DNA from: an uncultured archaeon
Lineage (GTDB): Archaea > Asgardarchaeota > Thorarchaeia > Thorarchaeales > Thorarchaeaceae
Assembly (NCBI GenBank): GCA_964610875.1
Contig: CAZSWP010000003.1
Location: 88,504 to 152,503 of the forward strand
DNA length: 64,000 nucleotides
Direction of reading: 5' to 3'
Shown: one piece after another, positions 1-64,000 of the stretch
Layout: each line of letters starts with the position of its first letter
Numbering within the stretch: the stretch's first letter is position 1
The notes under the pieces: model-generated
Told to the model about the DNA's origin: nothing
Seen by the model: the letters and a program-made list of their open reading frames with translations, nothing else
The model's database searches: none
Translations under genes and position numbers: made by a program

Positions 1-413
1 TCTACAGGGATTGTTATCAATTCAAGTCCTAAGATTTGTGCGATTCTCTGAAGTGTTACAAGAACTGAATGTTCTTCTCCCAAAGATACAATGATGTTCT
101 TCTTATCTTTCCAGTCCATTCCCAGAACAAATGAGACCACCGCAGACGGAATCGAATTTTGAAACGATATCTGTGAAGTTGATGTGTCTAGATAATTTGC
201 CAGCAATTTTCGAACATCTTCAACTAGAGATCCACCCTTTACAGCAAGATGATGTGCGCCTCTTCTTGCTGATGCTACTGTATTTTTCAGGAATTCAGAT
301 GTTGCATTGATAACAGCTTTTGGAAGAAGTGTTGTACTTGCCGAGTCAAAATATGCTAAGTCCGGTTCTATGTCAAATATTGGAAAATCCTGTTTGACCT
401 CTAGAGTTGTCAT
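1..413 (-). CDS. Class V aminotransferase / cysteine desulfurase (SufS-like), partial; runs off the window start
   Basis: Manual translation from ATG at 413: MTTLEVKQDFPIFDIEPDLAYFDSASTTLLPKAVI...RRGAHHLA, matching the SufS N-terminal DFP / YxDxAxT motifs. Confidence 0.75.
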   Translation of the reverse strand, partial: MTTLEVKQDFPIFDIEPDLAYFDSASTTLLPKAVINATSEFLKNTVASARRGAHHLAVKGGSLVEDVRKLLANYLDTSTSQISFQNSIPSAVVSFVLGMDWKDKKNIIVSLGEEHSVLVTLQRIAQILGLELITIPV

Positions 414-478
414 GATATTACTTGACCAAATGTTAGGGCTTTAATTGTAACGTTGTATTCTATGGATTGTAAAGAAAA

Positions 479-1501
479 ATGAATCTGAATGAAGGATATT
501 TCATCATTACAACAGAGGATCTGATATTTGAAGTAAAAGGGAACCTCCATCCCAAGAATCGTACAATTGCATATCTTCGATATGCAATAGAAAAGAATGG
601 TGAAAGAGAGTCTGGAACAGAAATTAGGTATAAGAAAATCTATCCTTTATCAGAACGAGAAACGTATTTGAAAAAATACTATCCAAAGTATATCTGGTAT
701 GACCCAAATCGAAAGCGTACTTTTCAATCAATTAATGATAAAGATATAAAAATCGTAATAGACCCGGTCGACTTCTTATCAAGTCTGAGAGATAGAGGAA
801 GTCATATTTTGCTATTACAAGAACAAGCCCTTGAATTGGCAGATACTCTTTCTAAGTGTGCGAGTATCGATATCTCTTGTTTTGGGATTACTGGCTCATT
901 GCTTTTAGGGTTGGAGAAAGAAACATCTGATATTGATCTTGTCGTATATGGAGAGGATGAGAGTTTCAAGCTGTATAGTTATCTCCAACAGCACTTTGAT
1001 GATATTGATGGTATATCGCGGTATTCAGGAAATTTGCTTGAGAAACATGCCATATTTCGTTGGGGACCTGAAAAAGGACTGATGAAAGAGTATCAGGCTA
1101 TCGAGGCAAGGAAAAATCTACAAGGCCTCTTTAGAGATTATGAATTCTTCATTCGTTTAACAAAGCCTTATTGTTCAAATAGTCCACAGTACGAGGATTA
1201 CAAGATTATAGACAAAGGCAAGATAATGCTTACTGCTTATGTACTAGATGATATTCACAGGATATTTACACCCTGTGAATACTATGTGAAGTGTGAAGAA
1301 AATCGGTATTTGAAGAAAATCATTAGCTATAGAGGAAGATTCACCGAACAGGTAAGTAAAGGGGACACTATTGTAGTATGTGGGAGATTAGAAGAGGTTT
1401 CTGTGAAATCTCAAAATCTATTTTATCACCAGATTGTTGTTGGAGATTGTGACGATATATTGTTAGAATTTTCAGATTATGAAAGAGTCAAAGGAACTTG
1501 A
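479..1501 (+). CDS. Predicted nucleotidyltransferase (archaeal COG1665-like)
   Basis: GITGSLLLG..SDIDLVVYG NTase motif; N-terminal FEVKG..HP and C-terminal SYRGRF motifs. Confidence 0.75.
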   Translation: MNLNEGYFIITTEDLIFEVKGNLHPKNRTIAYLRYAIEKNGERESGTEIRYKKIYPLSERETYLKKYYPKYIWYDPNRKRTFQSINDKDIKIVIDPVDFLSSLRDRGSHILLLQEQALELADTLSKCASIDISCFGITGSLLLGLEKETSDIDLVVYGEDESFKLYSYLQQHFDDIDGISRYSGNLLEKHAIFRWGPEKGLMKEYQAIEARKNLQGLFRDYEFFIRLTKPYCSNSPQYEDYKIIDKGKIMLTAYVLDDIHRIFTPCEYYVKCEENRYLKKIISYRGRFTEQVSKGDTIVVCGRLEEVSVKSQNLFYHQIVVGDCDDILLEFSDYERVKGT

Positions 1502-1658
1502 TTAGGTGTGTTTTCCTATTCACTCTATATACAGCTTTCACAAACATGAGTTGTGAATGGCGCCAATATTGCGAATAATCATGATGAAAATTGGCTTATA
1601 ATGGCTCTATTTATCCAAAACAGGTATTATAATTGCTATTACATATGTGAACAAAGAC

Positions 1659-1679
1659 ACCCCTTCGTTTCCAGTGGAG
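1659..1679 (-). promoter_or_regulatory. ORB (origin recognition box)
   Basis: Reverse complement CTCCACTGGAAACGAAGGGGT fits the archaeal ORB consensus (TCCAxTGGAAA..GGGG), in an AT-rich intergenic region. Confidence 0.7.
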
Positions 1680-1972
1680 ATAGGATTGAAGACTTATCGC
1701 ATTCCTTTTCACCTGTTCACAAAGCATATAGTTTAGTGAATGTTGAAGTAAATGGAAATGAAATCTTATTTTGGATAATAAAGTGTAATAGATATTATTT
1801 GAAAAAATAAAGTTCTTATAGTCCTTAATTGATGATTTTAAAGCTCTTGTTTCGTTTCATACTGTTTCAACGTGCTATCTCACTCTTATCTGGATATATG
1901 TGATTCACATACTCACACTTATTTGTGAAATAAAGCTATATTTTTGTGAATAGTGAACGGTGGGCGAATAGA

Positions 1973-2599
1973 ATGCCTCAATCAAAAAAGACCAATTATG
2001 TGTATGAGTTTACCTACAATTCGGGACCAGGTATGAAAGAGGTATTCCAATGTAAGTATGTAACTCCTGAAGAAGCATTGACACGCTTCAAAAGAATTCT
2101 TGCTCTTACAGAGTCACCTTTTGACTTCAAGATTCTTCTTATGGATGAATCCACAGGAGAAGAATCAAGCTTCCAAGTCAAGGGTGATATTTCTGAGATG
2201 TTCGATAAGTTCCAGGTATTTCTTGAAACAAGCACAGGTTATCAGTTCACAGAACGGATTGTAGAAGGTACTGAGATAAATTATGAAGAAATAGATTTGG
2301 AAGCAATGAGTAACTACGAAAAGATGCAATCAATCATTTATGCTTCGTTCAAACATGGAAAATTCTCATCCCTTGATGTAACTGAAATCTATGAGTCGAC
2401 ATTCAATGAGGATTTACCAAAGAGTACTGCTTCTACATATCTAGCACGGATGTGGGATGACAATAAAGGCCATCTTGAAAGATTTGGAAAACGTTCTGGA
2501 TATACATATCGATTGAAGACCGAGCTCGAAGAGGTCCACAGGGAGATAGAAAGAGCAGAAGAAGTCCTTGCGTCCATCCAGCTACGAGTAGGAAAATAG
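1973..2599 (+). CDS. Hypothetical protein with C-terminal winged-helix domain
   Basis: FSSLDVTEIYE...KSTASTYLARM...LERFG...YTYRL wHTH pattern; ATG at 1973 preferred over GTG at 1946. Confidence 0.6.
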   Translation: MPQSKKTNYVYEFTYNSGPGMKEVFQCKYVTPEEALTRFKRILALTESPFDFKILLMDESTGEESSFQVKGDISEMFDKFQVFLETSTGYQFTERIVEGTEINYEEIDLEAMSNYEKMQSIIYASFKHGKFSSLDVTEIYESTFNEDLPKSTASTYLARMWDDNKGHLERFGKRSGYTYRLKTELEEVHREIERAEEVLASIQLRVGK

Positions 2600-2633
2600 C
2601 AGATGTCTGCAAAGTCTTCTTTTCAATCCGACT

Positions 2634-3953
2634 TTAGGATAACAGGATTTTCTTTTCCTTTAGACTGATTCCTAATGACTCTAGTTCCTTGAGTATGGGT
2701 TCATAGATGTCTGACGTTATTGGACGGTGTACACCAGTTACAGTGATTTCGCCTTCCAGAATCATATGGCTTGCTATTGCCACTGGTAAGGCAACTGTTC
2801 TTGACATTGAACTGTCACCATTTGGAATGCCATAATCAATCATCGTTGACGTGATTTTTTCCTTTCGGTCTGGAAACTCAGCTATGAACTCATGATGCAT
2901 GACAATCATATCACGTTCGCTAGGAGCATACTGGAGTTTCTCTTCGAAAAGAAGACAAAGTGCATCTAAATAGGTTGTAGTATCCTGAGGGATTTTCTCA
3001 TCACTGAACAATCCAAGCCATTCCAATCTTGATATTACAGAATCAGAAGTAGCAATCTCAAGGTGGTTTGCGATTGCTTCTTTGATATCTTCTTTGTCTG
3101 TGGGGACGAGTCTTCTCATCATTTCAGCATATGTAAGATCTGATAGATTATGTTCATCCAGACTCAAGAGACCTAGATCAGCTATTTTCTTTAGAGTCCT
3201 ACACCAGCCGATATTTCTAAAGGTACCTCTGAGCATGGTATTAGTTTCTTGAATATCATAGATATTAATGTACGATAAACTATCACGATTGGGATACCCT
3301 TCAAATTCTCCCATGCTTGGCACGGTCATTTTCTCACAGTTATCGAATAACTCTGGTCCAGGAATGGTTACTTTCTGTCCATCACGCAAGAAATGAGCGT
3401 CGTTGCGGCCTGCAAGTAGTACGCCACGTGGACTCCAAGAGAGCTTGTAGCCAAATGGATTATCATTTGCTTCAGGTGCTGGAAGACCTCCAGTGAATGA
3501 TGTGAATCTTACAATATTTCCTCCTTCATCGTGCACCTCATCAATTATTTTCATAGCACTCATGTGATCAATGCCGGGATCTACTCCACATTCATTTAGG
3601 AGGAGGACATTAGCTTCTTTTGCTTTCTTATCGAGTGCTTGCATCTCATCTGAGATGTATGATGTTGTACAGAAGTGTTTCTTATGTTTTATTGCAACCT
3701 TTGCTGCTTTCACATGGAAAGTATATGGGAGGAGAGAACATACAAGGTCTGTTTCTGCAGTCAATTCTTCTAGTAATTCGTCATCTTTAGCTATATTGAA
3801 AGTAACTGCTTTGGCGTTCTCACATCCTTGGATCAATCGTTCGGCTTTTTCTTTAGTTCTGCTAGCTACAGTCACATGATATCCTTGTTTGCAGAGGTAT
3901 TGTACATACGGTCGTGCCACAAGCCCAGCACCAAGACAGAGTATTCGTTTCAT
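2634..3953 (-). CDS. Saccharopine dehydrogenase (SDH / Lys9-like)
   Basis: LGAGLVA Rossmann motif; ECGVDPGIDHM, GGLPAPE..NPFGYKLSWSPRG and YPNRDS motifs. Confidence 0.92.
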   Translation of the reverse strand: MKRILCLGAGLVARPYVQYLCKQGYHVTVASRTKEKAERLIQGCENAKAVTFNIAKDDELLEELTAETDLVCSLLPYTFHVKAAKVAIKHKKHFCTTSYISDEMQALDKKAKEANVLLLNECGVDPGIDHMSAMKIIDEVHDEGGNIVRFTSFTGGLPAPEANDNPFGYKLSWSPRGVLLAGRNDAHFLRDGQKVTIPGPELFDNCEKMTVPSMGEFEGYPNRDSLSYINIYDIQETNTMLRGTFRNIGWCRTLKKIADLGLLSLDEHNLSDLTYAEMMRRLVPTDKEDIKEAIANHLEIATSDSVISRLEWLGLFSDEKIPQDTTTYLDALCLLFEEKLQYAPSERDMIVMHHEFIAEFPDRKEKITSTMIDYGIPNGDSSMSRTVALPVAIASHMILEGEITVTGVHRPITSDIYEPILKELESLGISLKEKKILLS

Positions 3954-3963
3954 GATTAATCAC

Positions 3964-5280
3964 CTATTTCAGATATTGCTCTAAATATGCGTAGTTCTTT
4001 GTGAGAGTACCTCGATAGACTATTACAGCATCAAGTAGTTCTCTCGGAAGACTAAGTTCTTCAAAAGGAACTGAGAAGTCTGCCCCTGCTAGGGCAGGAA
4101 TGAAGTCAAGTAAAGTTTCACTAAAGGATGTAGAAGCCTCCCTGGGTAGTTCACAGGGAAGATTATCAACAGCCATAATTACAGGCCCATCACCTTCAAC
4201 TCCAAGAAGGGCTTTATCCTCATCCACAATGTAAGTGAATGATGGTCTGTCTGCATGTGTGCATTGTAATGTGAATTCAATTGCCCCACCTATATCGCAG
4301 GAGATATCACCTATGATTCTAAGTTTTCTTGATTCTTCATGCCAGTGTTTCCGTATGAAATCCTTAGTAATCAACCGAGGAGATTTCTTGGTCCAGTATA
4401 TGCAATTCATTAGGACTGTAAGACTGTGAACATACTTGTGAAAGACGCCCAGGTATTTCTCCGCACCATGTTTGTAGTAATCCTGTAAATCAAATGATGC
4501 ATTTGGGTCGATTGGTTCTACCATATGTTCTTCTTTGAAGACACATTTGTATAGAAGATCATCCTTTGGAGGAAGACTGTTTAGCTGTTCAGGGGTGATT
4601 TCTTCATGGGGGAGAATGTCGAATATTTTCTGAGCCCCACATGATACATTTCCATACCCTGCAAAACCAATAACAAAAGGTGTGAGTTGAGGAGGAAGGC
4701 CTTGGGTTTTAATTCTCTCAGCCAATTTTCTGAACTCTTCCTTCAATTCAGAGAGGTCTTTGCATTCAAGAGTCGAACGCATGCCAGCAAAGGGATTGGG
4801 TTTGATGTCTTCATAATCAAGTCGCTCTCCAAGTGAACGAAGTGTATCTGAAATTCCAGCCATCCCTGCCCAGTTTCCAAAATAAATCAGACGTCTACCT
4901 TTGTCATCAATCACTTTTTCATAATCAATCAGAGTTGCGCCAGTGTCAAGTAATCGTTGCAACATTGACATGTTTTGTTTCTGACCTTTTATGGTGTGAC
5001 TGAAGAAAATATATACCTTATCAGGCTCAAAAAAATCATTTGGCATCTCTTTGATTCCGAGAACTATTGGAACGTTGGATCTTTTGAGGGGAGAAATCTC
5101 CGCTCCAACCTGTATATACTCTTTAGCATCAAAAGCTCGTTGGTTACTTGGTTCTACAACAAATGAAATTCCGTGTTTTTCACCAAGTAGTTTCACGTGT
5201 CCTGGTATTACAGCTACTCGAGTTTCAAATGCTTTTTCTTCCTTTCGCAGGCCTATCAGGTTCAGGATGAATCCCTCCAA
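3964..5280 (-). CDS. Lysine-ketoglutarate reductase (LKR domain of AASS; AlaDH/PNT fold)
   Basis: GIKE, FFSHTIKGQ, LIDYE, GNVSCGAQ, DISCD, AVDNLPCELP motifs. Confidence 0.9.
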   Translation of the reverse strand: MEGFILNLIGLRKEEKAFETRVAVIPGHVKLLGEKHGISFVVEPSNQRAFDAKEYIQVGAEISPLKRSNVPIVLGIKEMPNDFFEPDKVYIFFSHTIKGQKQNMSMLQRLLDTGATLIDYEKVIDDKGRRLIYFGNWAGMAGISDTLRSLGERLDYEDIKPNPFAGMRSTLECKDLSELKEEFRKLAERIKTQGLPPQLTPFVIGFAGYGNVSCGAQKIFDILPHEEITPEQLNSLPPKDDLLYKCVFKEEHMVEPIDPNASFDLQDYYKHGAEKYLGVFHKYVHSLTVLMNCIYWTKKSPRLITKDFIRKHWHEESRKLRIIGDISCDIGGAIEFTLQCTHADRPSFTYIVDEDKALLGVEGDGPVIMAVDNLPCELPREASTSFSETLLDFIPALAGADFSVPFEELSLPRELLDAVIVYRGTLTKNYAYLEQYLK

Positions 5281-5406
5281 TCAAGCTTTACTTGGGAGAT
5301 GAATCGCTTTCGAAAGAAACACACGCTTTAACCTTTCCATCGCGGACGATATTGTATTACACAACATGATATTGAGAACATGTGTTCCATATTTCGAGGA
5401 ACCAGA

Positions 5407-5700
5407 ATGGTACATCTATTATACCTCTATGATTGTGTTAATTCTAGAAAGAGCAACGCTAGAAGAGTATCTTTTACAAAAGAGCTCTATGGTTTTACAT
5501 ATTCTTGGAAAACGAAGTCAGGACCTAAAGAGAGAAAGAAGAGTGGCTTGATTGATGTGTGCGTTGGTGCAACAGCTGTTAGTGACTCAGCTATTTTAGT
5601 TCCGGAGGAATATAGAGGTCTCTTTGATCAACTATTCAATGCATATCGTGACATTCTGAACATCCGCATTTTTGAGATAAACCAAGAATTGGAATTATAA
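5407..5700 (+). CDS. Small hypothetical protein, possibly Cas2/VapD/PaaX-like ferredoxin fold
   Basis: MVHLLYLYD start resembles the Cas2 hhhhYD strand; ...FTKELYG...SAILVP pattern; fold assignment is inference. Confidence 0.45.
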   Translation: MVHLLYLYDCVNSRKSNARRVSFTKELYGFTYSWKTKSGPKERKKSGLIDVCVGATAVSDSAILVPEEYRGLFDQLFNAYRDILNIRIFEINQELEL

Positions 5701-5925
5701 GAACACGTGTTCCAACAACCTGCAAACCCCTTCATTTCCTGTCGAAAATAAAATCTTCTAAAAAACTATAAAGAACAAAAGTATAAATATAGGTTTGCCG
5801 AACTACATTTATCTCCATTTTACTAACATACATACTTACACACTTTTCTACTCCATTCTACTAATTTCCAGTGGAAGCAGAGGGGTATATTGGCTGGGTC
5901 ATACACACTGGAACACGTGCTCCAA
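5701..5925. promoter_or_regulatory. Probable replication origin (oriC): inverted ORBs flanking an AT-rich unwinding element
   Basis: ORB on minus strand at 5726-5746 (TTCGACAGGAAATGAAGGGGT) and ORB on plus strand at 5866-5886 (TTCCAGTGGAAGCAGAGGGGT); A/T-rich tract between them; 5801-5870 has no G on the top strand. Confidence 0.7.
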
Positions 5926-6013
5926 AACTTGCATGATGGTTCAAACCACAACACTGATACTATGTTTAGTTTTCCGATGATTCGCCCAAAGAGGAAAATC
6001 GGAGGATCTTGCG

Positions 6014-7903
6014 ATGACGAAACCAAAGGAGCTTCTTGAAGACGCGCCTGAAAAAACTGTTCTTTTACTGGCTAATGAAGCAATTGCACGTGGGGTACTT
6101 GAAGCAGGAGTACGATTAGTTGCTTTATATCCTGGCACACCAAGCAGCGAAATCGGTAATAATCTTACATTTATGGCACCTGAAATACCTAATTTTTACT
6201 TTGAATTTAGCACAAATGAGAAAGTTGCCTTAGAAGTTGCAGGTGCAGCTGCTGTTGCTGGTGTTCGTTCAATGATGGTATGTAAAGGCCCAGGACTGAA
6301 TGTTGCAGCAGATCCTTTCTTCTCATTAGCCTATGTTGGGGTACGAGCTGGCATGGTGATAGTGGTTGCAGATGACCCTAGCATGTGGAGTTCGCAGAAC
6401 GAGAATGATAGCCGTTACTATGCACTCATGGGAAATATGCCAATGATTGAACCTGCGGATCCTGCTGAAGCTAAGTCAATGCTGCTTGAAGCATACAAGA
6501 TATCTGAGAAACTTCAGCTTCCAGTATTATTCAGAACTACAACAAGAGTGAATCATACCAGAGCTCCTGTAACCTTTGGTCCTATACGTGCACGCCCAGA
6601 GAAAATAGAATTTGAAAAAGACCCATTCAGATTTGTCCCTGTTCCGGCTGTGGCAAGAAAAAGACATCCATGGTTGTTACAACAGATTGAACTTGCCAAG
6701 GAGATATCTGAAAAGACTTCACTGAACTTTATCGAAGGTGAAGGCGAGCTTGGAATCATCACCAGTGGTGTATCATATAACTATGTCAAAGAAGCATTTG
6801 ATACAATGGGAATCAATGCAGAAGTGATGAAGTTAGGGATGACCCATCCCGTTCCAGAACACAAAATCATGGAATTCCTCAGAAGTCATAATCGAGTTTT
6901 AGTTGTTGAAGAACTAGAACCGTTCCTAGAAACACATGCTAGAAGAATTGCTCAACTGCATGATATCAAAGTGGAGATCTTAGGGAAAGAACAAGGGTAT
7001 TTTGAGCGAACCTATGAGTACAGTCCACGTATCGTCATGCAAGCTTTGGAGTCTATTACTGGTAATACAAGTATTAATTGGAATGAGATTGAGGAACTTG
7101 CTGGAACAATTCCAGAGATTCCGCCACGACCTCCATTACTTTGTGCAGGTTGTCCACATAGAGCTAGTTACTTTGCAATTAGAACTGCTACTCGTGGAAA
7201 GGCTATCTATCCATCAGATATTGGTTGCTATACTTTGAGCATTGCACCTCCTCTTGAAACAGCTGACATCTTGTTTGATATGGGATCATCCATAACCACG
7301 GCATGTGGTCTTGCACAAGTGACTGATCAAGACATTGTTGCAACAATCGGTGATAGCACATTTTTCGCATCAGGTCTTCCTGGTATTGTTGATGCTGTCT
7401 ATAACCATCACCCGATAGCATTAGTTGTCTTGGACAATCGTACAACAGCAATGACAGGGCATCAACCACACCCAGGTACTGGAGTTACTGGAATGCAAGA
7501 AAAAGTTGAACCACTCGACATTGAAGAAGTATGTAGAGGGCTGGGTGTAAAGTATGCAAAAACTATTGATCCCTTTGAATCTGTAGCTGATCTTGTCAAA
7601 GAAGTAAGAGAGATGGTGGCTTGGTCACGTGAGAACAAAGCTCCATCAGTATTAGTATCTAAAGCTCCATGTGCACTTCTCACAGCTGCTGATAGAAGAA
7701 GAAGTGGAGAATACCCACCAAAGTATTACGTCGATTCTGAAATATGCAACTCATGTAAGAGATGTTTGAACCGACTTTCTTGTCCAGCAATGTATCTTGA
7801 TCCTGAAACTGACAAAGCAGTAATTGACGAAGCATTATGTAATCTCTGTGGTACGTGTGTTTCGGTATGCCCCCAGGGGGCTATTAAACAGGAGGAGAAA
7901 TAG
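6014..7903 (+). CDS. iorA: Indolepyruvate:ferredoxin oxidoreductase alpha subunit
   Basis: YPGTPSSE, NEKVALE, DDPS..SSQNE.D, LCAGCPHR, SDIGCY, GDSTF and C-terminal 2x[4Fe-4S] ferredoxin. Confidence 0.95.
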   Translation: MTKPKELLEDAPEKTVLLLANEAIARGVLEAGVRLVALYPGTPSSEIGNNLTFMAPEIPNFYFEFSTNEKVALEVAGAAAVAGVRSMMVCKGPGLNVAADPFFSLAYVGVRAGMVIVVADDPSMWSSQNENDSRYYALMGNMPMIEPADPAEAKSMLLEAYKISEKLQLPVLFRTTTRVNHTRAPVTFGPIRARPEKIEFEKDPFRFVPVPAVARKRHPWLLQQIELAKEISEKTSLNFIEGEGELGIITSGVSYNYVKEAFDTMGINAEVMKLGMTHPVPEHKIMEFLRSHNRVLVVEELEPFLETHARRIAQLHDIKVEILGKEQGYFERTYEYSPRIVMQALESITGNTSINWNEIEELAGTIPEIPPRPPLLCAGCPHRASYFAIRTATRGKAIYPSDIGCYTLSIAPPLETADILFDMGSSITTACGLAQVTDQDIVATIGDSTFFASGLPGIVDAVYNHHPIALVVLDNRTTAMTGHQPHPGTGVTGMQEKVEPLDIEEVCRGLGVKYAKTIDPFESVADLVKEVREMVAWSRENKAPSVLVSKAPCALLTAADRRRSGEYPPKYYVDSEICNSCKRCLNRLSCPAMYLDPETDKAVIDEALCNLCGTCVSVCPQGAIKQEEK

Positions 7904-7904
7904 A

Positions 7905-8534
7905 ATGTCTAGTAATACAGGTAATACGAGCAATTTGGTCAGCGTTGCAATATCAGGTGTTGGTGGCCAAGGAGTCCTAACTCTTGCAGAGGTACTAGCC
8001 AAAGCCGCATTGAGAAACTCCCACAATGTTCGTGTTGGTGAGATTCATGGAATGGCACAACGTGGTGGGCATGTAATATGCACTGTCAGAATAGGTCCTG
8101 GTGCAAAAGGACCGATTGTAGATAATGGCACAGCTGACATAATGGTTGGATTTGAACCTGCTGAAACTCTAAGAGAAATCCAGCTTGTGAAAAAGGATGG
8201 ACATGTTTTGATGAATACCCATATCATGTATCCAGTAGCTGTTTCCATGGGGAAAGCTGAGTATCCAGAACACAAAGAGATCCTAGAAAATATGAAGAAA
8301 TTCAGCAAGAACATAATTGAATTTGATGCCTTTCAACTAGCAAAGGAATCAGGTGATACTCGGGCAATGAACATGGTCATGCTCGGAGCTATAATTGGTA
8401 CTGGTATCACACCAATAAGTGAAGAAGCCGCAATTGAATCAGTCCGGACATCATTTCCTGGTAGGTTCGAAGAAATTAACATCAAAGCTTTCAAGCTTGG
8501 TCTAGAGAAAGTGAAACGTTTATTAAAATCATAG
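7905..8534 (+). CDS. iorB: Indolepyruvate:ferredoxin oxidoreductase beta subunit
   Basis: GVGGQG, EIHGMAQRGG, NMVMLG motifs; ATG at 7905 after GGAGG, directly after iorA. Confidence 0.93.
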   Translation: MSSNTGNTSNLVSVAISGVGGQGVLTLAEVLAKAALRNSHNVRVGEIHGMAQRGGHVICTVRIGPGAKGPIVDNGTADIMVGFEPAETLREIQLVKKDGHVLMNTHIMYPVAVSMGKAEYPEHKEILENMKKFSKNIIEFDAFQLAKESGDTRAMNMVMLGAIIGTGITPISEEAAIESVRTSFPGRFEEINIKAFKLGLEKVKRLLKS

Positions 8535-8558
8535 TTATTACTTGTAATACAAATATTA

Positions 8559-10928
8559 CTAGTAGATTTCTCTTGCTATCGCCACTGCTGCTTGACCAAT
8601 AGACACGCCTCCATCTCCCGGAGGAACATCTCTATGGATAAGAGGAGTAAGACCATGATCCTTAATTTTAGAAACAATAGCTCTTGTAATAATTCGGTTC
8701 AATGCGACTCCTCCTGAAAATCCAATGTGTCTGACAGCGTATTGTTTGGCATTCTGTACAGCAATGTCTACAAGAGAAGACCCCAAATACCATTGAGCCG
8801 CATACGCAATATCTTGAACTGGTTCTCCTCCCCTACGCAAATCGATTATGTATTGAATTGCATCGCGGACATCAAGCTGCATTTGCCCATTGTTTTCAGA
8901 GAAAATACTAGGTATCCTAAGTGTTGATTCTCTTGCTATTGCCTCAAGTTTCATTGGGCACTCACCATCATATGTATTAGCATCACATATTCCAAGAACT
9001 AATGCAACAGTATCAAGAAACCTTCCCGCACTGCTGCTTGTCACTGTATTGATTTTGCGTTTCGTGGCCGTCAATAATAATGAAACTTCTTCTTCATTTG
9101 CAATTCTATCTTTTGATATTCGTGGATAAGTAACAGCATTCAAAATTCCATCAGCATTCATATCATCAGCCATGAAACCAATGAACGGTCTAATTGCATA
9201 TTGTGCAGTAAGATTTCCTCCAGGAAAGTCATAGGGTTTTATACCTCCGATGCGGTCGTACTGTTTTGCATCCCCAAGTAATATCTCTCCACCCCAAGCA
9301 TTCCCATCATCTCCATAACCGAAGCCATCAGCTGTAATACAAATAATACGAGTATTAAGTGGTAGTTTGTACTCCACAAGATGCGAAGCTAAATGTGCAT
9401 GATGATGTTGTACTCTGTGAAGATTTGCATCATAAGTTTCTGAGAGATGTTCAGCAAGACTAGTTGTGAGAAACTCGGGATGCAAATCACAAGCCACAGC
9501 ATCCACAGTGTTAAGACCAATTAAAGACATCAGATGATTTAGAGCGTCTTTAAGAAACTCCACATTTTCAATTCTATCAGTATTTCCAATATACTGCGTT
9601 GGATAGACTCTTCCAGATCTTACAAGAGACCCCGTTACCTTTTCTTCTGGACCCACTGCCAATACGCTATGATGCTTTGGTACATCTTTGAGTGTTAATG
9701 GCTCAGGGACATAACCCCTTGCTCTCCTAATGAGCAAAGTTGAATCGTTTATCACTTTGATAACTGAGTCATCTTCTCTTTGATGGATTCTTCTATCATG
9801 CACCAGAAAATAATCGGCTATAGAGTGTAATTCAGAAACCAAGGCATCGGAATCAATATACATAGGGATACCTGTAGGATTCGCACTGGTCATTATCAGA
9901 GCAGGTTCATCCAAGTAATCAAAGAGAAGTAGATGAACAGGTGCGTATGGAAGCATAACTCCAACTGTATCGAGTCCTGGTGCAATGAGATCAACTGTCT
10001 CCTGAGGTATTAGTTGTAATACAGATATTTTCTTCACTGATTTTTTCCTAACCAACACAATTGGTCTGCGCCAGGATTTGATTAGATCTAACTCCATCTC
10101 TGTGATATCGAAATTATTTAGAAGAGTATCTTCATCACGGACCATTATTGCAAAAGGTCTTGCAGACCTTTTCTTACGTTCACGAAGTTCTTCTATGGGT
10201 CTATAATCTCGTGTCCCCGTCACAAGATGAGTACCAGAAATCCCTTGGACTGCCAGAATCTTATTACATGCAATCAGTTCTGAAGCCTTTTTTATCGAGT
10301 TTTTCAATTCCAGAGAGTTTCCACTTTTATCAACTAGTTTGTATTGAGGTCCACAATCTTCGCACGCTGTTGTTTGAGCATGATATCTCCTGTCGAGGGG
10401 ATCTGTATAACCAATATTACAAGTATTACATAACGGAAAATCAACCATTGTAGTATTCGGACGATCATATGGCAGAGTTGTTATGGTTGAATATCTTGGA
10501 CCACATGCTGCACATGAAGTGAAAGGATAACGATACCATCTTGATGCTTCATCAAATAGGTCCCTTTTGCAATCACCACATATAGCTATATCTGGTGGTA
10601 TGATTGGATCAACATCCTCTGTTCTTGTTTCTGAAGATTTTTCAATCAGGAACTCATCAAAATCATTCTGAAACTTTTCCCATTGAACAGAAATTTCGTC
10701 CACTCTTGAGATTGAGGGAGGTTCAGATTTTACCATCTGTATCAGTTTTTCTAGTTGCTTCTTTTCACCCTCAGCCACTATTCGTACACCTGCATCACCT
10801 AGGTTTAAGACATATCCTGTTAAAGAAAGATTTCTAGCTACACGGTATACAAAAGGCCGGAAGCCTACACCTTGTACAATTCCATTCACTCTAATAATGG
10901 CACGTTGCTTCAAAGATCCAAACTCCAT
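8559..10928 (-). CDS. hypF: Hydrogenase maturation carbamoyltransferase HypF
   Basis: GIVQGVGFRPF acylphosphatase domain, two CxxC zinc fingers, VQHHHAH, PPGDGGVSIGQ. Confidence 0.97.
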   Translation of the reverse strand: MEFGSLKQRAIIRVNGIVQGVGFRPFVYRVARNLSLTGYVLNLGDAGVRIVAEGEKKQLEKLIQMVKSEPPSISRVDEISVQWEKFQNDFDEFLIEKSSETRTEDVDPIIPPDIAICGDCKRDLFDEASRWYRYPFTSCAACGPRYSTITTLPYDRPNTTMVDFPLCNTCNIGYTDPLDRRYHAQTTACEDCGPQYKLVDKSGNSLELKNSIKKASELIACNKILAVQGISGTHLVTGTRDYRPIEELRERKKRSARPFAIMVRDEDTLLNNFDITEMELDLIKSWRRPIVLVRKKSVKKISVLQLIPQETVDLIAPGLDTVGVMLPYAPVHLLLFDYLDEPALIMTSANPTGIPMYIDSDALVSELHSIADYFLVHDRRIHQREDDSVIKVINDSTLLIRRARGYVPEPLTLKDVPKHHSVLAVGPEEKVTGSLVRSGRVYPTQYIGNTDRIENVEFLKDALNHLMSLIGLNTVDAVACDLHPEFLTTSLAEHLSETYDANLHRVQHHHAHLASHLVEYKLPLNTRIICITADGFGYGDDGNAWGGEILLGDAKQYDRIGGIKPYDFPGGNLTAQYAIRPFIGFMADDMNADGILNAVTYPRISKDRIANEEEVSLLLTATKRKINTVTSSSAGRFLDTVALVLGICDANTYDGECPMKLEAIARESTLRIPSIFSENNGQMQLDVRDAIQYIIDLRRGGEPVQDIAYAAQWYLGSSLVDIAVQNAKQYAVRHIGFSGGVALNRIITRAIVSKIKDHGLTPLIHRDVPPGDGGVSIGQAAVAIAREIY

Positions 10929-11073
10929 TCTTCTTTGAAAAATAATTATGATATTAAGTCAATGAAGTGGCAAAGGAATCTACTTTTGTCATTACATTAC
11001 AAGTATAACATGTATTACAATCAATTTTGTAGGTCCTCTTAAGTATGAATACAGAATATACTATTGATTTTAG

Positions 11074-11487
11074 ATGCCAGCTCCGTCAAAAACATCACAT
11101 CGTATCATTGGGGAACCCAAGACCACGCCTTCTATATTAGCCAATATCCCAGATTGTCTACATTCAGTTCTTATTGAATCTGCAAATGCTGCTAGTCGTA
11201 AGAAAAAGTCTATTCTCATATCAAGTAATAGTCTTGCGAATAGATTCATTCTAGATAGATGGGGGATAAGACCTTCACAACGCAGACGCTTCAAGAATCT
11301 ATTCGCATCTGTTAGAAAACAATGTCGTAATATGTTTCAACATTATCTGGCACGAGGTCGAATAGAATGGACTTCGGGATCCGATAATCACAAGTTTGGT
11401 GTCTATAAATTTGATGAGATACGAGGTAACTTGATTCTAGGATTTGTTGAAGTTACTCCTGAAAAGGACTGGACATTGAAATTCTAA
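11074..11487 (+). CDS. Basic hypothetical protein
   Basis: 137-aa Arg/Lys-rich ORF with clean ATG, flanked by GTAWTAC boxes; no recognised family. Confidence 0.6.
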   Translation: MPAPSKTSHRIIGEPKTTPSILANIPDCLHSVLIESANAASRKKKSILISSNSLANRFILDRWGIRPSQRRRFKNLFASVRKQCRNMFQHYLARGRIEWTSGSDNHKFGVYKFDEIRGNLILGFVEVTPEKDWTLKF

Positions 11488-11488
11488 C

Positions 11489-11518
11489 AATATATGTAAT
11501 ACAGGTATTACATATATT
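11489..11518. repeat. Perfect 14-bp inverted repeat built from two GTAWTAC boxes
   Basis: AATATATGTAATAC-AG-GTATTACATATATT. Confidence 0.9.
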
Positions 11519-11636
11519 CAAACTATATCCTTATTTGTAAAATATTGAGTGTATACAAACATGTATCCGTGTAGAAACTTTTGTAAAATGTTTCTAAAAC
11601 ACCTCTCAAAACAAATTAAAATAAATTTAGAGGCTT

Positions 11637-12212
11637 ATGAGGACTCTTAAGATGAGTGATGAAAAAACAAATGAAATAAACGTGGAAGAAGCGAAAAGAC
11701 TAGCAAAAGGGACTAAACAAGTAATGAGAGAACCCATTCTTCGTATACTATTGGAAAGGTCTCTCATTACCGAAGCACAACTAGAAACCTTACTAATTGA
11801 TCTTGTAGTTGAAGATGCAATAAGACAACAAATACCGTATGAAGAGAAAGCAAGCTTACGATCTAAGAAATCGAGTAGAACGAAAGGGGTATCCAGAGGT
11901 GCATTCAACAGGACACTAAAACAAGCAAGGCGTAATGTTACAAGATGTCTTTACACAATGTTACTCTTAGCATATTTAGGACTATTTGATTTTGCAGTAT
12001 TTCGTCCATTTGAAGAAGTAGCAGCAAAAATTGGGAACTACAGAAAAATCAGGGATGTATTATCTGGCAGGTCAAATCTAACTGATGAAGAATTGGAAAG
12101 CTATCATGCTTCAGAGAGAGCAATTACAGAAGCACTTGAAAATATGGCTACGTCTTTGATATTGAAGTCAGAAATTTCACGTAGACGTGGTACCACAGAA
12201 AATGAAGAATAG
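11637..12212 (+). CDS. Conserved archaeal hypothetical protein with HTH (Tfx-like) region
   Basis: LITEAQLETLLID...YEEKA...GVSRGAFNRTLKQARRNV...YTMLLLAYLG: HTH-like recognition helix. Confidence 0.65.
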   Translation: MRTLKMSDEKTNEINVEEAKRLAKGTKQVMREPILRILLERSLITEAQLETLLIDLVVEDAIRQQIPYEEKASLRSKKSSRTKGVSRGAFNRTLKQARRNVTRCLYTMLLLAYLGLFDFAVFRPFEEVAAKIGNYRKIRDVLSGRSNLTDEELESYHASERAITEALENMATSLILKSEISRRRGTTENEE

Positions 12213-12626
12213 AGTATTATTTGTATTACATTTTATGTAATCTATGTCAAGCGATGAAAATAGGTAAAAATAAAATTGGCACGAATGTGTCGATTCACAC
12301 GTAGACCCAATGCGTTGAGGAATCCACAGGAACTCGTATCATTAGCATTACCATCATCTGAGGTATTTGCGAGGAGATAGAGATGGTAACAACCAATCTC
12401 CGAGTTAGCCTGCAGATCATTTTCCACAAGCATTGAGTGTTCATCGTAAATACGACACACTCACTATATAGTAAGTTCAAACTTCTACATAGTTCTAATC
12501 CTAGAACGAGGTGTTACTCAAATAATCTCAATAACATTAAAAGATAATATCGATTCTCTATACTATTATAAGTAATAATCGTATTACAATAGCCATCTAC
12601 AAAATGCGCAATCTACTTTATATAAA

Positions 12627-13883
12627 ATGCATTACAAAATGGTGATCACTTTGAGAGATAATGACCCCCTGGATAAACTAAGACGATCTGCAAAAAGATA
12701 CATTGAGAAAAAAAGTGAGAAGGAACTATTGGAACTAATTGTAAATTGTATTGGTGAGCGCCGTTCAAATGATTTACTTGATATTCTTGCGTCTGAAGAA
12801 TCAAAAAGGGGCTGGCAAAAAGTTGTGTTTGATATAAAACACATACTTGGAATGAGATATTCTATACCTCTAGGATTCACAAAAAATAAACTTGAAATTG
12901 AAGAGCTGAAGTTTAGAGAAGTTATCTTCGACACACTAGGATGCCGAGGTCTTGAAGCAATTCCTTTGAGTATAGATTTGATACTTGAGAAACTAAATAC
13001 ATGTGAGAATATGACTGAGGCACAGAATACTCTAGCAGTGCTATGTGAGGAAGGGTTGAATGAATTAATCAGCAAGGGGGCACTACTTTTCTTTGACTCA
13101 TCAGAATTTGCTGCTACTATTAAATCAGAATTACTGAGTCAAATTGAAAGTCGCCAGGAACAAAATATCTCACAACTTTATTTATCACGAGATGATCAAT
13201 ACATAGATATCACCGCTCTTTGGCACACAGAATTAGGCAGAAGAGCACTTCTCAATATTGGAATAAAAGGAACTAAAATCACGGAAACTCAAATGGACCT
13301 TGTAATATCTGTATTACAAGTATCACGAGAAACGAAAAAATATCTGATGGAATCCTTATCTGAGAACAAACAAGCGATTGAAACCAAATCTCTCAACCCA
13401 TTGTATAACGAACTACTACAGTACATGATTGAATGGAACATTTCTGGTCTTCGCTCTCTTGGAAGTAGATTTGCAATACCATTATTCAGACATATCACAA
13501 TCTTTTCTTTTGAAAAATACTCAACTACTGAAGATAGTAAAACATACAATGAATATCTCGAAAGTCTGAAAAATCATGTACTTGTTAGAACATCTGAATC
13601 ACTAGAAATACTTGAATATCTCTCTCAGAAATCAGACCCAAGAATTGCAAGCCCTGCAATCACATATCTTGGAAACTTTTACACAGCAACAGTATCATCA
13701 ATATTGGTAGATCTCGTCTGTTCAAGTAAGAAAAAAGTAATTCAACATACCGCTGTTACAGCATTGAAAAACGTCCAAACAAGATGCCCAGAAACTAAGA
13801 ATATAGTTGAGCTTGCTCTTAAAGCAGATTGCCAGAATAGAGGAAGACTATTGAAGTTTTATAGAGATTTGTGGCAAAAGTGA
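12627..13883 (+). CDS. Hypothetical alpha-helical protein with C-terminal HEAT-like repeats
   Basis: 418-aa ORF; LEILEYL..KSDPRIASPAITYLG and VIQHTAVTALK HEAT-type segments. Confidence 0.6.
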   Translation: MHYKMVITLRDNDPLDKLRRSAKRYIEKKSEKELLELIVNCIGERRSNDLLDILASEESKRGWQKVVFDIKHILGMRYSIPLGFTKNKLEIEELKFREVIFDTLGCRGLEAIPLSIDLILEKLNTCENMTEAQNTLAVLCEEGLNELISKGALLFFDSSEFAATIKSELLSQIESRQEQNISQLYLSRDDQYIDITALWHTELGRRALLNIGIKGTKITETQMDLVISVLQVSRETKKYLMESLSENKQAIETKSLNPLYNELLQYMIEWNISGLRSLGSRFAIPLFRHITIFSFEKYSTTEDSKTYNEYLESLKNHVLVRTSESLEILEYLSQKSDPRIASPAITYLGNFYTATVSSILVDLVCSSKKKVIQHTAVTALKNVQTRCPETKNIVELALKADCQNRGRLLKFYRDLWQK

Positions 13884-13965
13884 CCGTATTACAAGTATTA
13901 AAAACAATACAAATCTAACTGCCATCTCGACAGACATAAAACCCACTTGTATCTAGCTCATTATC

Positions 13966-15360
13966 ATGATGGTAAGAAATGAGATTGTGGAGGAACTAGA
14001 CTCATTTTTCAATCCGAAAAGAGTTGCACTAGTAGGAGCCTCTGCTGACTATAGAAAACTGGGTAATTCAATATTGATGAATTTACTTGCATCAGAAATT
14101 GAAATTTATCCTATTACTATCAGTCGTGACCGTGTTTTAGGCGTCAATGCATATCCAAATCTCCATGATTTACCACAGCCTGTTGATCTTGTTATCATTG
14201 CTGTGGCAGCAAAATATTGTACTGGACTCATGTCAGAAGTCCGAAAAGCTGGAGCAAGAAATGCTATAGTAATATCTGGTGGATTTAGTGAAACTGGGGA
14301 GGAGGGGAAGAAACTTGAGAAACAACTTGTAGATGCTGCTAAGGCTGAGGGTGTCAGGATAATTGGTCCTAATTGTGTAGGAGTTTCAAATAGTAGATTG
14401 TTCAATGGCACATTTACTATGATGCCCGAGAGAGGAAATATTGCTCTTCTCTCTCAAAGTGGTGCATTAGGTGGAATGACCATATACACTACAAGAACAA
14501 AACGAATTGGGATGAGCAAATTTGTTAGCCTTGGGAATGCAGCTGATGTCAGTTTCACTGAAGTCCTTGAGTATTTCAGATATGACCAGAGAACGAACGT
14601 GATTGCAGTCTATGTTGAAGGTGTAGATGAGGGTCGTGATTTTTATGAAGCATTAAAGAGAGCCTCGAGCGAAAAACCTGTTGTAGTTCTCAAGGGGGGA
14701 AGAAGTGAGGCTGGGGCAAAAGCAACCATGAGTCATACAGGGTCTCTTGCAGGTTCTATCAAAGTCTTTGATGGAATGATACGCCAAGCAGGTTGCGTGA
14801 CTGCTCCTACATTTGATTCATTCTTTGAAGTTTGTAAATTATTTGATTATCAACCTTTACCGAAAGGTCGTAATATTGGTATTATTAGTAATACAGGGGG
14901 AGCTGGTGTTCTCGCTACTGATAAAGCGACCGACATGAACCTTGAAGTACCAGTTTTAAATCCTGAAACACGAAATGAATTAAGACAAGCCCTCTCTCCT
15001 ATGGCATCAATTGAAAACCCAATCGATGTTGTTGCTAGTGGTGGAAGAAGGGAATACCGTATTGCTACAGAGTTATTGTTGAAAGATTCCAATGTTGATA
15101 TGTTGTTAGTCATATGTGGCGTTCCAACCTTTGCAGGGATGACCCAAACTGAACATGCTGCTGGTACACTTGAAGGGGTACGGATGGCTGAAACTAGTAA
15201 ACCAGTAGTGGGTGTTTGGCTCGCTGGCAATGTTGGAAAACCTGGAAAAGATCTTCTGGAGATGAATCGCATTCCTTGTTATGATGATCCAGCATTAGGT
15301 ATTCTCTGCATGACTAAGATGGCTGAATATGCTGAAATGCACAGTCATATGAACTTGTAG
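13966..15360 (+). CDS. acdA: ADP-forming acyl-CoA synthetase alpha subunit
   Basis: FFNPKRVALVGAS, GPNCVG, SQSGALG, SHTGSLAGS phospho-His motif, NPIDV. Confidence 0.92.
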   Translation: MMVRNEIVEELDSFFNPKRVALVGASADYRKLGNSILMNLLASEIEIYPITISRDRVLGVNAYPNLHDLPQPVDLVIIAVAAKYCTGLMSEVRKAGARNAIVISGGFSETGEEGKKLEKQLVDAAKAEGVRIIGPNCVGVSNSRLFNGTFTMMPERGNIALLSQSGALGGMTIYTTRTKRIGMSKFVSLGNAADVSFTEVLEYFRYDQRTNVIAVYVEGVDEGRDFYEALKRASSEKPVVVLKGGRSEAGAKATMSHTGSLAGSIKVFDGMIRQAGCVTAPTFDSFFEVCKLFDYQPLPKGRNIGIISNTGGAGVLATDKATDMNLEVPVLNPETRNELRQALSPMASIENPIDVVASGGRREYRIATELLLKDSNVDMLLVICGVPTFAGMTQTEHAAGTLEGVRMAETSKPVVGVWLAGNVGKPGKDLLEMNRIPCYDDPALGILCMTKMAEYAEMHSHMNL

Positions 15361-15385
15361 TAATTGTATTATTTGTAATACACCA

Positions 15386-15691
15386 TTATTCAAGATACTT
15401 GTTTGCAAGTTCCGGAAACTCGTCTGTAACTGCATCCCTAAGCTTGCGCTCGACCCACATACTTAGATTGATTGCACGCTCATTTCTTACAGACTGAAGA
15501 CAAGACCTAAGTTCAGTTGTAACACTGAATGACATTATTGGACTTCGTCTCTCACTGTTAGGAACAGCTGAGGGAGTTTCAGTCCTTCTAACCCGGGTCT
15601 GGCTGGTAGATTCAGTTGTTGATGTTGTTTCGTCTTTGTCTTTTTCATCTCTACCTTGTTCATCTTTCCGGTACTTTCCTAAGAGACTCAT
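15386..15691 (-). CDS. Small ribbon-helix-helix DNA-binding protein with disordered N-terminal tail (ParG/omega/SegB-like architecture)
   Basis: C-terminal IMSFSV (strand) - TELRSCLQSVRNE (helix A) - NLSMWVERKLRDAV (helix B); charged Ser/Thr-rich linker; start overlaps the ATPase stop (TAATG). Confidence 0.7.
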   Translation of the reverse strand: MSLLGKYRKDEQGRDEKDKDETTSTTESTSQTRVRRTETPSAVPNSERRSPIMSFSVTTELRSCLQSVRNERAINLSMWVERKLRDAVTDEFPELANKYLE

Positions 15692-16683
15692 TATCTGACC
15701 TCCCTAAGTAACGTCGCATATGCATCGGAAACTAGTGATGCTATCTCTTCATTAACCTCAGGATTTCCATTGCTCCTGAAGTTTTCAGCAGCTACTTGTT
15801 GACAACCACGAGCTAACATTCTGATATCGCGAGGATTGCCTTTTGCAGCTGAATTGATTATATCAATCGCCTTCTCATGGAATGGATAAAGATCAAAATC
15901 ATTTAGATCGAATGTGTCAATCTCACCACGTGCATATGCCAACCGTCGTCCTATGAACTCCTTTGCCTTCATAGCATCAAATGCAGGCACATCAAGGGGT
16001 TCAGTTCTATCAGCAATCTGTGGAAGATATGATAGCATAGCATTCCAATACATTGCAGTACCACTCATCACAAGAGTCACAATTGGTTCATCTAATGACT
16101 GTCCATGGCCTGCAATCATCTCTTCTGTAGGTAAATCTGCCAAGTAGCGTAATTTATGAAATGCTGCTTCCTGATTATCCGCAACATCTTCTATGAATAG
16201 TGCAGTACGACTTTGTTCTTCCATATATCTCCGAAGACATTCTTGAGCCACTGCTTCGATAATCTGACTAGACTCCCAAGACCTCCGATATTTTACTCGT
16301 AATGAATCGGCAATAGCTGCCGACATTTGCTTCTCGTATAACCCAGTCATTCCAACATAACCAGTGACGAATTTGTTACCACGTCGATCTGCCAGTGTTG
16401 GCAGGTCTCTCAGGGCAAGTAACATCAATGTACTTTTTCCAGAACCAACAGGTCCACGAAGGAATACATGTCGCTCGTTTGTTATTATCAAATCTACAAT
16501 AGAGTCAAGAAAGTCTGCATGCTCTATATAGAGCCGACTATCTGGCATCTTGAAACCACGAAATGGTGAGAATTTGGCCCTGATTTTATCCTCCCAAGCT
16601 TTTAGGGTTTCTTTTCGTGTATTGAAGTGACGTATTAGAGCACTCTCATGAATTGCAATTGTCATGGCTCGGCCTCGTATCAC
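15691..16683 (-). CDS. AAA+ ATPase of the ExeA/TnsC/Cdc6-like (AAA_22) clade
   Basis: Walker A GPVGSGKS, Walker B-like LFIEDV, sensor I VMSGT, arginine finger IADR, sensor II GNPRDIR; likely start ATG at 16665. Confidence 0.8.
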   Translation of the reverse strand: MIRGRAMTIAIHESALIRHFNTRKETLKAWEDKIRAKFSPFRGFKMPDSRLYIEHADFLDSIVDLIITNERHVFLRGPVGSGKSTLMLLALRDLPTLADRRGNKFVTGYVGMTGLYEKQMSAAIADSLRVKYRRSWESSQIIEAVAQECLRRYMEEQSRTALFIEDVADNQEAAFHKLRYLADLPTEEMIAGHGQSLDEPIVTLVMSGTAMYWNAMLSYLPQIADRTEPLDVPAFDAMKAKEFIGRRLAYARGEIDTFDLNDFDLYPFHEKAIDIINSAAKGNPRDIRMLARGCQQVAAENFRSNGNPEVNEEIASLVSDAYATLLREVR

Positions 16684-16898
16684 ATGTAGTTATTGTAATA
16701 CAATTTCAATACACTGCCCATTCATAAAGGTTCCGTGCGTTCAAAATACTTTATTCAAACAGCGCCAATAAAAAGCAATGTTTCAATAACATGGTATTAA
16801 CTGTAATACATTCCAATCACGAAAATCCGAACATGGCACAACCTTTTTCAACCAATTGCTTTCGTGATTCAGTAGTTGACGCAAGGAGTCACAAGAAA

Positions 16899-17177
16899 AT
16901 GGACGTTGACAGGACTCAGCGAATTCTGACATCATTAATGATCATCAGTTTTCTAGTATTCGGCCTTTTAGCTGGAATCATTTTGATCACTGATGCACCA
17001 TTGGACGCATCCACTACCTCACTGCCTTTTGCTTTTCTATTCATATCAGGAATGACACTGATAATTACCGGACAAATAAATGAGCGTCCAAAACGGGTAG
17101 ATAGATACCTACGACAATGGTTGGTCATCTGTGTTTTTGTTGCCGTTCTTAGTGCTCTTGCATTTACACTTGCATAG
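16899..17177 (+). CDS. Small membrane protein (about 3 TM helices)
   Basis: ATG at 16899 after AGGAG; three hydrophobic segments. Confidence 0.6.
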   Translation: MDVDRTQRILTSLMIISFLVFGLLAGIILITDAPLDASTTSLPFAFLFISGMTLIITGQINERPKRVDRYLRQWLVICVFVAVLSALAFTLA

Positions 17178-17260
17178 AAACACCTATCGCAATAGTTTTA
17201 GGAATGCGAAAATGCAGTGGATTTATTGAGTAATGACTCAATATACTGAGCCATGAAAAA

Positions 17261-17899
17261 GTGATTATTATGAGCAAGGTTCTGCCAGGAACAAAGACTA
17301 CTCGAAGCGAACTACTTCGAATAAAGACAAGAATGCGTCTTGCAGAACGTGGTCATGATTTATTAAAAGAAAAACGTGACTCCCTTGTTTTAGAGTTTTT
17401 TAATGCTATTGCTGAAATAAAAGAAGCACGTGACAAGATGGAAAAAGCTCTCGATGAAGCTTTTTCAAGTCTTACACAAGCAAAGATGATTATGGGTCCT
17501 GCTCGAGTAATTGAATTCGCTCATGCGAGTAAAGTACGAACTGACCTATCGATTACCACTCGTTCAATGATGGGTGTCCGTGTTCCGGTAATCTCTGTTG
17601 AACAACAAGTACCTGAACTTCCTTATTCTCTCCCTGACTCAAGTGCAAGGCTTGATACAATGAGTCTGAAATTTAGAGAGGCTCTAAAGGCAATAATACA
17701 CCTTGCCGAAATTGAATCTGCAATCAAGCGCCTCGCTCTTGAAATAGAAAGGACAAAACGCAGAGTTTCTGCTCTCGAAACTGTGGTAATACCACGACTA
17801 GATGCAACCCAGAGATTTGTGAAACTGGCACTCGAAGAACGCGAGCGAGAAGACTTCATTCGTCTGAAGATCATCCGTGATCGGATGGAAAACGAATAA
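17261..17899 (+). CDS. atpD: A/V-type ATP synthase subunit D
   Basis: TRSELL..K.R..LAERGHDLLKEKRD; EIERTKRRVSALE..VIP; LEEREREDF.RLK. Confidence 0.93.
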   Translation: MIIMSKVLPGTKTTRSELLRIKTRMRLAERGHDLLKEKRDSLVLEFFNAIAEIKEARDKMEKALDEAFSSLTQAKMIMGPARVIEFAHASKVRTDLSITTRSMMGVRVPVISVEQQVPELPYSLPDSSARLDTMSLKFREALKAIIHLAEIESAIKRLALEIERTKRRVSALETVVIPRLDATQRFVKLALEEREREDFIRLKIIRDRMENE

Positions 17900-17903
17900 T
17901 ACA

Positions 17904-18281
17904 CTAGGTTTTTCTAAGTTTTAAAATAGCTGCAGCCAAATCTCCACCCGTTTCCTTCAAAGTTTCAATTGCAGTTTCAATATCCACACCTGTCTGGCCT
18001 GCCACTAATGCTGCATCTTCAACTGGAATCTCAATCTCAGATTCTGCTACTTCTGTGACTTCACCACCAGATGTGAGTCCACGTTCTATCTTATTTCCTG
18101 ATACTTGATATGATTCATTCCCTGCTTGCTTAATGACCATCACTTGCGCATTAGCAATCTGCCATTCTTTATCTTCAAAACGAATAATGACCTCTTTAAC
18201 TCCTTTTAGCTCATTTTGTTCAATACCCATTTTTTTCATCATTCGTGCCATCTGTTTAGGTGATAGTCCTCGAAATCCCAT
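17904..18281 (-). CDS. nac: Nascent polypeptide-associated complex protein
   Basis: PKQMARMMKKMGI NAC domain; C-terminal UBA-like GDLAAAILKL. Confidence 0.92.
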   Translation of the reverse strand: MGFRGLSPKQMARMMKKMGIEQNELKGVKEVIIRFEDKEWQIANAQVMVIKQAGNESYQVSGNKIERGLTSGGEVTEVAESEIEIPVEDAALVAGQTGVDIETAIETLKETGGDLAAAILKLRKT

Positions 18282-18374
18282 TATTCATTCCTCAGAAATC
18301 TGTAATTTTGATATCAATTACTTTCCTCTTTAGTGAAATAATTATGGCCACTGATAAAACGGTTGTGCTCTAGT

Positions 18375-19202
18375 TCAAATAGATTCCAGCTCTATGTCAA
18401 AAACAAAATGGATAATATTGGGCGAATAGTATTTTATTTTACGTATTTCAATACTAGCAGTGAAATTATATTTCCCAGAAATAGTATTAATTGTATTACA
18501 AACATTATGGATTGAATCTGGATGTGATGCAAGATGCATATGTATGGCACCTCCTCTCTTGGAAAGTGTTTCAAGGGCGTAGGGCAGAAACTCTGTAGTG
18601 CTATGCAAGTAACCCATCACAATCCTATCTGCTATACCAATAGGATGTACCTTCCTACAGTCTCCCAAAATTGCTTCCATTCTATCAGTTACATTATTGA
18701 GTTGAATGTTTTCCTGTAAATAAGAGTGTGCTAAAGGACTGATTTCAATAGCTATCACTTTTGCTCCACTCCTACTAGCTATATGCAACCCGAATTGTCC
18801 TACACATGCAAACATATCCACAACGGTTTCTGAGGGATCGACCAAGTCCGGCAAACGAATTCGCTCTGCACGATTACCTCCAGAAAAAGTAATCTTCAAT
18901 GGGTCAAGTTTGAACTTTACTCCACTTTCAATGTGTGTGGTGACAGTGTTAGAATCTCCTGCAAACAACTTGTATTGTGGTTCTCTGATCTCTCCTTTTG
19001 TGCCTCCAACCTTAATAGCAATAGACTTTGCCTTTTTCTCATACTGCAGCGTAAGCTCTGCAATCATTTTGGATAGAACAGCAACCTCATTTTTTATCTG
19101 TAGTAGGACGACATGTCCTACAACGTGGTAACCTTGTGGTAAGCTAGACTCTGATGTAACATATTCTCTGAGTTCTGTTTTGAGGAAATTCCTATATTTC
19201 AT
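18375..19202 (-). CDS. Trm5/Taw2 (Met-10) family SAM-dependent tRNA-modifying enzyme
   Basis: HIESGVKFKLD, FSGGN..ER, VVDMFACVGQF, ADRIVMGY. Confidence 0.85.
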   Translation of the reverse strand: MKYRNFLKTELREYVTSESSLPQGYHVVGHVVLLQIKNEVAVLSKMIAELTLQYEKKAKSIAIKVGGTKGEIREPQYKLFAGDSNTVTTHIESGVKFKLDPLKITFSGGNRAERIRLPDLVDPSETVVDMFACVGQFGLHIASRSGAKVIAIEISPLAHSYLQENIQLNNVTDRMEAILGDCRKVHPIGIADRIVMGYLHSTTEFLPYALETLSKRGGAIHMHLASHPDSIHNVCNTINTISGKYNFTASIEIRKIKYYSPNIIHFVFDIELESI

Positions 19203-19224
19203 TGTAATTCATGTATTACAATTT

Positions 19225-20499
19225 TTAGCAGTATATACCTGCAGGAGCATCTTGTCCGCCTTTTCCACGAACTTGCATCTTTATAATGGCTTTCTGGAAA
19301 TCATCATGTGTTACGCAGGTTCGTCCATCACGGATTGCAAACATACCTGCTTCCGTACACATTGCTTTGATATCCGCTCCAGTCTTGTTCTGAGTGAGAA
19401 GAACAATTTGATCAATATCTAATTCCTTGTCAATATTCATACCACGTATGTGAATCTTGATTATCTCTTTCCTGCTTACTTGATCTGGCATTGGAAAGTC
19501 AATTATTCTATCAAAACGACCCGGTCTCAAAAGGGCTGGATCAAGGATATCAGGTCGGTTCGTTGCTCCAATAATGGCAACTTGACCTCTTGTTTCGAAC
19601 CCATCAAGCTCGCTAAGAAGTTGCATTAATGTACGTTGTACTTCTCTATCTCCAGATGTAGCAATATCAAGTCTGTGTGAACCAACAGCATCAAGTTCGT
19701 CAATAAACACAATGGCAGGAGATTTCTCTTTTGCAAGCATGAATATCTCTCTTACCAACCTGGCACCTTCACCGATGAATTTCTGGACAAGCTCGGATCC
19801 AATGACTCTTATGAAAGTGGCATTGGTTTCATGTGCGACGGCTCTAGCGCTGAGTGTTTTACCTGTTCCAGGAAGTCCAGTAAGCAATACTCCTTTTGGA
19901 GGTTCTATGCCCACTTCCTTAAACAGGTCGGGCTTTATTAATGGCAATTCAACAGTTTCCCTAATCTCTCGTAATTGATCTTCCAAGCCTCCAATATCGC
20001 TATAGGATACTTCTGGAGCTTCTTCAATCTCCATAGCTCTAATCATTGGGTCACGAGATGGTGGGAGTTCTTGAGTCACAGCAAAAGACCTCTGATTGAG
20101 TGCAACACGCATACCTGGCTGAATCCGATTTCTGGGAATAGATGATGCCACATGGACTACAAAATTTGGTCCAGTTGAACTCTTGACAATGGCGCGTCCA
20201 TCCTCAAGCATCTCTACAATAGTTGCTGTTATCAAAGGAGAAGAACGTAGTTTCTCGAGTTCCGTTCGTAAAGTCTGTGTTTCCTTTTCCAATCTACTAC
20301 GCTCTGCATGAAGAATTTGTTTTTCGGTTTCCAATGCTCGAAGTCGACGTTCAAGATGTCTTGTATAACTCTGTGAATAAGTTGAGTCATCAACGTTACC
20401 ATCTTTCTTTGCATCAGTAGTTCCAGGCAAAAAGGTGCACCTCAGCTCCTCATCCTCTGCTAAGGTTTTAAGCATATCCGTATTGGTGTTTTTCATCAT
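19225..20499 (-). CDS. pan: Proteasome-activating nucleotidase
   Basis: Coiled coil plus OB fold; [37 protein letters not shown]; C-terminal HbYX (IYC). Confidence 0.96.
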
Positions 20500-20555
20500 T
20501 CAGGTCAAGCTTTATCTATGCTCTATCTTGAGAGTAATTAGAGAGGGAAGAACCC

Positions 20556-21137
20556 GTGCGCAACTGTGAACTATGTGGTCGAAGCATGAAAGGCCGCGGT
20601 AGAAACGTTGAGATAGAAGGTGCCATGATGAATGTCTGCCCTCAATGTGCTACCAAGTTTGGAAGACAGTCTTCTGACCATGACTCCAAAACCACCTCAT
20701 CAACAAGACGAACAAAACCATCATGGGTAGGACGACCCGATGTGCAGACAACTAGGCCCTCCACAACATCCTCTCCAGTCGTACACCGGAAAAAACCCCA
20801 AAAATCACGTCCAAGAGGTGGTCCTTTGATAGACGACCTTGAACTAGTTGATAATTATGCTTCAATCATTCGCAATGCAAGACAGAAAAAGGGGATGAAT
20901 CAGGAGGAGCTAGCTCAGAAAATAGGTGAACGTATTACTACTCTTCAGTCCATTGAGGCAGGGCGATTGAAGCCTACACGGAAGGCAATTCGTGGACTGG
21001 AACGTGAGTTAGACGTCTCTCTTCTTGAAGCGGTTGGTACACCTCCACTGAAAGTGAGTAAGGGCAGAAGCTCTGGTGGACCTACTTTAGGTGATGTTGT
21101 AAAGGTAAAAAGGAAGAAATCACAAAAACAAGACTAA
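20556..21137 (+). CDS. mbf1: Archaeal multiprotein bridging factor 1 (zinc ribbon + HTH)
   Basis: CELCG..VCPQC..FG; IRNARQKKGMNQEELA; TLGDVV. Confidence 0.92.
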   Translation: MRNCELCGRSMKGRGRNVEIEGAMMNVCPQCATKFGRQSSDHDSKTTSSTRRTKPSWVGRPDVQTTRPSTTSSPVVHRKKPQKSRPRGGPLIDDLELVDNYASIIRNARQKKGMNQEELAQKIGERITTLQSIEAGRLKPTRKAIRGLERELDVSLLEAVGTPPLKVSKGRSSGGPTLGDVVKVKRKKSQKQD

Positions 21138-21300
21138 GCTCTTATTCCGCGCAGCTTAACTAACCACAGAACAGCTCTTAAATAGTATATGAACATATAT
21201 TATTATAGGTGCAAATTTCTCCCAAGTTTGGAACTTCTAATGGTCCAACAGATACAGTAGACTATCCGACTTATGATATTACCAAGGTGATTACATCAAA

Positions 21301-21831
21301 ATGGCACATCCGACTTTCAACAGTGACTTATTCAGATTAGTAGTAGAAGAAATAGCAGGAAAAGAAGGAGTAGATGTTGCTACAGTCTTGGTAAATGCAG
21401 ATGAAACAACCGATGAAGAGATTGCTACTAAAACTGATTTGAAATTGAATGTAGTTCGTCGTATTCTTTACAAATTACATGATAATCATCTTGCCTCATA
21501 TCGTCGAATACGTGATACAAACACTGGATGGTTTCTTTATTATTGGAAGATTGACCCAAAGAAAGCACAAACCTTAGTGAACAGGAAAAAAAGAATGGTT
21601 CTCAACCTTCTTCAACAAAGACTGGAACATGAGAGTAACAATGATTTGTATGCTTGTGTAAATCGGGATTCCTCACCTGTACCCTTCGAAGAAGCTATGA
21701 ACCTTTCATTCAGATGTCCTACATGTAATCAACCTCTTGAGTATGTTGATAACAAACAATCCGTTGATTTCCTTAAGAAGCGCGTTGAGGAATTAAAGGC
21801 TGACCTTGAGGCTACATCATCAACTACCTAG
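21301..21831 (+). CDS. tfe: Transcription initiation factor TFE (TFIIE-alpha)
   Basis: TDEEIA...LNVVRRILYKL, GWFLYYW, FEEAM...FRCPTC. Confidence 0.95.
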   Translation: MAHPTFNSDLFRLVVEEIAGKEGVDVATVLVNADETTDEEIATKTDLKLNVVRRILYKLHDNHLASYRRIRDTNTGWFLYYWKIDPKKAQTLVNRKKRMVLNLLQQRLEHESNNDLYACVNRDSSPVPFEEAMNLSFRCPTCNQPLEYVDNKQSVDFLKKRVEELKADLEATSSTT

Positions 21832-21882
21832 GAATCATATGAAGGAACTCTAAGCATTATACTGAGAGGAGATTATAATTAA

Positions 21883-22638
21883 TTGAAAGAAATTGTACTA
21901 ATGCCCAAAATTTACGGTCAATACCGTAATAGACTATCCAATCAGATAGAGTCAGATATTCACGAAATGGTGCGAGAATTAGATGCCAGAATAATGCGCT
22001 TCTCTCTTGACAATAGAGGTCATCCAAAACTCATTGTTGAAGGAAAGGACGAAGAATTTGTAATAAATGTATTACGAACTGAATTTGGTGAAGCACTAAC
22101 ATTTCATCAAGCACTTCCTAACACATCATATCATGGAAATTTAATTGATGTTGGAAAGGTAGGCTATGGTCTTTATATTGACATTGGAATTGTCGAACCT
22201 GAATTTTCAGATGCTTTAATCCCATTGCATAGACTTAGAGAACAACTCGATATGGAAGGCATGTCTACTCGAAAAATCGCAAAGAATCTAAATCTCGTTG
22301 ATTATCTTCCAGTAGAAGTAACCATCATAGAAACAGACTCATCTGACTCAAAAATAGAGGCTGAATTTAGTGATGTTCTGCTACAGAGGCTTGAGAACTG
22401 GATCAATGATGACCATGAACGACTTCTTGTGTTTGGCGCCAATCGAGAGATGATTGAAACTGCTTTAGGCATAACACATCATCTTGAAGACATTTATGAA
22501 TTCGAACAACTAGGGCATCTTGAGTTTGCACTGAGATGTAAAAGAAGTACACGTGCGTCAGGAATTCTTGCTGCTATAGGCCCAAAACTAAAGGGAGTTC
22601 CAATGCATCTCTTCATACCATCAGAAATAGAGAGATGA
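21883..22638 (+). CDS. DUF2110 family protein
   Basis: GKVGYGLYIDIG and GILAAIG motifs; conserved position downstream of tfe. Confidence 0.8.
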   Translation: MKEIVLMPKIYGQYRNRLSNQIESDIHEMVRELDARIMRFSLDNRGHPKLIVEGKDEEFVINVLRTEFGEALTFHQALPNTSYHGNLIDVGKVGYGLYIDIGIVEPEFSDALIPLHRLREQLDMEGMSTRKIAKNLNLVDYLPVEVTIIETDSSDSKIEAEFSDVLLQRLENWINDDHERLLVFGANREMIETALGITHHLEDIYEFEQLGHLEFALRCKRSTRASGILAAIGPKLKGVPMHLFIPSEIER

Positions 22639-23316
22639 ATGATGCCACGAATTGATGTTTGGCTTGTGGAACAGGGACTATTCAAATCAAGGCAGGCTGC
22701 AAAGAGAGCTATAAGGAATGGATACGTAAAAGTCAATGGGGTCATAGCAAAGCCGTCTACCAAAATTTCTGGAAACGAATCGGTTGAGGTTTCCGATGAT
22801 GCTAAAGATGTGCCACTTGGTTATACTAAACTAAGGCAGATAAATCATCATCTCCATAACAGACTTATCCAATCTGGAATGAGAGCACTAGATATTGGTA
22901 GTTCTGTAGGAGGTTTTCTCAAGTATCTACTAGAAAAAGATGTCATTGTAACAGGAATTGAAATTTCAGATGAATTCATACAAGAGTTAGAACATCTAGT
23001 AGAAGAATATGACACACTCTCATTGATTATAGATGATGCATTTCTCCTCGAGCCCTCAGAACTGTTTGAAAAAGAAGACTTTGATTTACTTCTCATTGAT
23101 GTAACAACAGATCCGGATGGCACAATCTCACTAGCAGAGAAATACTCCCTATTTGTGAAAAAAGGAGGGTACATGCTGCTGGCAATCAAATCACAAGAAG
23201 ATGACCTCGAAAGAAAAACGATTGATCATGTACTCCAAGAATTAGGGTTCTCTGAATTACAAGTAATACAACTTGATGACTCAAAGAAGGAAATACACAT
23301 AGTAGCTCTTCGCTAG
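22639..23316 (+). CDS. S4 domain + FtsJ-like RNA methyltransferase (TlyA-like)
   Basis: RIDVWLVEQGLFKSRQAAKRAI S4 domain; ALDIGSSVGGF SAM motif. Confidence 0.85.
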   Translation: MMPRIDVWLVEQGLFKSRQAAKRAIRNGYVKVNGVIAKPSTKISGNESVEVSDDAKDVPLGYTKLRQINHHLHNRLIQSGMRALDIGSSVGGFLKYLLEKDVIVTGIEISDEFIQELEHLVEEYDTLSLIIDDAFLLEPSELFEKEDFDLLLIDVTTDPDGTISLAEKYSLFVKKGGYMLLAIKSQEDDLERKTIDHVLQELGFSELQVIQLDDSKKEIHIVALR

Positions 23317-23355
23317 TAAGCAACTCTTTTATTGGGATTAGACTAGCGATGGATA

Positions 23356-23465
23356 GGGCCGCTAGTCTAGCCCGGCTATGATGTCTCGTTTACACCGAGA
23401 ATTCGCATGAGCATCATGCTCATCGACATCGAAGGTCGCTGGTTCAAATCCGGCGCGGCCCACCA
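23356..23465 (+). tRNA. tRNA-Val(UAC) with non-canonical ~32-nt intron in the variable region
   Basis: Acceptor GGGCCGC/GCGGCCC-ACCA; anticodon arm TCTCG-TT-TAC-AC-CGAGA; hairpin insert (ATGAGCAT-C-ATGCTCAT) before GGTC and the T-arm. Confidence 0.9.
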
Positions 23466-23531
23466 CTTTTTCAACCTTGGACAAATAACAAAGGTTGAAG
23501 AGTAAAAACGCCCGAAAAAAGTCATGCAAAT

Positions 23532-23653
23532 GCGGGAGTAGCCAAGCCCGGTCAAAGGCGGTGGACTTAAGATCGGATGAATTACGGGGTCATTACGTAT
23601 AGGACATCCACTCTCGTAGGAGTCCGTGGGTTCGAAGCCCACCTCCCGCACCA
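23532..23653 (+). tRNA. tRNA-Leu(UAA) with canonical-position intron
   Basis: GCGGGAG/CTCCCGC-ACCA; GTGGA-CT-TAA-G[intron]ATCCAC; long variable arm. Confidence 0.9.
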
Positions 23654-23709
23654 TCTTTTCTATTCAGATAGTCTTATTGGTAATCAGATGTTCCAACCAC
23701 AAGAGTACA

Positions 23710-25029
23710 ATGACCTATAAAGACCTCATTTTTCCAGATGGATTTCAGTGGGGTAGTGCAGCATCAGCCCATCAGACTGAAGGAGATAATCACAATAACT
23801 GGAGCGACTGGGAAAAGATTCCTGGCAAGATAAAGGATGATAGCGACTCCAGTATTGCATGTGATCATTACAACAGGTATCAGGAAGACTTCGAACTGGC
23901 AAAACAGCTTGGGCATCAAGTCCATCGTTTCTCCATCGAATGGAGTCGGATTGAACCAAAACAGGGTGAATGGAATCTAAAGGAGATTGACCATTACAAG
24001 TCCGTAATCAAATCATTAATAGATCTTGATATTCAACCAATGGTCACACTTCACCATTTCACAGAGCCCATTTGGTTCAGAAACATTGGTTCATGGCTGA
24101 ATCCTGAGTCTGCGGAAACATTTGCACCTTTTTGCCGAAAAGTTGCTGAAGCGTTTAATGAATTTGATATCATCTGGAATACCATAAACGAACCAATCAT
24201 TGTTGCATCTCTAGGATATCTCTTTGGAGATTTTCCTCCAGAAATCAAAGACTTTGGAAAGACCGTAGAAGTTGCAATGAATCTCCTCAAGGCACATGGT
24301 CAAGCGGCAACACAAATACGTGAAGTATACAGTGACTTAGGGAAGCTACAACCTCAGATTGCTCCTGTACTCAGTGTTTCATATTTCATGCCACATAATC
24401 CACAAAATGAAGATGACTTGGAACTGGTTGCATATCTTGATGATCTCTACAATCACAACTGGATCAGGGGTGCCATAAAGGGAATACTTCCAGAACCAAT
24501 GGGTGATGGTAGTAGATACAAGCCACTTGAAAAATCGGTAGATTTCATAGGTGTGAACTATTACAGTAGGATGGTAGTGTCCTCGGAGATGGATTTCACG
24601 TCAGGTGAGATGCCTCCTAAAGATCCCAATCTTGAGAGGTGTGAGGGTCTTGACTGGGAGGTCTATCCTGAAGGCTACTATCATGTTTTGAAATCTTACT
24701 GGGATTCATACAATAAACCTCTCTTTTTGACTGAGAATGGAATTGGAACTAGTGACGATACAGTCAAACAGCGATACTTGATTACACATCTTCAGCAGGT
24801 ACACAGAGCGATTGAGGAAGGTGCAGATATTCGAGGATATCTAGTATGGTCTCTGACTGATAACTTTGAATGGGCTGAAGGTTTCAGTAGTCATTTTGGA
24901 CTTGTTGAAGTAGACTATGAAACCTTAGAACGCACTCCACGAGAGAGTGCATTCATGTTTCGTGATATCATACAGAATAATGGTATAACCTCTGGACTCC
25001 AAAAGAAATACCTTGATTCGAAGCAATAA
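23710..25029 (+). CDS. Glycoside hydrolase family 1 (beta-glucosidase/galactosidase)
   Basis: FPDGFQWGSAASAHQTEG, TINEP acid/base, LTENG nucleophile, DNFEW. Confidence 0.95.
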   Translation: MTYKDLIFPDGFQWGSAASAHQTEGDNHNNWSDWEKIPGKIKDDSDSSIACDHYNRYQEDFELAKQLGHQVHRFSIEWSRIEPKQGEWNLKEIDHYKSVIKSLIDLDIQPMVTLHHFTEPIWFRNIGSWLNPESAETFAPFCRKVAEAFNEFDIIWNTINEPIIVASLGYLFGDFPPEIKDFGKTVEVAMNLLKAHGQAATQIREVYSDLGKLQPQIAPVLSVSYFMPHNPQNEDDLELVAYLDDLYNHNWIRGAIKGILPEPMGDGSRYKPLEKSVDFIGVNYYSRMVVSSEMDFTSGEMPPKDPNLERCEGLDWEVYPEGYYHVLKSYWDSYNKPLFLTENGIGTSDDTVKQRYLITHLQQVHRAIEEGADIRGYLVWSLTDNFEWAEGFSSHFGLVEVDYETLERTPRESAFMFRDIIQNNGITSGLQKKYLDSKQ

Positions 25030-25081
25030 TGATGTTCAAATAGAAACATCTAAAGCAACAACTGAGGCGGCATAGTCTACA

Positions 25082-25645
25082 ATGCCTTTTCAGACTTTTA
25101 TTATCTCAGCATGTCTTATCTTAATTATGGAATTAGGTGATAAGACCATGTTGACAGCAATGTGTCTTAGTGCACAGTACCGAAGGTCTGGTATTGTTCT
25201 TCTCGCAACGATGCTTGCATTGACATTCTCAACTATAATTGCGATAGTCATAGCATGGATTCTTTCTGCAACACTACCTGTCGAAATTATAATCTACATC
25301 TCTGGATTTCTATTCATATTGCTTGGTATTCACTCGCTAGTCAAAAGTAATTCCGAAGAGGTAGACAACTGTGAAAATCCAGGGACATTCCTAAGTATGT
25401 TCTCACTGGTATTATTCTCAGAATTAGGCGATAAGAGTCAGCTAGCAACCTTAGCTCTTGCTGCACAATCACTGTATCCCCTGATGGTATTTGTTGGTGC
25501 TATTTTGGGATTTCTAATTGTGAACCTGCTAGGCGTTGTAGTGGGTAAGAAAACATCATCTAGAATTTCAATCAAGACTGTGAAGAAGGTAGCTGGTCTG
25601 GTCTTCATAGTGTTTGGTATTCTCATTATCTTTGGTTTTCTCTAG
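25082..25645 (+). CDS. TMEM165/GDT1 family Ca2+/Mn2+ transporter
   Basis: Two ELGDK(T/S) motifs; about 6 TM helices. Confidence 0.92.
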   Translation: MPFQTFIISACLILIMELGDKTMLTAMCLSAQYRRSGIVLLATMLALTFSTIIAIVIAWILSATLPVEIIIYISGFLFILLGIHSLVKSNSEEVDNCENPGTFLSMFSLVLFSELGDKSQLATLALAAQSLYPLMVFVGAILGFLIVNLLGVVVGKKTSSRISIKTVKKVAGLVFIVFGILIIFGFL

Positions 25646-25709
25646 TAAGACGAAGCCTTTATGACTCGCCTAAGAGGGAATCATTCGTAGCATTGAGGTG
25701 TGATATATA

Positions 25710-27062
25710 GTGAGTCTGGACGAGTCAGGATATACTGGATCTGTATTACAATTAATAGCATCAGCCAATGCAAAAGTTGGCGACCAAGTCAAAATATCAC
25801 ACGATGATTCTGAGTTCATTGGAATCCTTATGCCACGCAGCCAAGTTGGTTCTGACCCTAATCATATTGTTATCAAACTTGAGAGCGGATATAATATCGG
25901 CATCAGATTGTCTGAAAACACTACACTTGAGAAAATCAAGACACCTCGTAGACCGAAACGAAAGGATATTGAAACAACAACTCTAACTACGAAGGGGTTG
26001 CCTAAAGTCTCAGTATTGAGTACCGGTGGAACAATTGCAAGTAGAGTTGATTATCGTACTGGTGCCGTGAATCCCGCTCTAACAGCACAAGATTTCTATG
26101 ATTCCATTCCTGAATTACAGGAACATGCAAACATAACAGCAAAGATAATGATGAGTGTTCTCTCTGAGAATGTCCATCCCAGTGATTGGGAAAAAATAGC
26201 GCGTAGTGTTGCATCTCAAATACGCAATAGTGCAGATGGCGTTGTTGTTGCTCATGGTACTGATACTCTTGCTTTCACTGCAACCGCTCTTGCATTTGCA
26301 CTACAAGATTTACCAGTACCAGTGGCACTTGTTGGTTCACAAAGGTCTTCTGATAGGCCATCATCCGATGCATCCTTGAATCTAATTGGTGCTATAGACT
26401 TAGTAGGACGGGTTCATGCGGCAGAAGTAATGGTTGTGATGCATGGAGTACCAGATGACAGCTTTCTCTATGCTCACAGAGCTGCACGGTCTCGTAAACT
26501 ACATACTAGCAGAAGGGATGCCTTTCAATCAGTCAATGCACTCCCTCTATTCAAGATTGATAATGGAGAATCGTTCGAACTCAATGTGCCTCTACGGCGA
26601 CGTGACAAGGATAGAAAACTCAAATTAAAAGCAAAATTTGATGATAGAGTTGCTCTAGTAAAGACACATCCTGGAATTCATGACTCTTTTATTACCAGTC
26701 TGATCGATAGTGACTACAAAGGTATAATCATAGAGGGCACAGGACTTGGTCATATTCCTGAGTGCATCTATCCTGGAATTCGCAAAGCAATTGCGGAAGA
26801 CATCATTGTTGCAATGACAAGCCAGTGCATAAACGGACGAGTGGATATGAATGTCTATCGCACAGGAGTAGAGCTCCTTGAGATGGGAGTGATATCCTGT
26901 GAGGATATGTTGTCTGAGGTCGCTCTGGTAAAACTAATGTGGCTTTTAGCAAATCAGAAGGATTCGGATAAGATTCGAGTTCAGATGGTTCAATCTCTGG
27001 TAGGCGAGATAGATATGCGAAGTGAACTCTCTGAATATACTGGAAACTCGGAGTTGATGTAG
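25710..27062 (+). CDS. gatD: Glu-tRNA(Gln) amidotransferase subunit D
   Basis: KLESGYNIG, TGGTIASRVDY, HGTDT, SQRSSDRPSSD. Confidence 0.96.
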   Translation: MSLDESGYTGSVLQLIASANAKVGDQVKISHDDSEFIGILMPRSQVGSDPNHIVIKLESGYNIGIRLSENTTLEKIKTPRRPKRKDIETTTLTTKGLPKVSVLSTGGTIASRVDYRTGAVNPALTAQDFYDSIPELQEHANITAKIMMSVLSENVHPSDWEKIARSVASQIRNSADGVVVAHGTDTLAFTATALAFALQDLPVPVALVGSQRSSDRPSSDASLNLIGAIDLVGRVHAAEVMVVMHGVPDDSFLYAHRAARSRKLHTSRRDAFQSVNALPLFKIDNGESFELNVPLRRRDKDRKLKLKAKFDDRVALVKTHPGIHDSFITSLIDSDYKGIIIEGTGLGHIPECIYPGIRKAIAEDIIVAMTSQCINGRVDMNVYRTGVELLEMGVISCEDMLSEVALVKLMWLLANQKDSDKIRVQMVQSLVGEIDMRSELSEYTGNSELM

Positions 27063-27063
27063 C

Positions 27064-28983
27064 ATGGTGTCTAAAGAACATTACAAGAAAATCAGACTCA
27101 TGGTTGGCCTGGAACTCCATCAACAATTGGACACCTCAAGAAAACTCTACTGTCATTGTCCTACACTCATCCGCGATGACGAACCTCATGGCAAAATCAT
27201 TAGGCGACTCAGACCTACCAAAAGTGAGATGGGGGAGATTGATCCAGCAGCTCTCTTCGAGTTTCAAAGGAAGAAGCGATTCTGCTATGAATACTACAAT
27301 GATAGCACATGTCTGGTAGAAGCAGATGAAGAACCTCCTCATGACATCAGTAGCGAGGCAATCGACATATGTCTTACAATGGCAGAGTTTCTAGAGTCTA
27401 CACCTGTAGATGAGATTCACCCTATGCGTAAAATCGTAATCGACGGATCAAATACAACAGGATTCCAACGAACGGCTATTATCTCTCAAGGCGGGAGTGT
27501 TGAAGTCGAAGGGAAAACGATTGGAATTCAAGCCATCAGTCTGGAAGAAGATGCGGCAAGAAAAATTGATGAAGATGACAAGAACAACATGAGAATCTAC
27601 CGTCTAGATCGTTTGGGCATCCCTCTGATTGAGATTGCTACAGCTCCAGATATCAACACACCTGATGAGGCGCAGAATGTAGCACTAACTCTTGGACTAC
27701 TCTTGAGAGCTACAGGCAAGGTGAAGCGTGGACTTGGCACGATTCGACAAGATGTGAACATCTCAATTCAAGATGGTGCCATTATGGAAATCAAGGGGTT
27801 ACAACAACTCGATTTACTCTCCGTGGTGGTAGAATATGAAGCACTTCGACAAGAACGACTACTAAATATTAGAGATACTCTCATTGAACGCGGAATTACT
27901 CCGGATACTATCAAGGATGATATCGTCAATGTGACAGCTGAGCTATCAAAAAGCGAATCGAAGGTCTTGAAGCGCGCTTTGAAAGCAGATGGCTCCATTT
28001 TTGCTGTCAAACTACCCGGTTTTGCAGGACTAATCGGTATGGAGATACAACCCAATCGTCGACTCGGAACAGAATTATCCGATTATGCGAAGTTCTGGGG
28101 CAACGTGGGAGGGATATTCCATACTGATGAACTACCAAAACATGGGATAACCCAAGATGAAGTAGATAGAATACGAAAGACACTCAAGACAGAAGAAGAG
28201 GACGCCGTTGTACTAGTTGCTGCTGCAAAAGAGAATTGTATAGATGCTCTTACTGCAGTTGTAGAGCGTGCAAGAGAGGCTGTAATTGGGGTCCCAGCTG
28301 AAACACGTACACCACTACCAAATGGTACATCAAAATACGCTCGTCCGCGACCTGGCGCAAGTCGAATGTATCCCGAAACCGATGTACGACCAGTAAAAAT
28401 CACAGAATCACACCTTCGTAAAATCAAGAAAAATATGCCCGAAACCCTTGAAGAGAAGGAGAAACGTTACATAGCTGAACACAAATTGAGCCAAGAACTC
28501 GCTTTACAAATGGCCAAGTCTTTGAATATGGACCTCTTTGAAAAACTTGTAGAAGAAACTGGCGAAAGCCCAACTCTGATTGCGGCCACTCTTGAGAATA
28601 CTGTTGTCAGTCTTCACCGAGATGAAATCCCAACAGAACAAATAACTGACCAGCACTTCATCGAACTTTTCCACATGACCAAAAGGGGGAAGATAGCACA
28701 AGATGCGATAGCAGAAATCCTCACATATCTTGCAAACCATCCCAATTTCAGTGTAGAAGATGCAATCGAAGCTAAAGGACTTGGTATAGTTGATCAAGAT
28801 GAGTTAACCGCAACCATCAGAAAAATCGTTAAAGAACGAAAGGACTACATTCTTGAAGCTGGTGATAGAGCTATTGGTGGTCTAATGGGTGCTGCCATGA
28901 AGGAGTTACGCGGGAAAGCCGATGGTAAGACTGTAAAGAATTTGATAGCAGCTGAGGTAAAACGAGTTCTGGACTCATCATGA
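27064..28983 (+). CDS. gatE: Glu-tRNA(Gln) amidotransferase subunit E
   Basis: GLELHQQL, RKIVIDGSNTTGFQRT, LEEDAAR, RMYPETD. Confidence 0.96.
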   Translation: MVSKEHYKKIRLMVGLELHQQLDTSRKLYCHCPTLIRDDEPHGKIIRRLRPTKSEMGEIDPAALFEFQRKKRFCYEYYNDSTCLVEADEEPPHDISSEAIDICLTMAEFLESTPVDEIHPMRKIVIDGSNTTGFQRTAIISQGGSVEVEGKTIGIQAISLEEDAARKIDEDDKNNMRIYRLDRLGIPLIEIATAPDINTPDEAQNVALTLGLLLRATGKVKRGLGTIRQDVNISIQDGAIMEIKGLQQLDLLSVVVEYEALRQERLLNIRDTLIERGITPDTIKDDIVNVTAELSKSESKVLKRALKADGSIFAVKLPGFAGLIGMEIQPNRRLGTELSDYAKFWGNVGGIFHTDELPKHGITQDEVDRIRKTLKTEEEDAVVLVAAAKENCIDALTAVVERAREAVIGVPAETRTPLPNGTSKYARPRPGASRMYPETDVRPVKITESHLRKIKKNMPETLEEKEKRYIAEHKLSQELALQMAKSLNMDLFEKLVEETGESPTLIAATLENTVVSLHRDEIPTEQITDQHFIELFHMTKRGKIAQDAIAEILTYLANHPNFSVEDAIEAKGLGIVDQDELTATIRKIVKERKDYILEAGDRAIGGLMGAAMKELRGKADGKTVKNLIAAEVKRVLDSS

Positions 28984-29080
28984 TTTTTTTGTGAGGACGG
29001 CAACTTTAATAGCGCAACCCGCTGGTTTGCTCAAACTGTGGAATCTGGGCTTTGTCCATTCCATTTTACCTGAGAAACGT

Positions 29081-29218
29081 GCCGCAGTGGCCTAGCCTGG
29101 CAGGGCGCGAGACTCATAATCTGATTGAACTACTCAATCAAAAATATGGGGTCAACGTCTCGAAGGCCCGAGATGAGAAATCTCGAAGTCGAGGGCTCGA
29201 ATCCCTCCTGCGGCACCA
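29081..29218 (+). tRNA. tRNA-Met(CAU), elongator type, with ~60-nt canonical intron
   Basis: GCCGCAG/CTGCGGC-ACCA; CGAGA-CT-CAT-A[intron]ATCTCG; CTCAT/ATGAG helix of the BHB motif. Confidence 0.88.
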
Positions 29219-29594
29219 TCTCTCTTCCAAAATAGATGAATACAATGACAATGCTACAAGTCAGGTATTTCTTCATGACTAGAATGACCAAATACAATCC
29301 GGACTCTCTAATAGAGAAGAAAAAGTGCAGTCATCAATTGAATTGGAATTGGTCCTGTATAGTAGAGAAAGTTGATTGGTGGAATTATCATTAGTGGAAC
29401 AAGGAAACTGCCCATCGGAACGATTAGTGTACAGGCCTCCAAAAATAGCGGTTCAATCAACAAAGAATGATTTAGATATCGTTTCACAATCTTTCCATCA
29501 ATCAATTTATTTAGACCTTAACGGTTGCGCAAAAGGGGTCGTAGGTGGTATACAATTCCTATCGACCGTTTCACCAATCTGATGGTGTTGTCTA

Positions 29595-31091
29595 TTGGAG
29601 AGAAATCAGGGAATAATCAGCGTCTTCGACAAGACAGGAATTATTGATTTTTGCAACAAAATATCAGAATATTTTCACTTTATCAGTACAGGAAAGACCG
29701 CAAAACTTCTCGAATCAGCCAACATACCTGTAAACACTGTTTCCAGTGTGACAAACTATCCTGAGATACTTGATGGGCGTGTAAAGACTCTGCATCCAAA
29801 AATCATGGGTGGCATCCTTGGGACTGCCGCGCACGAAACCGAGCTCAAACAAATGGACCTTCGACCAATAGGTTTGGTCGTTGTTAATTTGTATCCTTTT
29901 GAACAGGTCGTTTCAAAACCACATGCGTTCATGGATGCAATAGAGAATATCGATATTGGCGGCGTGACACTTCTGCGAGCAGCTGCTAAGAACTATCATG
30001 AAGTCATAGTGGTCAGTTCTCCTGAAGACTATGGTAGTGTGGCAGACGCGATAAAATCAGAATCGCTATCCATGGAATTTCGGAAAGAACTAGCCAAGGA
30101 AGCTTTCTTCCATACTGCAAAATATGATATTGCTATCAGTAAATATCTCTCATCAGAAGACAGATTTCCACCAAGTTTTGTCTTGGGATTTGACCGTCCT
30201 CAACACTTGCGATATGGTGAGAACTGGCATCAAGAAGCTCGATATTATCTCCGAACCGACAAGGAGCCATTCTTTGAACAAATTCATGGGAAGGAGGTTT
30301 CTTACAACAATCTTGTTGATTTCTATGCCGCTATCGGACTATTTTCTGAGCATAACGGACCAGCATGCGCAATAATCAAACACACAAGTCCTTGTGGTTT
30401 TGCTACTGGTGATGACATTGAAACTGCTTTTGATCATGCTTTTGCCACGGACAATCTTTCTGCATTCGGTTCGATTATGGGTTTCAACCGCCCGGTGACC
30501 GCTGAACTAGCTAGAAAAGTCAATGCAATGTTTGTGGATGGAATCATTGCACATAGCTATCATGATGATGCACTTGAGATACTGAAAAAGAAGAAAAACA
30601 TCATAATCTGCAATTTCAAAGAGTATGAAATTCCTGATTTGACAATAAGATTGGTTCCCAATGGAATCCTAGTTCAACCAACGGACACTCACATCATCTC
30701 AGAATTGGACTTCAAAGTGGTCACAAAGAAATCACCAACGCCTGAACAGATGAAGGAACTCATCTTCGCGTGGAAAGTAGTGAAATATGCCAAGTCTAAT
30801 GCAGCAGTCATAAGTAAGAGGACACGAACCCTTGGAATAGGCATGGGTCAGACTTCCAGAATCGCAGCTGTAGAACTCGCTTTACAACGTGCAGGTGATA
30901 GAGCAAGGAATGCAGTAATGGCATCTGATGCGTTCTTTCCGTATCGTGACTCCGTAGATGCAGCTGTACAAAAGGGAGTCACTGCAATAATTGCACCTGG
31001 TGGTTCGATACGTGACAGTGAATCAATAAAAGCTGCAGACGAAGTCGGAATTACAATGGTCTGGTCCGGCAAACGAGCTTTTTTGCATTAA
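29595..31091 (+). CDS. purH: Bifunctional AICAR transformylase / IMP cyclohydrolase
   Basis: SVFDKTG, GRVKTLHP, IDIGG, LRYGEN.HQ, KSNA, ASDAFFP. Confidence 0.95.
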   Translation: MERNQGIISVFDKTGIIDFCNKISEYFHFISTGKTAKLLESANIPVNTVSSVTNYPEILDGRVKTLHPKIMGGILGTAAHETELKQMDLRPIGLVVVNLYPFEQVVSKPHAFMDAIENIDIGGVTLLRAAAKNYHEVIVVSSPEDYGSVADAIKSESLSMEFRKELAKEAFFHTAKYDIAISKYLSSEDRFPPSFVLGFDRPQHLRYGENWHQEARYYLRTDKEPFFEQIHGKEVSYNNLVDFYAAIGLFSEHNGPACAIIKHTSPCGFATGDDIETAFDHAFATDNLSAFGSIMGFNRPVTAELARKVNAMFVDGIIAHSYHDDALEILKKKKNIIICNFKEYEIPDLTIRLVPNGILVQPTDTHIISELDFKVVTKKSPTPEQMKELIFAWKVVKYAKSNAAVISKRTRTLGIGMGQTSRIAAVELALQRAGDRARNAVMASDAFFPYRDSVDAAVQKGVTAIIAPGGSIRDSESIKAADEVGITMVWSGKRAFLH

Positions 31092-31214
31092 CCTGACAAT
31101 TTGAAAGAGTGCTTTTACTGTAGACAGATTTTTGAATGGTACTTCTCTAGCCAGACATAATCAGAAAGAATATGTTCTGATTTTGTAGAGTCATCTCAGG
31201 AGTGGTAGTAACAA

Positions 31215-32420
31215 ATGGTTCTCGCATTCAAAACCCTTGATGATGTTGATGTCAAAGGAAAAAGAGTTCTCGTTCGGTTAGATATCAATTGTTCTGTTGA
31301 GCCGGATACTAAGGAGATACTGGATGACACTAGAATTGTGGCTGCTCTCCCTACCTTGAATGAATTATCCGAGAGCAAAGTCGTACTCATGGCACACCAA
31401 GGTCGTCCTGGTAGCGATGATTTCATCTCTCTAGAACCACATACTGAGATTCTAAAGGAAAAAGGGATCAATGCACACTTTATCGATGACATCTTTGGTG
31501 ATAAAGCAAAGCAGGCAATCAAAGCACTAGAAGATGGAGAAGTCCTAGTACTTCAAAATGTTAGATATTTTGACGGTGAACTCAAGAAGGCACCTCCTGA
31601 AGAGGTTGCAAAGGAGCCCTTGGTACAGGAGATCTATCCTCTATTTGACCTATTTGTCAATGACGCATTTGGAGCTGCTCACCGTTCTCAAGCCTCTCTT
31701 GTTGGCTTCACAACTGTGTTGCCTTCCGTTGCTGGTAGATTGGTGGAAAAAGAGATACGTACATTGAAATCAGCGACCGAGACTGAGAAGTATCCTTGGA
31801 CGCTACTGTTAGGAGGAAGTAAAGTAGAAGACAAGGTGAAGATTTTAGACAAACTACTAAGTGTAGAGCGTGTAGATCATGCCCTCCTTGGTGGACTTAT
31901 CGGAACATTGTTTTTAATCGCAAATGGTGAAATATCTGAAACATATTCCAGACCTATCAAAGGATATAGTAAATCCGTTGAAACGGCAAGGACCCTTTTG
32001 GATAAATACCCAAAAGTAATCAGCCTTCCAAAAGATGCTGCAGTAGAGAGAAATAGGGAAAGAATTGAATGCAGTTTTGAAGAGATGAATGAAGCCCCCT
32101 TCTATGATATCGGTAGCAAGACAATAAACGAGTATGTGGAAATAATCAAGGAGTCCGCAGTAGTATTTGCTAATGGTCCAATGGGCTTTTTTGAGAAAAC
32201 ACCATTTGCTCTGGGCACGGAAAAGACTCTAGATGCCATTGCATCATGTCAGGGAATCACTGTGGTTGGTGGTGGTCACCTCGGATCAATGGCTGAAAAG
32301 AAGAAGCTGGATGATAAAATCACTCACATTAGCACAGGTGGTGGTGCAACTATAAACTTCCTCACAGGTAAAAAGTTGGAAGTGATAGCTGCCCTAGAGC
32401 AAGCTGCCAAACGGATGTGA
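31215..32420 (+). CDS. pgk: Phosphoglycerate kinase
   Basis: RLDIN, AHQGRPG, NDAFGAAHR, NGPMG, STGGGA. Confidence 0.96.
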   Translation: MVLAFKTLDDVDVKGKRVLVRLDINCSVEPDTKEILDDTRIVAALPTLNELSESKVVLMAHQGRPGSDDFISLEPHTEILKEKGINAHFIDDIFGDKAKQAIKALEDGEVLVLQNVRYFDGELKKAPPEEVAKEPLVQEIYPLFDLFVNDAFGAAHRSQASLVGFTTVLPSVAGRLVEKEIRTLKSATETEKYPWTLLLGGSKVEDKVKILDKLLSVERVDHALLGGLIGTLFLIANGEISETYSRPIKGYSKSVETARTLLDKYPKVISLPKDAAVERNRERIECSFEEMNEAPFYDIGSKTINEYVEIIKESAVVFANGPMGFFEKTPFALGTEKTLDAIASCQGITVVGGGHLGSMAEKKKLDDKITHISTGGGATINFLTGKKLEVIAALEQAAKRM

Positions 32421-32426
32421 ATTCAA

Positions 32427-32720
32427 TTGCAGACAGCAGCTGATCTATCATTCTGGATGCCAGTCATTTACCTATTCATAATCAATATCATTGCATTTTT
32501 CGCCATGTGGTGGGACAAGAGAAAGGCATCTCAAAATGCATGGCGTATTGCCGAAGCAACTCTTCATATCATAGGCTTCATGGGTGGTGCTTTAGGCATT
32601 TTTGGCGGAATGTACAAATTCAGACACAAGACCCAGAAGAGAATATTCCAAGGCATTGCAATAGTCAGTCTTATTGTTTCTCTTGTGATATACTGGTTCA
32701 TAGCAAACATGTACATATAA
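32427..32720 (+). CDS. DUF1294 family membrane protein
   Basis: DKRKA...WRIAEATLH...GG..G...FRHKTQK. Confidence 0.9.
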   Translation: MQTAADLSFWMPVIYLFIINIIAFFAMWWDKRKASQNAWRIAEATLHIIGFMGGALGIFGGMYKFRHKTQKRIFQGIAIVSLIVSLVIYWFIANMYI

Positions 32721-32774
32721 TATTGTAATACTTGTATTACCATCTTTCATCCCATGAATTGTAAAAAGAAGTAA

Positions 32775-32917
32775 TGGAGCCTCGGCCGAGATTTGAACTC
32801 GGGATCTCCTGATTTCTTGATCAAGAGACGGCAGTCTTCTGACGTACAAGTCAGGCGCATTCTAGGGAGTGATCCAAACCATGGTCACAACCTCTTAGAC
32901 CACTTAGCTACCGAGGC
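32775..32917 (-). tRNA. tRNA-Thr(UGU) with two introns (D-arm and anticodon loop)
   Basis: Reverse complement GCCTCGG...CCTGA-CT-TGT-A[intron]ATCAGG...TTCAAAT...CCGAGGC-TCCA; extra ~33-nt hairpin insert in the D-arm. Confidence 0.85.
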
Positions 32918-32980
32918 ATATACATGCGAAAAACTGAACCGATTATAGAGTTTTCGTCGAGTACACAAGAAATTCATCAT

Positions 32981-33526
32981 TTACTTATCATGATATACAT
33001 TGTCAATGATAATTGCGTACGCGAGAAGCATCAGTCGTGGTGCATCAGGGTCAGCAATATGAATGACATATCTGTCCCTGAAATTGAATGAGGGCGCAAA
33101 CACATCTTGCCACTTATCACCTTTCTTGATTTCAGCATAGACCTGTTTCTTGTCTTTGGGGTCTGTGATGGTGAAGTTCCACTTGGTTACTCCACCCTGC
33201 GCTTTGTATATCATCTTGTCATCAGCATCATACATGTCAATAGATCCTCGAAAAGCAATCATTGGGCGTTTTGCTCTTCCAATGAGTTCACCATCTTTAT
33301 CCTTTACATCATATATTGGCCGAGTACTGATGAGTTTCTTGTTAATAGTACATAACAAGGTATCATCTGCATCCAGTATGCTGATCTCGGCACGCATAGA
33401 GAGAAGTTTTCTCTTCATCGTGCCTATCTTTTGACCTTGGGGATTGGATATATCGCCGCCACCGAATTTCCATGATTTCTCCATGAGTACATAGTGTTCA
33501 ATTGATCTGTCTAATAGTGTCAACAT
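32981..33526 (-). CDS. LURP-one-related / scramblase-like (Tubby C-terminal fold) protein
   Basis: Repeated beta motifs D..G..IG...(R/K)K; WNFTI; DRYVIHI; C-terminal AIIID; ATG at 33526. Confidence 0.75.
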   Translation of the reverse strand: MLTLLDRSIEHYVLMEKSWKFGGGDISNPQGQKIGTMKRKLLSMRAEISILDADDTLLCTINKKLISTRPIYDVKDKDGELIGRAKRPMIAFRGSIDMYDADDKMIYKAQGGVTKWNFTITDPKDKKQVYAEIKKGDKWQDVFAPSFNFRDRYVIHIADPDAPRLMLLAYAIIIDNVYHDK

Positions 33527-33760
33527 GGGGCACCATATTCTAAGATATATAAGGCAATATAAGATAATGCTGTAAATAGGTAGTACAACAAGCACATGTT
33601 TATCAGGCAAAGAGTATACAATAACCATGAAGGCGAGTATCCCTCAGGCATGAACCCGCGTACCACGCCTGTAGTACAAACCCTAAATGGTAGACGAGAA
33701 AGCTAAAATAGCGCTCATATAATGCCAATCGTAAGATGATTTACCAGTAGGTGAAGGTAG

Positions 33761-34804
33761 TTGCAGCAACCCCTCGATACATTCTTCCAATACGTATATG
33801 GATTCTTTAACATACTATCAGATATGCTACAACCACTGGGTATTCCTTTAGGACCTGGTGATTGGTTTTTCCTAATCTATACTATAGTTTTTGTAGCAAT
33901 AATAGCTGCAATCGCACGTCGAGGTGGCAGCGGTAAGAGTGATGTTTCTGCTGGTGTCACACGTATCATTGCCTCTACTGGTGACGTTTCAGCTGGGATG
34001 ACTGGTACAAAGAAACTTAGTTTTCTGAAGACTCCTGGCGATGCGTTAGTATTCCTTAGGGTAGAGGAAAACGCTGTTCAACAAGCAATCACAGCTGTCG
34101 AATATTATGCCCAACAAGGCGAACTTGACGATTCAATGAAGGATCTTCTCATTGCAGTCTATCAGACTCGACTTGATGGTGTCCGTGCGGCAATGGCAAA
34201 GGACGAAGAACTCAAGGAGATTGTTGACACCGATGCAGCAATGGATAGGGCACGTTCTGATTACTTGAGAAAACTTGCTGCCATGTCTGGGACTGCAGTC
34301 GAATCTGATGAAGAGCAAGCTGGACCTCCAAGTGTTGGTATGCCTGATTCTGCTGAAACCACAACCACAACAGTTGCGGCATCCACACCAGATACAGCAC
34401 CAAGTGGTGGACCTCCAGGTGGTACAACACCAAGCGGCGGCCCTCCGGGTGGTGCAGCACCAAGTGGTGGACCTCCTGGCGGTGCTCGCCCAAGCGGTGG
34501 ACCTCCAGCAGGCGGCCCACCCAACGGTGCAGCTCCTAGTAGTGGTCCACCAGGTGGCGCAGCACCAAGCGGCAGTCCTTCGGCAGGTGAAACAACTCCT
34601 AGTGGTCCACCAGGTGGTGCAGCTCCAAGTGGCGGCCCTCCGGGTGGTGCAGCTCCAGGCGGAGGAGCTCCTAGTAGCGGTCCACCAGGTGGTGCAGCAC
34701 CAAGTGGTAGTCCCTCACCAGGTGGTGCAACTGGCAAGAGTTCATTACAATCCGAGATGCTTGCAGAGATGGAACGGCTCAAAGCCCTAATGAGTGGAGA
34801 TTAG
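33761..34804 (+). CDS. Single-pass membrane protein with helical domain, Gly/Pro repeat region and C-terminal amphipathic helix
   Basis: TM segment WFFLIYTIVFVAIIAAIA; about 10 PSGGPPGGAA-type repeats; ends SSLQSEMLAEMERLKALM. Confidence 0.75.
   Translation: MQQPLDTFFQYVYGFFNILSDMLQPLGIPLGPGDWFFLIYTIVFVAIIAAIARRGGSGKSDVSAGVTRIIASTGDVSAGMTGTKKLSFLKTPGDALVFLRVEENAVQQAITAVEYYAQQGELDDSMKDLLIAVYQTRLDGVRAAMAKDEELKEIVDTDAAMDRARSDYLRKLAAMSGTAVESDEEQAGPPSVGMPDSAETTTTTVAASTPDTAPSGGPPGGTTPSGGPPGGAAPSGGPPGGARPSGGPPAGGPPNGAAPSSGPPGGAAPSGSPSAGETTPSGPPGGAAPSGGPPGGAAPGGGAPSSGPPGGAAPSGSPSPGGATGKSSLQSEMLAEMERLKALMSGD
34396..34728 (+). repeat. Degenerate ~30-bp coding tandem repeat (APSGGPPGGA)n
   Basis: Repeated GCACCAAGTGGTGGACCTCCAGGTGGT-like units with mainly synonymous variation. 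Confidence 0.9.
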
Positions 34805-34951
34805 ATCTCCCCTCCTATTATCTTTCAGAATACTTTGTATAATAGAGCATAGTATACCAATACAGATTACAAATTCTATTCACATTTTTATCGTATATAC
34901 TAACAAAACTATCCTTCTGTGATTAATAAGTCGAAAATTGGACTATAAGGT

Positions 34952-35167
34952 ATGACCGTCGAGAAGTGGCGTCTTGTTGGTGGCCTCATCTATAAGTTGG
35001 CCGATGTGTTCGAAAGTGGACGTGATGCCATACTTCTCGCTAGGACGCTTAAGAAAGACCGATGTGTTGTCATATCAAAGACTGTCGAAGGCCGATGGGC
35101 AGTCTACTGGAGAGCGAGGGTTGAGGCTCAATCAACTTGTGAACAACTGTATCCCACCACCGCATAA
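34952..35167 (+). CDS. Small hypothetical protein
   Basis: 71-aa ORF with ATG after AAGGT; ...A..LA..LK....V.I......WAVYWR pattern. Confidence 0.5.
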   Translation: MTVEKWRLVGGLIYKLADVFESGRDAILLARTLKKDRCVVISKTVEGRWAVYWRARVEAQSTCEQLYPTTA

Positions 35168-35271
35168 GACACCTCACGCCTTCCTGAATTCCTTCCCCTC
35201 GCTCTCCTTGGAAAGAATTTTGAGTATATTACATACAGAGCAGATATCACTAGAATTTGAGTTGGTACTAG

Positions 35272-35955
35272 ATGTCACAAGTAAAACGCAATGCTGCAGA
35301 GAGTGCGGTGAAACTTATTCCGGAAAGCGGTGCTATCGGTCTTGGCAGTGGTTCAACTGTTGCAATATTTGCTGAGATACTGGGACAACAGATTGCTGAT
35401 GGAAAAGTCGATGTAAGTATCGTGCCCAGTTCATATCAAGCATACCAACTTGCAGTCGAGTATAATATACCCCTCACCACTCTCGATATCAATCCTACTC
35501 TATTACTCACAGTAGATGGTGCTGATGAAGTCGACAAGGAGCTCAATCTCACAAAGGGTGGTGGAGGTGCTCTATTTCAAGAGAAAATTGTAGCGTCCGC
35601 CTCTGAACAGCTCATCATAATTGTGGACGAGTCCAAGCTGGTGGACCATCTTGCAACGAGATTCGACATCCCCATTGAGGTCCTCCCGTTCTCTCTTGGG
35701 GTTGTACGACGACGGATTGAAGCAATGGGAATCACACCCAATGTACGGATTGCTGAGAGAAAGATGGGTCCTATTGTCACAGACAATGGTAATTTCATAC
35801 TTGACCTCAAATTCTCAGAGCCAATCAAGGACCCAGCTAAAGTCGCAGTTGATTTAAAGATGATTCCTGGTGTCGTTGAAACCGGCTTATTTGTGGGAAT
35901 GACTGATGAAGTACATGTAGGTACTGAAGATAGTGTATATGTTCTCAAGAAATAA
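35272..35955 (+). CDS. rpiA: Ribose-5-phosphate isomerase A
   Basis: GLGSGST, DGADEVD, KGGGGA..EKIV, TDNGN.ILD. Confidence 0.96.
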   Translation: MSQVKRNAAESAVKLIPESGAIGLGSGSTVAIFAEILGQQIADGKVDVSIVPSSYQAYQLAVEYNIPLTTLDINPTLLLTVDGADEVDKELNLTKGGGGALFQEKIVASASEQLIIIVDESKLVDHLATRFDIPIEVLPFSLGVVRRRIEAMGITPNVRIAERKMGPIVTDNGNFILDLKFSEPIKDPAKVAVDLKMIPGVVETGLFVGMTDEVHVGTEDSVYVLKK

Positions 35956-35959
35956 TGAA

Positions 35960-36059
35960 TGGCGGGCCCGCGCGGATTTGAACCGCGGATCCCTTGCTTA
36001 CTCCAGATTGTAAATTATCTTAGGAGGCAAGTGCCCGATCCAGGCTAGGCTACGGGCCC
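35960..36059 (-). tRNA. tRNA-Arg(CCU) with ~22-nt canonical intron
   Basis: Reverse complement GGGCCCG...CTTGC-CT-CCT-A[intron]AGCAAG...TTCAAAT...CGGGCCC-GCCA. Confidence 0.9.
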
Positions 36060-36117
36060 CTCAGAAACGTTTTCGCTCTTGAGATACTTATAGAGTCTTC
36101 GTTAGGCTTTCAGAATA

Positions 36118-37386
36118 CTATTCTGCAACACGTGCAGTTATTGTAGCGCCTTCTTCCAGTGCATCCACAATCATACTGCCTTGTCTAGTCTTTATCCTGA
36201 TTGAACTCTCTCCATTTCTGCCAATGACAGTGGTAAGCATGTAGTTATCATCAGCATAGATTTCCAGACGTTGTTTTGCATATTTTCTGCCAGCGTAAAT
36301 TGTTACTTTCTTCTTTGAATAACTGATTGACACTGGTACAGTTTCACCAGGCACTCCTTTCTTTGGAAACCTACCTCTATCCCTAGCATCTGTTTTTCGT
36401 GTACTCACAGGGACTACTACCTTTTCACCACCAAAAGTGAAGATTTCATACTCTAAGTACCCATTCTCAAAATCCCGGACTTCTACAACAGGTCTTGCGA
36501 GGTCTCTCTGAGAACTGCTCATCCCTGTTGGAAGTTTGACCTTGAGGGATAATGAAGACACTTTGGCGACCTGTCCGGCTTCAATATGTATCACAGTATC
36601 AACAGTGCTGGGTAACTGGCCCAACTCTACTCGTCCACCAAGAATGAGTCGCTGTATTGCATCAATTGATGAACCAGCGTGGACTACACCAACCATTCCA
36701 ACACCTGCTGACCGTAAGTCAGAATACGCTTCGAAGTCACTATCTTTCCGAAGTTCGTCATATATCACATAATCCGGACGAACCAGTAAGAGAATATCAG
36801 CAGCTTTCTCCATACTACCATCAAGTGGTGAGTATTGAACAATATCCTCTGATACCTGAAGGTCTCTCGGCTGTTCAAGTGTTTTGACAACATTACCTTT
36901 TCTACTATAGAACTCCGCCAGTGCTGCTGAGAAGGTACTCTTTCCAGAACCTGGTGAGCCTGTGACAAGCATTCCCTCAGCCCTGGTTTCAAGACGTTTC
37001 ATCAGTTTTGGACTGAGTTTGTAATCGTCCATTGAGAGCTTCGTTATTGGACGGATTGCTGAAATCTCGTATTTGTCAGCAAAGGGTGGCATTGCAATAG
37101 CAATCCTTAGATTTCTTAACTGAACCACTGCGGCTCCTTCTTCTTCTATTTCAATAAATGATGCCCGGTCATTATTAGCGACTTCAAGTATTGCAGCTGC
37201 CAGAATATCAAGTTCATCATGGGTGAGGAGCCTCTCTGATAACTCTACAAGGGACCAATCACCTGGTGACCCGCGTTTCGCTCTTGGTGGGTTATTTTCA
37301 ACTAAATGAACGCTCATAGTGTGGTCATCAAAGAAGGCGTTCAGTTTCATAATTTCTTCTTCATCATATATCCATTCATCATTCAT
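36118..37386 (-). CDS. PINA-like (PINc/VapC ATPase family) ATPase lacking the N-terminal PIN domain
   Basis: FFDDHTMSVHL...AKRG.PG, GSPGSGKSTF, KTLEQPRDL, LLLVRPDY.IYDELR, DLARPVVEVRDF. Confidence 0.85.
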   Translation of the reverse strand: MNDEWIYDEEEIMKLNAFFDDHTMSVHLVENNPPRAKRGSPGDWSLVELSERLLTHDELDILAAAILEVANNDRASFIEIEEEGAAVVQLRNLRIAIAMPPFADKYEISAIRPITKLSMDDYKLSPKLMKRLETRAEGMLVTGSPGSGKSTFSAALAEFYSRKGNVVKTLEQPRDLQVSEDIVQYSPLDGSMEKAADILLLVRPDYVIYDELRKDSDFEAYSDLRSAGVGMVGVVHAGSSIDAIQRLILGGRVELGQLPSTVDTVIHIEAGQVAKVSSLSLKVKLPTGMSSSQRDLARPVVEVRDFENGYLEYEIFTFGGEKVVVPVSTRKTDARDRGRFPKKGVPGETVPVSISYSKKKVTIYAGRKYAKQRLEIYADDNYMLTTVIGRNGESSIRIKTRQGSMIVDALEEGATITARVAE

Positions 37387-38002
37387 CTGTGTTTCCTCCT
37401 ATATCTCGGAGTTCTGTCTTAGCAACATTATAGTAGTTTACTTCACCATTCTGATCTACAAGAGCAAAAACAAGTTCTTTTCTTGCATTCTGAGATGCTT
37501 CAGTGACCATATCAAGATTATGAAGCGTTATAGGTACACCTTCTCTCATAACGTAAACAAGTTGGTTTGCTGTGGCTGACCCGGGTCGATCGCCTCTTCC
37601 ATATACCCGGAAGCCTAGTCCGCTTCCAAAACCTTGACGTACCGCATAACCTCTGCTGCGAAGGTCTCTAAAGACTAGGTATTTCACCCAGAGGTTTGGA
37701 TCGTCTTTGAGCAATTGGCCAACAATGTCCTTTGAAGCCAATAATTCTCCATTGGGATTGTGAACCAACACGCGTTTTCGTTCAAGTAGGTGTAATACTT
37801 CAACAGGTTCAAGCTCAAGTCTGCCGTCATCAAGACGGACACCATAGAATCCCTGCTGTGAAATACGGTCGGATTCATCTTTTGCAACGTAACCCTTACC
37901 ATCAATGAACATAGTTTCAGAAGGTTCTTCTTCAATCTCTTCTTCACTGATTTGCTTTTCAGAATAATCATTCATATGTGGGTCATCATTGTTATCAGAC
38001 AA
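37379..38002 (-). CDS. tRNA splicing endonuclease-like subunit, probably the structural subunit
   Basis: LELEPVEVLHL, YLVFRDLRSRGY, FRVY, ARKELVFALVD; catalytic Tyr and His positions appear substituted. Confidence 0.75.
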   Translation of the reverse strand: MSDNNDDPHMNDYSEKQISEEEIEEEPSETMFIDGKGYVAKDESDRISQQGFYGVRLDDGRLELEPVEVLHLLERKRVLVHNPNGELLASKDIVGQLLKDDPNLWVKYLVFRDLRSRGYAVRQGFGSGLGFRVYGRGDRPGSATANQLVYVMREGVPITLHNLDMVTEASQNARKELVFALVDQNGEVNYYNVAKTELRDIGGNTDE

Positions 38003-38061
38003 ATCGTTCGCCTACTACCTGATTGGTAATTGATGATGAGAAAAAGTCTTCGACATGACCA

Positions 38062-38601
38062 ATGACAAGAACTATAGCGTGTTTTTTCTGCCATGCCCAT
38101 GTGACAACTCACGAAATCTCTGAACAGCTACATGAGTTTATCAAAGGATCCAAGAAGATTGCAATCTTAGGAATAGGTAATGAACTTCGTACGGATGACG
38201 GTCTTGGACCTCTGATAGTAAACAGTCTCCAAACAAAACACCCTGATATACTCATAGAGAATGTAGGTTCTGTACCGGAAGCTTTTGCTAGGCCTCTTGC
38301 CGATTTTGGTGCAGAACGGGTCATTATGGTAGATGCCGCTGATATGAGAAAACATCCTGGTCATATTGAACTTGTGACAAAGGACCGAATAGGTGGCATT
38401 GCCATCAGTACACATAGCATGCCTCTGTCATTCTTGATGGAATACTTAGAACAACAGACAGGTGGGGTGACAATCCTACTTGGGGTTCAACCAAAGAGTA
38501 TCCAGTTTGGTGAAGGCTTGACCCCAGAAGTACACACAGTTGTTCAGAAGCTTATTAATACAATGGACCGCATCCTAACGACGCACTTGCGAGGAAGATA
38601 A
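38062..38601 (+). CDS. hycI: Hydrogenase maturation peptidase (HycI-like)
   Basis: GIGNELRTDDGLG, VPE, VDAAD, STHSMPL. Confidence 0.9.
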   Translation: MTRTIACFFCHAHVTTHEISEQLHEFIKGSKKIAILGIGNELRTDDGLGPLIVNSLQTKHPDILIENVGSVPEAFARPLADFGAERVIMVDAADMRKHPGHIELVTKDRIGGIAISTHSMPLSFLMEYLEQQTGGVTILLGVQPKSIQFGEGLTPEVHTVVQKLINTMDRILTTHLRGR

Positions 38602-38603
38602 TC

Positions 38604-39635
38604 ATGTATCGGACCATAGAGTGGCTTGATGAAATTAATGAAGTACGATTAGTCGATCAGACAAAACTCCCGTTGGAAAAGACCTACGTGCTGACAAAAA
38701 GCCATGAACGGATTGCCAAATCAATCAAAATCATGGAGATCAGAGGAGCTCCTGCAATTGGTGCAGCTGCAGGAATGGGAATGGCTCTGGCAGCGATTGA
38801 GAGCAATGCCAAATCCAAGGACGAATTAGTCAAGTTCTTAGAAAAAGCTGCGATCACACTGAATACGCGTCCTACAGCAGTGAACCTCACATGGGCTACT
38901 GCTCGGATGCTCAAAGTGACAAAAGAAGCTGAAGGTCCCGTCGATAAAATCGTGGAAACACTCGTCGATGAAGCAAAGGAGATTGCTGAAGAGGACGTAC
39001 GAATGTGTAGAGCATTAGGTGAGAATGCCCTTCAGTTCATCAAACCTGGATTCACTATTCAGACCATCTGCAATGCAGGTTCCTTAGCAACAGTTCACCT
39101 AGGTACTGTTGGCGCAGTTGTACGTGTCGCTCATGAAAAGTATGATGGGGATATCAAGGTCTATGCTGCTGAAACTCGTCCACGACAACAAGGTGCAAAA
39201 CTGACAGTATATGAAATGATGGAAGATGATATTGAAACAACTCTCATAACTGATGGCATGATTGGTACCGTCTTCAGGGAGGGACGAGTCGATTGTTGTG
39301 TTGTCGGGTCTGATAGAATATTAGGAACAGGACATGTGACAAATAAAATTGGCACTTATACAATGGCCATTGTTGCCAAACACCATGGGATTCCCTTCTA
39401 TGTGGTTGCTCCTATGTCAACAGTGGACTATGAAACTAGGCCTGAAGATGTCGTTATTGAAGAGAGGAATCCGGATGAGATTCGTATCATAAATGGAGAA
39501 TATGTTACAGTGCCTGATGCAAAGGTCTACAACCCTGCATTTGACATCACTCCACCAAAACTGATAACTGCCATCATCACTGACCGTGGTGTTGTCGAAG
39601 CACCAAATGAGGAAAAGATGAAGAAATTAATGTAA
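38604..39635 (+). CDS. mtnA: S-methyl-5-thioribose-1-phosphate isomerase (eIF2B-like family)
   Basis: DQTKLP, IRGAPAIG, TRPTAVNL, CNAGSLAT, ETRP..QG, NKIGTY, NPAFDITP. Confidence 0.9.
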   Translation: MYRTIEWLDEINEVRLVDQTKLPLEKTYVLTKSHERIAKSIKIMEIRGAPAIGAAAGMGMALAAIESNAKSKDELVKFLEKAAITLNTRPTAVNLTWATARMLKVTKEAEGPVDKIVETLVDEAKEIAEEDVRMCRALGENALQFIKPGFTIQTICNAGSLATVHLGTVGAVVRVAHEKYDGDIKVYAAETRPRQQGAKLTVYEMMEDDIETTLITDGMIGTVFREGRVDCCVVGSDRILGTGHVTNKIGTYTMAIVAKHHGIPFYVVAPMSTVDYETRPEDVVIEERNPDEIRIINGEYVTVPDAKVYNPAFDITPPKLITAIITDRGVVEAPNEEKMKKLM

Positions 39636-39973
39636 CAAGCTCAGTATACCGTCAAAAATGTAGTTTGAGCCAAACTATCCTTGAGCTGAATTCACAGTTT
39701 TTATTTAGAGAATGGTTCATCTGGAGGTTTTCCAGGATCGGTTTTATTGTATTTCATTTTTCTTCAATAATCTATAGACAACTTGATCTCAGTAATTCTC
39801 TACATATTTAATTGAACAAATTATTGGAGAATTTTGATAATAGATGCAGCAACTAAAATTAGGCCGTCAATATTACTAAGGAGTTTAATAGCATAAATAG
39901 GAAATACTATTGATTACTAATATCCCTTAAAACGAACAGAAGAGCTTAAGAATCAAACAGTGGCCCAGAAACT

Positions 39974-40051
39974 GGGCACGTAGTCTAGTATGGATAGGGC
40001 GCTTGCCTTCGGAGCAAGATGTCGCAGGTTCGAATCCTGCCGTGCCCGCCA
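39974..40051 (+). tRNA. tRNA-Arg(UCG), intronless
   Basis: GGGCACG/CGTGCCC-GCCA; CTTGC-CT-TCG-GA-GCAAG. Confidence 0.95.
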
Positions 40052-40077
40052 CGATTTTTGATAGGCAAATCTACACT

Positions 40078-41589
40078 CTAGTGCATATGTTTAGTTTTGC
40101 ACCAGTCAACTGCACATTTTCTAATAGACTTCTTCTCCTCTTCCTCTATTCTTCTAAGATGCGATAACACAAGACCCATACGACCTATTGATTCAAGTTT
40201 CTCTTGATTTTCTATCAAGAAAGACCAGTAGAGAAAATTGAATGGACATGCATCTGATCCAGTCTTTATCCGTGAATTATATTGGCAATGATCACAGTAA
40301 TCGCTCATTTTTCTAATGTAGTTTGCCGATGCAATATACGGCTTAGTAGAAAATACACCTCCATCTGCAAAGAGTCCCATTCCGAGTACATTAGGTTGCA
40401 TAACCCAATCAAATGAATCAATAAAGACACTATGAAACCAGTCTTCTACTAATTGTGGGTTTAGCTTGGCAAGAGTACTGAAATTACTCAAAATCATAAG
40501 TCTCTGAATATGATGTGCATATCCTGTATTCTCTATATTCCTCAGAACGGTTCTCATACAATTCATATCGGTCTGCCCAGTCCAGAAGAAATCCGGTAAA
40601 TCACTCAAATGTGCAAAAAAGTTCCTCTCAAAATAATCAGCATCTACCGTATGATATACTCCACGGATGAACTCTCGCCATCCCAATATTTGACGAACAA
40701 AACCTTCGACGCTAGTAATGTGGGCTTTACCTGTATTGTAAATCTCTTCAGCTGCTTTTACTACTTCAACAGGATGAATTAGTCCAATATTGAGGTAGGG
40801 TGATAATAGTGAATGCCACATCATTGGATAATCCATCAACATTGCATCCTCAAATGGACCAAAATATTGTAATCGATTCTCCAAGAAATATCTTAGTGCC
40901 TTTCTCCCATTCTCCCGTGTCACACCCCACCTGAATGGTGTTGTTCTCCCAAAAAGTGGAATATCTATGTTCTCTACTTTATCAATAATCCTTCTTGTAA
41001 TCAAATCTGGCTCAAAATGGATTGGATTCGATGGCTCAAGTTGTTTACTGGGTGGCTCTCGATTCTCTTTATCATAATTCCATTTCCCCCCAGCTGGCTC
41101 ACCATCTTCAAGTAATATGTTGAATTTTTTCCTTCCTTCTCTGTAAAAACTCTCCAATAACAACCTTCTCCGGTCTTCACTCCATCTCTTAAAACTTTCA
41201 ATACTCCAGAAGAACTGATTGTTGTTCAGTATTTTCAAGGTACATACTATATCCATCTTATTGAGCTGTTCAAGAAAGGGACGGTCATTGGGTTGCATAA
41301 CCAGTAATTTTTCAATCTGATGATCATCAATCCATGAGTTCAAAACATCTTGAAACCCACTACTGGACTCTATATAGTCACATTTCCATCCTTCAGCAAT
41401 CAGTTCTTGTTGGAAATGTTTCATTGCTGACCAAAGAAGTACTAGTTTTTGTCTGTGATAGGGTCTTGCTTGTATATGCTTTAATGATTCTATCAATATC
41501 ACACGAGTGTTTCTTCTTTTCTTACATGCATCAAGAGCAGTCTGAGTTAGGCTTAGCTGGTCCCCAAGAACCCAGATACCTATATTCAA
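40078..41589 (-). CDS. Cryptochrome/photolyase-related protein (Fe-S bacterial cryptochrome / PhrB-like)
   Basis: WVLGDQL, HRQKL, GGKWNYD..NR, EGFVRQILGWREF, YAHHIQRLM, YC..C.Y...ACPFN. Confidence 0.92.
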   Translation of the reverse strand: MNIGIWVLGDQLSLTQTALDACKKRRNTRVILIESLKHIQARPYHRQKLVLLWSAMKHFQQELIAEGWKCDYIESSSGFQDVLNSWIDDHQIEKLLVMQPNDRPFLEQLNKMDIVCTLKILNNNQFFWSIESFKRWSEDRRRLLLESFYREGRKKFNILLEDGEPAGGKWNYDKENREPPSKQLEPSNPIHFEPDLITRRIIDKVENIDIPLFGRTTPFRWGVTRENGRKALRYFLENRLQYFGPFEDAMLMDYPMMWHSLLSPYLNIGLIHPVEVVKAAEEIYNTGKAHITSVEGFVRQILGWREFIRGVYHTVDADYFERNFFAHLSDLPDFFWTGQTDMNCMRTVLRNIENTGYAHHIQRLMILSNFSTLAKLNPQLVEDWFHSVFIDSFDWVMQPNVLGMGLFADGGVFSTKPYIASANYIRKMSDYCDHCQYNSRIKTGSDACPFNFLYWSFLIENQEKLESIGRMGLVLSHLRRIEEEEKKSIRKCAVDWCKTKHMH

Positions 41590-41678
41590 TACGCATCATC
41601 CTCATTTTTAGAGAACTCAACAATGAGTCATGCCATATTAATAGGATGGAACAGCGTTAATTGATTTGATTACAAGGT

Positions 41679-41897
41679 CTATTTTTTCCCGAGTTTTTTG
41701 CTCCATACTTCAAGGAAATACTCAAGAGACCTATCGTATGTCTTCTCAGCCTCAGGCGGAAAAAGACAGCCAGGCAGTTCCTTATGTCGCCAATGATAGT
41801 CTAGGCAGTCGCAACAATATCCCTTCCTTGAGCATCCTGGATACGTACAGCCACAACGTTCCTTGTTCCTTTCAATGTTACAGATTCGACCTGTCAT
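41679..41897 (-). CDS. Small Cys-rich protein (DUF6485-like)
   Basis: CGCTYPGCSRKGYCCDCLDYH...LPGC.F...AEKTYDRS. Confidence 0.8.
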   Translation of the reverse strand: MTGRICNIERNKERCGCTYPGCSRKGYCCDCLDYHWRHKELPGCLFPPEAEKTYDRSLEYFLEVWSKKLGKK

Positions 41898-41939
41898 GAC
41901 AAACTCTCGTGCAAGTTATGCGTCTATCATTAAAACCCT

Positions 41940-42779
41940 GTGCTTTACGGTACTTTCAGCAAGCCTAATAGCCTCTTCTACACCTTTCTGATTATGTGTC
42001 CACTAACAGGTGTGGTCGATGAATACCAGGGAATTGATGGAAAGAAGCTCCCATCGGAAAGAGTAACCAGTCTGGAATACCTACTTGTGGATGAATTTGG
42101 TGAATTGTCAAATTTTCAATTACAGGGACGTATGAGGAGTAAGAAGAACGTAGTTCTGCTTATTGGGATTGAAACAGAAACCACTACTGAACATGAGCAA
42201 GTTGTTGCAAAACTGTACATTGAAGACACTTTCAAGACAGAGCTAGAGATTCTCACTACGAGCAGGGAAAATGGTCTCTTAGTACCAAAGGTAATCAGAG
42301 CTCAATATGATATCATAATACTCGAAAAAATACAGGGTACTCCATTAGTTGAGGTCATCAATGAAACTTTTGATACCAGACATATTGACGAGCTAGCAAG
42401 ATGGTATTACAACTTTCACTCCATACATAACAAGGTGAAAGGCGACCCCAGATTGAGAAATTTTATAGTCGCAGATGTTGGCATTTATGGTCTTGATTTT
42501 GAAGAAGTAAGAGAAGATGACTGGATGGTTGACATTGCAGGTATCAGTGCAAGCCTGTTAGACACAGACCCCATTTTCGGTCAGAAAAAACAGAATCTCT
42601 CGTGGCGATTGCTGGAACAATACCTCGCATTGAAAGGAACGTCCCGCACAAGAGAAATTGATGAACGATTTGTTGAAACTGTTGTAAAAACACTCCAGAA
42701 CACAGCTGCCTTGAGAAACGACCCACGAATAAAAGAGATTGCACATAGAATTCAAGAATCTGGCATTTCGTTTAATTGA
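41940..42779 (+). CDS. Atypical kinase (Bud32/APH-like fold)
   Basis: VVAK, KGDPRLRNF catalytic loop, LDFEE; start uncertain. Confidence 0.75.
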   Translation: MLYGTFSKPNSLFYTFLIMCPLTGVVDEYQGIDGKKLPSERVTSLEYLLVDEFGELSNFQLQGRMRSKKNVVLLIGIETETTTEHEQVVAKLYIEDTFKTELEILTTSRENGLLVPKVIRAQYDIIILEKIQGTPLVEVINETFDTRHIDELARWYYNFHSIHNKVKGDPRLRNFIVADVGIYGLDFEEVREDDWMVDIAGISASLLDTDPIFGQKKQNLSWRLLEQYLALKGTSRTREIDERFVETVVKTLQNTAALRNDPRIKEIAHRIQESGISFN

Positions 42780-42873
42780 TCGCGAAAGACGGTTCTTCCC
42801 TAATCTTCATATTCCTCTTCTCAAGTGATATGCACAATCAAACATATCAATACCGTAAAGGATTGAATCAAAG

Positions 42874-44424
42874 ATGGAGCGTCGACTAGAGGCAGTCTTA
42901 CTAATTGTATTAGTAGCAAGCGTCTTAGTGGTAGCAATATTCACTATTCCTATCCTACTTGTCAGACCTGCTCCACTCGCCAATGTATCAGGTGGATATC
43001 TAAGGATACATAACACTACGACATTCGAAGTGAGAACAATAGGACCAAACACTACTATCTCACTCTCATGGGATGAAGCATCGGGTTTTGGACACCTTTT
43101 CTTAGTAATTTCAAACATCAATCCATCAAAGACCCAAATCGAATCCGATTGCTCTCCTGTCTTAATCAAAACATATCCATCAGCAATCAAACTAGAGATT
43201 TCAACGACGAATGTGAACGCATGGGTCAAAGTGATTCAACGAGTTGACCCTGATGTGAATTTCTATGTATTTGGAGACTCTCAGGGATATCAGGGTGGCA
43301 TTGAACAAGTTGTTCGGGCTGCAGCACTACATAGTCCAGATTTTGTTTTTCATTGTGGTGATCTCACACCCTTTGGAGAGAAAAACCAGTATTTAGACAC
43401 ACTCTCTGCTCTTCGACCTCTCACTGTTCCTCTCTATACAACACCTGGCAATCATGATGTACGGTCGAACGGTTCACAAAACTATCTGTACTATTTTGGT
43501 CCTGATACCTACTCATTTGACTGGGGACCAGTACACATCACCTCCTTTAACACGTCAAAATATACCGTGACCGATTTGGAACTCGATTGGCTAGAGACCG
43601 ATTTAGCAGAGTCCAACGCTGAATGGAAATTTGTGTTCACACACGTCCCAATAGCAGACCCTCGGACCGAAGAGAATCATACATTCTCTGTTGAACTAGC
43701 CGAAGAACTTGCATCAATATTTAGTAATACCAATGTGGATGTTGTCTTCTCCGGACACATTCACATGTTTGCCAACTTCTCTCTAGATAATGTTCAGTAT
43801 ATCATAACTGGTGGGGCTGGTATGGGACTGTACGCATCTGAGGAAGAAGGAGGTTTCTACCATTATGTCAATGTATCAGTATCAGGGAACGAACTAAAAA
43901 TAAAAACGGCACCTCTTGAAACACCATCAATAGATAGGAATCAAGTAGTAATCAGGGGTGTTGATACCACGATCACTCTGAATATTGCTGACTTGTCCGA
44001 ATTAAATACCATCGAAGAATACTCATCATTTCAGAACCAATTTGGTAATTGGCGAGGTCAAGGGATATACCGAGGAGTGAGAATTCTTGACCTACTTGAT
44101 TTGGTTGGTGGTCTGAATCCAGATGATACTATACGCGTGACAGCAATTGATGGTTTCTTTCAAGACTTCTGCTATTCCAATGTATATCCAAACATATCTT
44201 GGTATCAATATCAAGGGGACATGATTCTTGCATACATGTATAATGAAACCATTGTCCCTGAATGGGAGGACGGAATGAGAATTATTATGATTCCGGAGGA
44301 TGGAGCTTATAGTAACAATGACTGCGTTATGACATCTGCATCAGGGATGGGATGTTCTGTCTATATTTCTGGAGGGACAAGATGGATTCGTTATGTTGCA
44401 GAAATTGAGGTGATATCGGATTGA
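42874..44424 (+). CDS. Membrane-anchored metallophosphoesterase fused to a molybdopterin-oxidoreductase-like (Oxidored_molyb-like) domain
   Basis: N-terminal TM; GDSQ, GDL, PGNHD, SGHIH phosphoesterase motifs; C-terminal YRGVRILDLLD..GG...A.DG...WIRYV..IEV. Confidence 0.8.
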   Translation: MERRLEAVLLIVLVASVLVVAIFTIPILLVRPAPLANVSGGYLRIHNTTTFEVRTIGPNTTISLSWDEASGFGHLFLVISNINPSKTQIESDCSPVLIKTYPSAIKLEISTTNVNAWVKVIQRVDPDVNFYVFGDSQGYQGGIEQVVRAAALHSPDFVFHCGDLTPFGEKNQYLDTLSALRPLTVPLYTTPGNHDVRSNGSQNYLYYFGPDTYSFDWGPVHITSFNTSKYTVTDLELDWLETDLAESNAEWKFVFTHVPIADPRTEENHTFSVELAEELASIFSNTNVDVVFSGHIHMFANFSLDNVQYIITGGAGMGLYASEEEGGFYHYVNVSVSGNELKIKTAPLETPSIDRNQVVIRGVDTTITLNIADLSELNTIEEYSSFQNQFGNWRGQGIYRGVRILDLLDLVGGLNPDDTIRVTAIDGFFQDFCYSNVYPNISWYQYQGDMILAYMYNETIVPEWEDGMRIIMIPEDGAYSNNDCVMTSASGMGCSVYISGGTRWIRYVAEIEVISD

Positions 44425-45488
44425 GTACACCCTCCCGAAAACCAATCAATACTCGGGATATCGTAACCCTTGCCATATTGAGCTCCCTTGGTGGAGCACT
44501 AAGTACCTTTGTTGGGTATCTTGGAAATCTAGTCAACCTTGCACTTGGTGTGCCTTTTGGTGCAGGTCAGTTCATGGCTGGACTCCATGTGTACTGGCTG
44601 GTACTAATCCGTGTTGCAGTTCCAAAAAAAGGTGCTGGAACATTTGGAGGTCTCCTGAAAGGCATGGTTGAGATGTTCACAGGCAGTACTCACGGCATTG
44701 TGATAGTACTGATATCACTGGTTCAAGGGTTACTTATCGATATCTTTGCTATGATTGGTCAGACCCCAGAAGAAGGAAACACAGTATCACGTATCGTATG
44801 GTGGATTGGTGCAGGCATCTCATCAATATCCAACGTAATTATATTCCAGATAATCTATTTCTCTGGAGTTCCTTTCCTTTACATCTTTGTAATAATTGTC
44901 TTGGCGTTCTGTTCTGGTGTAATCTTTGCAGGATATTTTGCGTGGGAAACACTGGAGTTTCTGAACGAAACGCAGATGTTAGCGTACAATTTCTCTAGTA
45001 TCAGAGAGAGTAGAACCACAAAAAGACGGGATATTCTCAGAAGGAATATCCCTGCTGTTATAATGGTTCTATTCCTTATCATTGGTTCTGCATTCTACTT
45101 TGTTTTTATTGCTCAGGTCGGAGCTGATCCCTATAGTTGTCAAGTCACAGGACTTGTAGACAACCCCTATACCTTTCAACCAACACTCTTCGAAGATGAA
45201 CGGGTAACAATTGAAGCCGAACTGATAGGCGCATATACCCATCTCCCTCCGGCAAACTATACTGGTGTTCTAATGAGCACAATACTCGAATTAGCAGAAC
45301 CAAAAGCTGAAGCAACTGGGCTAAGAGTGATTGCACGAGACGGATACACAATACCGTTCAATCTGACTTTAGTCATGAATGATGACCACTTCCTGCTCAC
45401 TGAAACTACTGATGGCCTCTGGCTTATTGCTGGTGAATATGATGGCTCCCAATGGGTACGCCAAGTTGTAACACTTGAGGTCTACTAG
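44421..45488 (+). CDS. ECF transporter S component fused to an Oxidored_molyb-like domain
   Basis: TRDIVTLAIL S-component start, KKGAG, 6-7 TM helices; C-terminal YTGVLMSTILE...ARDGY...WVRQV. Confidence 0.8.
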   Translation: MSTPSRKPINTRDIVTLAILSSLGGALSTFVGYLGNLVNLALGVPFGAGQFMAGLHVYWLVLIRVAVPKKGAGTFGGLLKGMVEMFTGSTHGIVIVLISLVQGLLIDIFAMIGQTPEEGNTVSRIVWWIGAGISSISNVIIFQIIYFSGVPFLYIFVIIVLAFCSGVIFAGYFAWETLEFLNETQMLAYNFSSIRESRTTKRRDILRRNIPAVIMVLFLIIGSAFYFVFIAQVGADPYSCQVTGLVDNPYTFQPTLFEDERVTIEAELIGAYTHLPPANYTGVLMSTILELAEPKAEATGLRVIARDGYTIPFNLTLVMNDDHFLLTETTDGLWLIAGEYDGSQWVRQVVTLEVY

Positions 45489-45500
45489 GGAGGAAATCAT

Positions 45501-46949
45501 GTGCTTGAAGTAAAAGACATTCACTTCTCTTACGATGGGCATACGCAGGTGCTCCATGGAATTGACCTCTCTGTTCCAAGAGGTGAAATTACCACCATAA
45601 CCGGGCCCACTGGCTCCGGCAAGTCAACTTTAGCAAAGATTCTCACAGGATTTATTCCAAGATCAATTCAAGGGGAACTATCTGGTACCATCCTGATAGA
45701 CAATCAAGACACAGAAAGCCTCACAATCTCACAGTATGCAAAGCGGGTTTCCCTAGTACAACAAGATGTTGAGAGCCAGTTATGCACTCTCCTTGTTTCA
45801 GACGAGATTGCCTTTGGTCCCGAAAACTATCAAGTTCCTCAGGATGAAATACTTGAACGTACCTCAAAGCATGCAAGAGATGTAGGTGTTGAACATCTAC
45901 TTGGTCGACCAACATATGCACTATCCGGAGGTGAAAAACAGCGGGTCGTCATTGCATCAATGCTTGCTTGTCAATCTGAATACATGATATTGGACGAACC
46001 AACCTCTAGTCTAGATCCCAACGGCATCAAATTACTCCTGGATGTCTTATGCGAACTCAAGAAAAATGGTATTGGGATTATCTGTATTGAGCACAGGTTG
46101 GATGGCATAACAAAAATCGCTGATCAAGTCTTGCGACTGAGTGATGGTAGGCTTGAGAAATATCTTGTGAACCCTCAGAAAATTGAGAAAATTACACAAA
46201 ACCATACAAATTATGAATATGGTGCCGAGATTTTGGTTGGAAATGAACTTACTTTTGCATATGACGACCAAGAGGTCATCACAGATCTCGATATCGCTTT
46301 GCATGAGGGTGAAATTGTATTCATAATGGGGCAAAATGGTTCTGGAAAATCTACTTTGTTGGGATTACTTAGTGGTCTTCTCAGTCCAAAAACAGGGTCT
46401 GTCCTCCTTGGTGGGAAGAAACTGACTCAGCTCTCAAGAAAAGATATTGCTTCCCGTATTGCTGTAGTCTTTCAGAATCCAAACTATCAGATTTTTGAGA
46501 GAACTGTCTGGAAGGAACAAATACTCACCCTAGATCTTCTTGATCAATTGAACGACGAAACGACAACGCGTTCCATAGAGGAACTAGAAACCGCCAATCT
46601 CCTAGAACTTCGCGAGAGAAACCCGTTTACCCTCAGTCATGGACAAAAGCGACGACTTAATGTGACATCAACTACGGTACACAGACCTAACATCTTACTA
46701 TTGGATGAACCATTTATTGGTCAAGATACACATGGAAGAAGGCTAATACTTCAAAAAGTACTTGAAAATGCTGAAGCTGGTGGAACCTCTGTTGTAGTGA
46801 CTCATGATATTGGCTTTGCCATGACTTATGCTAATAGACTACTTTTCATACAGGATGGACGTATTCTCCTTGACGGGCATCCAAAAGTTGTGCTTGAGCG
46901 TCTGCAATCAATGAAATATATGGACCAGTCGTGGAGTGTGGAGGGATAA
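45501..46949 (+). CDS. ECF transporter duplicated ATPase (EcfA-A')
   Basis: Two ABC cassettes: GPTGSGKS / LSGGEKQR / LDEP and GQNGSGKS / LSHGQKRR / LDEP. Confidence 0.92.
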   Translation: MLEVKDIHFSYDGHTQVLHGIDLSVPRGEITTITGPTGSGKSTLAKILTGFIPRSIQGELSGTILIDNQDTESLTISQYAKRVSLVQQDVESQLCTLLVSDEIAFGPENYQVPQDEILERTSKHARDVGVEHLLGRPTYALSGGEKQRVVIASMLACQSEYMILDEPTSSLDPNGIKLLLDVLCELKKNGIGIICIEHRLDGITKIADQVLRLSDGRLEKYLVNPQKIEKITQNHTNYEYGAEILVGNELTFAYDDQEVITDLDIALHEGEIVFIMGQNGSGKSTLLGLLSGLLSPKTGSVLLGGKKLTQLSRKDIASRIAVVFQNPNYQIFERTVWKEQILTLDLLDQLNDETTTRSIEELETANLLELRERNPFTLSHGQKRRLNVTSTTVHRPNILLLDEPFIGQDTHGRRLILQKVLENAEAGGTSVVVTHDIGFAMTYANRLLFIQDGRILLDGHPKVVLERLQSMKYMDQSWSVEG

Positions 46950-46952
46950 TGT

Positions 46953-47753
46953 TTGTCTAGACAGCTTGGTTACACTCCTAGGAATACCTTCATTCACAGG
47001 ATTAATCCTCTATTGAAGTTCTTTCTGTTAATTCTCACACTGATTCTAGTCATCATTATTCCCTACTGGTTCTTTGCTCTTGTTCTTCTCTCTCTCACAC
47101 TACTATTCTTCTATCTGGCTGATATTCCCTTCACAGTACGTGTGGGAAGAACAAAGTTCCTCTTATTCTTCTCCTTCCTTCTTCTTATTGTACAAATTCT
47201 TGTGACCACAAATGGATCTATCTTCCTCTTCATCATTCCAAGATTTGGAGAAGTTGGCCCCGCCATTCCGGTTACCGATTACGGTATAGAAAGAGGTCTA
47301 TCAATGTCAATCAGATTCCTTTTGATAGTATTCGCCAGTATGTTATTTGTGTCCGTGACTGATCCCACTTTACTTGCGCACTCTTTAACAAAACTGAAAA
47401 CACCATATCAATATGCCTTCGCACTGATAATTGCACTACGTTTCCTACCTCTTTTCGACTTTGAGAACAAAAAAGTACAGATGGCACAACAATCTCGTGG
47501 ACTATCTGTTGAAATCGGGGGAATACGAAAACTGGTACGAACTATTCGCTACACATTCTTTCCACTTCTTGTATCTGCCTTATCGCGAGTGGAAACTCTA
47601 TCCTTGTCAATGGATGGCCGTGGATTCGGGTATGACCCCCATCGAACATATCTCCGTGAATCAGAATGGCAAAAATCAGATTCAATTATCCTATTTTCCA
47701 TCATTTTTTTGATCATCTCGTATTTTTTGATAGGTTTCTATATGACATTATGA
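46953..47753 (+). CDS. ecfT: ECF transporter transmembrane component T
   Basis: IHRINPLLKF, ALRFLP, AQQSRG and SMDGRGF arginine motifs. Confidence 0.92.
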   Translation: MSRQLGYTPRNTFIHRINPLLKFFLLILTLILVIIIPYWFFALVLLSLTLLFFYLADIPFTVRVGRTKFLLFFSFLLLIVQILVTTNGSIFLFIIPRFGEVGPAIPVTDYGIERGLSMSIRFLLIVFASMLFVSVTDPTLLAHSLTKLKTPYQYAFALIIALRFLPLFDFENKKVQMAQQSRGLSVEIGGIRKLVRTIRYTFFPLLVSALSRVETLSLSMDGRGFGYDPHRTYLRESEWQKSDSIILFSIIFLIISYFLIGFYMTL

Positions 47754-47774
47754 TAAGTCATTAATTCATCCTTG

Positions 47775-48516
47775 TCATCTCAAAGATTTCTGCATGAAAT
47801 ATCCCGGTACTTTGAAACCAAATTTCTTACAATCATCTAGTGAAATCTCATCAAGTGTATGAAGAAGAATGTAAATCCTTGAATAATCATGATTTTTACC
47901 CATTTTTCTGCACTTTTGAATAAAATTTGTCCAATCTTGTCAGATGTATACTCCTGCTTGACAGAAAAATCGTAAATCATGGCAATCATATCATTGAAGT
48001 ATGCTTTCCCTATCCAGACATATCCTGCAATTGCACCATCTTTTGTTCGTATTTTCAGACATTGATGGTCATCATCATTTTTGTAACGAGAGAGATATTC
48101 TTGATATTTATCCTGTATCTCTTTATCAGATATATTTTGAGTAGACCTAACAATTTTTGCAAACTTCTTGATACCAATTTCAAATGCATCATCAAGCGAT
48201 TCCATCTCAAGGACCATATCTTGTGATAATTCCACATGATGCGCATTTGGTTCTTTTGAGATTAGGATAGTGTTTACTTCGTATCCACTCGATTCGTAGA
48301 AATGTATAGCTGGTTCATTATGAGAATGAACAAAAAGTCCCATAGAATCTCTCAAATTTGCTGCAAATTCTTCAGCTTTTTGAAGTAAAATTCTTCCAAG
48401 TCCCTGTTTTCGAAAATTCGGATGAACAATTTATGTCAAAATTCAGGAGGAATTGCATCACAATCGAAGGCCTTCAGTAAATCTCGACGTTTTTTGATTT
48501 CCTTTTCATAGTTCAT
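47775..48516 (-). pseudogene. Frameshifted tandem GNAT acetyltransferase
   Basis: VHPNFRKQGLGRILL...N.PAIHFYESSGY in frame upstream of ORF 47837-48355; N-terminal part and C-terminal tail (…KFGFKVPGYFMQKSLR*) lie in other frames. Confidence 0.65.
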
Positions 48517-48666
48517 TATCGTCACCTTTGGGGTCTATAACCGAAGACCAACCTCTATCAACTGTACATTTCTACAGTACGTAATATAAACCGATTGAAT
48601 CGAGCAGTGAGATTTCAAATAACATTTTATTGAAGGAACTCTTGAATAGGGGACTAGGTATTCATA

Positions 48667-49512
48667 TTGAAAGTAGACAAAAAACACGCTATACTTGGGA
48701 TCATCATCATAGGGATTGTAGTGACCGGTACCAGCCTTGGTATTTTCCTACTCTCTCCAGAACCTGTAGAATCAAAACTCTTTATTGCAATCCACTGTGA
48801 ACCCGGAACTCTTCCTCAAAGTGTAGATTACCCAGAACAATACTGGTTGGATCTCCGAGCTATGATAATCGAAGCTGATATTCATGACATAAAGCTCACC
48901 CTGCTGTTCAATCCACAATGGGCAACTTACATCCTGAATGACACTAACCGTCTTACGATGGTCAGGAACTGGGATGCAAATGGTCATGAGATAGGACTCC
49001 ATCATCATGGTGCTCATATGAACAACTGGAATGGCTATACCAATCAAGCAGACTACCAGACTGGTCCAAAGTATCTTGGTACTATCAGTGACATGATGAC
49101 TCTAATGAATCAACTTCCTGCATCAGGACAAATCAATACAGCCTGTGTTGCTACTGATGAAGACATCGATTACGATTTCCCACTAGATGTGCCATTCCGA
49201 ACATTTGGTGGCTCTGATAAATTGGGCCATCTGTGGAGTACTCCTGAAACCAGTACATATAATGAACAGACAGTCCTTGGTGTTTCCCATGCCCGTTTTG
49301 CGGACATATTATCAGAAGTAAACATAGATCTGGACGAATTCAAAGGATTGGTTGTTCAAAATCAGGAAGAAGTGATGGGTCTTGTCTGGCATGTGTTCAA
49401 CTATGCTGATAATCCCAGTGCATTCATCTCATTATTCGAATATCTGGATGACGAAGGAATTGACACTTGGACTGTTTCAGAGATAATGGAGTCCTACTCT
49501 GCCACTGAGTAA
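48667..49512 (+). CDS. Secreted / anchored polysaccharide-deacetylase-like protein
   Basis: N-terminal TM; IHCEP, KLTLLF, GHEIGLHHH, LVWH motifs of the NodB/CE4-like fold. Confidence 0.65.
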   Translation: MKVDKKHAILGIIIIGIVVTGTSLGIFLLSPEPVESKLFIAIHCEPGTLPQSVDYPEQYWLDLRAMIIEADIHDIKLTLLFNPQWATYILNDTNRLTMVRNWDANGHEIGLHHHGAHMNNWNGYTNQADYQTGPKYLGTISDMMTLMNQLPASGQINTACVATDEDIDYDFPLDVPFRTFGGSDKLGHLWSTPETSTYNEQTVLGVSHARFADILSEVNIDLDEFKGLVVQNQEEVMGLVWHVFNYADNPSAFISLFEYLDDEGIDTWTVSEIMESYSATE

Positions 49513-49714
49513 TGACTTATGGACAACCATCCACGAAGATGTGGCGAATTCTATAGTCAATTCAAAATCTGTTAGACGAAAAATTTAGTTAAAACGCCTT
49601 AAGTAACTACAATCCAACAACCGTTGATACGTTCCATTCTTGCACTTCTCTCTGGAAGGGATCCTAGCACGCTGTCCGAGGATGAGCTGAGGGCATTCAG
49701 AGGAGTTTCATAGA

Positions 49715-50409
49715 TACGATACATATGGAAATCGTTGCAATGCAGATAAAAATGGATCAATAATCATCGCTGGACGCCTTATTACGCTCACAAAGTCATT
49801 ACACTCTGTGAGAGGACTAGGTAAGTGGGCTCAAGCAGTAGCAAAAGGCTCACGACCAAAAACCCGAGGGAAGCGTTCTCGAAGGAAGTCCTTACTCTCC
49901 AAGAAAGAATCAATGTCAAGTTCTGGAGAGTCCGCGGCTGTTCACTCTGCTCAAACGAGACTTGTTGATTTTGGTGACGAAATCAAGATGTGTGATAATG
50001 ACCCCGCCGTGGAAAAAACTGTAGAAAATCTTTCTGACGTTGGTAGTGATGCACCAACAAAAGGTCAGGAGAAAGAAGCTCCGTCTATTGGAGGGATTGT
50101 ATCCCAATGGTATTAGACAAAGTTCCTTCAGACCGTTCATTGTACTCTAGACAATTCTGGACACCAGAGCATTGTCCTCCCAAGAACGGTACTGGGAATG
50201 GCTCTGTGAGGTCATGGTACGTGTCAGGTTGACCTCAGTATTCTTGTACCTTGTCTGAGTATATAACCCCCTCCTGAAACATGTCTAGGATTTTTGGAGC
50301 TGCTAGCAACCCAATTATTTTCGAATCGTTGGGAGTGGTAACACTTGAAGGAGAAGGGTGGAATACAGAAGTCTTACTGTTGAGGTTCACTCACATTCTA
50401 AGATAGGTC
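49715..50409 (+). pseudogene. tnpB: 5'-truncated tnpB remnant retaining RuvC-III, C-terminal tail and putative omegaRNA scaffold; interrupted by a mini-element
   Basis: Translates …GNRCNADKNGSIIIAGRLITL…GLGKW…NDPAVEKTVE, matching TnpB 60299-62062; nucleotide similarity up to GATAGGTC. Confidence 0.85.
50133..50312 (+). mobile_element. Non-autonomous mini-element copy 1 (CC-bounded)
   Basis: CC-GTTCATTGT…TATATAA…AAC-CC; homologous to copies at 51992 and 55336. Confidence 0.85.
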
Positions 50410-50498
50410 AGCAATGGACTGTAGCCATCATAAAAGTCGTGAAATATTAGCTACATTAGCAATCCTTTTATTCTGTTACAGTTGAAAAAGGCCAGCCG

Positions 50499-50634
50499 CG
50501 GAGCGTAGCTCAATCTGGCAGACTGAATCGCAATGCGATTCAGGCCATCAGCAATGGACTGTAGAGAGCTGCCAATTCGGATGGCATTCACAGCTATCCA
50601 TCGGTTGCCGGTTCAAATCCGGCCGCTCCGACCA
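50499..50634 (+). tRNA. tRNA-Tyr(GUA) with two introns (D-arm and anticodon loop)
   Basis: CGGAGCG/CGCTCCG-ACCA; D-arm hairpin insert CTGAATCGC-AAT-GCGATTCAG; ATGGA-CT-GTA-G[intron]ATCCAT. Confidence 0.9.
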
Positions 50635-50740
50635 TCTTCTTTTCCTCTTATTACCTTCACCACAGGAGTCCTTCTCAATAAGTAAGATGGTATCCGTTTG
50701 GAAACCCGTCAATATATAAACACATAAACCATAGTTAATA

Positions 50741-51943
50741 ATGGTAATGATAATGAAACCTGTTGAAGTTGTGAAAGATGTCTACTGGGTTGGAGCACTT
50801 GATTATAATGTTCGTAATTTTCATGGATATAGCTACACTACGCATCATGGAACGACCTACAATGCTTATCTGGTAATTGATGAAAAAATAGCACTTGTAG
50901 ATGCGGTGCACGGTCCTTTCTCTGAGGAGATGTTTGCACGTATCTCAGAAATTATTGACCCCGCAAAGATTGACTTTATGATATCCAATCACACTGAGAT
51001 GGACCACTCTGGAGCAATACCTGATGTACTGAAACGTGTTCCCAATGCCAAGCTTGTATGTACTGAAAGGGCAGTTGATGCACTGAAGAAGCACTATCCT
51101 GATGGTTGGGACACCCAGACAGTGAAGACTGGTGATGAGATCTCTCTTGGTAAGAAGACCTTACGGTTCTATGAGGCTCCCATGCTCCACTGGCCTGAGA
51201 GTATGTTCACCTATTATGTTGAAGAAGAGGTCTTGCTACCCAATGATGCATTTGGACAACACTATGCTACGGAGGAACGCTTTGCAGATGAAGTTGACCA
51301 GTATGTCCTATGGCGTGAGGCTGAGAAGTACTATGCTAACATCCTTTGGCCACTCAGTCGTATGGTCAAGCGGAAAATAGAGGAAGTACTTGAGCTCGGT
51401 CTGCCCATCAAGATAATCGCTCCTTCTCACGGCTTAATCTGGAGAGAAGACCCTCTTGAGATTGTGAAGAGATACCTGGGCTGGGCAAAGGGAGAACGGA
51501 CAAATGACAAGGTGTTGATCGTTTGGGACACAATGTGGGAGAGTACTACAAAACTTGCTCGTGCAATGGCTGAAGGTGTCAAAGCTGCCGGATTGAGACC
51601 GCAGCTCAGGCTGATACCACACAGTGATCGCAGTGATATTATGGGTGAATTACTTGAAGCCCGAGGGATTCTCGTTGGAAGTCCTACTCTTCACAATGAT
51701 ATCCTCCCAACCGTGGCACCAGTCCTCTCCGACTTGGAAGTGCTAAAACCTGCAGGGAAGAAGACCGCAGCTTTTGGTTCATACGGATGGGGTGGCGGCT
51801 CTGTGAAAAAGATTCAAGAGGCAATGAAACAGGGTAAGATGGACATAGTCATGGAACCGTTCACTGTGAAGTGGGTCCCAGATACTGATGAACTCGAAGA
51901 AGCATTTGAGTTCGGGAAGAGCTTTGCTGAGAAACTCAACTAA
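50741..51943 (+). CDS. fprA: Flavodiiron protein (FprA, A-type flavoprotein)
   Basis: GTTYNAYL, NHTEMDHSG, LHWPES, NDAFGQH, PSHG; flavodoxin domain GSPT, FGSYGW. Confidence 0.95.
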   Translation: MVMIMKPVEVVKDVYWVGALDYNVRNFHGYSYTTHHGTTYNAYLVIDEKIALVDAVHGPFSEEMFARISEIIDPAKIDFMISNHTEMDHSGAIPDVLKRVPNAKLVCTERAVDALKKHYPDGWDTQTVKTGDEISLGKKTLRFYEAPMLHWPESMFTYYVEEEVLLPNDAFGQHYATEERFADEVDQYVLWREAEKYYANILWPLSRMVKRKIEEVLELGLPIKIIAPSHGLIWREDPLEIVKRYLGWAKGERTNDKVLIVWDTMWESTTKLARAMAEGVKAAGLRPQLRLIPHSDRSDIMGELLEARGILVGSPTLHNDILPTVAPVLSDLEVLKPAGKKTAAFGSYGWGGGSVKKIQEAMKQGKMDIVMEPFTVKWVPDTDELEEAFEFGKSFAEKLN

Positions 51944-51961
51944 ACATGGAGTTGAGTAGCA

Positions 51962-52459
51962 GTGCCTGTTTTTGAGGCACACTACTCTACACCGTTCATT
52001 GTAAGCTGGACAAATCTGGACACCGGAGTCTTGTCCTTCCAGAAACGGCACTGGAACGTCACTCCATGGGGTCAGCACAGCGATGTCAGTTGACCTATGA
52101 ACTAATTATGTCCTGAAGCATATAAGCTCCTGTCAAAAAATTCCAAGTCCATCTAGAATTTTCGTAGATACAACCACCCTCGCTGTGTCAGTAGGCTCAA
52201 GGGGAACGATACCAAGCTCCAAAGACGGATTGATAGAGCCCTAGACCAACTTCGAGCTGATGCCTATGCTGGTGTATTGGTGAAGAGCAGTCGTTGGCCG
52301 AGTGAGTATAGAGAGCTTGACAACCTGTATGTGTTCAAAATCGACAAGCGGCACAGACTGTTGTACTCAGTTGTCAAAAAGAATGGGCGACGCTTTGTCT
52401 TGATACACGACTTTCTGAAACATGATGAATATGACAGGCTCTTCGGATACCACACCTAG
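51962..52459 (+). pseudogene. RelE/ParE-like toxin gene interrupted by mini-element copy 2
   Basis: Removing 51994-52179 restores MPVFEAHYSTPRCVSRLKG…RHRLLYSV…HDEYDRLFGY in one frame from GTG at 51962. Confidence 0.7.
51992..52179 (+). mobile_element. Non-autonomous mini-element copy 2 (CC-bounded)
   Basis: CC-GTTCATTGTAAGCTGGACAAATCTGGACACC…CATATAA…CAC-CC. Confidence 0.8.
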
Positions 52460-52713
52460 AGAGGTTCGTAGGTGTCGAGGATCGCTCTCACTCTGTCACT
52501 ATCACTGTTGACCACAACGAATCTTCCATCCACTTCCTCGATGATGTCCTGATCAACTAACTGTCCCAGAATGATGTCAAGGGTTTCTTGTTCCATGCCT
52601 TCTAGTTTGGAGAGGAGTTCGGCTCTGATAGGTGGTTCATCGAACTCTAAAATGACGCTGACTACCTGTTTCAAGTCTACTGAGATAGGAGTTTCAACGT
52701 TTCTCATATTCAT
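52456..52713 (-). CDS. Small acidic winged-helix protein
   Basis: PIRAELL..LEG.EQETLD.ILGQLVDQDIIEEVDGRF wHTH pattern. Confidence 0.55.
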   Translation of the reverse strand: MNMRNVETPISVDLKQVVSVILEFDEPPIRAELLSKLEGMEQETLDIILGQLVDQDIIEEVDGRFVVVNSDSDRVRAILDTYEPL

Positions 52714-52933
52714 ATTTCCTAAAAATTGGCCAATGTGTTTGCCAAGAGCTATTGCTTCTATTCTTGTGTCCTGTCTTTTGTATATAAAACATGAGAAAAT
52801 TCAACACATCGTTCAAATTCGGCCATCTTTTTCATACCATCCAACTCTTTCTGAAAATCTACAGACTTATATGCGCCGCTAAAGAATAATGATCCAGTAC
52901 GGTTTTCTCGAACCGTAGGGGGAATGTAACAAA

Positions 52934-54046
52934 TTGCATTGCAAAAAGGAGAAAGCACTAGTAGTATCTATTTTGATAATGCTAGTACAAATAACGAGTT
53001 CACTGTATCTAATGGGTTATTTTATGAACCCTGTCGTGATATGCATATCAGACGACAATCTGGCAAGAGATACAGCAAAATACCTTTCAAACTCACTTGA
53101 TAACTGCCCAGTTATTGAAACAGATGATATACATGAGATAAATCGGATAACCACTCATGCATTTGATACTGTCTTCTATGTTGGACATGGAACTGAGAAA
53201 GGAATTGAATCAAAAAGAAACACAATTGAGTGGGATGCGATTGGAAAGACTATAATCCAATCATTGAGCAATGAACACATGATTCTTGCCTGCAACTCCG
53301 AGAATCTGAATGTTGAAAGCACCACAAAGACATGGATAACTTTTCCAGGGTTAGTTGATGCCAAAATTGCATCAGATATTACTTTGGCATTACACTTCAT
53401 GAAGAAAGGTGATTCTGCTAGGTCGAACGCCTATGGACAACTGGCAACAATCGGATACCTCACAAAAGTGGTGCTTGGAGTTGAAAGACAAGCGTTTCTT
53501 GGAATTGTCTATGATGATGGCGGAGGTGGTACGGGGAGTGATTGGGATTTCTACTATCGGGGAGTCTACTTTGATTCATATGACGTAAATCCAAGCAATG
53601 AGGTATATTACGATCATCCATCATACCAAACATATTATCGACTACTTGGTGTTGGAGTACCTGATTCATTTACCGTTGGAGATGGATATGATTTGAAGGT
53701 CAATCATATAGATCGAAATTCAATTATCTTATGGAAGATGGGTGGATTATTAGGCATTGCTGAGTTACTTGTTGCTTTGGGTATTGCAGCTGCTGCTAGT
53801 GTATGGGGGATCGAAGCTTCACCAATCATTCTAGCATTTGCTGCAATATTGGGTATTTTTGGTTTCACTGTTGCTTACATAGTAGAATCTCTGATTGAAG
53901 ATGAGATGGGTGGCGGATGGGTGTTCTACAAGGATATTGATCCCGGTAATGGATTTGTCTGCAAGCTAGGTATGGGTTGGTGGTTTATCGTGTCTGAACT
54001 TGGAGGCATCATACCCTTCCCCTGTGACGGACATTATGTAAGGTGA
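52934..54046 (+). CDS. Secreted/membrane protein with caspase/CHAT-like His-Cys motifs and hydrophobic C-terminal domain
   Basis: N-terminal hydrophobic signal; VFYVGHG and MILACNS; GGGGTG linker; two long hydrophobic helices. Confidence 0.55.
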   Translation: MHCKKEKALVVSILIMLVQITSSLYLMGYFMNPVVICISDDNLARDTAKYLSNSLDNCPVIETDDIHEINRITTHAFDTVFYVGHGTEKGIESKRNTIEWDAIGKTIIQSLSNEHMILACNSENLNVESTTKTWITFPGLVDAKIASDITLALHFMKKGDSARSNAYGQLATIGYLTKVVLGVERQAFLGIVYDDGGGGTGSDWDFYYRGVYFDSYDVNPSNEVYYDHPSYQTYYRLLGVGVPDSFTVGDGYDLKVNHIDRNSIILWKMGGLLGIAELLVALGIAAAASVWGIEASPIILAFAAILGIFGFTVAYIVESLIEDEMGGGWVFYKDIDPGNGFVCKLGMGWWFIVSELGGIIPFPCDGHYVR

Positions 54047-54055
54047 TATCAAACC

Positions 54056-54649
54056 ATGATTGAAGAACCAACAAAGGAAAGAATCGCAAAGCTTGATATC
54101 TGGCTATCGTTGAACTGGATTCCATTGATAGCAGCATGCTTCATTCTCTTCATGTTGGTTCCATATTTTATTTCGCCTTATGTCTTGATAATTGACAATC
54201 CAATGGATATCGCACTCATTCAATACATTGGTGAAACGATGGTTAAGCCTCTTCTGTATGCAGGATTTTCTATTGGTAGCCTTCTTGGATTAGTTCCAAT
54301 TAGATTTTATCAGAAAGTTTTTACAGATATTAGAAATGAAGGGCGTTACAAGGTTTTCAAAGTAAGACAAGGGGTAGCTATTATTGCACCATTTTTTGGT
54401 ATACTTCCTCATTTTCTCTATGGCATAATGACATTCCTTCCAACTGGTATCGCATCATGGGAGTGGGGTACGATTGTATATCTCTTCGTTACTTTGCCAG
54501 CAATTGGTTTCATGCTTTTCACTTCTCTTGGGTGGATTATTCTAAGATGGAAAGCAGAACACGTTATGAATAACAAGATACATTTCACTCGGATAATTGG
54601 CAATGAAAAAGCCTATTTGCTGACAAGTGAGCCTATCAAGAGGTTTTAG
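54056..54649 (+). CDS. Four-TM membrane protein
   Basis: Four hydrophobic segments; 9 bp downstream of the previous gene. Confidence 0.65.
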   Translation: MIEEPTKERIAKLDIWLSLNWIPLIAACFILFMLVPYFISPYVLIIDNPMDIALIQYIGETMVKPLLYAGFSIGSLLGLVPIRFYQKVFTDIRNEGRYKVFKVRQGVAIIAPFFGILPHFLYGIMTFLPTGIASWEWGTIVYLFVTLPAIGFMLFTSLGWIILRWKAEHVMNNKIHFTRIIGNEKAYLLTSEPIKRF

Positions 54650-54751
54650 TTCTCTTTCAAATCCGGCCGCTCCGACCATCTTCTTTTCCTCTTATTACCT
54701 TCACCACAGGAGTCCTTCTCAATAAGTAAGACAGTATCCATTTGGAAACCC

Positions 54752-55335
54752 AAGTTTATGAGAGAAATATTAGGTAGAATGGAAAAAGAGTTAGATCAAG
54801 AGGACTGTCAGAAAATACTCACTGAAGTTGCACATGGGCTTCCAGCGGACTACTGGAAAGCAGAACGAGAACGCTTTGAAGAAGCAGATGATATTGATGA
54901 TTATATCGCCAAAAAGCGTGCACGTTCAATTGGAGAATTGGAAAAATACAACAAGAGTGGTGAGTCGTTCTTTGGACAGGAAATCACTGACGAAGTCTTA
55001 GCCTATGTAAAGAGCCGTTCTGACATGCTCTCTGGAGAGAGAAGAGGAAACAAAATCTATCACACAAAGATTCCCTATGACACCAAAAACTTTCTAGCAG
55101 CAACTGATGAGAAGATGAAACGATACTATGCGTGCCATTGTGCATGGGCAAGAGAAGCAATACGCAGCGGCGAAGAGGGCATATCAGCTGATTTCTGCTA
55201 TTGTAGTGGTGGTTTTACTAAGAGGCCTTGGGAACAGGCTTTTGGTCAGTATTTGGATGTAGAGATGGTCAAGTCTGTGCTAAAAGGTGACAATGAGTGT
55301 TCCTTTGTAATTCCAATTCCAGATGAGTTCTTGAA
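54752..55335 (+). pseudogene. C-terminal half of a DUF6144-like Cys-rich protein, inverted relative to its N-terminal half
   Basis: YACHCAWARE…FCYCSGGF…SVLKGDNECSF motifs; ORF end runs into mini-element copy 3. Confidence 0.65.
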
Positions 55336-55525
55336 GGGTTTCGTACAGCTCCCAGAATTCCAGACAGACCTAGACATCAGTGTATAGGCACTTATATACT
55401 CCTGACAAGAACAACTTGGTGAGGGTGTATTGACACACGAACGTGCTCTCACAAAGCCATTCCCAGTACCGCTCCTGGGAGGACAATGCTCTGGTGTCCA
55501 GAATTGTCCAGCTTACAATGAACGG
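55336..55525 (-). mobile_element. Non-autonomous mini-element copy 3 (inverted orientation)
   Basis: Reverse complement CC-GTTCATTGTAAGCTGGACAATTCTGGACACCAGAGC…GAGTATATAA…GAAAC-CC. Confidence 0.85.
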
Positions 55526-55910
55526 TTGGCATCCTTAGCCCTTTGAAAATTTCATCACGCTTAGTTTCACCAATCTCGTTTCCCATTTCCCTGTGTAAAG
55601 TATCCATAACGTCTATTCCATCGAAAAGCTCGAATATTGGCGTGACAAGAGCAGAATTATCAATAAATAGACCATATCTATAGATTACTATGAGTCTATC
55701 ACGAGTGTCTTCGCCCGTTTCATATAGCATTCCAATATATTGTCGGATATCATCAATAGTCGCTGAATCTAATGTATTTGAGGAATCTCTCTCAATCAAA
55801 TGTTTCTCAAGCTCTTCAACTGATTTGATGATCTCCTCTATTTTATCATCTTGAATCTCCTTTTCTTCCAGAGCCTTTCGAAAACCGTCAGTATCCATTG
55901 TTCTCACCAT
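55526..55910 (-). pseudogene. N-terminal half of a DUF6144-like protein, truncated by the mini-element
   Basis: MDTDGFRKAL…YRYGLF…ELFDG..VMD.L…KRDEIFKGLRMPT, then reads into the repeat. Confidence 0.6.
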
Positions 55911-56006
55911 AACAGAGTATCATATTCTGACACTTGGTTTGCTAATCAAACCAGAGTTGTACGCAAACTAATCACAACTTCATGATATTGCTACTTCTCG
56001 GAAAGA

Positions 56007-56405
56007 ATGAGTGAGTCAAGGACTACATTCACCAATTGGCGCCTTATGTTCCGTATTACCTGGGTGTTACGGGTGTTAAAGTATATTGATACTTCACTAA
56101 ATTATGGTGTACAGCAGATGCGAGGCATCGAATCAAAGATTAAAAAATCACTCACTTCCAAGGGGGTTGCATGCCACTCTATCTATAGAATGCCAGACCC
56201 TGAAGATGTCCGAGTCCTACTTGCTTTTAACTCACAGAAGAATCCACGACTCTCAACTAAGAAGGTGGCACGTATTCTCAATGAGATAGGTGTAGGAGAG
56301 TTTGAGGTTCCAAGAGAATTCCAACGCTTGAGCTCAGCATTCCTTCATCTTGAAGTGACCATGGGGGCACGTACAGAAACTCAGGTCAGTCCCAGTGCTC
56401 AATAA
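56007..56405 (+). CDS. Hypothetical protein
   Basis: ORF with plausible composition; true start probably at MRGIES or MVY; no family recognised. Confidence 0.45.
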   Translation: MSESRTTFTNWRLMFRITWVLRVLKYIDTSLNYGVQQMRGIESKIKKSLTSKGVACHSIYRMPDPEDVRVLLAFNSQKNPRLSTKKVARILNEIGVGEFEVPREFQRLSSAFLHLEVTMGARTETQVSPSAQ

Positions 56406-56472
56406 TTCGCTTGTAACTGTCGCAGGAGTCATATAGCTCCTGCCCCTCGATTATTTTTGGTGATATTATAAA

Positions 56473-57237
56473 ATGGACCTTCAATTGCAAGGAAAGACCA
56501 TTCTTGTGACAGCAGCATCAAGAGGACTTGGCTTCAGTGTAGCAAAATCACTCTCTGATGAAGGAGCACATGTGATAATCTGTAGTAGAAACGAATCCGC
56601 TCTGAGGAAAGCTGTTGGACAACTTGGTCCCAAAGCACGATATATTGTTACAGACGTATCAAAAAGGGAAGAAATTGTGAACCTCCTTGCAGATATTCGA
56701 AGAAATGAAGGAGTGCTTGATGGTCTATACATTAATGCTGGAGGACCATCACCTGGTACATTTGACAAGCTAGATGATAATGATTGGCGTGCTGCATTTG
56801 AATTGACACTTATGAGTGCAGTGAGATTGACAAAAGAAGCACTACCGCTTCTACAAAAAGGCCAAACACCAGCGGTTTTGTACAGCACTTCCATATCTGT
56901 CAAACAGCCAATCGATAATCTCCTCCTCTCAAACTCTTTACGTCCTGCTGTTATTGGCATGATGAGAACTCTTGCGGACGAGATTGGCCCAGAAGGAATC
57001 CGAATCAATGCAATCTGCCCGGGTTATATTCTCACGGAGCGTGTGGAAGAATTGATGGAAGCATCAGGTGATGCGGAAGCATCCATAGATAGATTAAACT
57101 CAATCATCCCATTACGAAGGATGGGTCTACCATCAGAGTTTGGTCCTGTATGTACATTTCTTCTGAGTCCGGTTGCCAGCTATATTCATGGTGCATTATT
57201 ATTGATTGATGGTGGTCTCTACCGAGGAATGATGTAA
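56473..57237 (+). CDS. SDR family oxidoreductase
   Basis: TAASRGLG, NAGGP, SN..R, NAICPG.I.T, IDGG. Confidence 0.92.
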   Translation: MDLQLQGKTILVTAASRGLGFSVAKSLSDEGAHVIICSRNESALRKAVGQLGPKARYIVTDVSKREEIVNLLADIRRNEGVLDGLYINAGGPSPGTFDKLDDNDWRAAFELTLMSAVRLTKEALPLLQKGQTPAVLYSTSISVKQPIDNLLLSNSLRPAVIGMMRTLADEIGPEGIRINAICPGYILTERVEELMEASGDAEASIDRLNSIIPLRRMGLPSEFGPVCTFLLSPVASYIHGALLLIDGGLYRGMM

Positions 57238-58212
57238 TCACAATTTGAATCCAAACTCAGTGGGATCAATATGTCCAAGTCGTACCAGAGCTTTCTCTGC
57301 ATAAGTTCGTACTTCCTCATCCTCATCATTCAGGAGGAATTCAAGCTCTGGAGCTGCGGGTGGGTAGGGCGAAACACCCATCGCCCAAGCAGCCTGTCTT
57401 CTGACTCCAGTATCTGGTGATTGGAGCAGTTCCGCTACAGCTCGTAGAATGATTTCAGAACGTTTCTCTATCACCAACCGGATTATCCGTACCTGTTCCT
57501 TTGGTTCGACATTGTGTAATGCATCAGCAAGACCTTGAAGTGCACGGCCATCATCCATGTCCCGAAGGCCTCTGATTGCCCAATCTCGCACCCCTTCGTT
57601 GATGTCTTCAAGTGCTGATAAAAGACAACAGATACCATTGGCTGAACCAATATTTGCCAATGCCCACGCACCTGCTTTTCGAATCTCGATATCTGGGTCT
57701 CCAAGTGTTGCACATAATGCACCCAGCGTTTCATCACAGATTACTTTTGTAAGGGAGAAGATGGCTTCTTTGCGAAGCAGTACATCCTCCTCTTGGGTCT
57801 TTGCAACACGTCGTAATACTGTACCAAATGCTGTAGGGTCCGTACTACTCAGAATATGAACTGTCCATTTTCGGACCTCAAACGCTTCATCCCTGTCAAG
57901 CATAATCTCTGCTATCTGATCATTCATTGAATCAACACGCCGTCTGTAGACACTCTGAAGACCACGGACGCGAATTCTTTCTTCAGAGTCAGTGAGAGTT
58001 TCTTTCATCAGAACGAGTGCTGTTTTATCACTCATCATATCAACAAGGTCCAACAATCTGTTCTTAATCTGAAGTGAGTCCGAATCATCAGTTCCAAAAA
58101 CATCTGCTACCAAATCGCCATACTCCTCTGTATGATTGTGAATATAATCTACAATCTCTTTCTGGTGCTCAAAAACGTCTGGGCCTGATAGCAATTCTAG
58201 CAACTGACTCAC
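57238..58212 (-). CDS. HEAT (PBS lyase) repeat protein
   Basis: Repeated L.D....VR..AA.AL units. Confidence 0.88.
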   Translation of the reverse strand: MSQLLELLSGPDVFEHQKEIVDYIHNHTEEYGDLVADVFGTDDSDSLQIKNRLLDLVDMMSDKTALVLMKETLTDSEERIRVRGLQSVYRRRVDSMNDQIAEIMLDRDEAFEVRKWTVHILSSTDPTAFGTVLRRVAKTQEEDVLLRKEAIFSLTKVICDETLGALCATLGDPDIEIRKAGAWALANIGSANGICCLLSALEDINEGVRDWAIRGLRDMDDGRALQGLADALHNVEPKEQVRIIRLVIEKRSEIILRAVAELLQSPDTGVRRQAAWAMGVSPYPPAAPELEFLLNDEDEEVRTYAEKALVRLGHIDPTEFGFKL

Positions 58213-58264
58213 TGGTTTCCACTGTAACTACTTCTATTGTTACCTTTTACTATTGTGCAATTCC

Positions 58265-59278
58265 CTAGTAGATATCGAAGGCTTTCGCATTAGGCAGCTT
58301 GAACCATTCAATATCAGGACTCTCTCTCAATACAGTGTAGTATGCCGCGAATTGCAATGCAATTGTGTTTGCTATTGCTTGTCCAAAAGTACTCTCTAAT
58401 CTGAGCTCTCTAGGAGTCTGCAGCCGATAGACTTCCATGTGTAGTACGTCTTGCATCACATTGATGAATTTCTCATCTGTGCCTTCCGTAATTCTGTCAC
58501 TGATGACAACCGCTTGATCGTTGTCTTTGACAATCAGATTGTAGTGATGTTGGAACTCCTCTTTAATGACTGGAACTGACTTGAGTAGCGAGAACTCATT
58601 GAACTTCATCATCCCCATTTGTGCAGCAACATAGTTTGGTCCTTCTCCCAAGAGGAACAGTGTACGATTCACATCCAGCATGTCTGCTATCCTTCTCCCA
58701 GTCTTGTCTGCCCAAGGAATCAGCTCTTCGAGATTGCGTTCATATCTGTGGGTGTCCTCATGGAGTCGACTATGTGGCATTGCCTCCCGAAACATGGCTA
58801 GTTTCAATAAATATGCCATTGCACATGTGGTAGGAGCAGTAGGCGCAATATTGTATGATATAACTCCTGAGTCTGTAACCCACTTATGCCCCGCAATTTG
58901 TGTTGCAGCTCCTCCTGTGTCATCAGTGAGTACAACAGTATCTACTCCCCCCTCCTTCGCACATTCTAGTGCTTCTATGGTTGACAGGCTTCTTCCGGAA
59001 GCTGTGATTCCAATCACTATAGTCCTATCAGTCAATCTCAGTCGTTCAATCTCATGAGGTGATAGTGAAATTGCACTTTTGCCAATTGCCAAGAACAACT
59101 GTTCACCGAATTCTGCAACAGCATAGGAGTCTCCTGCACCTAGAAGGACAATCAAGTCCTTATCTTTGATAGCATAGACCTCTTTCCGATCAATACCTTT
59201 CAAGGTCCTAGCAATACTCTCTGCTTGTTTTTTCATTGCATCATGACAATCATCAAGAAACTTGCTCATTTTCATCAC
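58265..59278 (-). CDS. SIS-domain sugar isomerase/deaminase (GlmS/AgaS/FrlB-like)
   Basis: LGAGDSY, ITASGRS, LGEGPNY, MKFNE, EEFQH. Confidence 0.85.
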   Translation of the reverse strand: MMKMSKFLDDCHDAMKKQAESIARTLKGIDRKEVYAIKDKDLIVLLGAGDSYAVAEFGEQLFLAIGKSAISLSPHEIERLRLTDRTIVIGITASGRSLSTIEALECAKEGGVDTVVLTDDTGGAATQIAGHKWVTDSGVISYNIAPTAPTTCAMAYLLKLAMFREAMPHSRLHEDTHRYERNLEELIPWADKTGRRIADMLDVNRTLFLLGEGPNYVAAQMGMMKFNEFSLLKSVPVIKEEFQHHYNLIVKDNDQAVVISDRITEGTDEKFINVMQDVLHMEVYRLQTPRELRLESTFGQAIANTIALQFAAYYTVLRESPDIEWFKLPNAKAFDIY

Positions 59279-59284
59279 CGTTTA

Positions 59285-59749
59285 TCATAACATGTTGACC
59301 TGGGGAGGTTCATATCCCATCTTTCTTGATAGACCTACAATGAGGCCTCTGTGATGGGTTTCATGAGTCGCCATATGGATAAGTGCTTTCGCTACAGTGA
59401 AACTGACCAATCGATCTCCCCATTGCACACTCTTGACATATTGCAGGGTCACATCAGTCTGATCTTCTAAGAACTTTCTTGCTGCCTTCTCTGTGTTCAT
59501 CCAGGCTTCCTTGATTTCTTCAATACTATTCAAGTCATTCTCATCATATGGTTCTGGTTTCTCGTCTTGAAGCAGACGAATCCAATATTGCTCCGTATTA
59601 ATGAGATGCACAAGAATGCCATGGATTGAATCCCACCCCACATCCTGAATCTCATGCAACTCGTTATCGGAAAGCTCACCTACGGATTCCATCAGCCCTT
59701 TTCTACAAGTGAAATTGTGTTTGAGAAGCATACCAATACAAGACATCAT
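59285..59749 (-). CDS. DinB family protein
   Basis: SIHGILVHLINTE..W and HMATHETHHRG metal-binding motifs. Confidence 0.9.
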   Translation of the reverse strand: MMSCIGMLLKHNFTCRKGLMESVGELSDNELHEIQDVGWDSIHGILVHLINTEQYWIRLLQDEKPEPYDENDLNSIEEIKEAWMNTEKAARKFLEDQTDVTLQYVKSVQWGDRLVSFTVAKALIHMATHETHHRGLIVGLSRKMGYEPPQVNML

Positions 59750-60225
59750 CGGTGTATAATGATTGTAACACTCCCTTATGAAAATTTGATTATTTCCAAG
59801 GACATTTCATTTTCATGGATTTTACGGAATTACTCACTCATGTAGAAGTTATCAGTATTTAATCTTTCAAATGAACTCGGGGAAGCTGTGAATATTCATG
59901 GAGAGTTCGAAATTCAATCTTAATGATCTATTTCTGAGCCTCAACAATTTCAAGGTCCTTGTTCCCATTCCCGTTTCCACCGGACAAAGACTCAAAGAAC
60001 ACGATGTCCTTGAATCCCACTCAAGGACTAGAAGAGGCCACACAGGAGTCTCTTGAGGTCATTGTAGAAATCATCAAGGCACATCAGATTAAGAAGTTTG
60101 GCGAGGTGCGTGAGCGGATTGAGAACTTGCTAGTTTCACAGGACTCTAGTTCAATCATTATCGCATAGATCTTCTTTTCATAATAACAAAACCAACTAGA
60201 GCATTGAATCTTAACATGAATAGCC

Positions 60226-60300
60226 TGACAGTCTCGAACGACCTGTCCTTGGTCAAGGTCGCATACCATCCATTAACGTGACAGTCTTGAACGACCTATC
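60226..60300 (-). repeat. 22-bp direct repeat pair with 31-bp spacer at the tnpB 3' end
   Basis: TGACAGTCTCGAACGACCTGTC (60226-60247) and TGACAGTCTTGAACGACCTATC (60279-60300). Confidence 0.85.
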
Positions 60301-62062
60301 AATGATGTGAGTGAGCCTCAACAGTCAGAGACTTCTGTGTTCCACCTTTCTCACTCTTGCTGTCACCAGCATCACATGAGGCTGTGTCCTCATGGTCAGA
60401 GTGAGCTTTGTCCAAGTTCATCGGAGTGTGACTCCTCTCTTGGAACCTGGCTTCTGTCCGCTGCATCTGGATGTGGTTGTCGGTCCGCACATCCGCAGGC
60501 GGTGTTTCCACAGTCTTTTCCATGGCGTGGTCGTTACTACTCGGAAACTCTGCAAGCAGGGTCTGGTCACTGCAGTCAGCCACGGATACTTCCTTCTTCG
60601 AGGGTGACGCCCTCTCAGGAGATGAGGACTTCCGTTTAGAAGCACGAGACTTCCTCCGGGCATTCGGTGTGGTCTTGTCCTTGGACGTGAGCCACATACC
60701 TAGTCCTGTAGCCTCATCCATGAGTGATGGAATGAGCGTAATGATGCGTCTACCGATATTGACTGCTCCATTCATGTCTGCATTGGTCCGGTAGCCGCAG
60801 GTATGACAGATGAACAGGCTCTGTTTTGGGCGTATTCCCTTGTTCCCGCATCTGTGACAGATGATGGATGTCCAACTCTCAGGGACTGCAAAATATCGCT
60901 TTGCGGCAAGGCCTTCTCTCAGCAGCTTGTGTTTCAACAAATCATTGACCCTTGAAAAAGACCATCTGTGCATCTTACCGCGATAACGATTCCCGAATCC
61001 ATTCCCCTTTCGAGCAAGGGCTCGGATACCCTTTGGTCTTCCTATGACCACATAAAGGGAGTAGGTCTTCTCCAGTTCTAAGATATGTTCTGATAGATCC
61101 TTCACAAACTTCCTATCATAGTCAAAGCTTACTCTCCTGCGTTTCCTGCTCAATATCCTGAGTTTCTTTGAGATAGCAGATACATCTCGTCCTGCTTCAC
61201 TCAGTCTGTCTTTCTTCTGTTGAAGGCTTGCAACCTGTTGGTCATACTTTGTCATGATAGCGAGCTTGTCCTTCTGCTTCCAGTACCTGATATGTTTGTG
61301 CCCCTGTTGTGTGAGGAGCACACTACATGCAGCCTTGTTTATTCCAAGGTCAATACCAAGGATTGCTGGCGGTCTCTCAGAGTCAGGTTCAGTCTCTGTT
61401 TCTCTGATTGTGACAGAGAAGACCACCCACCATTTTCTGAAATTGTCCTTGAATATCCTCAGGCTCTTCACATCACCCTCACCAAGCTTGTTCAAGTGAT
61501 AGGAAGAGATAGCCAGAGGGATTGCTAGAGTGTCATGCAATCGAGTATCCTTCTCTACAGAGTCAATGGAGTCACGAAGCAATACCCAGTGTTTGACCGT
61601 CTGTTCTGGCCGATACACAAGCTTGAAGCATTTACGAAAGACATTGCGGGATAGTTTCCTGAGGGAGTATGCCTTACCCTGTAGGGGTTTTGCTCCACCT
61701 TTCTCAAGGTAGCTCAGCCACATACCAATGGCTGTGTCCCTACACTCCTGAAACTCGTTCACTGACATGTTAGAAAATCTGGTCTTGAAGTCATGAGGTA
61801 CTGTCAGCCTGTTGGCTGCGCCCCTTGACGCTGTCAGAGTGAGTTCATCAAGCATGCCAGCATTGATTCTCTTCGACTTCTTACCCTTTACAAGCTCGCT
61901 CTCATACTGTTCAATTATTGCAAGATAGGCCTTTATGACACGGGTGTCTCTACCAGTGATACGATTGAGTCTGGTCTTCTGGCGGCTTGTCATCATGTCC
62001 CACCATACTGGGACTTTGACACTTGAAATAACGCCTTTGGCCCGACCCATTCGACTCACCAA
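60299..62062 (-). CDS. tnpB: TnpB RNA-guided nuclease with rearranged (Fanzor/TnpB2-type) RuvC-II and long disordered C-terminal tail; no tnpA adjacent
   Basis: RuvC-I LGIDLG; VVIG in place of the canonical Glu; VPESWTS; zinc finger CHRC…CHTC; RuvC-III NADMNGAVNI. Confidence 0.9.
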   Translation of the reverse strand: MVSRMGRAKGVISSVKVPVWWDMMTSRQKTRLNRITGRDTRVIKAYLAIIEQYESELVKGKKSKRINAGMLDELTLTASRGAANRLTVPHDFKTRFSNMSVNEFQECRDTAIGMWLSYLEKGGAKPLQGKAYSLRKLSRNVFRKCFKLVYRPEQTVKHWVLLRDSIDSVEKDTRLHDTLAIPLAISSYHLNKLGEGDVKSLRIFKDNFRKWWVVFSVTIRETETEPDSERPPAILGIDLGINKAACSVLLTQQGHKHIRYWKQKDKLAIMTKYDQQVASLQQKKDRLSEAGRDVSAISKKLRILSRKRRRVSFDYDRKFVKDLSEHILELEKTYSLYVVIGRPKGIRALARKGNGFGNRYRGKMHRWSFSRVNDLLKHKLLREGLAAKRYFAVPESWTSIICHRCGNKGIRPKQSLFICHTCGYRTNADMNGAVNIGRRIITLIPSLMDEATGLGMWLTSKDKTTPNARRKSRASKRKSSSPERASPSKKEVSVADCSDQTLLAEFPSSNDHAMEKTVETPPADVRTDNHIQMQRTEARFQERSHTPMNLDKAHSDHEDTASCDAGDSKSEKGGTQKSLTVEAHSHH

Positions 62063-62090
62063 TATAAACTTACGACCTGTTCTGTGCCGT

Positions 62091-62134
62091 TGAGTTCACT
62101 CCCCTTCTTGTCTGCAAGAAAGGTTTTGAACTCA
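62091..62134. other. Stem-loop upstream of tnpB (possible element left-end hairpin)
   Basis: TGAGTTCA…TTCTTG-TCTG-CAAGAA…TGAACTCA. Confidence 0.5.
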
Positions 62135-62277
62135 TATTTTATTCATATATTTCCAATATAAACTTATTAAGATAAATTATCAAATGAAATTTTGAATTGA
62201 CTTAAACTGCTTCTAGCCTAGAAATTTTCCAATAAATTAATTTAGATGAATGTTTTAAATACCCAGCAAAACAGGAG

Positions 62278-64000
62278 ATGATTACTGTGTGGGAGAAAGG
62301 AAAACCTGAGAAAGGCTATCCAAAACACCCAAACAGAATACTCTACAATGCAATCAAGACAGGACTATCTACAACGATATTGCTTCAGAGAGAGATTGTA
62401 TCGAAGGCAGGTAATCATCTCTATGAAGGATCAAAAGAGAACTGGGAAAGAGCAAAGATTCAGTACAGATACTCAGTGGAAAGAGGGGACCCAGACTTCA
62501 CAATACTGACGAAATCTGAGAATAACATCCGGAAAAATCTGTACAGAATTCTAGTTGAACGTGCTGCGGCGTTTGGTATCCTTGAATCCGTCCGTGTGAC
62601 AAACAGATACGAGAGTCTAGGTCCACTGAATCAACGTCTTAATATTATTGGAGCTGTGCTTCGTTTCCTTGGGATGAGCCAATATGGTTTCATAGAAATG
62701 CAACAGCTAGTCCACAATGGCGAATTGGTCAAGGGTTTTGCTGCAAATTCGTATGCACCTCAAGTCATTCCAATTCATAATCTTCCAGAACTGGACTTCA
62801 TTGATTCCTGTAGGTCACCGCTTCAGACACTTGCAATGCATTGTGCCATATTTGATGTGCCGCATACTGATACCAAGAGATATGCCAATCTCTTCATGCT
62901 CAAAATGTCACCATATCTAGATTATCTGTATACAGAATATGCAATAGGAGAACCTGGACTGAATAGGAGACTGATCTCTATTCTGAGAGAACTGAAGAAT
63001 GATATTGCTGATAACTTTAGCACACGACTCTATCAAAATGATACAGTCACTGGCAAACAATCGGTTCCAACCCCAAAATTTGAGAGGCATTTCTTTGAAG
63101 CCCAACTACTAGAAGCTCAGAATGCCGGTGTGCATCCTCTGGCACTCATGGAGTTCAGACGAATATTCACGGGTGGATCGATTGTCACTAAGACTTATGA
63201 AATAGAAGACGGGAAGATCGAAGAACATCCAGCTCCATGCCTGACAGATGCAGATGTCAAGCATCTATGGTCGTTAATGTCCCAGAGTAGCATACGTAAG
63301 GGTTCGCATATTCATCATCGACTCTCTCGCCATCTTCCAACCTACCGCAGCATCAGATATGCTATGACTGACGACTCTGCAGCACAGATTGAGAGTTCTT
63401 TCAAACTCTGTGCTGAAACACCGCTCATGACTGAGCAAGGTGAAGGAAGAGCAGACCTGATTCTCTTCGAACGCTCGGTCATTCCAACCGGTCACAGATG
63501 TCTCTGGAAACCCGTTCTCTTGTTGGAGATAAAGACAAAAAGCGGATTCTATTGGGACTTCGGAGTCGAGGAAAAGGAATCAGAGTCCAGATCTTATAGA
63601 GAACTGGACCAGCTTGTTGTTCCAGCCTTTCGAATCAGGTCACGAGGACTGACTGATGATGAGTGGGATGATCTCATTCATGCTGAACCCCATGACCAAG
63701 TATTGGACCAGCTAGATGCGTACAAGAAGGCAATAGTTGATTCATACCAGGAGGTTTCAGGTCTTGCAGAAGAGATACCGCTTCAAGTTGGAACATTGTT
63801 CATTGATACTGTGGAGGACATCGGACAAGTTAGAGAGATCCTCAGCAATGTGATTCATGATGTATATGAGAAGTTGCGTGATACAGACTTTGATGATTCC
63901 CAGGTATTTGAAGTAGAACTTGAACACGCAAAACCACGTCTTGCGATTTTGATTCATAATCCATCAGATAAGGACGGAACCAAGCATACTTCTATAGAAA
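62278..64000 (+). CDS. Large hypothetical protein with PD-(D/E)XK nuclease motif, partial; runs off the window end
   Basis: Open frame from ATG at 62278 (RBS AGGAG) to the window end, absent from the ORF track; E…GEGRADLILFE…LLEIKTK. Confidence 0.75.
   Translation, partial: MITVWEKGKPEKGYPKHPNRILYNAIKTGLSTTILLQREIVSKAGNHLYEGSKENWERAKIQYRYSVERGDPDFTILTKSENNIRKNLYRILVERAAAFGILESVRVTNRYESLGPLNQRLNIIGAVLRFLGMSQYGFIEMQQLVHNGELVKGFAANSYAPQVIPIHNLPELDFIDSCRSPLQTLAMHCAIFDVPHTDTKRYANLFMLKMSPYLDYLYTEYAIGEPGLNRRLISILRELKNDIADNFSTRLYQNDTVTGKQSVPTPKFERHFFEAQLLEAQNAGVHPLALMEFRRIFTGGSIVTKTYEIEDGKIEEHPAPCLTDADVKHLWSLMSQSSIRKGSHIHHRLSRHLPTYRSIRYAMTDDSAAQIESSFKLCAETPLMTEQGEGRADLILFERSVIPTGHRCLWKPVLLLEIKTKSGFYWDFGVEEKESESRSYRELDQLVVPAFRIRSRGLTDDEWDDLIHAEPHDQVLDQLDAYKKAIVDSYQEVSGLAEEIPLQVGTLFIDTVEDIGQVREILSNVIHDVYEKLRDTDFDDSQVFEVELEHAKPRLAILIHNPSDKDGTKHTSIE

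Follow-up and report, generated by a model that had tools for sequence, protein, structure and literature searches.

In the Sulfolobales, 16 ChIP peaks fall within the 50 kb surrounding segAB and oriC1, most sites are intragenic, and SegB sites have been proposed to compact and loop origin-near DNA (PMC8682754, bioRxiv 10.1101/2025.02.07.637068). SegB and ParG share a tail-linker-domain layout (PMC8682754). The two genes of the segAB operon encode SegA, a ParA-type Walker ATPase, and SegB, a small RHH protein whose disordered N-terminal tail activates the NTPase; the SegB site is a single 13-bp palindrome, and sites lie directly upstream of the operon. Type Ib partition cassettes (ParF-ParG-parH of TP228; delta-omega of pSM19035) are plasmid-borne and combine a ParA motor with a tailed RHH adaptor that acts cooperatively on short repeats in one compact block of ~100 bp; the same sites serve as centromere and operator, and the N-terminal tail stimulates the ATPase. 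In bacterial ParABS, palindromic parS sites are concentrated near oriC, rare elsewhere and often intragenic, and their clusters load SMC and mark the origin region for segregation and organisation, with ParB as a spreading HTH CTPase clamp and ParA as the motor. To our knowledge, an AAA+ motor is used by no partition system. Orc1/Cdc6 reads DNA at ORBs through its own winged helix and an initiator-specific motif. TnsC, MuB and TniB are transposon-borne AAA+ ATPases; they form polymers on DNA, and a separate sequence-specific adaptor positions them. The closest site grammar to that described below is found in MetJ and its metboxes, where short palindromes abut in runs of 2-5 and one RHH dimer binds each unit cooperatively; MetJ differs in its 8-bp unit (9 bp here), in being a metabolic repressor at promoters and in having no ATPase partner.

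The window analysed here (the whole 64-kb stretch of Thorarchaeota DNA) contains, beside a putative origin, the sole field of evenly spaced, tandem 9-bp palindromic boxes in its genome. The field is real, phased, under selection and tied to an AAA+/RHH operon that it encloses; because its boxes are kept inside housekeeping genes and around this conserved operon, it looks like an undescribed centromere-like or origin-organising system. No paper describing the field/operon system was found. Similar to SegAB, the system is archaeal and consists of a two-gene operon for an NTPase and a small, probably RHH-type protein with a disordered N-terminal tail, with sites directly upstream, and by analogy the tail may activate its NTPase as in SegB. 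However, the NTPase is ORC/Cdc6-like AAA+ rather than ParA-type, the sites are 2-3 abutting 9-bp palindromes, and the field is ~4-fold denser than SegB sites, evenly spaced and almost confined to one stretch. Unlike the type Ib cassettes, the system is chromosomal, has about 18 blocks over 12 kb and pairs with an AAA+ partner, and, in contrast to ParABS, a ParB_N domain was not found in the 95%-complete genome. The boxes are unrelated to ORBs, although Orc1/Cdc6 proteins are the nearest structural relatives of the ATPase, which is also genetically linked to orc1/cdc6 and ORBs; the ATPase has no domain beyond the lid and would depend on the RHH protein for its specificity. Dissimilar from TnsC, MuB and TniB, it is encoded by a single-copy core gene in conserved synteny, with no transposase nearby.

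A single field of phased boxes in the genome

Exact copies of GTAWTAC number 35 in the window, against 4.8 +/- 1.9 expected from dinucleotide shuffles, and none of 100 shuffles reached 35. Within 5205-19220 there are 24 copies; the first-pass annotation had reported at least 23 in these 14 kb, and the clustering it described stands, but the copy at 7723 had been overlooked. The other 50 kb of the window hold 11 copies rather than about 8, and the chance expectation per 14 kb, earlier put at about 3, is 1.1 by shuffles, 1.8 by a third-order Markov model and 1.3 at the genome rate (Poisson P for 24 copies, 6e-19 to 2e-22). A genome-wide count, which the annotation had proposed, covered 3.75 Mb (95% complete) and revealed a single dense region: the 10-kb bins here hold 17, 13, 12 and 9 copies, and each of the remaining ~640 bins holds at most 4. 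The observation is stronger than first stated.

The unit of the arrays is TGTAWTACA, repeated 2-3 times in exact 9-bp register. A neighbour matching at least 6 of 7 positions was present at offset -9 for 15 of the 24 heptads and at +9 for 7 of the 24, with none at the remaining offsets from 7 to 30 save a few at +/-18; the 9-bp phasing reported earlier is thereby confirmed, and the four three-unit arrays quoted with it read exactly as written. Phased dimers (9-bp spacing, at least 13 of 14 matches) number 25 in the genome, all on the field's contig; 20 are inside the field, and all but one (24) are no more than 20 kb from the AAA+/RHH operon. Dimers at spacings of 7, 8 and 10-14 occur 0-5 times genome-wide and never inside the field. 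The arrays are spaced evenly at ~700 bp (range roughly 360-1700 bp, smallest gap 358 bp), the coefficient of variation of the gaps being 0.47 versus 0.95 for random placement (P = 5e-4), and long genes carry internal arrays.

That the boxes are no protein sites at all, and instead represent hairpin terminators, mobile-element remnants or compositional chance, is extremely improbable and strongly disfavoured. Some arrays do sit right at stop codons, and adjacent units with opposite central bases could pair; however, neighbouring units share the central W in 6 pairs and differ in 10, which means that no hairpin is required, and a 7-bp stem closed by a loop of 2 nt is sterically poor. Conserved flanks and target duplications are absent, array positions are orthologous across genera, and P is below 1e-18.

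A probable origin at the edge of the field

The field had been described as origin-proximal, and an inverted ORB pair around an AT-rich spacer bears this out.

5727..5885: probable oriC core, inverted ORB pair around an AT-rich spacer of ~118 bp
5727-5747, minus strand: ORB
5866-5885, plus strand: ORB TTCCAGTGGAAGCAGAGGGG
5376, 5701 and 5911 (5376..5922): three GAACAYGTGYTC 12-bp palindromes bracketing orf106 and the ORBs
5407..5700, plus strand: orf106, small conserved protein abutting the origin (from alignment)

As in ORB-type origins, the inverted ORBs (TTCC..GGAA dyad plus G-string) flank an AT-rich unwinding element; the nearest of the two ordinary orc1/cdc6 genes of the genome is not adjacent, lying ~23 kb from the origin on the same contig. 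GC skew across the window was uninformative. The GAACAYGTGYTC palindromes are kept in all related genomes examined, other Asgard families included, and a homologue of orf106, which itself had no matches in Pfam or PDB, adjoins ORBs or palindromes in families f1, f2, f3, f7, f19 and f21. In 6 genomes of 2 families the ORB module is flanked by the orf106 homologue and IOR alpha; it also adjoins the orf106 homologue in G026 and G074, and in G026 an orc1/cdc6 gene is adjacent to the origin and, together with a 511-aa ORF, separates it from the operon. The first array stands 1.2 kb from the ORBs, and the origin is at one edge of the field, which extends almost wholly to one side, with boxes neither in the unwinding element nor symmetric around it.

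Array positions and conservation in relatives

The arrays and outlying boxes are as follows.

7053..7077: three-unit array in IOR alpha (aa ~347); G019, G014 and G008 have one at the orthologous position
7912..7927: two perfect units within codons 3-8 of IOR beta (SNTGNT)
8535..8559: three-unit array at the convergent IOR beta/HypF ends, with an array at the same junction in all 5 genomes compared
9334-9358, 10007-10022 and 10405-10429: three arrays inside HypF
10994..11018: three-unit array in the divergent HypF/o137 promoter region
11496..11511: two perfect units, o137 stop + 9 bp
12214-12229: array at the o191 stop
12572-12587: array preceding the HEAT-repeat gene by 40 bp
13302..13326: array of three units within the HEAT-repeat gene
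13886..13910: array in the gap from the stop of the HEAT gene to the start of ACS
14870..14894: array of three units within ACS (RNIGIISNT), codons almost identical across 5 genera
15357..15381: three-unit array at the convergent ACS/RHH gene ends, 5 bp from the RHH stop
16677-16701: operator-like array 12 bp upstream of the ATPase gene ATG
16794-16809: operator-like array ~130 bp upstream of the ATPase gene
18484..18499: array inside TYW2; G014 has one at this position too
19204..19219: final array of the dense field, lying between the start of TYW2 and the stop of PAN
22060, 23254, 25743 and 32725 (22060..32740): sparse outliers, thinning with distance from the field
-775 and -9660: two outliers left of the window start

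Although the stretch is ~90% coding, 8 of 17 arrays are intergenic. Seven lie well inside genes (IOR alpha, HypF three times, the HEAT protein, ADP-forming acetyl-CoA synthetase and TYW2), two more overlap the opening codons of the IOR beta and o128 frames, and three are at gene 3' ends, two of these between convergent genes; boxes at convergent ends and within unrelated coding regions had been reported before, as these two convergent and seven intragenic arrays substantiate. Arrays flank the AAA+/RHH operon on either side. Many arrays precede a start codon by 40-65 bp, and some may therefore also act on transcription.

This placement, the array 12 bp upstream of the operon and the fact that RHH proteins are usually repressors would fit ordinary operators, that is, a regulon of neighbouring genes under a local transcription factor with no chromosome-level role; such an explanation is nevertheless very improbable. 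At least 10 of the 17 arrays (the 7 deep intragenic ones and the 3 at 3' ends) are away from promoters, the array-bearing genes are functionally unrelated housekeeping genes, the spacing is even, and the sites are limited to one 12-kb stretch of a 3.75-Mb genome. Furthermore, the intragenic arrays are kept at synonymous sites and override a conserved HypF motif. In five genomes compared in detail, the arrays are at orthologous positions, evenly spaced and conserved at synonymous sites: with box columns defined from this genome alone, the other four genomes have identical codons in 15 of 22 box columns versus 158 of 1176 columns elsewhere (P = 1e-8). The array at 10405 overlies the zinc-finger motif of HypF, where CxxCxxEY is changed to CNTCN(T/I)GY; the four box-carrying genomes read CNTCN(T/I)GY or CDxCNTGY, and G004, which lacks the HypF box, retains EY. 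These data support the boxes as a selected, genome-unique cis element rather than operator noise, in agreement with the earlier view that they are unlike operators.

Of the 209 phased dimers in 15 genomes representing 15 genera of the same family, 199 are no more than 20 kb away from the AAA+/RHH operon, and the co-location of field and operon that the first-pass annotation had anticipated holds in every related genome examined. It had also named three outcomes that would count against it, namely uniform density, absent phasing and relatives without co-location; each was checked, and none occurred. In the regions examined in families f3, f7, f19 and f21 the field was not seen though the operon is kept, which indicates that the field is not required for the core job of the proteins. 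In f2, f7 and f21, where the field is absent, the 400 bp preceding the ATPase gene make up 1.4% of the sequence but contain 7 of the 41 GTAWTAC boxes (P = 3e-6).

The probable RHH protein and other candidate binders

The genes concerned are as follows.

15386..15691, minus strand: protein of 101 aa, made up of a conserved N-terminal peptide (MSLLGKYRK), a disordered, variable linker and, probably, an RHH domain
15691..16665, minus strand: ORC/Cdc6-like AAA+ ATPase that lacks a winged helix, its translation coupled to that of the RHH gene
11637..12212, plus strand: o191, conserved, with a possible sigma70-r4/DUF134-like HTH (KGVSRGAFNRTLxQARxN)

The 101-aa protein displays an invariant N-terminal peptide, the tail-linker-domain layout and a C-terminal strand-helix-helix pattern, and its monomer model contains an extended segment (51-58) followed by helices at 59-72 and 76-91. 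No sequence match was found in Pfam or PDB. Structural matches were weak (omega, with entries 1irq and 2bnw, SegB, ParD, NikR, PutA, CopA and RelB at Z 3.0-3.7), and language-model leads, at about 0.9, were RHH_10, RHH_1 and HicB; no similarity to SegB was detected at the sequence level, the structural comparison giving Z 3.4 at 13% identity. An RHH fold is thus no more than suggested, the fold matches to RHH proteins extending to Z 3.3-3.7.

A different protein encoded in the field could instead bind the boxes (o191, o137 or the HEAT-repeat protein), with the AAA+/RHH operon just a regulated neighbour. o191 is possibly a second conserved DNA binder, its HTH-like motif is conserved, and it stays beside the ATPase operon in other Asgard families; moreover, o137, o191 and the HEAT gene each have arrays on both flanks. 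We consider this improbable, however. Palindromes of 9 bp abutting in runs of 2-3 suit one small dimer per unit, as for an RHH protein, and are unsuited to an HTH dimer over half-sites one helical turn apart; in the field-less families it is specifically the ATPase gene that has boxes upstream, and no HEAT gene was detected in the region in G019 and G004, both of which bear the field.

The ATPase and a possible role in replication

The ATPase, whose start (ATG at 16665) was chosen from those of its homologues, has the Walker A motif GPVGSGKST and a sensor-2-like GNPRDIR. It is 74-87% identical across the family, and only 18 relatives were found among 1.84 billion representatives. Its structure model (pLDDT 89) most resembles archaeal Orc1/Cdc6, followed by TnsC and MuB: the top Foldseek matches were 1w5t, 1w5s, 1fnn and 2qby (E 1e-10 to 4e-8, TM about 0.5), and the target-selector ATPases TnsC, MuB and TniB ranked 8, 9 and 50. 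As in initiator-type AAA+ modules, two helices lie between strands 104-110 and 158-164. The protein stops at residue 330, after the lid helices, without the C-terminal winged helix (Cdc6_C, PF09079), which matched just two other genes in the genome; the Orc1/Cdc6 family model TIGR02928 gave 13.3 bits, below its cut-off of 181.3, and Pfam yielded weak AAA_16/AAA_22 matches alone. Given these matches and a fold like Orc1/Cdc6, TnsC and MuB, a ParA/SegA deviant Walker-A motor was rejected; the three ParA/MinD-like genes of the genome are on other contigs, with no RHH-like neighbour. An ExeA/GspA-like AAA_22 identity was likewise rejected (PF13401, 24.1 bits versus a gathering threshold of 27; TIGR03015, 23.5 versus 324.5). 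The 'ExeA' label of the ATPase is an automatic JGI annotation.

Because the ATPase is ORC/Cdc6-like rather than ParA-like, and because in 5 genomes of three other Asgard families its gene and the best-scoring orc1/cdc6 gene are 2.7-5 kb apart, a role in replication is about as plausible as one at a centromere. The corresponding alternative, replication control in place of segregation, has the RHH-targeted ATPase acting on initiation at the neighbouring origin, through titration or sequestration of the initiator or helicase, MCM/SMC loading over an origin-flanking zone, or re-initiation timing, with datA/DARS and SeqA-type origin-flanking site clusters as parallels. The similarity of the fold to Orc1/Cdc6 and eukaryotic Cdc6/ORC, the GNPR sensor-2-like motif, the proximity to orc1/cdc6 in other families, the gene order in G026, the 1.2 kb between ORBs and field, and the presence of the operon without the field in other families are all consistent with it. 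We regard it as rather unlikely, however, since the ATPase has no winged helix and scores far below the Orc1/Cdc6 cut-off, the boxes of this genome spread one-sidedly over 12 kb rather than in and around the unwinding element, two ordinary orc1/cdc6 genes are already present, and even ~700-bp spacing with a tailed RHH layout is a hallmark of partition adaptors (PMC8682754).

Proposed function of the field

The best reading is that the boxes are the site field of the RHH/ATPase pair, analogous to the SegAB sites of Sulfolobus but with a non-ParA motor; we infer on this basis the identity of the box-binding protein, its coupling to the ATPase and the cellular role, and 'dispersed centromere' is a label by analogy. 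We see an even chance that the field serves, in cis, as a landing pad for the proteins of the enclosed operon. Counting against this reading are the weakness of the RHH assignment, the presence of o191 as another candidate binder, the lack of a known partition system with an AAA+ motor, the one-sided position of the field relative to the origin, the families that keep the operon but show no field, and the many arrays close ahead of start codons. One dimer of the 101-aa protein would bind each TGTAWTACA palindrome, and dimers would cooperate across 2-3 abutting units, much like MetJ on its metboxes and omega on its heptads, so that the arrays would concentrate the protein on DNA close to the origin. 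Through its flexible linker, the conserved N-terminal peptide may recruit or activate the ATPase, which lacks a DNA reader and probably forms oligomers on DNA in the manner of ORC, TnsC and MuB. The resulting higher-order complex could mark, compact or move the origin region, as a centromere-like or origin-organising domain comparable to the SegB sites around segAB and oriC1 in Sulfolobus. The two operator-like arrays, 12 bp and ~130 bp ahead of the ATPase gene, would also autoregulate the operon; as in partition and SegAB systems, repeated cis sites are present at, around and directly upstream of the operon.

More tentatively, and with somewhat less than even confidence, Thorarchaeia and several other Asgard lineages may possess a new class of machine, in which a reader-less ORC/Cdc6-derived ATPase is aimed by a tailed RHH protein at such a field; if true, this would be a chromosome-handling machine class not described before, with a centromere-like multi-array field beside the origin.

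GTAWTAC boxes form a single phased field

The window contains 35 copies of the heptad GTAWTAC, compared with 4.8 ± 1.9 in dinucleotide-preserving shuffles. The first-pass annotation had listed 23 heptads between 5205 and 19220; a copy at 7723 had been missed, so that the actual number is 24, and the Poisson probability of 24 copies in 14 kb lies between 6e-19 and 2e-22. The assembly (3.75 Mb, 124 contigs, 95% complete) holds 366 copies (0.097 per kb), and because a third-order Markov model predicts 491 against this total, with the field counted in, any tendency outside the field is towards avoidance of GTAWTAC, which fits with stray sites being avoided. Binned at 10 kb, the field yields 17, 13, 12 and 9 copies, and every other bin of the genome holds at most 4; density is thus not uniform and peaks at the field.

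The 9-bp phasing that had been proposed for the boxes proved exact. Of the 24 field heptads, 15 have a neighbor with 6 or more of the 7 positions matching at offset -9, and 7 have one at offset +9; the other offsets between 7 and 30 yielded no such neighbor, a few echoes at +/-18 excepted. The unit is a 9-bp palindrome, TGTAWTACA, arranged in arrays of two or three units with no spacer between them. All 25 phased dimers in the genome (9-bp spacing, at least 13 of 14 matches) are located on the window's contig, 20 of them between 7053 and 19204, and dimers at control spacings number 0-5 in this genome and 0 in the field. Adjoining palindromes could also be read as hairpins; however, the central W of adjacent units is the same about as often as it is different, and hairpins are therefore less likely.

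The field contains 17 dimer arrays separated by gaps of 358-1690 bp, and their spacing is more regular than that of randomly placed arrays (coefficient of variation 0.47 vs 0.95; P = 5e-4), with similar values in three relatives. Eight of the 17 are in non-coding DNA, which makes up ~10% of the stretch, and internal arrays occur in genes longer than ~1.2 kb, the exceptions being PAN and the ATPase-RHH operon itself. The arrays might be plain operators, but at least 10 of the 17 lie away from promoters, conserved intragenic ones included; this reading is therefore less likely, as the first-pass annotation had argued from gene context. A possible array polarity was dropped because the perfect unit, mostly origin-distal in the genome under study (12 vs 3), shows no such pattern in two other genera (G014 and G008).

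The genes of this setting are archaeal housekeeping genes (PAN, NAC, TFE, TYW2, HypF, IOR and ADP-forming acetyl-CoA synthetase), and homologs of named origin assign the organism to Thorarchaeota. The ATP-synt_D gene listed below lies in conserved synteny, with NAC on one side and a small membrane-protein gene on the other, and its neighbors include no other ATPase-subunit genes.

Features within genes of the field
10405-10429: box array over the HypF zinc-finger motif (HypF codons ~167-175; CxxCxxEY to CNTCNIGY)
12627-13883, + strand: HEAT-repeat gene, 418 aa
17261-17899, + strand: ATP-synt_D gene (V/A-type ATPase subunit D)

A conserved, probable origin module adjoins the field

The field begins 1.2 kb to the right of a conserved inverted pair of origin recognition boxes (ORBs), and the 15 kb to the left holds only two dimers, in agreement with the origin-proximal position claimed for it.

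Features of the origin module
5376-5387, 5701-5712 and 5911-5922: GAACAYGTGTTC palindrome, immediately beyond each ORB, and upstream of orf106
5407-5700, + strand: orf106, ~95 aa, next to the ORBs or the palindromes in six families of Asgard archaea
5727-5747 and 5866-5885: inverted ORB pair, between orf106 and IOR alpha

The spacer inside the pair is AT-rich and ~118 bp long, with GAACACGTGTTC palindromes outside the ORBs. The module is present at the equivalent place in four other genera and the sister family, and an inverted ORB pair adjoins the orf106 homolog in the complete 1.4-Mb genome G026 (family f3) and in G074 (f21). GC skew gave no usable origin signal in the window, and the origin call is therefore based on this conserved architecture. 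One Orc1/Cdc6 gene is located 23 kb left of the origin on the same contig, and another on contig C16.

Copies of GAACAYGTGTTC flank the orf106 homolog in all Asgard families examined (f1, f2, f7, f19 and f21), which suggests either a separate dimeric, origin-associated factor or autoregulation by orf106. The invariant residues of orf106 include Y8, D9, R19, R20, W34 and S61; no family match was found, and a profile search against PDB sequences returned nothing significant. Its pattern faintly resembles the Cas2-like ferredoxin fold (PDB Cas2 row, E = 0.8), a lead only. In family f7, which has no GTAWTAC field, 7-8 GTTAAC hexamers occur in the ~360 bp upstream of the orf106 homolog (locus L014:1835-2189 in G030, and the equivalents in G040 and G076), and could represent the origin of that lineage or another kind of site cluster.

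The operon encodes an ORC/Cdc6-like ATPase and a probable RHH protein

Genes of the operon and o191
15691-16665, - strand: AAA+ ATPase gene (motifs GPVGSGKST, FIEDV and GNPRDIR)
15386-15691, - strand: gene of the 101-aa protein
11637-12212, + strand: o191, with a conserved KGVSRGAFNRTLxQARxN segment

The stop of the ATPase gene overlaps the start of the RHH gene. The ATPase model (pLDDT 89) is closest to Orc1/Cdc6 of Aeropyrum, Pyrobaculum and Sulfolobus and to eukaryotic Cdc6/ORC, followed by TnsC and MuB; the protein ends after the lid domain, has no winged helix, and scores below the Orc1/Cdc6 and ExeA family cut-offs. Its gene is single-copy and was found in 24 of the 26 genomes sampled from the family (74-87% identity), and only 18 relatives were found among 1.84 billion representative proteins.

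The 101-aa protein, a probable RHH protein, has an invariant peptide at its N-terminus (S2, L4, K6, Y7 and R8), joined by a low-complexity linker of variable sequence to a C-terminal strand-helix-helix segment that is conserved. Its structural matches include the RHH proteins omega (2bnw), SegB, ParD, NikR and PutA, at Z of only 3.0-3.7, and language-model leads also point to RHH; profile searches gave no Pfam or PDB sequence match, and Foldseek gave none below E = 5. A complex prediction for the ATPase with two RHH copies scored 0.01, a "no answer" that speaks neither for nor against binding.

The boxes could be bound by another protein, for example o191, a less likely reading. The o191 protein has a weak DUF134/sigma70-r4 lead, and a profile search against PDB sequences found nothing significant for it; its gene stands beside the ATPase-RHH genes across families, and it may be a third component of the system. 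A ParB_N domain was not found in this 95%-complete genome, nor was a ParA-type gene on the window's contig.

Arrays are conserved within the family, in places at the expense of protein sequence

Phased dimers were counted in 15 genomes, each from a different genus: 199 of the 209 are no more than 20 kb from the ATPase gene, in a region of ~1% of each genome; the proposed coincidence of the box peak with the operon thus extends to relatives. Five genera share the gene order from saccharopine dehydrogenase to TFE, and arrays are found again at orthologous positions: the junction of IOR beta and HypF, three sites in HypF, mid-gene sites in IOR alpha, the HEAT gene and ACS, the o137 and o191 stops, and both sides of the operon. 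The HEAT-repeat gene is present in G014 and G008 (~32% identity) and not at the equivalent place in G019 and G004, so that the gene content of the field varies and the arrays persist. A distal dimer, CTATTACGAGTATTAC, probably within a conserved gene, is identical in seven genera (G002, G003, G004, G006, G010, G011 and G012) ~9-12 kb from the ATPase gene; the window lacks it in that form.

Synonymous sites were scored with box columns set from the genome under study alone and scoring restricted to the other four genomes. At amino-acid-conserved, degenerate positions, codons were identical in 15 of 22 box columns vs 158 of 1176 elsewhere (P = 1e-8). In HypF, outgroups and G004, a genome without the box at this position, keep the zinc-finger motif CxxCxxEY, and the four genomes with the box have CNTCN(T/I)GY or CDxCNTGY instead; a second HypF array lies within a short insertion that is restricted to genomes bearing the box. 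The DNA word itself is thus under selection, with the protein paying the cost, and the field is a clear example of a DNA code overriding protein sequence, as the HypF zinc finger shows.

Outside the family the box is tied to the operon

Full-length ATPase orthologs were found in 6 of 27 sampled Asgard families. Outside the Thorarchaeaceae, orf106, the ATPase, a small RHH-like gene, o191 and HypF form a gene cluster, and the distance between the ATPase gene and the best-scoring orc1/cdc6 gene is 2.7-5 kb (five genomes, three families). No dispersed field was present in the regions examined there, and a de novo phased-motif search around the operon in f3 and f7 did not find one. Of 41 GTAWTAC boxes in f2, f7 and f21, 7 are found within 400 bp upstream of the ATPase gene, in 1.4% of the sequence (P = 3e-6, a value that, like the other P values, overstates independence because the genomes are related). 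GTAWTAC is therefore tied to the operon over a long evolutionary distance, which suggests expansion of an autoregulatory operator into the field in Thorarchaeia.

The sister family (G025) has no GTAWTAC dimers; in their place, 9-bp-period TTTATTATT arrays of up to 7 units stand at the RHH, o191 and IOR beta stops (L012:600-662; L011:14740-17174), and such arrays are concentrated in the orthologous 11 kb, with five loci vs eight in the remaining 2.2 Mb. These arrays are either degenerate boxes or low-complexity DNA of a 33% GC genome. The predicted beta-strand residues of the RHH protein differ in G025; however, a changed specificity through co-evolution of box and protein is not claimed, because one exact GTAATAC remains upstream of the ATPase gene and the genome has 33% GC.

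A candidate landing pad for ATPase assemblies

The binding grammar of RHH proteins (MetJ metboxes, omega heptads) consists of short palindromes that abut in cooperative runs, and the structural relatives of the ORC/Cdc6-like ATPase oligomerize on DNA, TnsC and MuB being placed there by a separate adaptor. Because the sites share this grammar, the layout is that of SegAB and type Ib cassettes, and such relatives oligomerize on DNA, the field may be a landing pad on which RHH dimers would nucleate ATPase assemblies over origin-proximal DNA. The first-pass annotation had proposed a centromere-like segregation or organizing complex; the unique, phased, origin- and operon-linked sites stand, and the choice between segregation and control of initiation is not one that sequence can make. 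We consider it an evenly balanced judgment that the output would be segregation and compaction, a generic version included. Control of initiation or loading is rather improbable as the output, and stays alive because the ATPase fold is ORC-like and its gene is linked to orc1/cdc6 in other families.

The locus resembles SegAB and type Ib cassettes in pairing a tailed, here probable, RHH protein with an NTPase, here from translationally coupled genes, and in having sites on the operon's promoter with a further cluster near the origin; the motor differs, being an ORC/Cdc6-like AAA+ protein. SegB gives 16 ChIP peaks in 50 kb around segAB and oriC1, 84% of SegB sites are within genes, and SegA is activated by the disordered N-terminus of SegB (10.1101/2025.02.07.637068; PMC8682754). 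On segregation in these organisms, a 2024 review only credits Asgard archaea with ParA/ParB homologs that they "may use" (PMC7617429), and the titles and abstracts returned by full-text searches with partial coverage of the literature held no description of the present system. The locus offers a concrete, testable candidate for Asgard chromosome organization and segregation, with parts that are all small: a DNA code (TGTAWTACA in 9-bp register), one adaptor and one ATPase. If the ATPase is a motor or organizer, it would be the first AAA+ protein of the ORC clade so used, and would bear on how ORC-type proteins gained chromatin roles beyond initiation. The field is also usable as an in-silico marker of the origin region in fragmented Thorarchaeota assemblies. 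Two microbial-mat metagenome runs from a single study contain the stretch, one of them being its probable source, and no RNA run is listed among those that contain it.

Follow-up and report, generated by a model that had tools for sequence, protein, structure and literature searches.

In this study, we analysed a stretch of 64,000 nt of archaeal DNA, which is referred to as the window and corresponds to positions 88504-152503 of contig C3 in an assembly of 3.75 Mb and 124 contigs (G000). The window contains the remnant of a tnpB gene, a tRNA-Tyr gene shortly downstream of it and, about 10 kb from this tRNA gene and convergent with it, an intact element of the same TnpB family. The features at these loci are as follows, with coordinates given within the window.

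49720-50125, plus strand: tnpB remnant, the 3' third of the coding region with a low-complexity C-terminal tail (71-78% DNA identity)
50126-50334 (core 50132-50313), no strand assigned: MITE-like repeat in the omega-RNA scaffold, with ~50 genomic copies at 72-98% identity
50325-50411, plus strand: last ~85 nt of the TnpB 3' scaffold, which ends in ...GATAGGTC plus AG and forms the element right end (alignment A2)
50410-50424, plus strand: copy of 15 nt from tRNA-Tyr (positions ~23-37) at the place of the guide, an exact match to 50550-50564
50425-50430, plus strand: CCATCA, the last 6 nt of tRNA-Tyr intron 1 in permuted order, as read from the sequence
50499-50634, plus strand: single-copy tRNA-Tyr(GTA) gene (Rfam tRNA, 43.3 bits over 50499-50631)
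50499-50522, 50550-50564 and 50596-50634, plus strand: exons 1, 2 and 3 of tRNA-Tyr, separated by intron 1 (50523-50549) and intron 2 (50565-50595)
50612-50707, plus strand: att-like direct repeat of 96 nt (from the T-loop of tRNA-Tyr to its 3' end, plus 73 nt), with a second copy at 54656-54751
60223-60246, minus strand: older, diverged unit of a 10-nt right-end remnant and a tRNA-Asp-like arm (26 nt at 73%, p about 0.005)
60275-60291, minus strand: 17 nt directly beyond the right end of the intact element, identical to the tRNA-Asp(GTC) anticodon arm and first intron bases
60299-62062, minus strand: intact TnpB of 587 aa, same Thorarchaeota family, with a TNB domain (PF07282, 1.8e-12)
62059-62170, minus strand: left end of the intact element, consisting of TTAAT, a 13-nt box (62153-62165), a hairpin, a further terminus resembling the right end, and the box repeated

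Only the last ~135 codons of the gene are retained in the remnant, the identity of which was measured against the 3' coding part of the full copies on contigs C37, C25 and C16. In the residual open reading frame (49808-50116), neither a Pfam domain nor the combination of RuvC and zinc ribbon (TNB) was found. Downstream of the coding part, the MITE (~200 bp) replaces about 36 nt of the scaffold seen in the C37-type element and splits the scaffold 75-85 nt before the guide slot. With the MITE in this place, a normal omega RNA would be impossible without reading through it, and the locus is most probably inert today. The remnant and the 3' end of the intact tnpB share 61 nt at 83.6% identity, and both end in GATAGGTC. 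A first-pass annotation of this DNA, made from the sequence alone, had described ~60 nt of shared 3' sequence; the extent of the similarity stands, although in the intact copy this sequence is the end of the coding sequence itself, with the stop codon inside ...TGATAGGTC.

The tRNA-Tyr gene is the only one in the assembly, and every piece of it is unique in the genome. Its exon ends were fixed within 1 nt by intron-less or one-intron orthologues in related genomes; ARAGORN missed the gene or miscalled it as Gly. The idea that the introns belong to a repeat family or derive from a transposon was rejected, since their sequences are not repeated elsewhere in the genome. A check for att-type repeats revealed direct repeats on both sides, of 15-17 nt at the remnant and of 96 nt on the 3' side of tRNA-Tyr, and the two copies of the latter are 97% identical and lie 4044 bp apart. 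In the related genome G020, two extra copies of the tRNA-Tyr 3' end are present. In addition, the TnpB right end is present in 3 of about 12 tRNA-Tyr loci of relatives (3 kb each), which is far above the copy-number prediction. The att-like repeats mark the tRNA-Tyr gene as an apparent insertion hotspot; no integrase domain was found in the open reading frames scanned between 46.9 and 57.2 kb.

The bases at 50410-50424 are identical to exon 2 of tRNA-Tyr at 15 of 15 positions, or over 17 nt when the preceding TC is counted. This identity to the exon between the two introns, 140 bp away, had been proposed in the first-pass annotation and is exact, and the same applies to the observation that GCCATCA follows the copy and also precedes the exon in the gene: the last G of the copy and CCATCA together equal the final 7 bases of intron 1. 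The agreement of CCATCA with intron 1 is possibly a chance coincidence (about 1%, estimated post hoc). The DNA between the two 15-mers consists of 125 bp of the tRNA-Tyr gene's own promoter and 5' part. Within the window, no further copy of the 15-mer was found at up to 2 mismatches, where 0.14 would be expected by chance, and there was none elsewhere in the 3.75-Mb genome, which rules out a chance match. Upstream of the remnant, a search at up to 4 mismatches recovered no copy of tRNA-Tyr exon 1. That the duplication might be an artefact of assembly had been named beforehand as grounds for giving up the claim. Since the assembly word exceeds the 15-17 nt of these repeats and a single 340-nt unitig spans both copies (50286-50625) with 0 differences, an artefact was rejected; the unitig comes from the probable source sample, which amounts to no independent confirmation, and a second DNA sample yielded no contig over 50393-50580. 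A search for RNA runs containing this DNA found none.

To define the end of the element, we used 38 right ends from G000 and 12 related genomes, of which 26 (the remnant and 25 others) were aligned (alignment A2). Conservation stops at GGTC or GGTT plus 2 nt in the 38 ends, and the sequence beyond is unrelated between copies; a flank recurs beyond the right end only at the two loci of the window. Nearly all of the scaffolds in the alignment share the motif GTTCACTCA. Variation in the two bases that follow GGTC is paralleled in a further, internal copy of the terminus at the left end of the same element, suggesting that the true end is probably GGTC+2 and that the guide proper of the remnant begins at 50412. 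If the right end does include AG, the number of matching bases is 13. The tRNA-like bases of the remnant are thus located, as far as position is concerned and in that respect only, in the predicted omega-RNA guide slot, and the earlier claim that the match lies in guide position is borne out by this comparison of scaffold ends across tnpB copies.

At the other end of the elements, ten of them carry TTAAT, TTCAT, GTCAT or ATAAT in the left flank, which we take as the probable TAM. A left end composed of box, hairpin, terminus and box was found in 10 of 11 elements, and the box differs from element to element; in the intact element, the identical 13-nt box is present at 62153-62165 and at 62059-62071, the latter just before the start codon. 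No match to a Y1 TnpA (PF01797) was found in the genome, which is 95% complete. There were no target-site duplications around whole elements, every flank being unique, and no complementary tRNA part was present at the left flank of any full-length element examined. The absence of a left-flank tRNA part fits a tnpB that is the terminal gene of a larger unit. The presumed TAM is also absent at the tRNA-Tyr match, where the preceding bases are GGCCATC(AG) and no register fits; the closest pentamer, GCCAT, has one mismatch and is shifted by 1 nt. Across the tRNA matches of the family, there is no common 5' motif, and none of the preceding sequences equals the TTAAT-like left-flank motif. Because the target is single-copy and essential, its cleavage would be lethal, and the absence of a TAM is what survival predicts.

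The database search with the intact 587-aa protein revealed 286 TnpB homologues, and every named one comes from Thorarchaeota. The genome itself contains seven tnpB copies of one family and one unrelated copy. In what follows, G001, G002, G003, G005, G007, G014, G016, G018 and G020 denote related genomes, numbers with C denote contigs, and L101 is the assembly label for a 78%-identical orthologue of the intact TnpB in another Thorarchaeota. The intact tnpB of the window ends in GATAGGTCGT, and the 17-nt tRNA-Asp piece follows at 60291-60275. This piece comprises the 5' strand of the anticodon stem, the loop and the first intron bases, and its sole other match in the genome is the tRNA-Asp gene (G000:C47:23282-23298); the match takes in CGTT after the anticodon loop, four bases that are specific to the tRNA-Asp of this genome. 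The guide slot of the intact element matches the cell's only tRNA-Asp gene perfectly. The older unit lies ~55 nt beyond the tRNA-Asp piece and resembles the flank of the L101 orthologue, in which a sense tRNA-Asp arm, with its first 12 nt kept, is followed by a foldback of antisense tRNA-Asp positions 37 to 3 (p<0.0005). The flank of the intact element contains an 88% paralogue of the gene that adjoins today's tRNA-Asp. In G007, tRNA-Asp is placed as the intact element is in the window, ~4 kb from tRNA-Tyr in convergent orientation; in G020, the distance is ~13.5 kb but the orientation is divergent.

Pieces of tRNA genes were also found at the other copies. On C16 and in its syntenic orthologue in G007 (C82), the slot holds antisense tRNA-Leu(TAG) at positions about 36 to 19, with a match of 17/18 in G007 and the tRNA-Leu gene just upstream of the element. 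The guide on C16 has 3/14 mismatches to its own tRNA-Leu and yet is shared with the G007 guide: the two slots are identical at 15 of 16 positions and the scaffolds at 79%. The copy on C37 carries an antisense tRNA-Arg anticodon arm (15/17). In G000, four tRNAs are involved, Tyr and Asp in sense and Leu and Arg in antisense orientation, and the same region (about 22-38) is used in each; tRNA pieces recur in several genera. A remnant in G020 that closely resembles the one in the window lies 80 nt upstream of tRNA-Tyr with an antisense tRNA-Tyr 5' end in the slot (12/14), and the genes upstream of the G000 and G020 remnants are unrelated. The slot in G014 is antisense to a tRNA 156 nt downstream (12/13), and that in G005 contains an antisense tRNA-Asp 5' end (14/14). 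T-arm or 3'-end-like flanks were found in G002, G003, G001, G016 and G018; for the tRNA-like flanks of G001 and G016, there was no parent tRNA within 3 mismatches. Guide-target complementarity across species, of the kind looked for in TldR-like cases, was not maintained, with 3/14 mismatches for C16, 1/18 for G007 and no target for G001 and G016. In three loci, tnpB is adjoined by a divergently oriented giant gene with a PD-(D/E)xK-like N-terminus. Judged from these sequences, the pattern of tRNA pieces is family-wide, occurs in either orientation and usually lies beside the tRNA concerned.

Some properties of these flanks run against a history of purely passive insertion. Without the complementary tRNA part in the left flank, no element represents a complete, simple insertion into a tRNA gene, and no copy of tRNA-Tyr exon 1 is left upstream of the remnant. 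The tRNA homology often ends after 13-21 nt, which is about the length of a guide, and two of the G000 matches are perfect, although the adjacent homologous DNA is just 73-88% identical. The short homology, the perfect matches in G000 and the conserved slot of C16 and C82 could alternatively result from guide selection or from a copying mechanism.

Several known systems were compared with these loci. Short tRNA-matching guides are used for homing by type V-K CASTs, and the resemblance is that the short guide belongs to a TnpB-derived protein and finds its match in a tRNA gene next to the element; here, by contrast, there are no Tn7-like transposition genes, no fixed distance or orientation and no TAM at the match. 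A CAST-like model with fixed distance was rejected, as the distances are 80, 140, 156 and about 2100 bp and the sides are inconsistent. The TnpB/omega-RNA (OMEGA) modules of IS200/IS605-type elements, with ISDra2 as the paradigm, share with our elements a TnpB with a Cas12f1-like TNB domain, a scaffold that overlaps the 3' end of the gene, conservation that ends at the right end and a guide that is flanking DNA. Unlike them, the present elements have no Y1 TnpA in the genome, encode Thorarchaeota-specific proteins of ~580 aa, possess a left end in which the first 11-15 nt of the element are repeated after a second right-end-like terminus, and are recurrently flanked by tRNA pieces. For the aCas1-linked tnpB genes of Asgard archaea (Cas1H-Asgard-1/-2), a downstream GTTCACTCA motif has been singled out, with the candidate guide upstream of it and no mention of tRNA-derived sequence (Altae-Tran et al. 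2023, PMC10691335). The motif in the scaffolds and the Asgard host agree with these groups; in contrast, no Cas1 gene lies beside any tnpB copy here, and the two Cas1 matches in G000 are on contigs without tnpB.

The giant-gene 'aloposons' of Asgard archaea have been reported to integrate at tRNA sites (PMC8813620), and, like such tRNA islands, our locus shows short direct tRNA repeats at an insertion hotspot and, in the family, a giant gene beside tnpB. It differs from them in that no integrase was seen, the repeat is the anticodon arm and not the 3' end, inverted copies occur as well, and the interval between the copies is the tRNA's own promoter and 5' part. The PATEs, MITEs and core deletions of IS1341-type elements in haloarchaea (PMC3119063) are similar in the decay of tnpB into terminal remnants and in the presence of tnpB without tnpA, but they have not been reported to abut tRNA fragments. 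A paper on circular omega RNA (PMC12558985) has no bearing on the mechanism here. In a literature search on TnpB guides derived from tRNAs or anticodons, we came across no publication that describes guide slots of tRNA origin.

The guide of a TnpB element is whatever DNA lies beyond the right end. An element situated in tRNA DNA would automatically carry a tRNA-derived guide, and the intact tRNA gene would consequently look like its target. We favour, with some reserve, the explanation that the 15-17 nt are left over from DNA that once served as the integration site of a Thorarchaeota TnpB element or of a larger island with tnpB at its end. Under this explanation, elements of this group sit at tRNA genes or at scrambled tRNA pseudo-copies, and the apparent guides are most likely scraps of tRNA genes. 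An element or island with a terminal tnpB would have integrated at a copy or fragment of tRNA-Tyr, breaking it at the junction of the D stem and the anticodon stem. The interrupted copy would later have been scrambled and trimmed to roughly the length of a guide, and the element would have decayed through a 5' deletion and the insertion of the MITE; the functional tRNA-Tyr gene 140 bp downstream would have persisted throughout. Insertion into a duplicate or att-type fragment would thus precede the rearrangement. The omega RNA of the still active element would have recognised the site in its unoccupied form, in keeping with the standard logic of TnpB retention. An origin as a relic of the insertion site appears to be favoured by the longer scrambled tRNA pseudo-pieces beyond the slot (L101), by decayed flanks that do not track their tRNA (G001, G016, G020 and C16), and by the placement of the intact element relative to tRNA-Tyr together with the 88% paralogue of the tRNA-Asp neighbour. 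The defined GGTC(+2) boundary, the recurrence of tRNA pieces in G000 and in other genera, the tRNA-Tyr hotspot and the MITE-split scaffold seem to point in the same direction.

A different possibility, which we regard as doubtful, is that the slot of this family is maintained as a match to a tRNA gene for use by TnpB, either to cut or occupy the empty att site of a tRNA-integrating island (retention or homing) or to act on incoming tRNA-att elements; the remnant would then be a defunct or leftover case, or an orphan guide in trans. It would account for the perfect 17/17 matches in G000, one of which includes genome-specific intron bases, for the conservation of the C16/C82 slot above that of the scaffold and for the first 12 nt of the tRNA-Asp arm retained beside the 78%-identical TnpB orthologue, and type V-K CASTs, which home by a short tRNA-matching guide, provide a parallel. 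The position of tnpB at the edge of a conserved giant-gene unit also agrees with it, given the Asgard giant-gene elements reported at tRNA sites (PMC8813620). The tRNA matches, however, share no TAM-like 5' motif and none corresponds to the TTAAT-like left-flank motif, the guides of G000-C16, G020, G001 and G016 mismatch their own tRNAs, the distance and side of the element relative to the tRNA are inconsistent, cleavage of a tRNA gene that exists in one copy would be suicidal, and the scaffold of the remnant is broken. Tentatively, the TnpB proteins of Thorarchaeota and other Asgard archaea might be RNA-guided retention or site-recognition modules of tRNA-integrating elements, with a 13-20-nt copy of the attachment tRNA in the slot. 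It is likewise conceivable, if not what we expect, that such a module would prefer the D-stem end and anticodon arm and recognise the empty tRNA site, the remnant and the tRNA-Asp-matched intact copy being two states of it. The orphan guide put forward in the first-pass annotation, which would direct TnpB in trans to tRNA-Tyr, found no support, given the MITE-split scaffold, the absent TAM and the decayed, non-tracking flanks of relatives, and we consider it very unlikely that the broken remnant copy acts in trans as a guide.

The pieces might instead have been copied in during repair of a break at the right-end junction, with a nearby, highly transcribed tRNA gene as the template in either orientation and neutral decay afterwards. 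Direct and inverted copies of 13-21 nt, a source tRNA usually 0.1-2.3 kb away and the exact copy at the intact tnpB upstream of an older, diverged one are what such patching would leave, as is the order at the remnant, where the copy is followed by a 6-7-nt piece from the same 21-nt tRNA stretch, permuted and with TCAG microhomology at the junction. We nevertheless hold this to be unlikely, since it explains neither why tRNA pieces were taken rather than any nearby sequence nor why four elements in G000 share the same tRNA region (about 22-38), and tRNA-Asp lies on a different contig from its copy; that we know of no documented case of such templated insertion in archaea also counts against it. 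Far less probable is an IStron-like history, in which an element once resided in tRNA-Tyr at the site of intron 1, to which it would be related, and was spliced out by the tRNA splicing endonuclease. The right-end junction is indeed within 2 nt of the 3' boundary of intron 1, and the 3' end of intron 1 in G020 resembles the right-end terminus, but the latter resemblance is explained by pairing between the intron and the D loop, for which four genera show compensatory changes, the junction at tRNA-Asp does not coincide with an intron site, the intron sequences are not repeated elsewhere in the genome, and no element with tRNA halves on both sides was found. On the minus strand, a sequence that agrees with box C at 6/7 positions is followed by 13 nt of antisense sequence and then by CTGA, which had led to the alternative proposal of a box C/D sRNA guiding 2'-O-methylation of pre-tRNA-Tyr. 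This arrangement lacks a C' box, a second CTGA (terminal D box) within 70 nt downstream and a terminal stem, its spacer is 13 nt and not 12, no Rfam C/D match was obtained over 50400-50435 even at E<=10, it is not conserved in relatives, and the CTGA complements the conserved terminus of the transposon, which is present at a dozen other copies; we consider such an sRNA exceedingly improbable and abandoned the proposal.

The remnant alone is transposon debris, and what matters is the recurrence: in one archaeal TnpB family, pieces of tRNA genes repeatedly occupy the slot that programs the nuclease. Many islands and casposons land at tRNA genes. If the pattern is passive, as in the favoured explanation that the pieces are relics of insertion sites, these elements would likewise use tRNA genes as landing sites, and the family would provide a natural collection of guides that match the cell's own DNA and have to be tolerated. 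If the pattern is selected, the tRNA-homing guides of Cas12k transposons would have a counterpart at the level of TnpB, which would bear on the first recruitment of RNA-guided targeting for site choice, and the loci would offer ready-made guide-target pairs for the biochemistry of an uncharacterised Asgard TnpB.

Sequence comparison revealed that the left ends of the tnpB elements share a fixed layout. This layout was found in the intact element and also at loci L093, L100, L101, L070, L072 and L077 from related genomes and on contigs C78, C37, C16 and C3 of the source genome, G000.

62059-62170, minus strand: left end of the intact tnpB element

A TTAAT-like motif is followed by a box of 11-15 nt that includes a TATA-like sequence, then by about 25 nt and a long hairpin; after the hairpin come a second terminus, which resembles the element's own right end, and a repeat of the box directly before the tnpB start. 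The second terminus has the subtype and the last 2 nt of the right end of the same element. The box sequence varies from element to element, and its two copies within one element were identical in 10 of 11 cases. The box pair looks like a TAM-plus-target matched with a guide-like copy.

Beside the intact tnpB lies a giant gene, with a counterpart at L101, the locus carrying the 78%-identical TnpB orthologue.

62278-63999, plus strand: giant gene, 3' open at the contig end, divergent neighbour of tnpB
L101:1-2764, minus strand: counterpart, at least 1611 aa

The giant gene shows 62% identity between genomes. At two G000 loci its DNA is 92% identical over 1.3 kb, while the tnpB genes of the same loci are only about 70% alike. 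A PD-(D/E)xK-like motif was observed at the N-terminus of its product, and a Pfam search with this N-terminus returned no match. The gene may belong to an element resembling the aloposons, the giant-gene elements of Asgard archaea.

Repeats occur in the surroundings of tRNA-Tyr.

50132-50313, 51991-52054 and 55448-55526: copies of a MITE-like repeat
50612-50707 and 54656-54751: direct repeat of 96 nt, running from the T-loop of tRNA-Tyr to its 3' end and on for another 73 nt

The MITE-like repeat, about 180 bp long, has roughly 50 copies genome-wide (72-98% identity), one of which interrupts the scaffold of the tnpB remnant. The 4-kb cassette enclosed by the 96-nt repeats holds two unknown ORFs beside a flavodiiron gene; the ORFs scanned in this region showed no integrase domain.

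Introns occur in 5 of the 6 tRNA genes of the window, and a tRNA-splicing endonuclease gene lies 12 kb from the multi-intron tRNA-Tyr.

37379-38002, minus strand: tRNA-splicing endonuclease gene, both Pfam domains present

The intron content of tRNA-Tyr differs by genus: among the relatives (L011, L012, L013, L014 and L015-L023), the gene lacks introns, has one at 37/38 alone or combines that one with a D-stem intron; in G022 an intron lies in the D-loop, and G002 has an additional one in the T-loop. Four genera have the D-stem intron in common, with compensatory changes where it pairs with the D-loop.

An exact 17-nt tRNA-Asp fragment, D-loop to anticodon stem, is intergenic at L112 (G017:C27; around locus position 891-907). 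No TnpB scaffold adjoins it; therefore, short tRNA scraps are found away from tnpB elements too.

G000:C16:30427-39947 and L087 (G007:C82) are orthologous tRNA-Leu/tnpB loci whose adjoining gene block is inverted between genera. Their alignment ends about 16-22 nt past the tnpB right end, thus placing the rearrangement breakpoint at the distal end of the guide slot, the position where TnpB-type nucleases cut.

The guide slot of the intact tnpB perfectly matches 17 nt of the sole tRNA-Asp gene in G000 (C47:23250-23368).

60275-60291, minus strand: guide slot of the intact tnpB

Directly 5' of the match on C47 is TAGCAT, which has one mismatch to the left-flank motifs TTCAT/GTCAT. If TnpB is active, the tRNA-Asp match would be a self-target.
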